Shown: positions 1 through 64,000 of the stretch, piece after piece
How positions within the stretch are numbered: position 1 is the first letter of the stretch
Layout of the letters: each line of letters begins with the position of its first letter
DNA from: Lingula anatina
Taxonomy: Eukaryota; Animalia; Brachiopoda
DNA length: 64,000 nt
Direction: 5' to 3'
Assembly: GCA_051362555.1 (NCBI GenBank)
Contig: CM120641.1
Coordinates: 48,056,401-48,120,400, forward strand
Made by a program: the position numbers and the translations under genes
The notes under the pieces: model-generated
Database searches by the model: none
Told to the model about the DNA's origin: nothing
What the model saw: the letters and a program-made list of their open reading frames with translations, nothing else

Positions 1-432
1 CTATTTTATAATTTTTACCTGCCATCTTTAAAGTGGACAATAGCTATGTTTTTCTGTAATATCTGTCACATTAGTGATGTAAATGGCCACACTTCATCCA
101 AATGGTTTATTATATTATTTAAATTAATTAAATTTTACACTGTCATTTATGAGCTTTGGATTATACTCACACTATGTCACTTTCAATCTCTGTGACACAA
201 TATTGTTGACAACATGACTGAGGAACCAGGTGACCTTGGCACACTGAAGACTCTTTTGGACGAATGTGTTGATTGGTTCACCTTGCCCTACTTTCCAAGG
301 TCACGGAAATACTTCTCTCTGGCAGAAACTCATGGAAGCTCTGCTTTGAACTTGTTTTCATTGATACAAATGGTAACAGTACAATCAAATATAGTGGAAA
401 AAAAATCCCGGAATTGCTTCTACTTTTTGCAG

Positions 433-3400
433 AACTCGAGGCATCTGCAATACTTGACTCCACGTCCAATCCTTTCTTGAGTGAGGCGAACGCTGAGCGG
501 ATTGTGAACAAACTGTGCCAGGTGAGAGGGGCCGCACTGAAGCTGGGACAGATGCTTAGTATACTGGATAACACCATGATCAACCCAGAACTGGCCAAGA
601 TATTTGATAGAGTGAGACAGAGTGCCGATTTCATGCCAGCTTGGCAGATGGAGGTATTTGTTTTTAATTGTTTGATAGTTTGCTTCTGGAAATAAATCAA
701 ATATGAGCTTTTTTTTTTGCTGAAATGCCGAATTCTACTTTTTTTAAATTCAATTCTGATGGTTCCTGAGATTCATGGCCGATTAGGTATTGGGTCCCAT
801 GATAAATGTTCAGAAGTTTTTTATTTTTTATCTTTTTTTAAACCTAGGCTCATGTTTGATATATATGAAAATTGCTTTTAAGGGACCATATGTGTAATGT
901 TGTTGAGAGCAGTTCACAGTTTAGTACATTGTATGCAGTTACAAATGGTAACATTTTTATGTGGAGATAAGTTAAATGCAGAAAATGAAGAATTGATGGT
1001 GTGAACTATGAAAATATTGTACAAAATATGGGACATTACATATATTATTTGAATAGCTTATTTGTGAGATAATAAACTGTCCTTGGAGTGATATATACCA
1101 GAACACCTCAAGCCTCAAGTGCTTGCATTTCACTGAAAAACACCACTATATATATATATATATGTATGTATGCACTGAATAGAGGAAAAAATGTTGTTTG
1201 TTGTTCCAGAAAGTGATGAAGAAGGAGCTAGGCAGTGATTGGAGGGACAAGTTGGCCGAGTTTGACCCCAAACCATTTGCTGCTGCATCTATAGGTCAAG
1301 TACACAGAGGGAGGCTTCATGATGGAAGAGAAGTGGCCATTAAGATACAGGTAAGAGACCTTTTCAGGGCCACATTTTGGTTACCCTTCACTGTGTTAAA
1401 TATTATATAGATATGATGCTTCTAGTATGTGTTTAATGGAGTGCTTCCTCTAGTGCCAGCTCAGTGCCATTGATAATGGCAACAGTTTTTGGTTGGCAGT
1501 GTATCGCATGGATGATCAAATTTACCTAGATTTTAATTGAAGAGATTTTAACTAGACAATTAAATGTTTTAGTTATTAAAATAGTTTTAAGTTGAGCAAA
1601 ACATGAAAGACGTATCAACTTTGACTATAACAGTCTCCCAGAACTTGTTTTACTTTTCAGTACCCAGGGGTTGGTAAAAGCATTAACAGTGACATTGACA
1701 ACTTGATGTTTGTCTTAAACTTTTGGAAGATTCTACCTAAAGGTATGGCTATGTAATGTAGCAAATAAAAGTCAAGTGTTTCAATACATAATGAGTTTAA
1801 GAGACCCTGCTGATAAAAAACGGGTCAGTAAAAAGTCAGCATGTGACTGTGTGCTTCAAAGAGGGCTTCTTGTATCAAAGTATGTCAAGGACTAATGCCA
1901 ACCCCATCCAAATGATTCAAGAGTTAAACTGGAAAAGGAAAAATAAGATGCAAATAAAGAATAATATTTGCTGTCAGTTGAACAAAAAGTGAAATATTAA
2001 ACTAATACCAATCATGTTAATCTATGTATAGTTGTTTTGGCATCTGATCAAATAAACCACTAACTCACGTACATACACACACACTGCACGCGCACGCACA
2101 GTGAAGAAATGCATCAGACATCAGGGTCATGTTGTGGTGTTGTTATCTTCAGGACTGTATGTGGAAGAGTTTGTGCAGCAAGCCAGGATAGAGTTAGCCT
2201 GGGAAGTAGACTACTACAGGGAAGCCAAGTATGCTAAGATATTCAGGTACAACATCTAGAATGTCTGTAGAAGTTTGACTTAATCTAGTTAATTATGATG
2301 AAGGTATCAGAGGCACCATTCATAATAGGGGACTAACTTATCTGAGGGTCAAATATGGCCGACCCACTTGAATACTTCCCCACGGGATATCTATTCAGTG
2401 TCTATTAGCAGATTAGACGGCAAGCTTTGTAGTGGGTCGCCATATTTTACACTCGGACTAGTGAGTCCCCTATTCTGAATGGGGCTTAAGATAAGTTATC
2501 TAAATATTGGTGGGCATGTTTTGTCCAAAACCAACACCATTGTTGACCTCTGTAAATATCTCTTTCGTGGCAGAAATGATTTTCTAATGTATTGGCATTG
2601 TAGAAAAGCATGTTTGAATTTATACAGACCATTTCCTACAAAAGTCAATATATATAATTTATTTCACCTTCATTGAGGTTCTCTCCAGTAAGAATCCCTT
2701 CATGTATAGTTGATAAAACAGAAATGGTAGTCTAAGGAATACAACTCTGGTTTTATAAGATAAGAACAGGTCAGGGTAAGCCAAAAGTAACAAGGTTTTT
2801 ATATGGGAAGATTGTAGCCTGTTCGGTGTAATTGGAAGGTATTTTTGTTGTCATGGCTAGTGATTTACTTGCAGGGATGACTTGCTGAATGATGAGGTGT
2901 TTTACGTACCTGAAGTGATCCCAGAGCTGAGTTCTAAGGAAGTAATCACCTCAGAGCTGATAGATGGAGTACCTCTGGATCAGGCCGTAGACATGGACCA
3001 AGACACAAGGAACCATGTAAGTCAACCTCTCTCTCCCTCCCTGCCTCTCTCTCTCTCTCTCTCTCAATCTCTATTTATTTATTTTATTTTATTTTACTTA
3101 GATTTGCAAGAACATCCTGAGGCTTTGCCTTCATGAGTTGTATGAGTTAAGACTTATGCAACCAGATCCTAACTGGTCCAACTTCTTCTTCAACCCAACC
3201 ACTGGAAAGGTAAGGATGTTTTAATGAACTTTTGATTTGTCCATTTATTTACAGATGTTTGTCCATTCACTAATAAATGTAGGAGGATTCTGGGAGATTG
3301 CGATAATCAGGTCTGGAGGAGTGGGGAGGAGAAAATAAGTTTGCTAAAGATGAGATGGAAGTGGATGCTTTGTTTGGTCAGGCAGATTTTATAAATGTAG

Positions 3401-4187
3401 ATGAAAATGAATAAATGGAATTTTTTTTTCTCTCTAGATATACTTGCTAGACTTCGGTGCCACCAGGAAATATGACACAGAGTTCGTGGACAGTTACATC
3501 AGGATCATCAAGGCTGCCGGGGAGGGGGACAGAGAGGGGGTGTTGGATTGGTCCAAGAAAATAGGCTTTCTCACTGGTTATGAGTCAAAGGTAAAGGTCA
3601 CTGGGCGTATTTTCTCAGTGGCTTTTGTTCCCTCATATCCTTGATGTACAAAATTACTAGGTTAAGAAAAGTTGCAAAAAAAGAAGTATAATGGATATAA
3701 TTATGGCATTCTAAGATGTTCTGTTTAAATCTGGTTGTATAGGATAATATGGGTCAATTTCCATATAATTACAAACATGTCAAGTTAAATTTTTCATGGT
3801 AAAGTTTTCTGAATTGTTGAAGTGGTGTTGTCAGCAATAAGCACTGTTCTCATTTCATGATGATTCATCCTCTCGCAATACTTTTAGGTTATGGAAGATG
3901 CCCACACAGATACAGTCCTCATTCTTGGCGAAGCCTTCAACTCCGCGGAACCCTTTGACTTTGCTACGCAGAGCACTACGCACCGCGTTAGGAACATCCT
4001 GCCTGTCATGCTGGACCATCGCCTCTCGCCGCCACCAGAGCAGACGTACTCCCTGCATCGCAAAATGTCTGGTGCATTCCTGCTTTGTACTAAACTGAGA
4101 GCTAAAATTCAATGCAAGGAGATGTTTGACAAAATCTGGGACAACTATAAATTTGAGGAATATGAGAAAGATGCATTTGGTGCTTAG
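433..4187 (+). CDS. COQ8: Atypical kinase COQ8 (ADCK3/4, UbiB family), 5'-incomplete; 8 exons in window
   Basis: Exons with GT-AG boundaries in consistent phase: 433-653, 1210-1350, 1661-1742, 2153-2246, 2875-3016, 3102-3209, 3438-3590, 3888-4187 (stop). Motifs: KxGQ (ALKLGQMLS), A-rich loop [51 protein letters not shown]. Confidence 0.96.
702..855. repeat. Short dispersed repeat (related copies at about 5270-5405 and 20320-20452)
   Basis: Shared TTTTTAA(A)TTCAATT...CCATG(A/G)T(A/C)AATGTTCA...TTTAAACCTAGG(C/G)(T)CATG core in three non-coding locations. Confidence 0.65.
2311..2486. mobile_element. Small palindromic MITE in a COQ8 intron
   Basis: AGGCACCATTCATAATAGGGGACT...AAATATGGCCGACCCACT is inverted with AGTGGGTCGCCATATTT...AGTCCCCTATTCTGAATGGGGCT. 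Confidence 0.7.
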
Positions 4188-5513
4188 TTTGGGAGACACT
4201 TATTGTTTTATCTGACTTCAAATAAGGGAAGAGGGATCCTACATATGTCAGTTTTATGTGCTGTTGGATATTCCAAAATGTTTTTCCTTAATTATATTGA
4301 AGTGGTTTATCACAATAGAAAGTTTGGTAATTGGCATTAGTGTTGTTGTGAATTGTTATCTGGAATATTCACTTGTTTTGGGAACTAGTTTCAATGTGTC
4401 AAGCAATAAAGGGACAGATTATTTACAAGTTTGTCCAAAACATATTGAAGATATTAATATTAATAAACTTTTGGTTTAGAAAACAAAATCCTTGTCCTTT
4501 GACCAGTCTAAAATTATTTATTATTCATTTGAGAGAATATGAATAAAGCAATGAATTCATACCTTGTATTCCAATCTTTTGTTTTATTTTCTGCGATTGT
4601 AGCGTCATAGAAAATTATCACAACCTTTTCACCATAAAACGGACAACAAAAATATATTTTCTGGACTACAAAGGGATAATTATGCTATAAAATACTTTCT
4701 CTGCTAGAACTAAATACATTTTTTTAATTCTACTAAATTAAGCATTGCAGTAAAATTAACTAAGACAAAACTTATTACTCTGTAACAGCACATTTATAAA
4801 GTGAAATCATTTTTTTTTAATATAAAAATATGCTCATGGGTAAAGACTGCTAGAGGATGGCTAGAAAACAAACACCTATTCAGCATGTATATAACTTGGA
4901 CGGATTACTATCACTGGTTCAACAAAATGATGGCTAAAATGTAACCTCTTTGCCCCAGTTACCCAACATAATTATAAGGACAAACAAAGAAAATGGACTA
5001 AAAAGCAAATTGGCATCTTTGACTTGGGAGATATCAGCTTGTTCTCTGCAAACTTCTCTTCAAATACAATGTACAGAGTTCTAAATGCATCAGTTTTGTT
5101 ATACAATAATATGAAATCTGATTAGACATTTTAATTACCTAATTATTACCCTTTATATTATACCTCCAGTCCACCTCTTCATATTCCCAGTGTCCTTCAT
5201 TCCTGTGTATGGCTTGATAATGTTTGTCTTTGAATCAAACACCAAGAACATAAGCCAGATTACACAGACAAAAGCTTTTTCCTTGAAAACCGCATTTTTT
5301 AATTCAATTACTAAGGTGGCCCCCGGACCACTGGCCGATTAATGTTGAGTTCCATGGTCAATGTTCAAGAGCTTTTTTTTTTTTTTAAACCTAGGCTCAT
5401 GTCTGTTATTTCTTGCATGAAGGCTGACACACAGCACTCAGTAGGTCCATTCTTTCAGTCAGTGTCCGAGTCCTTCAAATTAAAGCTGCTGACATTGTTA
5501 CATAATTTCTACA

Positions 5514-8500
5514 TCATATCCAGCACTTGAACTTGAAGAAGGCCTGTATATCTGGGTCATCTACAGACTTGTGGTTCACACCAGCATACACAGACTTACA
5601 CAGGTCTGTCTTGAACTTGGCATCCAGGGTCTCTACATACTTCTCTATGGATCCTTAAGTAGATTGACAGAAAAAATGAAATATTATTTTTTAATGAGAT
5701 TATAGGTTAAACAGGATTTTAAATGGATATAAACATATTGATGGGCGACTTTGATGTTGTACTTTTTGAGTAAGAATTTTTCTTCTTAAACAAGATATAG
5801 CATGGAAGTGATAAGAAATAAAACAGTAGTCTATTGAGTCATGAAATTCAATACATAATGAAACAAGAAATTCTTCAAATGGGATTACTAAAACAGTAAA
5901 ACTATCAATATGTAAAACAGCAAACTAATGACATCAATGTCCAAACAAGGCTTATTAAGATATCAAATTAGGAATTTTGCCATGTTAAAATTTCACTGAC
6001 CGAGGCCCATTACTCTCCCCAAGGCAATTAAGTTTGGTCCCAGCCTGGGGTCATCAAACTTCTCCGCCTTCATCAGCAGTCGCACTATCTCCTGGAATAT
6101 GTAGGCATCATCAAAAGATGGGGTCTCTGGGACAGGAAACCTGGCATAGATATCAACTGCAGCCATGGGGTCTTTTTTGATGATCATATCTGCTGATTCT
6201 ATGTAAGCTTCATGAAGCTGGAAAACGGTGAAGATAAAGTTACATTTGGTGTTGAAAAAACTCTTAAAGACTACACACTTAAAATTTTTATGGAAACTGG
6301 TTGCTCTATTAAAAATTAGCACTTTATTTAGGGCAATATCTCACTTTTTACAACTAACAGAAGTGTGTAGGGTGGCACATGTATACTACAGAAAGCGGGG
6401 TGTTTCCATCATGGTAATATTCAAATCATGTTTTAGATATCAATCTAAAATAAAAGTGAAAAGCAGTAAGAAACTCACATCAGGTGCCAGAGTGATGACC
6501 TCGTGGTAATATTTCAGTGACTCAGAGAGATCTTCGGCCTCCCTGGAGAGTGCCCTGGCCAGTCCCAGTCTGGGGTGGTGTGCCTTACGGTTGATAGGGG
6601 CATTGGCAGGAACTGGGGCCACAGCTGGGGACTCTGCTGGTTTGGTCTCTGCTGGAAAGTTGATAATTATGTTTTGGCAATGTCTTTACAGTGAATGTCA
6701 ATCTCTTGTGTCAATCTCTTGAGATATGATTCCAAAATAGGATTGCACAGTAACAGTTTTGAATCTGAGTCATTTAGATGAAGCTTGACATTTCTTACAT
6801 TTAGGGCAGATTTTTTGTTCCATTGTTAGTCTGGATGTAGTCAGTATTGCCAAGTGTATGTATTCATTACCTGGTTTTTCCTCTTTGGCAGGTTCTGGTT
6901 TGGTGGCTGCAGGAGCAGCAGCAGTCTTGGCAGGTGCCCCTGGTTTAGCTGCAGCAGCTCCTCTCCCAGCTGGGGCTCCACGGGCAGCGGGTTTAGCAGG
7001 GGCTGCCTGAAGTAGTGAGTGTATATATATATATATATATAGGGTGGTTAATATTAACAATAGGGGGCTCCACGGGCGGCAGGTTTAGCAGGGGCTGCCT
7101 GAAGTAGTGAGTGTATAGGGTGGTAAAACAAAGCTGAATGTAGGTAAAAATGCCAGTATGAAGCAGCTTTTTACACACTATCTACTTTTCTGTAGTTTTT
7201 GCATTGTATTGTATTTCAGACATTAATTGCAGTTTCATGTTAATGTCAAAGATATACATGTTAGCTATGTTACTTTAGCAGCAGCTCCTCCTCTTGCGGC
7301 GGCTCCCCCGCGTGCTGCAGCCCCACCACGTGCAGCTGCACCTCCTCGTGATACTGCAACGACAAGTGACAAAATGTCAGCTATTCTTCTGTCTGTTACA
7401 ATAACCCTAATACCTCATTTTTTTTCCAATCTGGACTTTAAATGGCAGCAACTAAGTGCAATTAAAACTCCCTTTTTAAACAAATAATTGCACAATTGTC
7501 AATAAATTGTCAATTCAATAAACTGTCCTAACTGAAATTTTCTCAGAGAATCCATATTAAAATGTTTAGTTAATCTTATTTCAAAAATGCAGACTTTAAC
7601 AACAGAACCAAGATATGGTAACTCTACATGTAGTAATAGACATAAACAAGGCCAATTAACTCCCCTACCTCCCCTGACAGGTGTGGTGGCTCCCCTCCCC
7701 CTGGGTGCCGCTGCTCCTCCCCTGCCTGCCGCAGCAGGGGCCTTGTCTGCTGCTGGGGCCGCTGCGGGAGCTTCAGCTTTCTTTTTCTCTTCCTCTGCCT
7801 TCACCTTGTCCTGCCACCATTTCTGTCCTATATGTTTTTGAACAAAGGCATTTTAACAATGAACAAATAAAAATGATGGGTATGCATGTATATGAATTTA
7901 GAAAGGAGGCTTTTTCTTATTATCTTTCTTCTTTTGTCTTTTTTCATTTCATTTAATTTCTTAAATTTTATTTCTATTATTGTTATAATTATCACATTTT
8001 TGTTAAAATGCATATAATGATTTTCGGTGTATTTGAAGAGGAGCACACCTTTAATCTCCTCTGGTATTGGCCCCGCTGCAGGTTTCCCCTCCAGTGCAAT
8101 ACTGGCCAGGAAGGACTTCTTACAGTCGTCCAGGAGCTGCTTGGATGCCTCTGACCCAGGGTCATTGTCGTACAGCTCCAGTTGGGAGTTACCAAGAAGA
8201 TAGAGGGCGTAGCTGTTGCAAGGCTGACTGGTGACCAGCTTCTGGCTTGTCTGTATCAAATAATAATAATAATCATTATTATAACAACAACAACAATAAT
8301 AAAATTTTTCCAATGGATATGTCCATATTAAAGGAATTAAATGTCAAGATTTGTTTTTTTTTTTTTTTTTTGCCCCAACTTCCTTTTTTGAGAAAAAGAA
8401 AGATTACAGACAGCAAAGTTTCAGTGTCTCCTTCAGAAAATTAACTTTATCCATGAAAAAGAAGCCAACATTATAACTATTCAATTTCAACAATTTTCTT

Positions 8501-11500
8501 CCCAAATCTAAAAAGGGGATTTAAAATAATGATCTAGATATGTCTTCACCTTAGCCTGCAGAGCCAGCAGATCACTATTGGTGGGAATGGTGGAGTATCT
8601 TATCAGTGCTGACAGACGCTCACATCTCTGTGTGATCAGTTTCTCGTTGTCTTTAGGATTGGCTGAGAGCTGCTCCAATAGCAAGGAATGTGCCTCCAGT
8701 AGAACCCACTCAAACTGTTTATAGGTGTCGCCTCTGGAGATCCTGGTGAGCACCTGCGTGGCAAGGTAGGCAGCACTGAAATATGAGTAGATGAGTGTGA
8801 ATGTACAGCACTTAAACAGTAAAACTGAATTGAACTGAAGATTTACTTTTTGTAATTATGAATTTTTTTGTTAGTGAAAAATGTTCCTCTTCATTCACGT
8901 ATCAAGATTTAAAAACAAAAACAAAAAAAAAATGGAAATCTGCACAATTTTCAATTACTTACCCTGATGTTTTAGTTACAATAAACATTTACAAAGGAGT
9001 TGTAAGCAATGACAAACAATAGAATACATCTGTGATATTTTACCTGTGGAATACATCAGATGATGACATGCAGTCTTTGACATCAGGGTTGATAGCGGCC
9101 AGTTTGCCCAGCTGGACAATACCCCGAAGCAGGTGGACATTGGACAGTCTATAGAGATTCTCTGCACTAAGTTTTGGCTCCTCATCTTTACTGAAATGAA
9201 ACACAACGCACAGAGTAACAGATTATTTATCTGGTCTAAATATAAAAGTCAGGTCTCCATTCCACTTTCTACAGAAAATACTGTAAAATCTGTGAAATTT
9301 TTTTCATTCCCTGAAATTTCACCAATTTTTATCGTCTTGCAGATTTTTTTTTTACATTATGAAAACTTGTATCTTAAAATTCACAGCACAGTGTCTTGTA
9401 CAATTCTATAATATTCTTATGTTTAAAGAAATTCGTTAACATGAGAAGAACAATATATATCGTAAATTCTTCCAGCTATCCTCTATGTACATAGACTACC
9501 TTGTGCCCTCCACACCCAGTGCCTCCTGTGTAAGCTGTGTTAGCAGTATCTCCATTCCCTCCTGCAGGTAGCTGATGGCCTCCTTGGCTCTGTCTCTAGG
9601 TCCATCCTTCTGTAGGGCCAAGGCAAGGCCAAGGTAAAACCTGGGGATAGAGGATAATATAGGATAGAATGAAAATAAACTTATTTTGTAAATTAACTCT
9701 ATTTGTACCAGTTACTGTTTGCAGGGAATACTATGTATTATATGAGTGTTGTCAGATAATGAAATGGCCAATGACTTCTATACCTGAACAACTTGAAAAA
9801 AATTTACTGTCTCATCTTCAACTTTTCTAGCATTTACTCTAGGTCAACATCACGGCAGTAATAGGTTCTGTCCCACTCACCTTGCCATCTGGTACCAAGG
9901 GTTCTGTCCAACTCACCTTGCCATCTGATACTGAGGGTTCTGTCCCACTCACCTTGCCATCTGGAACTGAGAGTTCTGTCCCACTCACCTTGCCATCTGG
10001 TAACAAGAGTTCTGTCCCACTCACCTTGCCATCTGATACTCAGGGTTCTGTCCCACTCACCTTGCCATCTGGTACTGAGGGTTCTGTCCCACTCACCTTG
10101 CCATCTGGTAACAAGAGTTCTGTCCCACTCACCTTGCCATCTGATACTGAGGGTTTTGTCCCACTCACCTTGCCATCTGATACTCAGGGTTCTGTCCCAC
10201 TCACCTTGCCATCTGGCACTGAGGGTTCTGTCCCACTCACCTTGCCATCTGGTACCGAGGGTTCTGTCCCACTCACCTTGCCATCTGGTACTGAGGGTTC
10301 TGTCCCACTCACCTTGCCATCTGGTACCGAGGGTTCTGTGCCACTCACCTTGCCATCTGGTACTGAGGGTTCCAGCTCAGGGTCACCTCCAGTCTCTTCA
10401 CGGCCTCCAGGTAGTTACCCTGGATCACCAGCAGGCGGCCCACATGGAAGTGGTACACTGCCTTGGCCTCGTCCAGGGACAGGGCATCCATGTACTTCAG
10501 GTAAGCCTGACCCAGGGGGGATGCCTGGTCCTCTGCCTTCTGGGCCGCCTCACCTTCCTGGAAGGAGGGGTGATTTTATTGACTAGAATTGTGAATAACC
10601 ATATCTTTATTATACATAGCCTTTTATTTTCAGTCCTTGACATCAACTTTCTGTGTAAAGTGATGTCATGTTATGGTAGTCATCTAATGCTATGTTGTTA
10701 TGTTACGAGCGTTGTTACCTTGTGAAAATGAGCACCTGTACAAGCACTTCAATTCAGTATTTTCAAACTCTGAATCAAGATATTTTTTATGTACATTAAT
10801 ATACAAGAAATAAAGAGCAGTAATAATTCTTAGACTTAATCAAATCAATGCAAATACTCAAGCATCATCATCCTGGAAGGCATCAACTATTCTGTACCTG
10901 AGTTGCCTGCTTGTTCTTCCATGCATACAATTTCTGCACATGCTCAGCCTTGTCCCCTTGACCACTGTCCACTAACTGGTGATACTCTGTGTCCAGGGCC
11001 TTCAGCTGCAGGGAGAGGGGGGCATTGGGCTCACAGCCATGGAGCTTACAGATAGCAGCTATCTCCTCAGCCTTGGAACTCTCTTTGGCTTGGAGGTTCA
11101 TGCCAGCAATCTCTCCAATACCTCTCTGGAGAAGAATTGAAATACTAATTTGCTTTCTTTTTAAAATGCATTTGTCAGTTTCAATGGTATTGACAAAATA
11201 TCAAGAAAATGTTGCTTTTTAGCCATCTCAGTTGTACTTTACCTACATGTAGCAGGGAAAAAGAACTTTTATTAACTCAAAAAAAAAAAAAAAAACTAAA
11301 TTACCATGGATATACTGTAACAGTAAAACACCGAACATCATATATCAATTTTGCACTTTATACCTCTTTTTTCAAATGAAACATGTCCTCAGCATAGTAT
11401 TTCTCCTCCAAGACTAGGCCAAGTTGTAGGTGGACATTGGCATCCTTGCCTTTGGTCTTCAGGGCACAGGCGTAACAAAAGGCAGCATGGCTGAGATGAT

Positions 11501-11937
11501 CTAAGGGGCCCTCGCCCTCGGCAAACTTGGGTGCTTTACCTGATAATGATAATGGATGAGGAGAGAGAACAGTTTCTTATAAATAAAAATTGGTGTTGAT
11601 ATTGAAACAAATATCTTCTCAAAGCTGCATATGCTTATTAAAAATCCTTCAACTTGTATTTCATTAATCTTACCTGGTTTGGGTAATGTCTCAAAGTATT
11701 TCTGAACAGAGTTTTTTCCTAAAGTGACCAGCTTAGTGGCATTGGTTTCATCAAAGATCTGATGAAGTTGTTTCTCCCAAGGCCGCACTTGGATGGTGTG
11801 AGTGATGGGAGCGTCTGTTGATTTGAACTTGTCTTTCACATCCTAAAATAGGAAAGATGCAATCTAAATTAAAAACTCGCTGAAACTGTTACAAGGGATA
11901 AATTCAAAGTAGTATTAAGGAGATAGCGTACTAAAGT

Positions 11938-11985
<48 letters not shown>

Positions 11986-14900
11986 GTGTCTAAAATTCAA
12001 ATTTGTTCATTGGACTTTTCAATGCAATGTAAAATGATAGTAAAAAGCTTAGAGAGGAAAAATTGATTGAAACAGGAAATGTTGATCAAGACAAATAAAG
12101 TAGAAATTAAAATGTAAATTCATCACTCATTTTAAAAAGTCATTCGTAAAAATTCTTTTCATAAACTTTTTCCTAAGACAGGTAATTATTTTAAAAGCTC
12201 AGTATGCCTGAACTGATGTTGTTGTTTATAAGATCAAGAGAGGTGCAGCAAAGATGAGGTCAATGGAGACTTGAAGTTAAACAAATACCTGAGCTTTTGG
12301 TGTTTGATTGCAATCAGCAAGTTTTTCTCCAAGTTGTCCAACCTTCACAGTTTCTGATGCTCCTGCAGAAGATAACGCATGCACTTGGTTTTAATATGTG
12401 AAGTCTACTCATCAAAGATTTACCTTTAATTCAAATATGTAAATCATGGGTATTTTTGTTATATTTAATTCCACTTTCTTTATAAATCTTTCACACAGAC
12501 ATCCATGAGTCATTACCTCCATAAACATGAGGAATACAGCCACTGGCCTGGGCCAGCTTCTTCTCTAGATCGTAATCCTGTATCCTCCAATCCAGTGCCA
12601 GCGGCATTTCATTCAGAGGGTCAAATTTTGACGTCTTTGTCAGCTCATCTATGATTGGTCCAGAAAAGCTGTGTTTGGGGTCACTCCCGTTGATAGTGAC
12701 CGGGCAGTACAGGGGTGCAAGGGAAACTGGACACTCTAGGGCTGCTGCTAGTGAGGCATCAGATATTTTAATGTATCGAGGAATTTGGGTCTTTGTCACC
12801 AAGATTGTGTATATCTGAAAAATATTAACACAAAGAATTATTATTACATTCAGGACACAATTATATAATGTTACAAATATTCACCATTATCTGTAATAAT
12901 CAGCAAGTAGCAACATATGCATCTGCCAGTATTTACACTAGTACATATACCCTGACATGGGGAAAACTTTGGAGAAAATAACTACAAGAATCCTGCAGGT
13001 CTCTCCAATTCTGTGCTGGCCAGAACTAAGTATTTTATATTCATTAGTCTATGTTTACAAGTGATTTATTTTTATGCATAGTATTTTTACAAAAACCTTG
13101 CCAGTCCAGAGGACCTGTATTGCCAGCTAGCACATGTACGTTCACATGTGATCGGACAAAAATATTAAATATATGCAAAAATATGCACAAAAATAATCCT
13201 GTACCTGTTTATTTGACCCATCAGCAGAGGTCACCTCCACCTCTATCTTGGTTTCCCCCACATTGAGAGGGGATGGCTGGTCTGCTTTGTTACCATTCAC
13301 AGTTAGCACACACTTGGGATCAGGGGGCGTGGCTGCCACTGTCACCGTGGCAACATTACATGGCAACACACCTAGACAGACAGACAATGATGCATATATT
13401 AGATCATTTTCGGGATTTATCTTCTGAGGTATTTAATTAATAAAAATGACTTCCAGAAGAAAACACAGTATCACTGATGTGAAAGTGTTTTTATTCAGTT
13501 GATAATGGTAATTAATAACCCCAAATATTCATAATGTAGCAGAAAGTATACTTACCTAGAAAAATATTCAAACTAATATACTCAATACTTATACTGAGTC
13601 AGACATTAGATACCTTTAACTAGAGTACAGATTAGCCAATAAATGTCTACAAGTACTCCCATATTACTCTCTGCTCTTTGTCTATCTTCCTTGACTCCAA
13701 ATGATTGAAAAGTTTCTCCTTCCATCAGAATAGAATTTTATTATGCACTTAGAAAAAAGCACTTAGAACATGGTACTTAGGTTATGCACTTAGAAAAAAG
13801 CAGTTATTTCTCCAATCAACAGCTAGCATAGAGAATGTTGTATACTCACATACCTCCAATATTTAGATACATAACCTATTCACCGTGATAGCTTATTTCC
13901 CTGAGAAATGGTGCTCTGGATAGACAGGTATATACAACATTTTCAATATTATCTGGAGATTGAAGAAAAGTTCCTGCTTTATTTCCCCTGCCACCTTCAT
14001 ATGATTAGCATCCAAGTTACTGATGGTTATAGACTTACAGCTATATTCATATCTCCCAGCACTGAACTCTGGTGACAACACCCCAGTATTCAGCTTCAGG
14101 GCACTCAAGGTCGCATCCCTGGCTGACAGACGCTTGGCATGAACAAAGTAATTCTTGACGGTACCATCCTCGGCAGTTACTTCTATTTTGATGTCCAGTA
14201 CCTCCCCTTCATTCAAAGGAACTGTTTTTGATCCGCCACTATTCTGAAGAAATTCAGTTAAATTTTGGATAGTTTTAGTAACTTTGTGCAATCAATTTAA
14301 TACTGGAGATGAAGGAAAGGGGATACTGCTTCCAGAGTTTTGGTTCCTCACTAACAGCAGGCCAGGTGACAAACAGTTAACAAACAGTAAGGGAAATGTT
14401 ATTGTTTCAAGTATATTACTGGCTGAATAATCACTGCAGCTACCGGTAAGTCAAATGAACGTATATACAAAGTCAAAGGCCAGGGTTTATTTCAATATAT
14501 TACATGGCAGCACTAAACCTGTCTCAGTAAAATCTAGAAAGTAGCAGACTAAGGACCTAATTAAAGGCTACTAATGCCTCAAACAGAAGAAAAAACAGCT
14601 AACATCTTTTGAAGAGCTGTGCTTTGATAAGATAATTGTCTGTACTGCTTGTCGTGCACTATGCAAGCACGCTCGGCTGTCACCTTGATTGGATAGTAAA
14701 CGATTGTCGTAAAAACGCTAAATGATATTAAAACCGGGTGCATAAACTTGGAAACCACCTAGGGCAACCTTGGACTGCCACATTAATCCAATACAATGCA
14801 AAAATAAACTATAACAAGTGGTTAAAGCCTTCAAACCGAATGTCGTAAAGTCCCCATATACCTCCATAGAGACAATAAAATAGAGTAAGCTTCTGAAACA

Positions 14901-15634
14901 AAAATAAACCAACTTAAACATAATAATCGAAATAAAATACTGCCGGGCATTGGAGCGGCCTAAAACTTGGCACGCTTACAGGATGATGTAGCCTGCAGTA
15001 TTTGCGGTAAGCGTGCCAAGTTTTAGGCCGCTCCGATGCCCGGCAGTATTTTATTTCGATTATTATGTTTAAGTAGGTTTATTTTTGTTTCAGAAGCTTA
15101 CTCTATTTTATTGTCTCTATGGAGGTACATGGGGACTTTACGACATTCGGTTTGAAGGCTTTAACCACTTGTTATAGTTTATTTTTGCATTGTATTGGAT
15201 TAATGTGGCAGTCCAAGGTTGTTGTAGGTGGTTTTCAAGTATATGCACCCGGTTTAATATCATTTAGCGATTTTACGACAATCGTTTACTATCCAATCAA
15301 GGTGACAGCCGAGCGTGTATGCAAGTTATCACAGTACTAGTGACTAATATCCATTTCTAACCAAGCTCAAGATGAACATAGCTGCTTTGCAAAGAGCTAA
15401 CAATCTTAACACTGTACCCAGCAGCACTCAACATTCTGTCACAGCCGAGTAGGGTTAAGCCTGTATTCTTACCGAAATAGAGTACGATGCACCACTATCA
15501 CTGGTAAACAGATCAAACGTAATCTTTTCTACTTCGCTTCCTAATGTCACATGATATTCTGTCACGTCTCGCTTGAATGCGGGTTCAAGTTTGCCTGGTT
15601 TTATCGTCAGCTTCTCCAAGTCGCAGTCATCCAT
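5514..15634 (-). CDS. Uncharacterised ~1102-aa protein: cadherin-like beta-sandwich repeats + U-box/RING-like segment + TPR repeats + Ala/Pro/RGG-rich linker + C-terminal helical domain
   Basis: 19 phase-compatible exons: 15634-15473, 14243-14039, 13371-13205, 12814-12517, 12362-12289, 11842-11674, 11539-11364, 11125-10898, 10557-10349, 9640-9500, 9190-9044, 8775-8550, 8250-8049, 7827-7669, 7353-7274, 7006-6871, 6651-6479, 6217-6001, 5653-5514. Sum is 3309 nt, ending ...FFKFKCWI*. Beta-sandwich signatures LEPAFKRDVTEY, IEVTAEDGTVKNY, VEVTSADGSNKQIY; TPR-like YHFHVGRLLVIQGNYLEA and YALYLLGNSQL. Confidence 0.85.
6972..7124. repeat. Local tandem duplication of a splice acceptor plus first ~36 nt of exon 16 of the minus-strand gene
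   Basis: GGGGCTCCACGGGC...GGTTTAGCAGGGGCTGCCTGAAGTAGTGAGTGTATA occurs at about 6972-7025 and again at about 7064-7117. Confidence 0.85.
9865..10368. repeat. 36-bp minisatellite, 14 copies, each containing an exon end plus a 5' splice site of the minus-strand gene
   Basis: Unit GTTCTGTCCCACTCACCTTGCCATCTGGTACTGAGG repeated with exact 36-bp period; the minus strand reads ...CAGATGGCAAG|GTGAGTGGGACAG. Confidence 0.97.
11940..11981. repeat. (AAT)n microsatellite
   Basis: About 13 perfect AAT units. Confidence 0.95.
14668..15317. mobile_element. Foldback MITE, 650 bp, ~311-bp arms, 8-bp TSD
   Basis: Arms 14668-14979 and 15007-15317 are near-perfect inverted repeats around a 27-nt loop; TATGCAAG at 14660-14667 and 15318-15325; CA...TG termini (P- or hAT-type TSD length). 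Confidence 0.93.
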
Positions 15635-15809
15635 CTTGCAACTAATGACGCCCAAGTGCGGGGCAGTAGTTACATTTACCCCAAAAAAATCTCCAACCAT
15701 TAAAGAAAAATAGGAAAGCATTAATATATGTTATTGACATATAGCTTAAATCAGTAGGTAATTGATAAAATAGTTGTCCAAAATAAATAATGATACATGA
15801 CCTACATAC

Positions 15810-15899
15810 TCTTTTGACCAATTAGACGCTTGAAATACTGTTTACTACGGAGATCTTCGTGACCTATTTACCCACGATCGTTTCGCGGCAAAATCAGAA
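15810..15899. promoter_or_regulatory. Putative bidirectional promoter with overlapping E2F-like site, CCAAT box and CHR-like motif
   Basis: Only 265 bp separate the divergent ATGs (15634 and 15900). TTTCGCGGCAAAA at 15881-15893 resembles the DHFR-type double E2F site; CCAAT at about 15818; CTTGAA at about 15829. Confidence 0.55.
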
Positions 15900-16449
15900 A
15901 TGGCAGGTGTTAACGAAGAAGAACTTGCTGAGGAATTCGAAACCTTTGGGTTCGCTTTAGATGATCCTGATACGATAAACAAGTGTAAGTACTTCTTGCT
16001 AAATTGATGTATAGCTGAAATTCTCATTAGCTGTCTTTCGTGTATAAAATATGTATAAACATTGTCACAGTGTCAGTCCCCCCCCCCCAAGTCAAAACTT
16101 CAAAATGCCGTTTGATGTATTAATGCTTTTTTTCATAACACCTCACCGTCTAGAATATGATATAGTTCCCCCACAATCGCGTTAAAAATATGGAACTACC
16201 ACGCCACTCTCCACATAAAGTATCCTGTGAATTGTAATGTTATTTCCAGTACAGGAGTTATGTGTCAGTTACCGCAGGAATGCCGGCGAGATGGCCAGCG
16301 CCTGGATGGCCTACCAGCTCTCCAAGGGTGGAGCAGAGCTAAGTCTGAATCAGGAAAGCTTACAGCAGTTTGAAAGAGAGGTGAGTGCAAATAACTTTCG
16401 TGATGAACATTAAAAAATTGATAATATGTGTGTGAACACATACACTGTA

Positions 16450-16526
<77 letters not shown>

Positions 16527-19500
16527 TATATATATTTAAACTGTTGTATCACCTTGACAAACATGAAAAGTTTTTTTTTTTTGTGATTAGGTTTTAAGGT
16601 AAAAACGGAGTCATCTAACTCCCTCTGAAACATATAAATACCTTCTAATTTTTTTCTAATTCAGGATTTAGCCAAGGCCACCAGTAAGATGTCTAAGACC
16701 CCCAAGACCCCCAGGACTGTGTCCAGAAGACCAGAACCAGTGATGTACACAGTGGACACTATTGAAGCCGCGTATCCTTCTGTTCTGTTGGCATTTGATA
16801 AACTTAACATGCTTTTTCGCCTTAAATTAGAAATGTAAGAAAGATTGGCAAATTGAAGCATAAAATAAAATATATCAGCCATTGGCATTAGTAATTCAAA
16901 GGCTAAGGCCATAGGTCCTGTTTTACATTTTTCAGTTAAAAACGTGAAAAAAATGTTGAGTTAGGAAAATAAAAGCATATAAATTATGAATTATTACAAA
17001 GGCAGTTTTTCCATTGTTTTAAATAAGCATTTTCAGGCTTGGTTCTTGGTGATAGAGTCAGTGAATCATTCTTGATATTATTCCCCATATAAGCTATGCA
17101 CCTGAATGTTAATGAAAGGGTTGATTGCCTTAACTGTGTACCAGATTAGAAGAAGAAGATGTAGAGGATCTCCTGGGTGCCTACGGTACGCCAGGTGCCA
17201 AGGTGAATATTGAAATTTTTCTCCTTAAAGATAAAATGTAATTATATGATATAAGTTTTATACAATGAATGGCTTACTTCTGTTAAGCTGGATGTTTTTA
17301 TGTCATTAAGATATCCTCACCCATCCAGCCTACTAATTACTATCATTAATTGTATGATGACTTATGTTCTTTAACCTTTACTCTTTTTAGCAAGGAACTA
17401 AAAAACGTCAGCACACCCCAGAGAATGCAGTCAGTAAAAGGTTCACAGGATGGGGAAGAAGTCCTGCTGTTCCTTTCTCTCCTACAACCATGTCTCCTTC
17501 TGTGTGAGTCTTCGTCACTTTATCTTAATTTACTGCATAACTGTTTTTAATATTGGTAAGTCTTGAATTACCAAGGTGTTTCTTGTGTGATTTTTCTCTT
17601 TTATGTTTGTAGATTTGCTAGTTTTGCTATCAAGTTTTGTGTTTAACTTCTTATTTCTAATCTTTTCTATATGAAATATTATTCTGAAGTAGTATTCTGG
17701 AGAAATGATGTGCAAAAGAAACCCTGTGCATGTAGCTAGTGTCATTTTACCTTTAGAATTGATGAAGTTACATTCTGATTTCTTTTGTCAGTAGCTTCTT
17801 AACATTTGAGGGTTTTTTTTTCCTACTTATAGACATGGTTTCATGTAATACCACCCGAAAGTTTCAATTTTCTTTATTGATTTTTTTCCTCTTGCAGAGC
17901 TGCAACTCCATCTCGTAAATATGGAAGCAGGTCTAATGCAGGGAAAGTTGAATGCACCTTTGGTAATGGTGACCTTCTGAAAAGGTCACAGGGTCAAAGG
18001 TCAAGGCCATGCAGTGTGACCTTGTATGATGAAGAACACAGTTTAAAAGAAAAGCAGAAGTATATGTTCCAGAAGTTGACTGAAAAAGCGCATGGTAAAT
18101 GGACAGAATTTCTTATCATTTTTGGTTAGCAAAAGTAAAGGTGTTTACTACCTACCTGATTTACAGTAAGCATTTTAGAAATAATTATTGTTTGTTTTAT
18201 CAGTGTTATTTTTATTGCAATTTGTTATGAATTTAGTAATTTTTTTCACTTGCAGTACTCAATGATGGGATTGAGAGTTTGGCTGATCATTTGCAGAAAC
18301 AGTATGGAATAGAGGAGTTTTCTCACATGGCTCTCCCAGCTCAGGTATGTCGATATGATATTTTCAGTGTTTTTAAGGAACATTACTGCAACATTTTATC
18401 AATCTCATTGCTGTCATTTTCCGGGTGTTTTTTTTTTTTTTTCTTTATTATTTTCAGTAACCCAAGCCAAGTATTTAGTCAAGTCTATTAGAAATAATTA
18501 GATGTGTTTTGACTCCCCCCCCCCCCCTCCCCCAACACACAACTGGGGATTTTATTTTCAATGATATCATACAATTTATCAGGACCAAGTGACTGTTGTC
18601 GGCAGGATATGTTGTGATGGTGATGGCAGACTTAACAAACAGTCGCTACTGCTGGAGGGCTCGCGGCAGACATCATCTGGGAAACAGATTCCTCTTGACG
18701 TGTCTGCCATTCAGCAGTTCTCCTTCTTTCCTGGACAGGTATGACAGAGTTATAATGTAAATTTTATTAAATTGTGAAAAAAAAAAAAAAAGATTTGAAA
18801 TGGATTTATTTGAATTATTGACAGATTCAACTTACTTCATTTGAAGTGCTTCAATTACAATTTTGTTGAGTTAAATAATTTGTTTGCATTTTTAATAGTC
18901 TAATTTAACTTTTTGAGATAGCAGAACAATGGATATATCCATTTTTATGTATAAGAAAGTTAATAGATGTGATTTTTTTTCCAGTCCAAATAGAAAGTGC
19001 AAATTTCTTTAGCAATTTTCCACTTTCATCGGTTCTTAGACCCCAAGTCATAAGGGCACCAAGTCATTTCTTCCTCCTTCTTACAACCCAAAATTGGTTT
19101 TGTATGTAACACAATTTCACATATTCTGATCTGCTTTCAGATTGTAGCTATAGAAGGGTTGAACAGCACTGGGAACAAACTGGTGGCGAAAAAAGTACTT
19201 GGGGTGAGTGGAGGGTAATAATAATAACAGTAATGATGATGACTTATTCAGCAAATTATTTAGAGTTCACCTGGGTAAAAGTTAAAGGGATAATAACTCT
19301 TCGTATGAGATCTATATTTCACAATAAAAACATTGTGAATAACTCATAGAAATATAATATATTCTGTTTTACCACAAAAACAGCAGTTATAGCTATTATT
19401 CTGATATCTGAGCTTGTCTTTAGAGCACATGACGCCCATTGATGGCTATACTCTGTTAAAATCTCTTAAGAGATTTTAACAAAAAACCAAACTTTTTAGA

Positions 19501-22500
19501 AAAAAAACCAGGGACTAACTTTGAATGTAAAAATGGATTCATTAACCATTGGTAAGTATGGGAAAATTGTTGTTAACTCCAGGAAAATTCATTTTTTGGC
19601 CAAAACGAAGAGTTATTATCCCTTTAAGATTTTTACTTTCATTTCATTTAAATTTTTTCATATTAATTATTATGTATATGTAGTGGTTAATGTTGCTACC
19701 CCCCCTCCCCCCCACCCCAATGTGTTTTCAAACATTTTTTTTTTTCGAGGTTACCAGATCTTTAAACTTGTTTTACTGTTAGAATTCTTCATTCCAGAGT
19801 GGTCCTCTGCCTTTGCCAGATGTCCCTTCACTTGAGGAAGGTATGAAAACACTTGGCTTAAGAAGTCTTGTTATAATTTGTTTAATATTGTATACTTTGT
19901 GACTGGGCTATATAGACTTGGTGATGGCACCTGTTCATTTACTTGACGATTAAAGTTAAATAGTTCATTATCATTATCGTCCCTGGAATGCTCTTTAAAT
20001 TAACTTCTTACTTGGCTGATTTTGAGTTTATTCATTTCCACCATTATCTATACAGACATATTTACATGTATAATCTTCTTTACTTACTGAACTCATGAAC
20101 ACCACGTCTTTAAACAGTACTTATTTGTCACCTGTCATTATAGATCTCCACATAATGATAGCTGCAGGGCCATTTACAACCTCGGACAGCTTGTCGTATG
20201 AACCACTGAGAGATTTGGAGCAGAAGATCCACCAGGAGAGACCAGATGTCTGTATACTGGTAGGTGATAGCCTGGGAGAATTGGGATCCCTTGTATTGAG
20301 AGCATAGGACATTTTCAGGCATGAGCTTTTTCTGCTGAAAAGCGAAATTCTGCATTTTTTAATTCAATTCTGACGGTTCCTGAGATTCGTCAAGGTTAGA
20401 TGTTGGGTCCCATGATAAATGTTCATATTTTTTTTTAACCTAGGGCATGTCTGCATTTTTATTATGAAATGATAAAATGCTGAAAAATAAAGGGATAACA
20501 ACTCTTTAAATTTCACAATAAATATATTGTAAACAACTCCTAGAAATAATAAATTCTATTTTACCACTAAAATGGCAGTTATCACAATTATTCTAGAATC
20601 TGTGCTTGCCATTAGACCGTGTGACTACCCTCTGTAATAATCTCTTAACAGTTTATTACAAAAAAAAAAACAATTTTTTTAAATCCATGGACTAACCTCG
20701 ATTGTCAGAACGGATTCTTTAACTATTGGTAGGAATGGGAAAATTGTCATTTCCCCCTGGATAATCGGTGTTTTGGCCAAAATGAACAGTTGTTATCCCT
20801 TTAAGATAAAGGGGTGACAATAGCCCTATAAGTATCAGTGGTATTAGTAGATATCACATTTTAAAGGTGTACATTTGTTAGTTTTTTATTATTCCCAGCA
20901 GTTGAGTAGCACCAAATTCTTGGTTTTATTATTTTCAGATTGGACCTTTTGTTGATGCCAAACATGAGGAAATTTTGGTAAGTTGATGTAATACTTCTTT
21001 TTACCTTATAACTTTTCAACAGGGACATGCCTTTGAAATCTGATATCATTATTATAGGCCTTGTTTTCTTCAAATAATTGATTCCAACTGGTGATTCCAA
21101 CAGAGACCTTAGAAAGATTGCTTGTTTCTGAGATAACTATCTTTCAATTTTTTTATCTGAATTTACCATCCTGTAGTTGTTAAATAATTTTTAACGTTTC
21201 CTTCTCAGAAAGGGAATATGGAGTGTTCTTATGAAGAGTATTTCAGAACACTTCTGGAGAAGCTGATTAAATCAGTTGACAGGTGAGAATATTTCTTTCT
21301 AACATTTTATTTTTTATATTTGGTTTGCTTATCACATAATTCTTTACAAACATAGGCATTAAGCTTCTTCATTCTCTTAAATTTTGAATTTATAGTACAA
21401 ATCATTGTATGCATTATATGTTGCAAGGGGGTGTTGGATATCATTACTAGTTATATTCTAAGGTCAGCTGCCTTACTAAGGGGATGATTTTTAAAGATGT
21501 GCTATATTATTTGCCTTTGAAAGCAAACTGTCATTGAAAGCTAAGGGAAAGAGACCACCATTCCCAACCACAGTCGGACTTTTTCCACACTGTGCTACCG
21601 TCTGCCATACTTCACACTGTAATATGAAGACAAATGATGCAGCCCATACCACAATCCCTTAGTCTTTCTATGTATACATACACAGCCAAATGCCAATGAA
21701 TGAATATTATTTGATATTGGATAAAGTAATGGCTTACTATTTTAGGCTACCTACACAGCTGGTGATAGTTCCGTCTCAGCGTGATGTCCACCACGAGGCA
21801 GTGTATCCTCAGCCGCCATTTACATGTGGTCCGAAAAGACAGGTACAGCATAATAGCCTCTTCTGGGCCGTAACATCCCCCTGTGTACTTAGAGCTTATT
21901 TCACTACTAATTATTGATGGACTGGGTGCAGTTAGTGATAATTGATATTTTTTAATTCGCTAAATTACAGTTGATATACTTTGTCTAACTTAAGTTGTAA
22001 AGTTTTAATTATAATGTGTATGTAGTTTTTAAATAAAAGGTTCATTTTTTATGCAAAATTTATATTGGGTAAAACTAGAAGAAGAAGAAAGCGTTAATTG
22101 TTTTTCAAAGTGAGCTAATTTTTATTATTTGTCCAGATTTTACATATGCGATTTATTTATCTATTATTTCCATTTTATTATTTTTGGTAGAAAGTCCATT
22201 TTGTGCCTGACCCCTGTACCTTAAGCTTGGACGGGTTAGTGATAGCCATCTCGTCAACTGACATACTGTTTCACATGGGGATTGAAGAAGTTGCAAAGTG
22301 AGTTTATATTTTAATATTCTGAGTTTGAACTTGATATATATATAAAGTAATATGTGTCAGAACATTAGAGGAACATGTTTTAATCACCCCGCCATGTTGC
22401 CTGAGATTGCTTTAAATGTCCTTTTAAAGAAACTGCTATTTTTGTCCTACCTGTCATATTTTATGATTAATTGTTAGTAAGAATTGTTTGGTCTGACAGG

Positions 22501-23526
22501 ATAAAGGGCATAGGAATGTTGGCTTAAGTTGTAAAGAGGTAGTTTTTTATCAAGAAGATGTGAGGTTTGTAATCGCTTTTAAATAGAGACTGAAATATTT
22601 TGTGTTTAAGAAATATTTTAATTACATTCAACTGTTCAGGCAAAAAATCTGGAAAATTAATTTCAGTACAGTATTATAAATGGTGGAATAAAGTGAAAGT
22701 GGTCTAGTTATAAAGGATAAGAGAAAGCATTATGAATTAAATCACTGGTACATTTGGCATTTTACACCAATTATATGCCTTAAATATATCTGAGTGACTT
22801 AAAATCCTTATTTCAGTGATGGGGCATCTGACAAACTAGGGCGAAATGTCAACCATCTTCTCACTCAGCACAGGTATGTACTCTGCAGCTTGCTTGGATG
22901 TGTTTTTAGTTTTCCCGAGATATGTTTATTTTCCTTTTTCAAAATAATCAATTCAGTAACTTAACAATTTTTTGCAATTGAATTAGAAAGTAAAATGACA
23001 TAATTATGAATGACTATGTTGCACACTCATTTACTGGTAAAAAAACTTTGAGATATCTTGGCCTTTTCTTTAACTGTTTATAATTTATCACACATTTCTG
23101 TATTATTTGCCAGTTTCTACCCCCTATACCCACCATCTGATGAGGTAAACATCGACTACGAGCTGTTTGATGGCCACGCCCAGCTGCCTGTGACCCCTCA
23201 CCTGCTTGTCACGCCTTCCGACCTCAAGCAGTTTATAAAGGTAATTTGTGTCACCCTAGACAAAGAGCCATTTTTCTCTTCAACCCAAAATATTGCCTGA
23301 AATCTCTTGAATCTGTGGTCTCACAGAAATGTGGAATAATAGTATATTTAATTTTTTCTTTCATATTGTTTACCAGGAGGTCCATGGCTGTTGCTGTCTC
23401 AATCCCGGACGTCTTGCCAAAGGTCAGGTGGGAGGAACCTATGCTACAGTTGCTGTAAGGGCGACCTCTGGTGACGGAGACATCAAACTTATTCAGAATA
23501 TAGCTGCTCAAATTGTTAGGATATAA
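15900..23526 (+). CDS. POLA2: DNA polymerase alpha subunit B
   Basis: 18 exons: 15900-15984, 16250-16380, 16665-16771, 17145-17202, 17391-17503, 17898-18094, 18256-18344, 18583-18738, 19141-19203, 19798-19840, 20144-20259, 20939-20977, 21209-21282, 21746-21842, 22191-22297, 22817-22873, 23114-23240, 23377-23526. Motifs VGRICCDGDGRLN, SFFPGQIV, AAGPFTTSD, GPFVD, VPSQRDVHHEAVYPQPPF, FYPLYPP, LNPGRLAKGQVGGTYA. Confidence 0.96.
16452..16523. repeat. (TG)n microsatellite
   Basis: About 36 perfect TG units. Confidence 0.95.
16772..17144 (+). other. U12-type (minor spliceosome) GT-AG intron, POLA2 intron 3
   Basis: 5' splice site GTATCCTT; branch site CCTTAAC at 17128-17134, ten nt before the intron end; no polypyrimidine tract; reading frame preserved across the junction. 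Confidence 0.9.
19286..19623. mobile_element. TTAA-targeting MITE (Kolobok/piggyBac-like) in POLA2 intron 9
   Basis: TIR AGGGATAATAACTCTT / AAGAGTTATTATCCCT flanked by TTAA on both sides. Confidence 0.85.
20491..20800. mobile_element. Second copy of the same TTAA MITE family, POLA2 intron 11
   Basis: TIR AGGGATAACAACT / AGTTGTTATCCCT, right flank TTAA; interior aligns with 19286-19623. Confidence 0.8.
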
Positions 23527-24206
23527 TGTGAAATGGGAGAAGCCTAGCAAAACTACAAGTGATAATTTTCCCTCAGATTGAGTGTTTATTTCAATCCGAC
23601 AGGGATTCTCTTGGTAACAAATACACTTTGGCAAAAAATGACCATTTCATGGATAATAAAGGAAAAAGAAAAAGCATTATTTATTGAAAATGAAATATCT
23701 TCTCAGAGCAAGATATTCTGTCGTTCTAGTAGTAGGTTAATCAGACTTTTAAAACATCTAATTTTGCTTTTAATAGACAGCTATAAAAGAAGTAGTTAAT
23801 CTTTTGAAATGTTTGTAGATAAGTCTGATCTTGTCTGATTATTGTAAATATCAAGAGAGCTTATTGTCATGTACTTCATAGAGCTTGTCATGGGGGCCAT
23901 TTCACTAGATACTTAAAATATATAATTATATGGTAAACTGTGTTTTTGTTTTGATACACCTTTCTAATGAACATTCAACCACTGAAGGCATAAAAATAAA
24001 TAAAATGAATCAATGTTTTGGTAGCAAGTATTTCCTCAAATCATTATCCTTTATAAATATAGCATCCGAGATAATTGTCCACTAGAGATGTACCCACCCA
24101 TAGGACGAGTGAAACTCGGGGGGGGGGGGGATGAATTGGTCGAACACGGTTTTGAAGGCTAAAGCACATAAATTGTAGAAAAATGCTGAATAATATATCA
24201 AAATTT

Positions 24207-24239
<33 letters not shown>

Positions 24240-25111
24240 CGTCTTGTTATGAAAATACATGCATTTGTATGAACACCCTCCAGATTTCACTTTCAGTATT
24301 TTATATGGTCCTGCCCCAGTTAAATGCGCAGGTGCTCGACAAAAAAAAAGTCGGAATATCGCGAAGTCACCCACACTGGAGAGATAAATTGAAACAATCC
24401 TTTGCACACTATAGCATTCATCTGCCGTCTCAAGTTATTTGAAATGTTAGCGGTATAGTATATAATAGTGTAGAGGATTGTTTCAATTTAACTCTGAAGC
24501 TCAGGGCGTCTACAGGGTGCGCTAGTTAGACCACGTTGCGCCATGCCTCCCTACGCCCTTCACGCTTCAGTACTAAAAAAGGTACATAGCTGGAACTTTT
24601 TGCCGCGCAGCGACGCTGTTGTTTTCACCGAACGCCTCCCACCGTATGACGTCTACTTGCAAAACCATTGCTGGGATATCGACGTCAAAAGTTGTAAAAT
24701 GGTGGCAACTGCACGGATTTGACACCTCTTCTACACTGTCGAAAAGTTAATGAATCATTGTGCACAGTGGCATAGCACGGGCATTCACTGCAATTGAAAT
24801 AAGCAGGACCAAAGATGGGCCTCTCCTCTTTCATTATATATCTCTCACTATATACATGCAGAGTAAATAAATATTTCTTTTATCATTATGCATCATATTC
24901 ACAAACCTAAAGCACTTGGTGAAACGAATATCGCTTGTAAAAAGTAAGCTTTACAATTTCCATATTTTTTGTTTTCATTACTCTGCTTGTTCTATTTTAA
25001 AACAATTAAAACAAACCTAGTTTGTATCTGCTCTAACGTTGTATTTTTACGAGAAGAGGTGGTGTACCAAATAAGTGTAACCGCTCATTCGACTGAAGCC
25101 TAGTGGGGAAA

Positions 25112-28100
25112 ATGGCATCAAATATTGACACCAGTAAGTATTTTTAGTGCTGAATATCGATCGTTAATTCTTTGAAGAAGTTGTTTTTATTGAGGCATGC
25201 CGACATATTGGAGTGTCACTACGATGTACATACATTTTTATAACTTAGTTAACATGCCTTGTAGAGGCTAGATTCAGGGGCGGATTTAGGCCGTCTTCTG
25301 GGTCTTCCAGAAGACGGTCAGATTTTCAAGTTTACCTTGACGGGTATCTAATTTTTTATCTGTCGGAAGACGGTCAAAATGGAGGATGGATCAACAAAGA
25401 TAACTTGGAAGACTGTCAGAAAATAGCTCTGTATCCGCCCCTGATATTTGTAGCGATACAAAGACGTCCGCGACCTTGCACATCGTTGCCAGAGATAGGC
25501 CCTATTTGTCTACTTGAACTGTTTTTTAATAGATTTGTCTTGAATTCAGTCAATTTTACTTAATGTCTCACAGAAATTGACGTTAATTGCAATTACATGC
25601 TGTAAAAAATCTTGACAAGTGTTATAAAACCACTGAAACGTTTCGCCCATCCTATACGTATTGCAACTTAGTGGTTAGTGCACGTGCTTGGGATATCGCC
25701 TATAACATGTCGGCTTCTGTATATCTAACAGCACCGCACTTGCTTGTCCATTATTATTTCTGGCCACTCTCTCTGCCATATCTCGCAAAAAAGGCGTGAC
25801 TTGGTTTAACGCTTACTCACGACACTCAAAAGCCTCTTGGACTTGGTCGATTCCCATACTGGTTGATTAATACCGTCATTGATACATTTTTCATAGCATA
25901 TTATGGTGCAATTGATAGACCTACTAAATGTACCTAATGTGATTATTATGCAACGTCGTTGATCTAATGTTTTTTGTTTGTCTTATCCCTCCCATCACCC
26001 TTACACTAGGACTGCATTCAAACGTATTTAGATCGATCCATCTAGATCGACCTAACTCCCTAGGGGTTCACGCTAAATTGCTGTCAGCTCAAGACGCTTC
26101 TAAAAATGTCTGTCACGCCTACAGAAGCAGCTAGGGTAAAGATAATTACCCCCTTACCGCTTTACTAGGCGTGACAGACATTTAAGCCGGTCAAGTTGAT
26201 AGCAATTTAGTGAGACTCCCTAGGGGAATAGATCGATCTAAATATCTGTGGGAATGGTAACTAAAACACAACCAATTAGCACATACGAAGAAGTTCTGCA
26301 TGTGTAATACTGCCAGCTGCAGTCATGGGTTATAACCTGTTTTAATCATGCTTTTAAAAATGACGGCACAGATATCTTGGGCCTACTGCATTACCACTTT
26401 CTCTCTCATCATGGGGGACCATAAAAGTTCTGTCTAATAATTTAACCTCTTATCACCTTCAAACATTTGACTTACGCATATTGCTCAAGTCTCCAGTGTC
26501 GTATTTTTTTTAGAATTAGAATTATCCTATTAGAATTGTTCCTTGTGGATGTGCAGGACTCACTGCTATGATGGATGTTTGTTTACAGATAGGTTTTGTA
26601 GATTCCGTTTCGCTGCTCTTCTGTTGCTCGTGCCCTTTTAGCCCTTAGATTTTATCTGTCATCTATTTTCTTTTTAATTTTAAATTGAACCAATAGTTCG
26701 CATTCATTTCTTCTTATCATTTATGATTTTATTCAATTTGAGCTTTGAAGCTTGCATTCATTAGGGCTATACACATGTAACTGTCAAACAAATGATGCCA
26801 ATTGTCAGTGTTATTTTCTTAATTGCGTCTTTAGGAAACCGCATTCTGATAGTACTGGTAGCAGTGTGTGCAATCGTTGCCGTAATAGCTATAGTTATAG
26901 CTGTAGTGGCAGTATCGAGATCCTCGACCACTCCAAACATCACCATCCAAGGTGACCAATCGACAACAGGTGGCGGCACCTCTGGACAAGGATCGTCTGC
27001 TGGAAGCTCAAGCTCAGCAGTCTCATCATCTGGAGGACGGATCTTTACGATTGCCATAGGGCATGACTGGGGCGCTCACGAATATATGTAGGTAGATTTT
27101 TCTGTAGAAAAAAGTTATCTCTGCCGATAAAGTTCATTGGCATATCTAAAGTCATTTCTTATGAGAAAGACATTTTAATCAACACACTGTGGTTTCTATA
27201 AAATTAGCAATCAAAGACTTAATTTTCACGTGCTAACATTCCTATCCATAACACATTGCTGTATTGTTCCTATTTCAGAGACACCTCTGGCTACTTGGCA
27301 GGCTTTCATTTTGATTTAATCGACGCAGGTAAATCGACATTTCATTTTCATCAATATGTTAAGTAATAATTGCATTTCAAATAATTTGATCACTGTTTGC
27401 TCCATCCCCATCTGATGCTCTGCCACTCATTAAAATAATTTGTCAAATGTCGCTTGTTGACATATACTACAACATGCAAGTTGATGTGTTAAGCCAAAAT
27501 GGTAATCTTCCGAAATAGTCTCAAGTCTCGCAACTAAACATAAAATCAAGCGAGATTTCTAGGGATTTGGAGGAGAACAGTCACAAACAATGGCAGACTA
27601 GCTTGTATAGGGAAACAAAGAAAAGATAACGGAATTTATCCACGGATAATTTCACTTAAGTTTTTGTTGTCTTTTGCACAACAGTCCCTGTGTGTACAGA
27701 GTATTCACATTTGTATTATGTAGGACTAGAAAGAAGACATTACCGGCGCACAGAATTTCACCCTTTTGTAAAAAGCTGAGCCCCAGCTCACGCGGGTTTT
27801 GTACATTTTCTAATCTTGTGTATCGTCATCCATTACTGACAGCCTCGGTTTAGACAGGCAGGCAATTAAAAAAAATATTGTAGGTAACATAGGTAACATA
27901 CTGGGTCGACATAGGCCTATTAGTGCATTTTATCAGATAGGGTCTACATATTATAAAATCGTGTCTTTTTAATTTTGGAATACTGATATCTTTTAGTTTG
28001 CACCGAGGCTGGCATGGACTGTCGTACTGTATGGGACAAGTACGTCAATTGTTGGGACTCCACCCCAGGACAACCCTCACACGGCGGCCAGGGTACGTGA

Positions 28101-30514
28101 CGTGTGTATGTGTGTGTGTGTGTATGTGTGTGTGTGTGTCAGCAAAAGATAAAGACAACAACTTCGTCACATAAATATCACTTATTGCAATGAAAAATAC
28201 AAATTTATCCCCATTTTTTTTTTTTTCAAAAATGAATGTTTTTTGTCTTGAAGAAAAATTACCTTTTAGTTGTTTGGGAATCGACATTGCCCATGTAAGT
28301 TCTGTCTGACTACGTATATTCATGTTCTCAAAATATTTCTGAAGCATAGGGTATGCGTTGGGGCAGCAGTTTGTTTTCTATCATTTATATCAACAATATT
28401 GGGGAATATAATTTAACCTTAACCCTAAATAGACAAATATGACAAGCGCTTGGGGCACTTGGTATTCAATATGTGTTCCAGTATATTATTCAATCTTTGT
28501 TCATTGCGCAAAAGAGGCTGCGAAATTCGAAGTAATATTACTGATAATTTTTTTTTACAACCAAAACATTTCAGGTTTGATGGGTCGTTGGTATGATGCT
28601 TGCACCGGCTGGTTTCCAACCATAGGTAGGGTTCAGGTGTTCAGCTTTTCTTCACCATTCCTCAAACCCCCAACCAGCTATTTTTTTACGAAGACTGGGA
28701 ACGCTGCTTCGTTTTCATCCAGAAATGTAGCTAACAAGAAAATCGGTAAGACACATACAGTATTATGTCGATAAGCATTACTATACTGTATTGAGAAAAA
28801 AGATGTTGACGATATTTTAAGTGTTTCAACAATAAAACGTCGACAGCTCACAGTGTTATGTTCTTCAAGTTACAGTCTGTTTCTGTAATAACTGTCAGTT
28901 ATACTTTCTCCAAACTACAAAGGGGCAAGTTGGACCCCCATCAAGTCTCTTTAATAAAGTTACTTTTAAAAGATGCTAAATTATTTCATTTGGACTCACT
29001 GCCGACGTTTTCTTAGCACCGTTGGATACGGTCACTTCACAAATTGATGTGATCAATTCTTTTACCCCATAGTTACTTAGTCATAAAAAAAAAATGGGGG
29101 GCCAACTTACCCCGGGGTCCAACTAGCCCCGGTCCCCCCTACTGTATTCACTCAGAAGATTCATATAGAGACTGCTAAATCACCCGTAGCCGTCCCTTAT
29201 GAAGTTGTCTTGTTAGTCTTGTTTAGTTTTTCTTTAAATAAATCCGTGTATCATATAGATTACCTGTATCAATGTATTACCATTGTATTGTCATTCAGGT
29301 AGGTAATAGAAATAGTAATATAAAATAGAAAATTAATCTATTTGATTATTCAAGGTTTCATTGATGGTTGGGCTAGTGACGAGAAATGTCTGGCCAGATG
29401 GATTGACGTCACGGGTCAGGACAATATGACCATCGTCCACGTTAATAACCCTGCAGATATCGTTGCCAAGTTGAAAAGTGGAGAAGTAAGATATATAGCG
29501 TATTCCATTCCGATCTTGAAATGTAGAAAGTGTTCAGTGCTCTTGAGACATTGCAGATAAAACGGAATTTGACTTCGTCATATATTACAGGAGAATTGAC
29601 ATATTTAAATTCATACAGTATGCCTACGATGAGGAGAATGCTACACAATCATGTTTGGTGGAAACTAAGAAACCGTTCCCAGAGCCTATCTATCTCCACG
29701 GGGATTCTCGCTCAATTTTAGATGCCTGTCACGTCTACTGAAGCAGCTAGGGGAAAGTTATTTATCGTTTAGCAGCTTTAGCAGGCGTTCCAGACATCTA
29801 AGCCGCTTAAACTGAAAGCATTTTAGCGTGAAACCCCTTAGACCCCTCTGTTAAATCGATTTAGGTATGGGATCCTAGTCTTAATCTACTCTTTTTTTTC
29901 ACAAATAGATAGAAGCGGCCTTCGTGTCTGCCTTAGACATGGCAGACTATGTATCCGAGGTTGAACAAGTCCCCGGGGCTGGGTTTTCTTGCATGTTGTC
30001 CGGCATTGGGATGATGACTAGGAAAGACAACGACTTCAACTCAAAATGGAACGCGGGATTCAACAAACTGGTCTCCAGCGGCAAGTTTAAGAAATTATGT
30101 GATGCTGCCGCTACAAAACACGGTGAGTCACATGAAAACAGCTCTAAAAGCATGATTCTTCAAACTCGGGATAACAGCTTAGATGTTGACATTGGATAGC
30201 TTTTCTAATTAAAATGTGAAAAACGACGACCACAGATGTTAGATGTTACATATAGTTTTCTAATGATAAACATGATTAAAATCCAGTCGGCAATAAGTAG
30301 TCTCACATAAAAATTGAACAGAAGAAAATCCTCACTGAACGGAACACACTCGAAAACAGGCGAAATGAAATTGAAATTGAAATGTCATTTCATACAACGT
30401 TATTTCGTCGCAATACTGTATGTTGGGCGAAGGTTATCACTTTTATAGTTTTACCTGTAAGTTATAAAACTTTTTGTAGGTTCTCGTGGTTCCGTGACCT
30501 GCGTCGATGGCTAG
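25112..30514 (+). CDS. Membrane-anchored family-3 solute-binding-protein-like protein, copy 1 (~323 aa)
   Basis: Exons 25112-25133, 26835-27087, 27279-27328, 27997-28092, 28575-28745, 29355-29485, 29909-30122, 30480-30514 (972 nt, open). N-terminal hydrophobic anchor ILIVLVAVCAIVAVIAIVIAVVAV, S/G/T stalk, then PBP2-like EYIDTSGYLAGFHFDLIDAVCTEAGMDC ... TIGRVQVFSFSSPF ... KKIG ... LKSGEIEAAF ... GMMTRKD ... WNAGFNKLVSSGKF. Confidence 0.85.
25275..25443. mobile_element. CAGGGG-terminated MITE (hAT-like termini, ~5-bp TSD)
   Basis: TIR CAGGGGCGGAT / ATCCGCCCCTG; flanks AGATT and ATATT; absent at the paralogous site in units 2 and 3. Confidence 0.8.
26010..26261. mobile_element. PIF/Harbinger-like MITE (relatives at about 29669-29880 and 31645-31858)
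   Basis: Palindromic TTTAGATCGAT...CCCTAGGGG...GCTAAATTGCT / AGCAATTTAG...CCCTAGGGG...ATCGATCTAAA. The paralogous site in unit 3 (about 47078) is empty and reads ACAC-TAA-AACAC, implying a 3-bp TWA target. Confidence 0.7.
28917..29145. mobile_element. Tc1/pogo-type MITE remnant
   Basis: GGGGCAAGTTGGACCCC near the left end is inverted with GGGGTCCAACTAGCCCC near the right end, which finishes CTG-TA. Confidence 0.5.
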
Positions 30515-31549
30515 AAATACCATGAAGATATCACCAAGAGCGGGAAAGAGACTGGAAAAGATAGATTACAGAAAGAAAAATACTAACTGACAATTAAGAC
30601 CCATCAGAAAGTTCAGTTCCTATTGTTTTTTGTTTTGTTTTTTTTTTTTTGCTGAAGACGGCCGTGGAATTTTCGGACAGTGTACAAAGATTTCCACATA
30701 AGAGAGAAAAAAAGAACAAAACACAACTCAGATATACAAAACCCATAACTCTTTGTCGTGATCTTTGACTAACATATAAAGATGGGATTCTTTGAGCATG
30801 GTACAATTTTAACCTGCTTTTAATATCCATCAAAATGCAAAAATAAAGTCCGTTGGTGTAAAACCGAATGTTTCTCGGTCACCATACTATTCGAACAGAG
30901 AAACCCTAAGACAAATACAATTGAAAGGATCTACATGTACCTGTTCTCACCTGACACAACATCAATCCTCTCTGGAGTCTTAGGATTGTCGACTTGTGAA
31001 TATTTCTAAAATTTCTAACTTATAACAAAGTACTAATTCAACAAAAATGTGAACATTTTTTATCATATTGGCGTAATTTTGATTTGTTCCATGATTTCCA
31101 CTGTTTTTTTTCACCATAGTACCCTCCAATATGGAAAGAAATAATCGGCAATTTATAAGTGATACAGTAGCTATGCAAATTGCATAAAATGTTTGTGTCG
31201 CTGGCGTGATTTTATTGTCTATTTCTTGTTAAATGACAAGAACTCATTTTCATTATGTCACAATATCTGTATTGAAGGGACGTTTGTCCTCATATAGAAC
31301 TAAGATATTTTCCAACAACAAAATATTTCAAAATATTTTTATTCAATTTTAGGAGAAGACTGCAAGCCTTATAGGCTGTTTTGTATGTATTCTGGAGAAC
31401 AATTTTCTTTCTTCTATTATTTTGTATTAAATGCTCAAAACTGTCTTATTAAAACAAACAACGCTTGTGAAAAATAAACATAACAATTATAACATGTTTC
31501 TTTTTATTAATTTCTATTAATCACTAATAGTGTTCTTTTCGGCTTGCAG

Positions 31550-31912
31550 TTTCGGACCACAGGTAAATGGCGGCTGAGGATACTCTGCCTCGTGGTGGAT
31601 ATCACGCTGAGACGGAACTATCACCAGCTGTGTAGGTAGCCTTACACCCCATTTCCAAAGATTAGATCGACCTACTTTAGATCGACCTAACTACCTGGGG
31701 GTTCACGCTAAATAGCTGTCAGCCGGGCGGACACATAAGTTAATTACCCCCTTACAGCTTGTAGTAGGCGGGACGGACATTTAAGTCGGATCATCTGAAA
31801 GTAATCTAGTGAGACTCCCCACGGGATAGATCGATCTAAAATCTATGGGAATAGAGCCTTAAACAGTTAACCATTACTTTATCTAATAGCAAATAAAATT
31901 CATTCATTGGCA
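31550..31912 (-). pseudogene. Inverted duplicate fragment of POLA2 intron 13/exon 14
   Basis: Reverse complement matches 21690-21836 (LPTQLVIVPSQRDIHHEAEYPQPPFTCGP), split by the MITE at 31645-31858. Confidence 0.9.
31645..31858. mobile_element. PIF/Harbinger-like MITE inserted in the inverted POLA2 fragment
   Basis: Homologous to 26010-26261; TTA on both sides; interrupts the match to 21690-21836. Confidence 0.75.
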
Positions 31913-32055
31913 CTGTACGTCTAGAAAGACTACATGATTGTGCTTTGGGCTGGACTGTTTGTCCTGATATTGCAGTGGGGAGTATGGCTGGAAAAGTCCA
32001 ATATCAGAGTGGCAGTCCCTAGCACAATGTGGACAATTAAAGTCCGACTCTGCTT
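31913..32055 (-). mobile_element. 5'-truncated 3' end of an RTE-clade LINE
   Basis: Minus translation FNCPHCARDCHSDIGL(F)-SH resembles the C-terminal CxxCxRxCxSxIGLxSH zinc finger of RTE ORFs, followed by a short 3' UTR ending TGCCAATGAATGAAT. Confidence 0.65.
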
Positions 32056-32833
32056 GGCAGTGTATCCTCAGCCGCCATTTACCAAATGACACCGTTTGCC
32101 CTCTAAAAATACCAAATTTTTAGGGCCCTTCAGCGGGCCCCGAGCCCCAAGCCAAGGTTTTGCATCAGAGACCTGTCATTCCTAAAAAGAAATGGACCCC
32201 CTTCCAATAATCTTGGATCCGCCCCTGCAGGGTGCGCGAGTTAGACCACGTTGCACCATGCCTCCCTACGCCCTTCACGCTTCAGTACTAAAAAAGGTAC
32301 ATAGCTGGAACTTTTTGCCGCGCAGCGACGCTGTTGTTTTCACCGAACGCCTCCCACCGTATGGCGTCTACTTGCAAAACCATTGCTGGGATATCGACGT
32401 CTAAAGTTGTAAAATGGTGGCAACTGCACGGATTTGACACCTCTTCTACACTGTCGAAAAGTTAATGAATCATTGTGCACAGTGGCATAGCACGGGCATT
32501 CACTGCAATCGAAATAAGCAGGACCAAAGATGGGCCTCTCCTCTTTCATTATATATCTCTCACTATATGCATGCAGAGTAAATAAATATTTCTTTTTTCT
32601 ATTATCATTATGCATCATATTCACAAACCTAAAGCACTTGGTGAAACGAATATTGCTTGTAAAAAGTAAGCTTTACAATTTCCATATTTTTTGTTTTTAT
32701 TATTACGCTTGTTCTATTTTAAAACAATTTAAACAAACCTAATTTGTACCTGCTCAAACATTGTATTTTTACGAGAAGAGGTGATGTAGCAAATAAATGG
32801 AACCGCTCACTCGACTGAAGCCTAGTAGGGAAA

Positions 32834-35800
32834 ATGGCATCAAACATTCACCAGTAAGTATTTTAGTTCTGAATATCGATCGTTAATTCTCTGAAGAAGA
32901 TGATATTATGAGTGTCACTACGATGTACATAAATTTTATACTCTATGATGACATGCCTTGTAGATATTATATTTGTAACGATACAAAGACGTGCTCGACC
33001 TTGCACTTAGAGATATTTGTCTGCTTGAACTGTGCTTTGAAATAGTCTTTAACTTCTAAAACTGTCTTGATATCAGTCAATTTTACTTAATTTATCACAG
33101 AAGATGTTGTTAATTGCAATTGCTTGGTGTAAAAATATTTGACAAAAGCTATAAAACCACTGAAACGTTTCGCCCATTCCATACCTATTACAACTTCGTG
33201 GTAAGCGCACGTGCTTGGGATATCACGTAAAATATGTTGGGTTCTATATATTGTACGCAACCACACTTGCTAGTCTACTAGTAGAGTCGTCACTCCTATA
33301 GGCCCAATAGTCGAACCTTGCAATGTTCTTTCCTGCAAACCTTTTTTGCTGAAAAGCATTTTTCAGGCCGAGAAAGGCAAAATTAGCTTGGCTGCTACTT
33401 CCGAGACATTGAGCATTTTTCAATATGGCCGTCAATTTATGAGGAAAAATAGGAAAACGACCAAAAGTAGCCTATGGCTAACAAAATATCATAATGAACA
33501 AAAATAATTAAGGGAGATATGATTTTGATAATACTAAATACGCAAAAAAAAAACGAACTAATTTTGCCGCTTTTTTACATTCTGCCATATGTTTTGACCG
33601 CCATTCTGGCTTTTTTGCCGAAAGTTACACACTTAAGTGTATTCACTAGTCCTGCTGTGCTCTTCTGATAGGGTAAACGTTCAAAAAAGCTCTTAATAAG
33701 TAAGCTTTACAATTTCCATGTCGTTTTTCTATTTCTTCTCATAAATTGACGGCCATATTGCATTTCAGCAAAAAAAAAAGTTTACAGAAGAAAACATTGC
33801 AGGGTTAGCGTTCTGGCTATTCGACTATTATTTCTGACCATTCTCTCTTCTATATCTCGCAAAATTTCGCTTAGTTGAACGCTAAAGGTCTCTTGGTTGA
33901 TTTCCATTACCGTCATTGATGCACAACTGCTTGTATCCTTTTTGTTTATATTACCCTTCAATTTGCTTGCTGCTTGTTTTACGTTGTCTGGCTCATTTCA
34001 TTCCTAGTCTTCTTTAACGTGCTAAGTTTCTTAAAATATATTCAAACATTTGCATGTATAAATCAACATTAGCATGTATAAATTAACTCCACCTGGCCTG
34101 GAAGGACTGCGTCGTGCACCCTTCCCTAGAGCTCATCTCCACTAATGATGGTTTTGAATTATTAAAGATGCATATGAAGTCAATTTTTGCCACAAAAACG
34201 GACCAAATGCCAGCATATAGTTTCAAATAGTATCACCAGGAGAATTACCAAAAGACATTGTTTGATATTACCCGAAAAATATTTGAAATGATTTGCCACG
34301 CCTACTTATGGTACTTGGAGACGCTTAGCTACCGACAAGTCCCCATATATATTTGCAATGTTTTCCTGTGCTAATTTATTATTCCATATATTCAATTTGT
34401 GAAACATTTATACATAATTATCTAACCCATCTTCCTCTGTTTCTTTCCAATTTCACTTCAGTTTTACTCGTAGCGTGATTCTTGCATACCAATACTAAAA
34501 CATCTTAGTCTCTAGTCCCCCCCTTTTTTGTCTCTAGTAAATACCTTGGACATTGAGGGAAGTAATAACCTTAGCACAAATGTCTTATTTGCACCGCGTC
34601 CTTCATTAAATACCTTTTTACCGACCTCGCACCAACCCTTTACTACATCGCGCCTAATAGAATATACTAAATCACCTTTGTATTCTGTTTGTGGAATGCT
34701 GGTACCTGGTTTAGGACACGTATATAATACATCACCGCAACAGGTCCACGCAAAGGAGAGAGAGAGAGATTTTGCGCGTAGGTATACACGGGCGCATCTT
34801 CATGCCCTTCAAATTTGGCTTGAAAACATCTGCTTTGTAGACCAACTTAGCCTTCCATTTGAGTAAAACTGAAATTGGGTCTAAAATTGTTATTTTTGCG
34901 AGTTATTGTGAATATATATCTCCACGTCCACGATTCTGTATAACAACATTGGGACACAGGCATCAAAATTTCAACTTGGCGCCGATCTTGTGAGTACGTT
35001 TTCTGCTTAGATAATGCATCCTATTTTGCTTTATATTCATGAAGTTTGTAAATGTAACCTTAAACAGATATAGAATCATCAGGGAAAAATACACTTAATT
35101 TCACATAGTTGGGAAAGCACGATGCGATCCTGAATCAACAGTTGAGCAGCGATGACATGAAATCATTTTTCGTGAATTACACATTAAAGTGAGTGCTGGA
35201 TATAGCTTATTTAATTAGTCTCATTTAATATTCATGTGACCGGGTCATTACGTCAACAATGGAAATCTCTACCCTCTACCAGGGCGACAGATTGATTTTT
35301 CACAGATATTCACAGATATGTCTCTAGATAAATAGACATAGTCATTTTGTTGTGATCATTTTGGCAAAAAAAAAAAATGTCCACAATAATAACTGCGGTC
35401 CTGGCAGAGGGTAGGAAATCTCCACTACTAACGCCGCAGTCCGTGGGCCGAATCTGCATGGGGTAACGAAACTACACTGTAGCTGTGGTTTCGCTATCGT
35501 ACGCGTCTGAAGGAAACGAAACAGCATCGGTTCATTACATCTGTCCACGTTCAGATGACAGGATTTATTTACACATTGTTCTTTTATGAAAAGCAGAATG
35601 TATTTCAGGCGTTTAAATCCCGAAATTGAACGATTTGTATAGTTCACGTGTATGGGAGATAATACGTTGTACTGAAGTTGAAAACAATGGTAATACACAA
35701 AAGCACGTTTTATTCACCCATCCAAATGCGACGAAGAGCAATTTTGTTTTTTTTTTTTTTTCTCTCTCTACTGTGTGAACCGTAAATGAACAAAAAATAC

Positions 35801-37741
35801 TGTGTGAACAAAAAATTGACATACTATTCTGAGAGCTGCAAAACAGACTGGTATCTGTATCCCAGATTTAAGCCCTATTTTAGTGTCATTTTCGGCTAAG
35901 AATTAAAAGATTTAAAACACACAACAATGTTTGGAAACAGAATTGATTGTTGTAATAAGACAAATGCATCCCCTTTCACATGAAAGCACCTACATTGTAA
36001 TTCAACATATACCAATATTTTGACAGACTTTCAAATATGATAACCTAACCCATTGCTGTTACCCAGTATCGTGAAAGTGCATATATACAGACTTGACATT
36101 TAATATGGAATATTTTTTTCGAAACAATATTTTATCAGTTTTTTCCTATTTTGCTAACTGATAAATAAAAATAAGGATTAAAATCGCGTTTTAATAACTT
36201 TAAATTACCTCTTTGATGTCATTGTGACATCAGTTCATTAATGGAATTCGCCAGAGAAGCAAACAAAAACACGTTGCCTATTCTATGTCATACGACTCCT
36301 ATTAAAAGAGATATTTTAGATCTCCATATTTTCCAAATTATCGTCTGTAAAAGGGTAATACCTTCCACAAAAGACCCTCATGTCAGTTGCTAGTCACAGT
36401 AATGGTCGTTGTTACGCCTGGCCTCTTCGTGGCTGTTGCCAGCGCTCTCAAGCGGCAAGGCATTTCTTGGGGGTAGGGTTTAAGAGTTCAATCTGGAATA
36501 ACATTCCAGGCATCGGTCTAAAATTGTCCAATCTGGTCCAGTTTTGTTGTAGGACATGTAGGCAGTTGATTGGTGAGTAATGGTCTACCGAAATATTGTC
36601 TATGTGGTTCAAATGTGGCGATTTTGATGACCAGGGTAGCTGCTCATTCCCTTGGTTCTGTAAGTTATCTGCTATTAAAAGTGCTCTGTGTGAACCTGCA
36701 ACCTCATCGTGCAACCTAGAATTGTTCCTAAGGTGCCCCCTATCAAATGATAGTCAAGTGGTTCCGAGATTATTCCTTTATTTGATCTGGTTCAGGTTTT
36801 CGTGGATGACTACCGTTGGTGTTTTGGCACCAATGTGGAATCTACTCCAAATACTGACGCTGTCAATCATCCTTGTCACTTTAGACCCGGCATATGCTTT
36901 GTCGTAGGCCTCTTCTGGATATCTGTAAACTCTGTTTTGACTAATTGGGCGGTACAGGTGAAATCTGACCTCAATAAAGAAAGCCACGCAGTTTCAGTGT
37001 TCTACCCAGAATCGTTCATGGCCCCCAATTCATTAGAGAAACAGACGACGATGTTTTGCTGTATACAGTGGGTACCTCGGAGGTCATTTTGTGTTCTTAC
37101 CTGCTAAAACCAGTTTAGTGTTCGCTAAGGGCTTTGAAAAATGCATTTTAGTGGCAATTTACCCCTCGTTCTGAACAGACTAAGTGATTTTGTTGAGTTG
37201 CAGCAGCGTATACCGAAAGACAGTGGGTCCTGTACCCTGTAGGTAAAATTTTGAACATTGGGGGTCACCTCTGTGTAGGTACATCAGTCTGGGCATTACT
37301 CTATAAAACTGTGGGGACCGTTCCGTTTGGCGCTATGATCTGTCTGGTTATGTCTGTCTTTTTCGCGCCATTCTGCCTTAGATTAACAAATTTGTAATGC
37401 ACTACTTGGCTCATTTTACGCACTGCAAAACTGACCGCTTGCATGCAACATTTCAAATTCTTCTATGCAGTAGTTGCCGAAATATGGATATTTTTTGACA
37501 GAACCAAGCTTTGCCTAAGCCAAGCTTTGATCAGCCCAAAGGAACACTACCCAATTAAATCACTGCAAATTACATAATGTAGCAGCGCAACAGGCATGAA
37601 AGTCAGTTAATTGGTAGTGACACACCTGACTGCACACTTTTACATTCACAAATCTTATATGAGATCGGAGTTTTTGAAAAAAGAACGTATTTTTACCTAG
37701 GTATACCTTCGAAACTGAAATATTCCATATTAAATGTCAAG

Positions 37742-37800
<59 letters not shown>

Positions 37801-40800
37801 AAGGCCCGGATCAAATCTAATCCTATGCATAAAAAGCCCAGACCCCATGTTTATAACGCCCTGGCTGGGCCCATTCTTTATGGTGTCTTTGTATTGTTAA
37901 CAGCATAATGAACAAGTTAAATGACCAAGTAAATTGGCCAAGCTGCCAGTTTGTTTGTATGGCATGTGCAGGGGATGTCTTAGATCAAGGCACATATTAT
38001 GATACTTACTAGTACAGGTGTGGCAAATGAGATATACTTGTATTTCATTACCTGTGATTTGTAAAATACATCAGAGGATGATACTTTTAAAGATGTTTAA
38101 TGTTTAAAGAAAAGACATGTAGATTGATTTAGTAACATTTACTAAGGTGGGCTTCATTTGTGCCTTGATCTAAGACAACCCCTGCACATGCCATACAAAC
38201 AAACTGGCAGCTTGGCCAATTAACTTGGTCAATTAACTTGGTCATTTAACTTGCCCATTATGCTGTTAACAATGCAAAGACACCATAAAGAATGGACCCA
38301 GCCAGGGCGTAATAAACATGGGGTCTGGGCTTTTTACGCATGGGACTAGATTTGGTCCGGGCCTTTGACACACACACACACACACACACGCACACACACA
38401 CACACATATATATATCGTATTCATGTTACGGAAGTAAGAGGAAGTAAGAGATAGAAAAGTGGACAAAAAGATAATAAAAATAAAAGAAATACCTGCCTGC
38501 AGTTTATCATGTTAATTTATATTGTAATTCTTTTATTGAGACAGTGTGCCTATATCACGTTGTACCAACGCCAGGGAAATGGTTCTATTTTAAGGCGACA
38601 ATAAGTCCTTTCTCCTAATTGTTTCATGCACCAAGCTGTCTAGCTTAATTTTCTTCTTCAGAGTTGATAACATTTTCTTAACCGACCTTTGAGGCAGACA
38701 TTTGAAATCATGGAAGGTAGCACTGCCCCTGGAGGTAACTTAGACATTGTTCGATAAATTTGCACTATGCATTTTAAAAGCGATGGCTGACATTGATCTT
38801 TGCACTCAATAATGGTATCAAAGCGGTGTTCGTAGGTGTTCAGGTCAAAGAGAGATTTGAGAAACCGATTCTGCGATTTTACCCTCTAATCACAAGGAGG
38901 GCGTCGTGGATAAAATGACATTTGTGTAAATGCAGTTCAGTGAACACTAAATATGTATCTGTTATCCAACACATGTTCGTAAAGGCAGGTATTAATGTTA
39001 TTTTTCCACTTCTGCCTTCAGGAAACCGTTATTTGATAATAATTGTAGCAGTGTGTGCAATTGTCGCCGTAGTAGCTATAGTTGTAGCTGTAGTGGCAGT
39101 GTCGAGATCCTCGACCACTCCAAACATCACCATCCAAGGCGACCAAACGACAATAGGTGGCAGCACCTTTGGACAAGGATCGTCTGCTGGGAGTTCTGTT
39201 TGGAGCTCAGCCTCATCATCATCTGGAGGACGGATCTTCACGATCGCGACAGGGCATGACGTTGGTATTTATGAATATCTGTAGGTAGACTTTTCTGTGT
39301 TGAAATTAAATACCTGCCGATGCAAATCAGAAAATCAGATAGCGAATAGTTATGCTTATGCAGTATCCCCAAAAGCAATTTTGACTCTCAGTGTTTATCT
39401 CAATTCAATGTGGTGGCAACTGTGATCAGTGTTTCTGTCATTCAAGCAAACATTTTTTCAGTGTTCTTTAAAGAAATTCAAATTCATTCAATGTTGAGGA
39501 CTGGGGTCATTTCAGTCATTAAGAATTAATTATTAGAACGGTAATCAAAACCACAAATCAATTTATTTAGAAAAACATGTTTGGGGACAAATAATACATA
39601 CGGCCGATACAGGGTAAGTATGTATATTGAACAACAAAAAAAAAAGATTTTTCAATAGTTTTACTTCAGAAACTAGAAAAGCGCTAGGAGACTGCAGACC
39701 TCCGTCAACAAAATTCAGTTCTCATTTTAGTATTTATTATTGATCAATTTATCAAAGGATTGACTAAATTCTCATTATTGATTTATTAAAGATGCATACA
39801 AAGTCAATTTTTTTGTCACAAAAACCAACCAAATGCCAGCATATAGTTTAAAGTAGTATAACTAAGAGAATTACCAAAAGGCATTGTTTAATTTTACCCG
39901 AAAATGATATTTGAACGGATTTTTCTGCTGGCATTCTAAGCTGTATGTCAATGGGGCAGGAAAGTAGGTCGCGAAAGTAGGTTAAATTTACAACCAAAAA
40001 CTTAAAGAAAGGAGCAGTCTTTTATGGCTGATCGAGTGATCTTTTCAGTTTATCCCTTGGCATGTCGAATTTATTTGAGTCATATAAGAATCTAGTAGAA
40101 GAGGTTTACATGTGTCACTGGGAATCCACGCTCCACTGATGCTCGGTTCGTATGTACCTTTAACTGATTGATTTTTTTCATGAAAATCTTTCCAAAACTT
40201 TTTCGGGTGATATTTCTAACAGATAGACATGCGTTATGACTTAACTAATTAATTGATCAATGGATCACAAAATGTTATTTTTGTTGCCCGTTCCTTTCCA
40301 GATTATGAAATATTAATCACAACTTTTTCCATATTGTTAACAGACAGAGAGACAGACAGACAGATATAGACTCTACAAGCTGACAGACGGACTAAAAAAT
40401 TATAAACTTTACCTATTATATTGGCGTACAGGTGCAAGAATGTTCCATTAAGTTTTTAGTTACTGCTTTGTTTCATATTGAGAAAATTTATTTTTATGAA
40501 CATAGCGAGGTTTCTCGAAAATTAGCAATAGAGACTAGGATGGTCTAACTGAAACAAATATTGTCACCTCTGAAACTTGTAATCACATATATAGGCCTAC
40601 CTATGATGTTTTTTTTTTATTTTCAGAGACACCTCTGGCTACTTGGCAGGCTTCCATTATGATTTAATCGACGCGGGTAAACCAACATTTCATTGCTATC
40701 GACATGCTAATGGTTTATTGCAGTTTTCAAGAAATTTAGTCGATGATTAAATTTCAGTCGTACACTGTATCGCCCACTTTGCAATACAACAACTTAGTTA

Positions 40801-43800
40801 AATTTGTTCGTTGACAAATTATTCAAGTTGATATGTTAGGTCTAAATTGCAAGCACACAATCTTAATGTGTCCTAGCTTGAACTTGACCTTTGACTTACT
40901 GCACTCTGAAATTTCCTAGAACTTACATCTCCAAAACTCAGAAATATAAGCATAGGAAATCATATATTGGGCATCTTAATGTGACCTTAAATTTGACCTT
41001 TGACCTACTTTTCCTCATCAAATGCACTCTGCATATTTGCCCGCCCCAAAATTCTCCACAACCAAATCAGATACAACCATACCATTTTTAAACATTTCAC
41101 AGTGTGTACGGAGGCCGGTATGGACTGTCGTACTGTATGGGACAAGTATAACAACTGCTGGGACTCCACCCCAGGACAACCCTCACACGGCGGCCAGGGT
41201 ACGTGGGTTGTTTTCTAGATTTCTCATTGACAGCGCCATTTGTTTTTTCTCAAATTCTTCAGAACAATCGTCGTACCTTCGCAGAAAGCTATAAAAGCGA
41301 CAAAAGATATTGTTCAACAGAACTCTATCAAAAGTTGACCTTGAACAAAACCTTTGGCCTACTTTGACAAAGTTTTTTTGAGTGAAACTCCACCAAATAA
41401 ACAATATTTGCCTGTTTTACAAAAACAAACAGATATTGCTAATTTTTATACTATTGTCTTAATTCAGTGAATAGCACGACTTTATTCTAATCCAAAATAT
41501 TATGAAATATTACAAAATATTATAAAAAGTTAGTCTGAACAAGATAACCTTATGGATATTTTGGAATCAACATTACCCTTGTAAATATTGCCTACCAACA
41601 TGATTGTAGAGGTTGCCTTCAATCACATTTCAGGATTGATGGGCCGGTGGTACGATGCTTGCACCGGCTGGTATAGAACTATAGACAGGATTCAGGTGTT
41701 CAGTTTCACTTCGACATTCACCAAACCCCCGTTCAGCTATTTGTATGTCAGGACGGGCAACGCTCCTTCGTTTCCTTCCAGAAATTTAGCTAACAAGAAA
41801 GTCGGTAAAAAAACATTTATTGGCAAAGCTTATATCTCTGATACTTATAACTGTATTAAACAGAAACTGAGATGAACAATTTTGTGTCCATGATATTGTC
41901 AGTTTTTCATAGAAGTATTCCATTCGCACGGTGTAAATATAACCACTTAGTTACAATGATGTTTTTTCCAAACAACAGAAACTATACTCAGTAAATTCAG
42001 GCAGTTGTTTATGATCTTGTAAGTTTTTCACCAAGAATTTCATCAGTACTTACTGACATACAAACTGATTGCCTCATGCAACAGATGAACTCGGCAAATT
42101 CAAGATATTGCTTCAAATGCAATTGTTTTTTTCCTGTTGTAAGAAACTGACATACAGGAATGGTTGTTTGAAGAGATTATTATTGCAGCTTGGTTTGATT
42201 TCTCTTTGAATAAGTCCTTGTAACAGAGTTCGTGCCATGCAGCAAGTGTCAGTGTATAACGTCACCCATTTAGGTGCGCATCATGCTAAAACAGTGAATG
42301 AAATTGAATTAGAAGATTAATTCATTGGCTTTTTAAAGGTTTAGGAGATGGTTGGGCTAGTGACGAAAGGTGTCTAGCCAGATGGACTGACGTCAAGGGT
42401 CAGGACAATATGACCATCATCCATGTTCAGAACCCTGGGGATATCGTGACCAAGTTGAAAAGTGGCGAAGTAAGATATTTAACATGTTCATTTTCGATCT
42501 TAGAATGTAGTTATGTAGATATAATTAAGGTTCAGATATTGGAAAGAAAAACGCAATTTGACTTTGTGATAGGGTAGTAGTAGTAGTACTAGTGTATTGA
42601 ATACAGGTAGTAGTAGTAGTATTCATTAATACTGTGAAATTCCATATTAGTTTTAAAAAGTATTATGTATTGTTATTTAGTCTGGTGGGAAAAAGTGGAC
42701 CACGTTCAAACCCGTAGCAAACAACGAGAACATACATTTTTCTAATCCTTGATGTCTTAGTTCTTATATTTCTAGGTGTTCCTTGAGCGAACTATTTAAT
42801 GGAGTTTAACAGTTTATTTTACAGTTTGTAACTTAAATAAATGACACAAGTACTGTGCTAAAGAGGAGGGTAGGGGAAGAGAATCATTAATAGGATAGGG
42901 TCTAAATAAGACCGACACGACATTTAAATGAAGCCTCATTGCAACATACAGTATTTCTCCGCATCAGCAAAATATCAGGCCTGCTGCAAATTTGCAGCGA
43001 ATTTGCAGCAATATTACAGCAAACTGCAATTCCTTCTTGCAATTTGCTGGAATGTGTAAGCAAATAAGCAGCAATAAAAATTTTCTTGCAAACTCCTGCA
43101 AACTCGTTGCAGCAAGCTTTTAGTTTTTAGTTTGCAACAGAGATATCGTTTTGCTCAGGGATATGGGAACACCACACCTAGAAATAAAAAACTTAGACAT
43201 CAAGAGTTATAAAAATATATGTTCTGTTTGTTTGCAACAGGGTTGCACCCTGCCACACTTATTATAAACTTTCCAATTAACAGAAATGTGCTGCAAGTTA
43301 TGTATACCCCTTACAGATAGATGTAGCGTTTGCATCTGCCCTAGACATGTCGGGGTATACCTCAAGAACCAACCCTGAGATAGAAATAGTCCCCGGGGGC
43401 GGGTTTTCTTGCGTTCTGGCCGGGACCGGGATGATGGCAAGGAAAGACAGTGATTTCATCGCAAAATGGAACGCGGGTTTCAGCAAACTGGTCACCAGCG
43501 GGAAGTTTAAGAAATTATGCGACGCCGCAGCCGTAGAACACGGTGAGTCACGTGCTATGTATACATGTATATCTGAATATAGACCTGTGAAACATGCGTT
43601 TTCAAGCTTCGGACATCAACTGGGGCATTCTGAAATGGGATATCCGGCATGGAAGGACGGGGGCAGGGGTGGGAAGTGATGGAGGAGAAATACGCTTTAA
43701 AGAATTTTGTTTTTCTTGGTCCTTGTTACTCTTTTCTAATCAGCAAATGAAGAGCAACAAGCAGATGCACTGGAAATAGATGAATTGTTTCCTAAAGATA

Positions 43801-43958
43801 GTAATCATAATTGTCAGTCGGCAATGAGTGGTCTCATATTGTCATATTTCATATTTTCTCAGATTTTGTTAAGAATATGTTATTCTGCTTTTTATTAAAT
43901 CAAAGTTTTAAAATGTCTTCTAGGTTCTCGTGGTTACTTGGACTGCGTCGACAGCTAA
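32834..43958 (+). CDS. Membrane-anchored SBP3-like protein, copy 2 (exon 1 has a 2-nt deletion; possibly a pseudogene or uses an alternative first exon)
   Basis: Exons 32834-32853 (20 nt versus 22 nt in paralogues), 39022-39280, 40627-40676, 41103-41198, 41634-41804, 42339-42469, 43317-43542, 43924-43958. Exons 2-8 are open with intact splice sites. Confidence 0.72.
33308..33827. mobile_element. Non-autonomous TIR element (TAGTC termini)
   Basis: TAGTCGAA...CCTTGCAATGTTCTTTCCTGCAAAC is inverted with GTTTACAGAAGAAAACATTGCAGGG...TTCGACTA; internal inverted AATATGGCCGTCAATTTATGAG; absent from units 1 and 3. Confidence 0.6.
34166..35059. mobile_element. Kolobok-like TTAA MITE (related to 39790-40159)
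   Basis: First ~130 bp align with 39790-39920; starts after TAA/TTAA with AGATGCAT and ends ATGTAACC-TTAA. The right boundary is approximate. Confidence 0.5.
36088..37745 (-). mobile_element. Degenerate Tc1/mariner DNA transposon
   Basis: 28-bp TIR CAGACTTGACATTTAATATGGAATATTT, TA on both sides. Broken minus-strand transposase: VAFFIEVRFHL (VLFSDESRF-like), VSIWSRF, LPWSSKSPHLNHIDNI (WPxxSPDLNPIEN-like). Confidence 0.9.
37746..37798. repeat. (TA)n microsatellite at the Tc1 right end
   Basis: About 26 perfect TA units. Confidence 0.95.
37798..38370. mobile_element. Foldback MITE with ~200-bp arms, between (TA)n and (CA)n tracts
   Basis: 37798-37993 is inverted with about 38160-38368 (TCAAAGGCCCGGA... 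/ ...TCCGGGCCTTTGACA). Confidence 0.85.
39790..40159. mobile_element. Kolobok-like MITE with TTAA TSD
   Basis: AGATGCATAC...GTATGTACCT flanked by TTAA; the paralogous intron of copy 3 (about 48620) has a single TTAA. Confidence 0.85.
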
Positions 43959-44845
43959 CAATGTCATAAGATAGATCAATAAAGGGGCGGAAAGCAGACG
44001 AGAAGAGAAATTACAAAGAGAAAAAGAGATAAGGCAGATCCCAAGCACCAAGAACAAACTAAACCTGTCAAAAAGTTAATTTCTACCTGTTTATTGCGTT
44101 TTTCACAGAGAAAGCGGTCTCATGGTTGGGCTGGGTGTGATAGAAGTACACGTTCAGTATACTGTATATCACCGTCATTATTTTGTTCACATAGAGTAAC
44201 CCTTCGTGAAATAAGAACCATTGACAAAACGAGAGGAACTTTCTATTCTCACCTCAATATAACTGGAACTCATTTCTTATAACAATGTCAAGAACATAGC
44301 CATAGAAAAACCTGATCAGACAATGAATGTACTCTGAAAAACCTCACTGACCGCTCAATCCAAAAATGAATCATGCCTGAGAACCTTTAACGTATATACT
44401 ATAACTAACTATAACTGAAAGGCAAAATACCCATCAATGACAATAATCCTCATGTCTTATTTAATTGGCTTATTTAATATATTTTGTTTAAACATTTATG
44501 TAAAACTTGAAGTGTAAAGATCCTGTTAAATGTGTCCGTAAAAAATTAATTCCCCAAAAGATTATTATTGACCCTATCTGGAGCTTTAGGATAGTCGCCC
44601 AGTGAACTTTTCTTTTGTGTCTTACATAAGAATGGGTTATTCCACGAAGTGGACGTTTTGTGTAATGTTTTGACTTGTTTCATTATTTTCATTTTTTTAC
44701 TGTTGTATTTGCAACAAAGAATTAGTTTATCTTTTGAAATTTATTGTAGATAGTTCTGATCCTGTCTGATTGTTGTACATATCAAGAGCTACGATGTAAT
44801 TTATAGAACTTGTTATGGGGGCCATTTCACTAGATACTTAAATTA

Positions 44846-45014
44846 CATGGGCGGATTGAGGCCGTCTTCTGGGTCTTCCAGGAGACGGTCAGATTTTCAA
44901 GTTTACATTAATAGGTATCTTATTTTTTTCTGTTGGAAGACGGTTAAAATTGGAGGATGGATCAATAAAGATAATTTGGAAGACTGTCAGAAAATAGCTC
45001 TGGATCCGCCCCTG
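44846..45014. mobile_element. Same MITE family as 25275-25443, independent insertion
   Basis: CATGGGCGGAT...ATCCGCCCCTG with AATTA on both sides; absent at the paralogous site near 23915. Confidence 0.8.
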
Positions 45015-45583
45015 AATTATATAATTATATAATGAACTGTTTTTGTTTTGATACATCTTTCTCATGAACACTCAACCACTGAAGGCATAAAAACAAAATG
45101 AATGAATCAATGTTTTGGTAGCAAGAATTTCCTCAAATAATTATCCTTGATAAATATAGCATCAGAGTTTATTGTCAACTAGAGAAGTACCCACCCAAAG
45201 GACGCGTGAGACTCGAGGAAATGAACGGGTAGAACAGGGTTTCGAAGAGTAAAGCACATATATTGTAGAAAAATGCTGAATAATATATCAAAATTTCAGA
45301 TTTTTTTCGTCTTGTTATGAAAATATATGCATTTGTGTGAACACCCTCCACGTTTCACCTTCAGTACTTTATGTGGTCCTGTCCCAGTTAAATGCGCTGG
45401 TGCTCGACCAAAAAAAAAAAAAAAAAAGGCGGAATATCGCGAAGTCACCCACACAGAAGAGATAAATTGAAACAATCCTCTGCACTATAGCATTCATCTG
45501 CCGTCTCAAGTTATTTGAAATGTTAGCGGTATAGTATATAATAGTGTAAGAGGATTGTTTCAATTTAACTCTGAAGCTCAGGG

Positions 45584-45844
45584 CTGTGGCGGATTTAGGG
45601 GGGTCCTGACCCCCCCCCCCCCCCCCTTTCGATTTCTGACTATAATTCACACCAATGGTCCCCTCTTGAAATTAGAATTTTAACTAGCTGAATTAGTTCT
45701 AAACAGTACCAAATGAAACCGTTTGCCCTCTAAAATACCAAAATTTAGGGCCCTTCAGCGGGCCCCGAGCCCCACCCAAGGATTTGCATCCGAGGCCTGT
45801 CATTCCTAAAAATTGACCCCTTTCCAATCTTGGATCCGCGCCTG
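45584..45844. mobile_element. hAT-like MITE with 5-bp TSD CAGGG (right half also at 32083-32227)
   Basis: CTGTGGCGGAT...ATCCGCGCCTG flanked by CAGGG at 45579-45583 and 45845-45849. Confidence 0.8.
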
Positions 45845-46410
45845 CAGGGTTCGCGAGGTAGACCACGTTGCGCCATGCCTCCCTACGCCCTTCACGCTTC
45901 AGTACTAAATTTTGCCGCTCAGCGACGCTGTTGTTATCACCGAACGCCTCCCACCGTATGGCGTCTACTTGCAGAGAACGATGTTCGGAAATCGTCGTCT
46001 AAAGCTGTGAGATGGTGGCAGTTACGTGGATTTGACACATCTTCGACAATGTCCGTTTGTGCACGGTGGCATAGCACGGGCATTCACTGCAATCGAGATA
46101 AACAGGACCAAAGCTGGGCCTCTTCTCTTTCACTATATAAATGCACTTCTCACTATATAAATGCAGAGTAAATATATATTTTTTTATTATCATCATATTC
46201 ACAAACCAAAAGCACTTGGTGAAACGAATATCACTTGTAAAAAGCAAGCTTTACAATTTCCATATTTTTTGTCTCTATTTCTCTGCTTGTTGTATTTAAA
46301 ACAATTAAAACAAACATAATTTGTACCTGCTCAAACATTGTACTTTTACGAGAAGAGGTGGAGTACCAAATAAACGTAACCGCACACTCGAGCGAAGCAT
46401 AGTGTGGAAA

Positions 46411-49400
46411 ATGGCATTAAACATTCACACCAGTAAGTATTTTTAGTTCTGAATCTCGATAGTTAATTCTCTGAAGAAGGTGATTTTAGTCGACTTATTG
46501 GAGTGTCACTACGATGTACATACATTTTTATAACTTAGTTAACATGTCTTGTAGAGATTATATTTGCAACGATACATAGACGTGCTCGACCTTGCACTTC
46601 GCTGCCAGAGATAGGCCCTGTTTGTCTACTTGAACTGTGTTTTTAAATAGATTTGTATCAATTCAGTCAATTTTGCTTAATTTATAACAGATATTGTTTT
46701 CAATTACAATTGCTAGGTGTAAGAATTTTTCACAAAAGTTATAAAACCACTGAAACGTTTCTCCCATTCTATACGTATTTCAACTTTGTGCTTGGGATAT
46801 CACCTAAAATATGTCGGCTACTATATATTTTACAGCACAGCACAGCACCGCTTGTCCATTATTATTTCTGGCCATTCTCTCTTCTGTATCTCGCTTGGTT
46901 CAACGCTAACTCACGACACTCAAAAGTCGTTCGGTTGATTCCCATCACCGTCATTGATACATTTTTCAAAGCATATGGTGCAACTGAAAGGCCTATTAAA
47001 TGCACCTAATGTCATGATTAAGCAATGTCCTTGATCTAATGTTGTTTTTGTTTGTCTTATCCCTCCCATAACCCCAACACTAAAACACAACCGACAGCAC
47101 ATACTAAGATGTTTTTTTTTGTGTTCTGGTTGCGTAGTAATGTCAGCAGATGTCATGAATTATAACCAGTTTTAATCATGCTTAAATGACAGCACCGCAG
47201 CAGGTGGGGAGAGATGAGGAATGTGCATGTTTGGGTGCCCGCGCGTGCGTGTGCGTGTATGTGTTTGTGTGTGTGCGCGCAAATGTTTGCATCCTTTTTG
47301 TTTTTATTACCTTTCCATTTGCTTGCTGCTTGTTTTACGTTGTCTGGCTCATTTTACTTCTAGCCTTCTTAAACGTGCTCTGTTTCTTAAAATACATTTA
47401 CTTATTTTTTATCCAAAGCGTACGTGAAGGCAGGGACTAAAGAGTTTTTGTCTCTTCTGTATGAAGCGTTAAGTTTATGATGCCATTTTTGTGTTTCTTA
47501 AAAGGTACTCTTATATACTCTGTAGAGATAGGTTTTGTAGATTCCGTTTCACTGCTCTTCTGTTGCTTGTGCCTTTCCATTATATTATAACCCCTAGATT
47601 TAATCTGCCATCCACTTTTTTTTTAAATCTTGAACCAAAAACTAAGTAGACTTACAGCTGTTTTTTTTTTAGAAGCACGTTATTATGTTTATACTTCGCA
47701 TTCAGTTCTTATTACCATTAAAATTTTATTAAATTTGAATTTTGAGGTTTGCATCTATTATAACTGTCAACCAAATGATACTAATCATCAATGTTATTTT
47801 CTTAATTCGTCCTTCAGGAAACCGCATTTTGATAGTACTGGTAGCAGTGTGTGCAATCGTCGCCGTGATAGCTATAGTTATAGCTGTAGTGGCAGTGTCG
47901 AGATCCTCGACCACTCCAAACATCACCATCCAAGGCGACCAAACGACAATAGGTGGCAGCACCTCTGGACAAGGATCGTCTGTTTGGAGTTCTGCTGGGA
48001 TCTCGGGCTCATCATCAAGAGGACGAATCTTCACGATCGCCACAGGACATGACTGGGGCGCTCACGAATATATGTAGGTAGATTTTTCTGTATTAAAGCA
48101 CCGGTAAATTTTAAAAATTAACTCTGCTGATGCAAATCAGATAGTGAATAGATATGCTTATGCTGTAGGCCCCTATCCCCCAAAACCAATTTTGATTCTC
48201 AATATTTATATCATTCAATGTTGTGGCGACTCTGATAAATATTTCTGTTATTCACACAAATTATTTTTTCAGTGTTCTTAAAAAAAATCAAATTCATTTA
48301 ATGTACAGGACTGACATTTCAGTCATTAAAAATACATGTATTTATTAGAATGGTACAGAGTTAATCAAAACCACGAAATCACTTAATTTAGAACAACATT
48401 GTTCGGGGGCATATTCTACATACAGGGTAAGTAAGAATATTGTACACCGATATATTAAAAGTGAATTTTATTAAGATTTTTCAAAAGTTAAACTTTAGAA
48501 ACTAGAAAAGCGCTTGGAGACTGCAGACCTCTGCCAACGCAATTCAATTCTCATTCTCATTAATTATTAATTATTTATCCATTTATCAAAGGATTGACTA
48601 AATTCTCATTATTGATTTATTAACTGATTGGATAGTTTATGGCTCTTGAAATTTTCATGAAAATCTTTCCAAAACTTTTCGGGTGATATTTCTAACAGAT
48701 AAACATACGTTATGAATTACCTAACTAATTAATCGATAAATGGATCACCACTTCCTTTCCAGATTGTGAAATATTCATCACAACTTTTTCCATAATATTG
48801 CTAACAGACAGAGAGACAGACAGACAGACAGACAGATATAGACTCAAAAATTATAAACTTTACCTACGTCTTGACGTACAGGTACAAGTACAGTATGTTC
48901 CATTAAGTTTTCAGTTACTGCTTATTTCATTTTGAGGAATTTATTTTCATGAACATAATGTTGCTTCTCTTAAATCAGCAATAGAGACTAGGATGGTCAA
49001 ATATTATCACCTATGAAACATGTGCTTAAATGCGTAATCACATATACTTGTGATGTTTTAATTTTCAGAGACACCTCTGGCTACTTGGCAGGCTTCCATT
49101 ATGATTTAATCGACGCGGGTAAATCGACATTTCATTGCTAATGGTTATCGCAATTTTTTAGAAATGTACTCGCCTTAAAGCCCAGTCTAACTGTATCACT
49201 AGTCTCACTTTGCAATACCACTATTTAGCTTAATTTGTTCGTTGACAAATTATCCAAGTTGATATATGTTAGGTTAGGTCTAAATTGCAAGCACACAATC
49301 TTAATGTGGCCTAGCTTGAATTTGACCTTTGACTGACTGCACTCTGAAATTTCCCAGAACTTATATCTCCTAAACTAGCAGGGATATAAGCATAGGAAAT

Positions 49401-52400
49401 TATTTATGTTTCCTTTGACCTACTTATTTTCATTATATGCACTTTGCATATTTGCCCGCCCCCAAATTTTCCACAATCAAGACAGATACAACCATAGCTA
49501 TCATTTTTAAACATTTCACAGTGTGTACCGAGGCCGGCATGGACTGCCGCACTGTATGGGACAAGTACAGTAACTGTTGGGACTCCACCCCGGGACAACC
49601 CTCACACGGCGGCCAGGGTACGTGGGTTTTTTCGTGATTTCTCGTTGACAGTGCCATTTTGTTTTTTTTTTCTCAAATTCTTCAAAGCAAACGTCTTACC
49701 CTCTCAGAAAGCTATGAAAGCGACAAGAGATATTGTTCAACAGTACTTTATCAAAAGTTGGCCTTGAACGAAACCTTTGGTCTAATTTGACAAAACTTAA
49801 TTTAGAGAAACTTCGCCAACTAAACAATATTTCCCTGTTTTACAAAAAAAAAAAACAGATTTTGCTAATATTCATACTTTTGCCTTAATTCGGTGAATAG
49901 CATGAATTTATTCTAATCCAAAATATTATGAAAATTTTAGTTTAAACAAGATAACCTTTGTTGATATTTGAGAATCAAAATTACCTATGTAAATATTGCC
50001 TACCAACATGATTGTAGAGGTTGCCTTCAATCACATTTCAGGATTGATGGGCCGGTGGTACGATGCTTGCACCGGCTGGTATATAACTATAGACAGGATT
50101 CAGGTGTTCAGTTTCTCATCGACATTCACCAAACCCCCGAATAGCTATTTGTATGTCAGGACGGGCAACGCTGCTTCGTTTCCTTCCAGAAATTTAGCAA
50201 ACAAGAAAGTCGGTAAACCATTCTTATTGGTGTGACAAAGCTATAGGCTTGTCTTCGTCATGTTACGCGAGGTAGCAAATACAACTCAGATATTATCTTT
50301 CTTATTATTTATTGAACTACTGTCCAGTTATTACCCGCGCCGCTTCCTTCATTTCTATTCCTACCTCATGCAATCTGTAGCGGCCTTCTCTTTGTTTACA
50401 CTAAGCGCAGTTGTATAAATACCATAAGAGCATGTCAATCAACTTAAGTTACTCTACTAAACACTCCCCGCTCTTATTCACTGCATGCTGTCACTTACTA
50501 ACATTACATTATCTCCCGGGGACGATATGCCTGTCCCCAGGCATATTTAAAATTAAAAATTCACATTAAAATAAATTTGAACACTCCATTTGTCTTTTAC
50601 CATAAATCCATGCAAAACAAAACTAAGTAAATAGATATTTTATAAGAAACTTATGATAAAATAGAAATACGTTGGACATGAAACCCAAAATATAACTCAA
50701 AGGAAGATAGATTGACAACTCTTCAGAAAATATGGTTGTTCGTGGATGTGCATTTACATGTTGTCATGTGTGGCCCAAGAGTACAGATACTTTTAATTGT
50801 TTTCTCTGCGCAGATGTTTAAATCTGTTACTCTCTTATTATGGCTCTGACACATTATCTACGGTTTCTCTCTTTTTCTTGGTTGTCATTTTAGATTTAGT
50901 AGGAATGCACCAAGTGAGACAATCGGGCGGTACCTTCCCTGTCTAATGAGCAGCATTCACCACAACGGTGCGACCAGCGCATCGTTCATGATGAAGTACC
51001 TGTTCATCTTCATATTTGTCCACACTGTAGCGCTCTCTTTTGGTGGCTATAAGAGAAACAATCGTTTTATATCAAACCCAATCCACGATTGAACAATAAC
51101 ATACCGAAAAATAATTAAGTAAGAATCTTCCTTATGGATATCATCAGTTTCACGTCATCATCTTTATAAAAGTTAAGTACACTGTTCCTATACCAATAAC
51201 TGTATAGTTAAATATCAATAACTAATAATTATAAGACCGACAAACTGAACAAAGATGTATTATTAATACTAAAATTTAATATTTAATATTTAATATTCAA
51301 CACACAATACTTAATGTGTCGTTATAACCACATGCAATAACATATAACTCAAAGTTAACTCGTAAAAATTTAAAGTTCATATCCACTCAAATGAAAAGTT
51401 CCATTTGGTATAGTCCGTTGCATCCTCCATTTTGAATTTTAGCACGAAAGTTCAGTTAGCACATAGTGTAAAATCAGTCCTTCTAGACAGTGCATAGCGA
51501 TTGTCATCTGCCACTCATTGTATATGGATAAACGTCTTATTCGCGCACGTTGGCATACGTGTAGATAAATGTTCACAGTTTCCTGTGTATCCACGAATGT
51601 CCATGTCCAGCGTTTACGAATATATCCAAAATGAATGAAGCAGAAATGCATGTCAAGAAAAACTTAACTACGTATATTATAACAATCATCATCAAACTTG
51701 AATACAGTCACATTTAACAGGCAAGATTTTAACTTGCCATAGTATTATCCATCCAAAATATTATGATAACAATAAAACATATATGGAACCATGCTAATAA
51801 TACGATAATTTTTCCAACAATAATACTTATGCTAATAATAAAAATAATAATAACGCAATCTGGCGTCCCAGATGCTAATATTTATCTGGCGTCCCAGATT
51901 TTAGTATTTATATGACGTCATGCGCACACTTTTATACCTCAACTCCACATATTCAGTTATCCATAACCACATTGAAATATGTCACATATGAATCATTTTA
52001 TTCCTCACAATATATCAAATAATATTCACATAAGGTCATTTATCCTTGCAACATTTATACTCATTAACTCATTTGTTCCACTCGATCTTTTGATTGCCAA
52101 TATAACCACATTATCAACTGACAAGATCATTTTAAAAAGATCGTCGAAATGCCAGTGATTAGGACTTTAATTAAGGCAATTTGTCGAGAAAGTTCAAACT
52201 ATTCTCCAATTTTAATCTTCGCAACCCGAAAACATAATTCTATTGAAGGGACTTCCAATAAGGTAGATTAATCATAATCTTAATGTTTGCTTGTCACCTC
52301 CAAAGGTGCATGTGCACTTTCGACGATGTTTGACATTGCAAGGGGGTAGTGGGCGAAACAGAAGGGGTATTCTTATGAAAAGAATTATGATTCATCATCT

Positions 52401-55400
52401 GAAATTACGCAGACTGTAAGTCCAGGAGCCCTAAACCAAAACAAAGTGCAATAATAATTAGTATTGCCTGAAATTAAGGTGAATGCCATTTAAGTGTTAT
52501 ATCCTGTAAAAGAAAATTTAAAAAGGCGAACAACGAAAAATTCATTCGCTGCCTGGCTAACCTGGAAAAATAAACTATTTTATCAATATTGATTAGTGCA
52601 ACATTTTTGTTCAAGTCAACAACACAATATTTCCAAATGCAGTTTTCCGTCTTGTCACGAATTTTCAACAGTGAAGTGAGATATCTTAGCTGTTGGCATC
52701 TCTTCAAACATTCCGCAACCTGTAAAATTCTTAAGGTCAATAGATGCATAAAATGTAGACGGAAATGAATTTACTTAATAAACATAAGACGTATCAAAAG
52801 ATGGATAATGTTTACATTTATCTAAATTAGCAGGTATCGGAAAATATAAGACATACAAAATATATTCACCAAACAAATTTTATAACGAGTCTACAACCAA
52901 TTCAAATTATTTCTTTAATCAATACTCACACTTACTTACGTGAATCTTTTACGGATTCCGAGGGAAAATGAGGGACAACCATATCGCCGTTGAACTCCTA
53001 ATAGTATTGTCCTAGAAAAGACTTAGCGTACATGTTTAAAAAACAAACGTCAATGGCATTGACATTGAAGAGCATCTTTTCATATTTTCCATAAAAAGTT
53101 TAATGACATCACTTTAAGATAGTCTCTTTATAAATATCTTAATTCTATCCAATTAGAATTCAACTTCGTCACGTTTGCTACTCCCATCTTGCTGTTAGTT
53201 TTAAACAGGCGTGTTCTATTACATTGACACGCAACTTAATATATTTTCTTCTTTTCCTTTACTCTTATATTATTCCCTTTAATGTCGCCTCGTTTAGTTT
53301 TTAATTGGATCCCTAATATTCCAACCAAAAGGGAATCCATTTCCACTAAATAAGAGACTGTGCTTCAACTTTTATCTGACGCGACCTCGTAAGGCTTCTA
53401 CTTTAAATAATTCATCAGTGGTCTGGGACAAATTCGCTTGTCCTGCAGTCTCATTTTCTCGTTTTTCTTCATTTTTCTATTTTTTTCCTTACTCTCTTTG
53501 TTTATGGGCAAAGTTAGCAACGAAGCCCTGGAGTTATTTTGAAGGAACTTTCCTTGTCAAACATTCAACACAAGAACGAACATAATGACATCTGTAAATG
53601 ACCTTTTCTAAAAAGTACACCGTGTGCGTAATGGTAACTACGTGTTTTGAATAACCTTATGACCGATTGCATTATCGTTGTGTAAACTAGACAAAACTTT
53701 GTACTCTAACTTGTCTGAAAAACAAGTTGCAAAGAACCTCCTGGGTGGGGTGATTTTCTGCCATCAATTATCACGTTATCTCCTATCTCTATCAACAAGA
53801 AGCCAAGCGCCTCTGCAACTAAGTAGAAGTTCGTCTGATGTCAAGTGTGTGATAATTGACGCAAGGTTCTTATCTTTACGTTGGACTTTTTAAAACAATT
53901 CCTCTTTAAAACAAATGCCTCGCAATCTTGACATTTTGACAACGTCATATTTTTGTCACCTTTCTCTAAATGTTAAAAGCATTCCAGACCTTTAAATTCG
54001 TTGCCACTCTGTTTTAAATTAACGTAAAGTACTTGTGCCGAGATAGTGTCTAACATATGTATTCTGTTCAAACATGCATCATTAAAAAAACTGTGCAGGG
54101 TCATTATATTTTCTAAGTCTTATTCTTCAACGTTTCCCTCGTGGTAAGGGCGGCGGCTAATCGCGTCTGCATTCGCGAGGTGTTTGCCTTTACTCTGCTT
54201 AATTGACATCTGTTAGGGGATAAATTCAATAATCAATAATTCATTACTTCTAGAAATTCGATTACATTCAAATGGGCATGGAATTCTGGCACTGCCTTAC
54301 ACTTAATCAACGCGAAACTACATGTATGTACCCTTAATACCTGACCTCTTCTCGCGCAATGAAACTATTCAGATAATGCTAAGTTTGCATTTCTCAGCCC
54401 TCGTATAACTATGTTTACCTCACTAAGGCAATGTTTGAAATTGTGGCTGTCTACCATAAATTCATCGAAATATCGCAAGAAGCATTTTCCAAAATAACCG
54501 TTTAAAGCAATTGTCTTACCTTCCATTTTATGTTTGTCCAATTCCAATCTCCCATCTAGATACTTTGTGTTCGCCTACGTATTTTCGTCCGGTTATCGTT
54601 CTCTCTCTTTTCGACAAGACTCATGATGTCAAACATCTATGTTTATATTTTGCATCCTCCACCATTTTGTGACGAAGCTATAGGCTTGTCTTCGTCATGT
54701 TACGCGAGGTAGCAAATACAACTCAGATATTATCTTTCTTATTATTTATTGAACTACTGTCCAGTTATTACCCGCGCCGCTTCCTTCATTTCTATTCCTA
54801 CCTCATGCAATCTGTAGCGGCCTTCTCTTTGTTTACACTAAGCGCAGTTGTATAAATACCATAAGAGCATGTCAATCAACTTAAGTTACTCTACTAAACA
54901 CTCCCCGCTCTTATTCACTGCATGCTGTCACTTACTAACATTACATTGGCAATGGCTTACTATATATGTGTGATAATGATAACTGAATAAAACAGAAACT
55001 TAGACGGAAAAAATTGTGTCCATGATATTGTCAGTTTCTCATAAAAGGATTCCATTTGCAAGGAGTGTTAATCATAATGGTTTTTTCCAAACAACAGAAA
55101 CTATACTCAGTATATTCAGGCAGTTGTTTTTGGTCTTGTTAGTTTCCCACCAAGAATTCCATCAGTACTTAGTGTTATACAGAATGGTTACCTCACGCAG
55201 CTAAACTCGCTTAATTCAGGATGATGCTTCTAATGCACCTGTTCTATTATTTCCTGTTATAAGAAACTGACTTACAGGAATGGTTGTTTGAAGAAACAAT
55301 TATTGCAGCTTGGCTAGATTTATCTTTGAATACGTCCTTGTAGCAGAGTCAATGTCATACAGATAGTGTACATGTATAACGTACGTCACCCATTAAGGTG

Positions 55401-58056
55401 CGCATCATGCTAAAACACTGAATGGACTTGAATTACACGCAGTGGACAATAGAAGTGTCACCCCTACTGAACCAATACTATGGGGGAGATACATGACTGT
55501 GGAATGATATGCTCCTGGTATCATTTTATTAACATCAAACATCACAAAAAAAAACAGGTCCATGGTACAGCGGTTTCATACTCATTAGTCACATTATAAG
55601 TAGACCAGGGCTCCGCATCTCGAAAGGTTCGCTATATTGCGCACGTGCGCAAGTGTGCAAGTGTCTCGATTCCATAACCGATTCTATTTCGAGATACGGG
55701 GCCATGGAATCGAGACGCTTGTGCACGTGCGCAACATAGCGAACCTTTCGATATACGGAGCTCAGGCATTAAAACTACTCAAGATCTGCCTACTTTGATT
55801 ACTCCGATTCAGGGGGCGACACTTCTATTGACAATTGTGTGTAGAAGATAAATCTATAGGGGCATATGTTGGATTTTTAAAGGTTTAGGAGATGGATGGT
55901 CTAGTGACGAAAGGTGTCTAGCCAGATGGACTGACGTCAAGGGTCAGGACAGCATGACCATCGTCCACCTTCAGAACCCTGGGGATGTCGTGACCAAGTT
56001 GAAAAGTGGCGAAGTAAGATATTTAACATGTTCATTTTTGAACTTAGAATGTAGTTATGTAGATATAATTAAGGTTCAGATATTGACTTCGTGCTAGGGT
56101 AGTAGTAGTACTAGTATATTGGATACCAGTAGTATTAGAAGTATTCATTAAAACTGTAAAGTTCCATTTTAGTTTTAAAAAGTATTGTGTGTTTTTTATT
56201 TAGTCTAAACAATGAGTACATATATTATTCTTATCCTTGATATCTTAATTTTTTTATTTCTAGGTGTTTCCCGAGCGAATCAATGCCATGGGGGCTCTTT
56301 AGTGGTTATGTGGCTTATATGGGTGCATTTCAAAAATTATGGGTAGGGGTAGGAAATTAAACACAATTTGTAATTTTAAAAAATATATAGCAATATAGCA
56401 GTTGTTTATGCACTGCTGTGTAGCTGAAGGGTTGTTCTAAACATATAACTAATAAAATTTATGTAACAATAAATGTTGTAAAAGTTAAATGGGTCAAGGT
56501 CAAATGAGGTCAGTTTTGAAGAATTTTATGAATGCAAACTAATACAGTTTTTTTTAATCAGAAAAGTGAGTCGAGAATATGATTTTTGGATATTTATGAT
56601 TAAAATTATTTTTATTACAAACACATAATGGAGTTTTGACAGTTTATTTTGCAGTTAGTTTGTGATATTAATGAATGATACAATGTACAAGTACTGTACT
56701 AATAGAGGGGAGCTTAGTTTGATTGCTGAAAAATGGGGGTAGGGGAGGGGAATCATTAATAAAATAGGATCTAATTAAGATATACCATTAATTTATATAT
56801 CATTGCGCTGTAGGGGCGCTAATTTCCAAAAAAATGCCTCAAATTTGACCTCATTTTACCTTTGGCCCCATTTAACTAAAACATGTTTCACTGCCATTGT
56901 GCAGAGTAACACTTCAGCTATACAACGGTTATAGATCATTGTTATATCTTATTTGAATAACAAATTATGAATGATTTCCTTCCAGAATCCCAATTTATAA
57001 AAGCGACCATTTGAGCCACAGGGTGTTTCACGACATTAAAATGAAGCCCCACTGCGACATATTTCTCAGCATTGTCCTCACCAAAATATCAGGCCTGCTG
57101 CAAATTTGCAGCGAATTTGCAGCAACATTGCTGCAAACTGCAATTCCTTCTTGCAAATTGAGCAGCAATATTTTTTTCTTGCTAATTCCTGCAAACTCAT
57201 TACTGCAAACTTTTAGTTTTTAGTTTGCAGCAACATTGCTGCAGTATTGCTGCAAACTTTTCATTTTGATTATATACTACACCTAGAAATGAAAAATTTA
57301 GACATCAAGGGTTAGGAAAATATGTGTTCCTTTTGTTTGTCACGGGGTTGCACGTGGACCCCTTGATTCTACCAGACATATTATAAACTTTCCAATATGT
57401 ACATGTACAACACTTGTCGCATACAGATAGACGTAGCGTTTGCAAATGCCCAAGGCATGGTGGGGTATGTATCAAGAACCAACCCTGAGATTGAAAAAGT
57501 CCCCGGGAGCGGATTTTCTTGCGTTCTGGCGGGGGCCGGTATGATGACACGGAAAGACAACGATTTCATTTCAAAGTGGAACGCAGGGTTCAGCAAACTC
57601 ATCTCCAGCGGGAAGTTTAAGAAATTATGCGACGCTGCGGCCGCAAAACACGGTGAGTCATGAGCTATGTAAATATCTTAATATGAAATATTCTTTTTCA
57701 GGCTTGGTCCTCGTTACTCTTTCCTTCCTTATCAGCAATTAAAGACCAAAGGCCAGATGCACTGATCTATTGTTTCCTAAAGATAATAATCATAATTGTC
57801 AGTCGGCATTGAGTGGTCTCATATTGTCATATTTCATATTTTCTCAAATTTTGTTAAGAATGAGTATGAATATAATGAATTAAGTTATTATTGGCAAATG
57901 GCTGCTATGACATTTTAGACAGGGGAAAGCAATTAATTGCAATATTAGCAGCTTGTCAAAACACTGTACCTTGAGTGTTTATCATCATTTTATTAAATCA
58001 AAGTTATAAAATGTCTTCTAGGTTCTCGTGGTGACTTGGACTGTGTGGACAGCTAA
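46411..58056 (+). CDS. Membrane-anchored SBP3-like protein, copy 3
   Basis: Exons 46411-46432, 47818-48073, 49069-49118, 49522-49617, 50042-50212, 55883-56013, 57427-57652, 58022-58056; same exon structure and phases as copy 1, reading frame open. Confidence 0.85.
50231..54945 (-). mobile_element. Non-autonomous LTR retrotransposon (Gypsy-like/LARD) in intron 5 of SBP copy 3
   Basis: 278-bp LTRs at 50231-50508 and 54668-54945 (TGT...ACA, one mismatch seen); TTGG TSD, single at the empty site in copy 2 (about 41820). Minus-strand PBS TGGTGGAGGATGC (54652-54664) and purine tract GGGAGATAA (50509-50517). No ORF above ~91 aa inside. Confidence 0.95.
55436..55841. mobile_element. TA-targeting MITE with a nested ~155-bp palindrome (55609-55762)
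   Basis: TIR CACGCAGTGGACAATAGAAGTGTCACCCC / GGGGCGACACTTCTATTGACAATTGTGTG, TA on both sides; absent in copy 2 (about 42310). Confidence 0.8.
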
Positions 58057-58926
58057 CAATGTCATGAAGATAGATCTATAAAGGGGCGGAAAGCAGACGA
58101 GAAGAGAAATTACAATGTTCAAAACAGATGAGGCAGAACCCAAGCACCACTAACAAACTAAACCTGTCAAAAAAGTTATTTTCTACTTGTTTATTGCGTT
58201 TTTCACAGAGAAAGCGGTCTCATGTTTGGGCGGGTAGTGATTGAAAATATGTTCAATATGTATCACCGTCATCATTGTGGTCACGTAAAGTAACCCTTCG
58301 TGAAATAAGAAATCATTGACAAAACGTCAGGATCTTTCTATTCTCACCTGACGCAATATAACTGGAACTCATTTCCTATTACCAAAGAACGTAGCTTTAG
58401 AGGAACTTGATCAGACAATGAATGTACTCTAAAACCTCACTGGCTGCTCAATCCAAAAAATTAATCATGCCAGAGAGCCGTTAACGTATTTACTACTATA
58501 ACTGAAAGGCAAAATACCCATCAATAACAAGTCCTCATGTCTTATGTAATTGTCTACGTATTTTGTTTCAACATTTATGTGGAACTAGACGTGTCAAGAT
58601 CCTGTAAAATGTAACTAAAAAATTCAGTCCCCAAAAGATTATTATTATTACTATTATTAGTATTATTATTGGCCCTGTCTGGAGCTTTAGGATAGTCGCC
58701 CAGTGAGCCGTTCTATTGTGTCTAAAATAAGAATGGATTATTCCACAAAGTGGACGTTTTGTGTATTGTTGCATAATTTTGACGTGTTTCACTATTTTCA
58801 GTTACTTACTGCTGTATTTTCAACGAATCCCTCTTCTGTATCCCACTTACTTGTTATTCATCCTCTCTCCGATTCTAAAAACAGCATTTCTACCCTGGCG
58901 ATTTTTGAAAAAAATATGTAAAATTA

Positions 58927-59761
58927 AATCTCGGTCACAACCGGACGCACGAATTTAAGGATCGTACGGCCCCTGCGAGTTTTGGGTGCAGTGGAGGCCG
59001 GGGAGTGCGTAGAGGTAGAGGAGAGTTTGCAATGGAAAGGCGCAAGTCTGCCTTGAGAGTCGCAGGGTCCACGTGAGAAGCAGGGACGCTAATTGCAAGG
59101 TGTGATGTACTCATTTCTTGAGTTTGTCTTGCTACAAGCGACGTTATTTGTCGAGACACGAGCGTGCATCATGAGCACGCCTCACTCCTGACGCACTTCC
59201 GTCGTGCTTTCGACTTTGTTCGTTAGCTGTGAGGGCGTGCGTCGTACTCAACACGCAAAGGACACTTACTCCTTCATTGTTTACGACGTGCGTCTTGGAC
59301 CACGCACGACTGAAGCATAGGCCCCATCTGAACGTACGGGCTGCTACGTGTGGTCTACGGCCAAAAAAATGGGGAAAACGTGGGAGTTCGTGCGTGAGGA
59401 AGACGCAAACAGCACGTAGAAACTTTTCGACAGGATCAACAGCCGCTGCATGCGATCTAGCTACGTCCTAGCTGGACGAAAGGAACCTAAAAACCGTGCG
59501 TCCAAAACGTAGTTGGGACCTAGGCTTTACTTGCATAATTCTAAATGCTAGTGGAGCAAGTTACGTTTGTGGCCTCGCTGTTCACAGATTATTCGTAGAA
59601 TCTTTTCGACATGTCCAACATCCTCCGTACGTGCTCACGGGCTGTCTGCGAATTCCAAATTTCGCAAGAAGGACTTGCGCGGCATGTGAGATTCTGCGCA
59701 AAATTTGGATGCAAGCAGGCCTTAAGAGCCCGTACGGCCGGTTTAGTTGTGACCGAGGCTT
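58927..59761. mobile_element. PIF/Harbinger-like non-autonomous element
   Basis: CTCGGTCACAAC / GTTGTGACCGAG termini with TTA/TAA flanks; CpG-rich interior full of CGTAC/GCACG motifs. Confidence 0.7.
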
Positions 59762-60656
59762 TATGGGTCTTAAAAGATATGAAAAGAACGCGTGGACAAT
59801 GAAGCACGCTTTCGAGAGGAATCGTCCCTTATAACATTGCGTTACAAGCTGACAAGGGTATTTTGCCAAAATGACCTTAATTTGACAGAAATATACAAAA
59901 ATTAAAATAGAATTATGCCCTAGCGACTTCAATCAAATATGGATATGAATCTTTATTAATTTAACATAAGAATTAATGGGAATTATATTAACAAAATGAA
60001 TTGAATGTTACAAAAAATTTATGACTTGGCCACCCATTTTGCTTTTAATGAAGGTTATATTTATACTTTTTAAAATCAGCTAGCCAAGGTCAATGCCGAC
60101 CCCTGCGACGTCATTATTTGGAGGACTCATTAGGGAAGAGAAAGGGAATAGTTTTGAGGACATATACTTTGGGATAATGATCACCAATAAGCTGGCATGC
60201 GTTATCCGGGATTCCAACTCGTGACATTTCGTGGTGATTGCTTTGAATTTTTTAACAACCGTGCAAAACCACAGTCGGCTCTGTTAGAGATACCAAACCT
60301 CCATATGTAGTGATCAAACGAAATTTTTAATGTAATTGCCCTAAGCAAAAATTTGCGAAAATGTTATTTTGGATAAATAAGTTTAGTGGCAATCGAAAGC
60401 CCTGCGCAACGCCAGTCCCCAAACGTGGTCTTATCATCAAGGTTGAGTTTCATGATGTACACGAGGCTTTGCTTGAGAAGCTTTCGTGGAATTGACCTAA
60501 ATAGTGGTTTAAATGTGTTTAAATGTGTTCTGAAATCTCACTATTTTAATTGTATGTACGTTTCCATCAACACATACCACCACAAATGCAAAAGTTACGA
60601 TATTCACTCAGTCATCCTCAAGAACATATTGATTGGTGACGCATAAAACAAGCTTA

Positions 60657-62767
60657 AGCCTGGGTCACACTGCGCTTGCAACCTTTTGGCAACCTCTTTG
60701 CAACCTCAGTCGCAAAGAGGTTGCCATAGGTTTTAAAGTGGTCGCATAAGGTTGCTAACAGGCCGCCTGCGATCGTTGACACATGAAGGCCATTTTTTGT
60801 GCACCGGCAACCAGTGCGACTAAAGATGAAAATTGTTGGTATCCTAAAGGTAGCCTATCGGTCTCTTCTTGGTTGTCAGTAGGTTGCTATAACCAGTAGC
60901 ATACCATTTGCAACTGCACGGTCGATTGACCGTATTTAGTCGACTGGTCGCTTACAAGTTTTTTACCAGTCGCAAGTAGTCGGCAGCAGGTCGCTAGAAG
61001 GTTGCAGTTGTAACTGCATGGTCGATTGACGGTCTTTAGTATCTTGGTCGCTAACAGGTTTTTTACCGATCGCAGGCGTTCGAAGATATGTTGCAGGAAG
61101 GTTGCAAGCGACTGCAATAAAATAGGCGTAGGATGGTGGTTTATTTGGGCAAAGACTTTTCATAATTTGTTATGTAAGCCTTCTAAATATCAAGGTCGTA
61201 AATTATAATATTTTAGAGAAAGAAAACATAAATTACATTTGTTGGCAATATTTTATACCAATTGCCAAGGCTTTCATATACCAGGCATTTCACACTTACG
61301 AAACCAAAAAAAAATGTGATGATAAAAGCAATGTAAGATTTTTTGACGCTACGTTTATTTATTTTACCATTTTGCGAAAATCATAGGTAAAATGCCGAGA
61401 ACCTCAATTATATACGCTGTATGTTATTTAAAATTTGCAAAGCCATATTATCAGAGTAAACAATGAAACAAATACACGAATGCAGAGAAAACGGAAAATA
61501 AAAGCAATTTAATCAGCAAGGTATAGCTGCTATTTAATATCATAATTTCAACAATCAAAATTATCCACAAAATAATTGAATAAATCGTAAAGTGTGTCCA
61601 ATAGACTTAAATAAAAATAGTTTCAACACAAACAATTTAACATCTTCCCAGTGCTTGGTACCCTCACTACAAGGATGAGAGTGTAAAAAGTACACGATGC
61701 GCATGACTTGTCACGATTTAATTACGTTGTATTGTAAGAGGCAAACGCCTAGGGTTAAAAAGACAAAGGGAAAACCACACATTCGGTTGCAAAGCGGTTG
61801 CAAAGCAGTCAGAGACCTGATAGCAAGCGGCTGGATACCACAAGTAGGTTTTTCGGTCGCCAGGAGGTTATCGGTGCTGCACCGAAAATCGGCGCAACCG
61901 GATATTAACCCAGCGTTCATTTGGAAACCACTTTGCGAGTTGTTGCAACCGGTCGCCGACCTTTTTGCAACCGGTGACAGTTGCAAGTCGCAAAGAGGTT
62001 TTTTGTTCAGTGTGACCGTAACTGCACAGGCCTTGCGACCTCAAAGAGACCAAGTATTTGAACAAGAAAATATTAAAGAGTATTATGAGATTAACAAGGA
62101 TTAAAACGTATGCAAGTTTATGTTTTTATTGCAGCACTGGTTTCGTTAGGTGAGAGTGTAGTCTTTTCAAAAGTTCACAAAACATTGTTGGTTCTATTTT
62201 TAGGAAGGAAATGAAAACTTCCTGATTTCCAAGTCGAAGTTCTTTCATCAAATGTTTGTAATCGCCTTACAAGGGGCGTCTTGCAATCCACGGGTTCACC
62301 CAGTATTTTCGAGTTTTTTTACTCGTTTTACTTCTTAGGTAAACAAAGTCAATGATTTATGAAGAGGAGTCGTTTTACTAGAAAATTTTTGTCTTTTGAG
62401 TGGGGAATTTATGGGAAAGCAGCTACTGTCACAAGTTGGCAACATATATATCCTGTGCGACCTTGCTGCTACCAGTTGACAAGCGATTGCTACAGTCCTG
62501 CAACCGGTTTTCGGTCACCAAGTGGTTGCAGACAGGTTGTGTATCGCTCGGCAAACAGTGTGCGCCTGGTAACCTATAACTTGAAGATGGTCTATAAGAG
62601 GTTGCAGATACCATACTGCAACCTTGTTGCAACCGGTTTGCGACTGCTTGCCGATCAAAATTGGCCACAGCTTCTTAATTAGCTTGCAAAGTGATCGCAA
62701 GCGACCGCCAGATTTTGTGGTTGCAAAAAGGTTGCAAAAAGGTCGCAAGCGCAGTGTGACCTGGCCT
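60657..62767. mobile_element. 2.1-kb PIF/Harbinger-like non-autonomous element with subterminal motif arrays
   Basis: TIR GGTCACACTGCGCTTGCAACCTTTT / AAAAGGTCGCAAGCGCAGTGTGACC, TTA flanks; dozens of GCAACC/GCGACC motifs near the ends; no transposase ORF. Confidence 0.85.
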
Positions 62768-63362
62768 TTACGTACAGTGAGCATAGATTGAGAAAATATT
62801 AAAAAGCCTCGATGCGGGTGTCTGGTTATAAAATCTATGGCCTATGTATGGTGCTCAAAACAGTAGTGCGTGCATTTTGTGCTAGACCCAACCAGTGAAA
62901 GGTAGGTCATAGTGCTTTTTGAACTGGGGAATATAATATGTAATCTAAAGCTTTAAGTGTGAATTTAGTAAAGCAACAAAAAAGGTGAGACCTGGGCAAT
63001 AAATTAGCAAAAGAAAGATAATAACTATCATTTACATTGTGGAGCACATTCTTCTTTGTATTCAGTCTTGTCGACGTGGGTAAACCTGTACCTGCTGTCT
63101 CCTCTTGCCGCCCCTATATTAAGCCACTAAATGAGCATATTTCCTCATTGAGGTTGAAATAGAGGTGGGAAAGGTTTCTTGGTGTACTTGTACAGCTTGG
63201 AAATAATAACGATTTCCAAGTGTACAGGTACCCCCTCAAATCCAATGTTCACTTTTATTTCCACAAAGCTAAAGAATGTCCATTAATTTGAAAAGACACC
63301 ACCAAATATCACAAAATTTTCACATAATTAGCATTAGGATGTGCTCGGTAAAGGATACGTGT

Positions 63363-63533
63363 CAGGCCCGTAGCCAGCAATTTCAAATGGGGGGTTCTTT
63401 TTCTGAAAAAGTGGACCTTTTTCAATAAAAAATTCATGAACCTAGATCATATTTTACCCAGAGTGGACCTTTTCCCAGCAAAAGGGGCGGTTCTTTCGAA
63501 CCCTCCGAACCCCCACCCCCGGCTACGGGCCTG
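63363..63533. mobile_element. hAT-like MITE with 5-bp TSD CGTGT
   Basis: TIR CAGGCCCGTAGCC / GGCTACGGGCCTG; CGTGT immediately on both sides. Confidence 0.85.
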
Positions 63534-64000
63534 CGTGTTTAATAGCGTGTGTCTACCGCGTACCGAAATTTCATCCTGTAGGCGGCGCGACAAGCCTTTG
63601 TATTATCTGAACCATTAATTATGTTGTATACGGTATCTGGAAAAACACTATCTATAACAATGTCTGTAACACTGTCTACAAACCTGTTTATTTGTAAATA
63701 AAGAACATGGAATTGGGGGTAGGACAACCTTTTTGATCAGTGTTCTTTTTTTGCACCTAGTAACGTCTTTGAAGATCTGATAGTGCTCAATTTTTGTATG
63801 GTCTATTTTTGAGATCGACGCGGAGTATATGTTACTTTTGAAAGCTAGCGTTAGGAGCTAAAATTGCGTTTTCTTTTATCAGATAATTTAAATAAGGACT
63901 TAGTTTTAAGATCTATAAAGCCCCCCCTGTGTTCGTTGTTTGAATAACCGTGGATTCGAGCTTTAAGCCCTCATCGTTGGGGAGCTTATACAAATCAATT

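Follow-up and report, generated by a model that had tools for sequence, protein, structure and literature searches.

What is a bacterial-type solute-binding domain doing in the genes of a brachiopod? To our knowledge, the PBP type 2 (PBP2) fold is regarded as prokaryotic outside the glutamate receptors. An initial annotation of a 64,000-nucleotide stretch of the Lingula anatina genome (hereafter the window; contig CM120641.1, positions 48,056,401 to 48,120,400) nevertheless reported three spliced, membrane-tethered SBP_bac_3 paralogues of eight exons each. They are real: three colinear copies with GT..AG introns, identical phases and open frames lie within 25112–58056 of the window, and 251–280 residues are identical in pairwise comparisons among them.

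Gene structure and transcripts of the three copies

Coordinates refer to the window, and protein lengths to the spliced frames.

23786–58827, plus strand: three-unit tandem duplication (self-BLAST)
25112–30514, plus strand: copy 1, 323 aa, open spliced frame with GT-AG introns; exons 1–4 at 25112–25133 (proposed), 26835–27087, 27279–27328 and 27997–28092; exons 5–8 at 28575–28745, 29355–29485, 29909–30122 and 30480–30514 (stop)
25112–25133, plus strand: first coding exon proposed for copy 1, encoding MASNIDT, in frame, GTAAGT donor
26835–27087, plus strand: copy 1 exon 2, encoding the signal-anchor helix, an NxT sequon, the Ser/Gly/Thr stalk and the first strand of the binding domain
32834–32853, plus strand: counterpart in unit 2 of this ATG exon, 20 nt (short by 2 nt), not in frame with exon 2
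38710–43958, plus strand: copy 2, 330 aa, open frame; exons 1–4 at 38710–38734 (MEG-type), 39022–39280, 40627–40676 and 41103–41198; exons 5–8 at 41634–41804, 42339–42469, 43317–43542 and 43924–43958
46411–58056, plus strand: copy 3, 328 aa, open frame with GT-AG introns; exons 1–4 at 46411–46432 (proposed), 47818–48073, 49069–49118 and 49522–49617; exons 5–8 at 50042–50212, 55883–56013, 57427–57652 and 58022–58056
50231–54945, plus strand: LTR-type insertion in intron 5 of copy 3, with 278-bp TG...CA repeats

The duplicated units span about 23.8–31.5, 32.1–44.7 and 44.7–58.8 kb, and their upstream blocks and introns are 75–91% alike. Between copies, dS is 0.27–0.52 and dN/dS 0.21–0.31. The LTR-type insertion is young, with repeats that differ at one base, a 4-bp target duplication and no ORF reaching 100 codons.

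Transcripts were assessed in raw-read RNA runs labelled as the same species (four in the main comparison), compared with copies 1 and 2; most reads are 90–95% alike to the window and hence come from diverged alleles or paralogues. Introns 2, 3, 5, 6 and 7 of copy 1 have GT..AG RNA joints in 3/4 runs, and intron 4 is represented only by a cross-copy joint (41197 to 28574). In runs X7–X9, exon 2 of copy 1 is covered at a depth of 160–190, and 339–409 spliced reads per run join exon 7 to the stop exon; copy 2 exons 5–6 had no read depth at 95% likeness. Because spliced reads reach the stop exon, no channel follows downstream. Splicing into channel exons, an outcome that would have spoken against the initial annotation, was not seen, and its description of a contiguous, channel-less domain in genuine animal genes is borne out by the unsplit frame, the introns and these reads. 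Contamination was rejected on the introns, the spliced reads, the L. anatina orthologues and a COQ8-like exon inside the same window. Copy 1 shares 97.6% identity over 209 aa with L. anatina P0002, its closest database model, which begins downstream of the anchor, and 82% with P0005.

The proposed first exon of copy 1 supplies the sole in-frame ATG ahead of the anchor and falls in a conserved upstream block common to all three units. The 25133–26835 joint is absent among the 15 of 73 RNA joints listed, depth directly upstream is ~0, and no MASNIDT-type N-terminus occurs in the L. anatina relatives aligned; the equivalent exon of copy 3 (46411–46432) likewise has no RNA support among the joints listed. 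Reads splice into exon 2 (498–569 per run) from a MEGG-type exon resembling 38710–38734, a type that occurs in unit 2 only of the three units. The copy 2 first exon matches both this exon in the reads and the N-terminus of L. anatina P0001 and P0005. The segment at 32834–32853 probably represents either a 5' UTR exon or a start that has decayed. In copies 1 and 3 the anchor depends on the proposed, unconfirmed first exon.

Membrane anchor, fold and cysteines

All three copies contain the single hydrophobic segment and Ser/Gly/Thr stalk first described for them, and no other strong segment. The segment spans ~24 residues at ~11–33 (KD19 3.6–3.7; 3.66 for exon 2 of copy 1), preceded by basic residues and followed by NxT sequons and cysteines. 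A type II topology, N-in/C-out with one uncleaved N-terminal signal anchor, is predicted for the three proteins. The P0005 model has a helix at 17–42 and disorder at 47–69. Tethering is not family-wide: of the 150 best relatives, only 44 show a strong N-terminal anchor by a crude hydropathy cut over rows of which many are fragments; by a similarly crude cut, none of the 150 has two or more strong hydrophobic peaks.

The quoted HisJ/ArgT-type motifs are present, and PF00497 (SBP_bac_3) matches 109/112 family members, with scores in relatives of the window proteins of 33.6 (P0001), 48.1 (P0003) and 32.3 (P0005) against a gathering threshold of 26.4. Searched singly against Pfam, the window exons matched no relevant family. 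A genome scan with a bacterial-type alignment confirmed 0/29 candidates, and all ESM Atlas matches are bacterial PF00497 clusters. The AlphaFold model of P0005 (pLDDT 89) finds its top matches in the LAO/HisJ/ArtJ/NocT group by Foldseek, with NocT first and then LAO, and by VIA-align, where LAO scores best (Z 21.1, rmsd 3.4, 227 aligned). From this model of a protein 82% identical to copy 1, all three copies are predicted to adopt a two-lobed PBP2 fold. The sequence is of bacterial rather than iGluR type, as had been proposed: profile scores favor bacterial SBPs in Pfam and among the 60 of 142 PDB matches listed.

With LAO/ArgT, HisJ, ArtJ and GlnH/GlnP (PF00497, TIGR01096) the family has in common the fold and topology (Z 20–21), Arg77, the Y14/F52 aromatic clamp and the HisJ-type C-x6-C. 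It differs in its low identity (~18–25%), the loss of S72, D161 and D11, six further Cys, a 10-residue insert after F52, and a predicted type II anchor encoded in spliced animal genes; no ABC permease was found adjoining its bacterial members among the neighboring genes covered. P0005 stays far below every curated NCBIfam cut-off for polar amino-acid binders (TIGR01096 for LAO, 31.9 vs 256 bits; ArtJ, 16.7 vs 510).

Each copy has nine Cys, one in the anchor and eight in the ectodomain. Because Cys pairs are lost together across relatives, we predict four disulfides: 110–117, 127–150, 209–269 and 305–320 (co-loss p = 2e-8, 3e-8, 2e-23 and 3e-4, values inflated by kinship); Cys 127 also co-occurs with 209 and 269. 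The six extra Cys had been interpreted as adaptation to the eukaryotic secretory pathway. Intronless bacterial members retain all eight ectodomain Cys, so the data do not support an animal adaptation.

Breadth and descent of the subfamily

Sequence comparison places the three copies, as one branch, within a large subfamily with eight cysteines that is found in at least six animal phyla, old and common to protostomes and deuterostomes. At E<1e-30 it comprises 117 clusters; its named members come from a brachiopod, annelid, mollusc, echinoderms, hemichordate, amphioxus and green alga and from rare bacteria, and L. anatina alone has at least 22 named loci. Among the relatives are secreted proteins, anchored ones and tandem-domain architectures, and some of them carry a fused TSP1 or EGF domain. 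The annotated invertebrate proteins in databases are true family members, of which the closest is the 97.6% match to copy 1. They carry automatic names only, 'L-arginine-binding protein-like' (Amphiura), 'ArtP-like' (Elysia) or 'uncharacterized LOC' (Lingula, Saccoglossus, Lytechinus, Branchiostoma, Owenia).

The main tree comprised 89 rows, hand-chosen out of 214 family and 46 locus domains and including no iGluR rows. The subfamily split from canonical SBPs with 99–100 SH-aLRT support, with algal and protist rows inside it and bacterial members placed among eukaryote-like rows; eukaryote monophyly was not rejected (p-AU 0.27, 36 rows). A quick mixture tree, which omitted 41 of the 89 rows, placed one long animal row (P0150) outside the animal group, in an uncertain position. 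Permease and ATPase genes were absent among 23 neighboring ORFs of bacterial members L002–L004, and neither of the two neighbors of L001 is an ABC permease or ATPase, two of the contigs being short; annotated canonical loci have a permease or ATPase alongside in 5/5 cases. These data point to a subfamily apart from canonical ABC binding proteins that has been exchanged with bacteria. The domestication at lineage level implied by the initial annotation is not supported, since members occur in protostomes and deuterostomes, in algae and in rare bacteria, and the tree tests favor neither direction of transfer.

No paper describing an eight-Cys SBP_bac_3 family was found in the literature searched. 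The genome papers for Lingula (PMC4595640) and a hemichordate (PMC4729200) gave no match for SBP, PF00497 or solute-binding in the searchable main text and the supplementary files covered, some tables being pictures. In the passages covered, none of three further papers describes the family: PMC3251606 concerns class C GPCRs that carry other PBP domains, bioRxiv 10.1101/120998 mentions PF00497 for sponge iGluRs, and PMC6307864 surveys iGluRs.

Binding pocket and candidate ligands

Pocket residues (LAO numbering) were read from the alignment rather than from docked coordinates; checked on NocT, 16 residues agree with Table 3 of PMC5740067. LAO R77 corresponds to R159 in all three copies and is kept in 151/162 family rows vs 39/39 canonical controls. 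Ser or Thr at S72 occurs in 25/162 family rows vs 28/39 controls, and Asp at D161, a column in a gappy region, in 19/162 vs 24/39; only 3/162 family rows have both. Copies 1, 2 and 3 carry Phe, Tyr and Tyr at S72 and Ser, Ser and Asn at D161, with Gly at D11 and Trp at S120. 'Amino-acid-binding' in the HisJ/ArgT sense, as first assigned, is thus not sustained, as the copies lack both alpha-amino anchors (S72 and D161) along with D11, the side-chain acid. Across eight close Lingula paralogues, pocket sites vary modestly more than other sites, with 2.6 residues per site against 2.0 (one-sided p about 0.04).

The opine and ectoine binders NocT, OccJ and EhuB, all family-3 SBPs, resemble the three copies in keeping Arg77 without Asp161. 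EhuB, which binds ectoine, has Phe in the S72 column, like copy 1; in the literature searched, no paper confirmed a role for this residue. A pocket that keeps Arg and loses S72, D161 and D11 in the manner of such binders makes the 'arginine-binding' database names appear doubtful. The opine binders NocT and OccJ have Ser207 and Asn202 at D161 (PMC5740067) and, unlike the three copies, retain an acidic residue at D11. Special kinship is not apparent, as the tree places NocT with canonical SBPs and P0005 scores 24.8 against the EhuB cut-off of 190.9. Gly97Ser shrinks the site that holds the opine keto-acid (PMC5740067); Phe or Tyr at S72 would narrow it too, and bulky opines would then fit poorly. 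The literature searched yielded no paper linking brachiopods to opine enzymes.

We rate at about even the chance that the three proteins are type II cell-surface SBP_bac_3 clamps for N-substituted or cyclic amino-acid derivatives, which they would pass to a separate transporter or chemoreceptor. The extracellular two-lobed domain, probably disulfide-stabilized, would close on a small carboxylate-bearing ligand, plausibly ectoine-, betaine- or opine-like, and keep it at the cell surface. A cytoplasmic tail of ~10 residues appears too short to signal alone, which suggests capture and hand-over, and tandem duplication may build a repertoire of specificities.

It is unlikely that the proteins are instead ordinary polar amino-acid binders of the Arg/His/Gln type, tethered to capture dissolved free amino acids. 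The automatic names imply such binding, LAO, HisJ, ArtJ, STM4351 and GlnP are the best sequence and structure matches, R77, the aromatics and the C-x6-C persist, and OccJ without D161 still binds arginine at micromolar level (PMC5740067); replacement of S72, D161 and D11 in all three copies, the rarity of both amino anchors in the family and the low NCBIfam scores argue against it. Quite improbable is a role in immune or symbiont sensing, in which the proteins, at the surface or secreted, would recognize small molecules of microbes or pieces of their cell walls and diversify like lectin families. Tandem expansion, the variable pocket, the mixture of architectures and sample-restricted expression would suit this role, but dN/dS is 0.2–0.3 overall and the predicted fold is of the closed small-molecule type. 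Type II anchors are common among ectoenzymes, cyclohexadienyl dehydratase (CDT) and reconstructed ancestors are among the profile matches, and bacterial members appear to lie outside ABC operons; ectoenzymes on the binding-protein fold, acting on a small acid, nonetheless seem very unlikely, because no candidate catalytic set stands out, the best-kept positions besides R159 and structural Asp residues being Cys, Gly and Phe, and pocket residues are hypervariable across paralogues. Descent from truncated iGluRs that lost their channel is highly improbable: iGluR, IR, GLR and GluR0 binding domains have the same fold (Z 15.8–19.6; animal iGluRs 16.8–18.1 and GluR0 19.6, a little lower than bacterial SBPs), the iGluR domain has the same carboxylate Arg, and PF10613 weakly matches 3/112 members, but the family domain is unsplit, with a different Cys set and neither a pore nor a multi-TM region, PF00060 is missing from the families that the 112 members match, all 60 of 142 PDB profile matches listed are bacterial SBPs or reconstructed ancestors, and the nearest non-animal kin are channel-less algal and bacterial eight-Cys proteins.

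In at least six animal phyla, then, a fold seen as prokaryotic outside glutamate receptors forms a family that is large, old and without channels, and the pocket of the proposed clamps offers a direct prediction: the carboxylate Arg is kept and the amino anchors are lost. We suggest, tentatively and with more doubt than confidence, that in marine invertebrates an expanding, stand-alone Venus-flytrap repertoire for N-substituted amino-acid metabolites predates the protostome–deuterostome split, serving as extracellular co-receptors for transporters or chemoreceptors, and that the eight-Cys subfamily passed back from eukaryotes to a few bacteria. If true, such co-receptors for opines, betaines and ectoine-like osmolytes would be an animal counterpart of binding-protein-dependent uptake. 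A confirmed ligand would supply disulfide-stabilized biosensor scaffolds and inform work on the uptake or sensing of dissolved organic compounds by marine invertebrates.

Gene structure and transcription of the tandem array

Three gene models built from the sequence (323, 330 and 328 aa for copies 1, 2 and 3) have identical intron phases, and all introns are GT..AG. Each encoded protein has a single hydrophobic segment close to its N-terminus (KD19 3.6–3.7 in all three), and each also contains a Ser/Gly/Thr stalk, nine Cys and NxT sequons. Each copy sits in its own unit of a threefold tandem array, and the units can still be aligned with one another over their upstream blocks and introns; pairwise dN/dS of 0.21–0.31 (dS 0.27–0.52) indicates that the reading frames are under purifying selection. 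The LTR-type insertion in copy 3 contains no ORF of at least 100 codons and is likely non-autonomous.

Features of the window
25112..30514, + strand: copy 1
38710..43958, + strand: copy 2
46411..58056, + strand: copy 3
50231–54945: very young LTR-type insertion within the fifth intron of copy 3; TG...CA terminal repeats of 278 bp with one base different, 4-bp target duplication
273–695, + strand: exon belonging to an atypical kinase gene, COQ8A/B (ADCK3/4), matched at E 1e-27
about 5990–14290, − strand: multi-exon gene with Ala/Pro/Lys-rich exons and, at 13896–14291, a match to a cadherin-like beta-sandwich
9864–10372: tandem array of ~14 units of 36 bp, 90–95% alike, several frames open
14662–15323 and 37798–38368: long near-palindromic MITE-like elements, 94% and 80% self-complementary

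Six raw RNA-read runs carrying the same species label were aligned over 24700–44600 and 24900–31300. In runs X7–X9, copy 1 has GT..AG joints at introns 2, 3, 5, 6 and 7, each spanned by ~100 to 400 reads, the joint from exon 7 to the stop exon is supported by 339–409 reads per run, and read depth runs on into the 3' region. Almost no reads cross these introns in X1, X2 and X4, so expression is sample-dependent, the tissues being given in coded form. Most reads are 90–95% alike to the window and therefore derive from diverged alleles or paralogues; the reads confirm the gene structure of the family rather than of each single copy. Exons 5–6 of copy 2 had no depth at 95% likeness in the 24700–44600 alignment. 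Very high depth was also recorded on short dispersed repeats (25275–25444, 26026–26260, 31640–31860, 35270–35303 and 39786–40140), unrelated to exons.

The initial annotation began copy 1 at 25112–25133, but no joint among those listed uses this exon and upstream depth is near zero; exon 2 is instead entered from a MEGG-type exon by 498–569 reads per run. Of the three units, only unit 2 contains the MEGG-type exon, and its ATG exon further upstream is not in frame. The nearest database model to copy 1 begins downstream of the anchor, and copies 1 and 3 would be anchored only if the predicted first exon is used.

Predicted fold and eukaryotic relatives

Exon 7 as query retrieved three Lingula anatina proteins. 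Copy 1 is 97.6% identical over 209 aa to one L. anatina protein and 82% identical to P0005, a full-length relative, which makes Lingula the most likely source of the window; L. anatina has at least 22 LOC ids for the family. Family proteins are named in databases automatically, and no description of the family was found in the literature searched (subscription journals outside coverage) or by term search of the Lingula and hemichordate genome papers and the available supplements.

PF00497 matched 109 of the 112 aligned members, in agreement with the original assignment to SBP family 3, and PF10613 matched weakly in 3/112. No channel family occurs among the families matched by these members and spliced reads enter the stop exon, which upholds the channel-less architecture first proposed. 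The expected fold was likewise predicted: in the AlphaFold model of P0005 (pLDDT 89) an anchor helix and a disordered stalk precede a PBP2 domain, with NocT and LAO at the top of the Foldseek ranking. VIA-align gave Z 19.8–21.1 for the best eight bacterial chains, 19.6 for GluR0 and 16.8–18.1 for animal iGluR domains, values so close that fold alone distinguishes these groups weakly. Among the PDB profile matches, the best 60 of 142 were all binding proteins of bacteria or ancestors reconstructed for such proteins. The observation on copies 1–3 is real, and they are PF00497 members that would work like a tethered bacterial binding protein, although they fail the defining tests of the LAO/HisJ importer class and of iGluRs.

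Among clusters formed at 50% identity, a profile search returned 117 with E<1e-30; relaxing the threshold to E<1e-10 gave 324. Species were named in nine of the 30 clusters checked (Lingula, Amphiura, Saccoglossus (2), Elysia, Owenia (2), Lytechinus and the green alga Prasinococcus) and one was an MMETSP transcript; four Branchiostoma taxa supplied further members. Architectures are type II anchored, apparently secreted, or tandem multi-domain, some with TSP1 or EGF domains. By a crude hydropathy cut, 44/150 relatives carry a strong N-terminal anchor and none of the 150 has two strong hydrophobic peaks; at least two full binding domains occur in 11/150. In six protist- or alga-type relatives (P0058, P0170, P0155, P0102, P0053 and P0137) the binding domain is repeated in tandem, up to five times or more; some of these proteins also have TSP1, EGF, WWE and ADP-ribosyltransferase domains, or end in a hydrophobic C-terminal tail.

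Bacterial members and phylogeny

Three MAGs, two of Acidobacteria and one gammaproteobacterial, and one metagenome contig contain intronless relatives. Bacterial members of the eight-Cys subfamily are rare: 2/401 genomes of the acidobacterial phylum sample, centre genome counted, and, among 400 genomes scored in the gammaproteobacterial class sample, the centre genome only (387 bits; 21 others ≤90 bits). All eight ectodomain Cys columns are Cys in 15/15 bacterial-type domain rows, four of them from these bacterial loci, so the earlier reading of the extra Cys as an animal secretory adaptation is unsupported, unless the bacterial genes were acquired from eukaryotes. Inspection of the genes around the bacterial members, two of whose contigs are short, revealed neither an ABC permease nor an ATPase; a permease adjoins in 5/5 annotated canonical SBP loci. 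A sodium:solute symporter gene is close to the eight-Cys gene in each of the two named Acidobacteria loci (L002, 2094–3587, 0.9 kb downstream; L004, 17–1015, 5 kb upstream), a weak lead to a possible non-ABC partner, or chance. In two acidobacterial genomes (L004 6116–7798 and L015) the binding domain is preceded in the same protein by an N-terminal domain of ~290 residues that has no annotation; downstream of the L004 fusion gene come an integrase and an IS91-type transposase.

Trees had 28 canonical bacterial SBPs as outgroup, with no iGluR among their rows. The eight-Cys subfamily forms a single branch (99 in the first tree, 100 under the mixture model). Named animals group together at 96 in the first tree and not fully in the mixture-model tree. 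A subclade common to Lingula, Owenia and Branchiostoma rows (92 and 94) suggests that the family originated before the protostome–deuterostome split. Bacterial members are placed among algal, protist and unnamed rows, and a tree with all eukaryote-like rows together did not reach rejection (p-AU 0.27).

Binding pocket and proposed role

The ligand residues of LAO, NocT and OccJ have been tabulated, the amino group being bound by Ser72 and Asp161 (PMC5740067). Our pocket numbering recovers all 16 of those listed for NocT, and 15 of the 16 have a counterpart position in copy 1. Among 162 dereplicated family rows, Arg77 is kept in 151, Ser/Thr72 in 25, Asp161 in 19, and the latter two jointly in 3; canonical control rows, a few of them duplicates, have Ser/Thr72 in 28/39 and Asp161 in 24/39. 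Copies 1, 2 and 3 carry F, Y and Y at S72 and S, S and N at D161 (Ser in NocT, Asn in OccJ), with Gly at D11 and Trp at S120. Plain amino-acid binding by such a pocket is unlikely. In a set of eight close paralogues, variability at the pocket sites exceeds the average (p about 0.04). The joint loss of Cys residues suggests four disulfide bonds, a signal confounded by kinship.

EhuB is an ectoine binder (PMC5924519). Like copy 1, it has Phe in the S72 column. This Phe presumably stacks on the ligand. Opine dehydrogenases occur in marine invertebrates (PMC4575208); F/Y at S72 would crowd the keto-acid of an opine, so small cyclic or N-alkylated zwitterions would fit better.

Microbial recognition and an ectoenzyme both seem improbable, the ectoenzyme marginally more so; a truncated iGluR is scarcely credible. 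The fold implies a clamp that would close on one small ligand. With a tail of only about ten residues the protein could not signal by itself, and no channel follows; any output would therefore need a partner. The reading we favour, at about even odds, is that N-substituted amino-acid derivatives are captured at the cell surface on behalf of a separate transporter or receptor.
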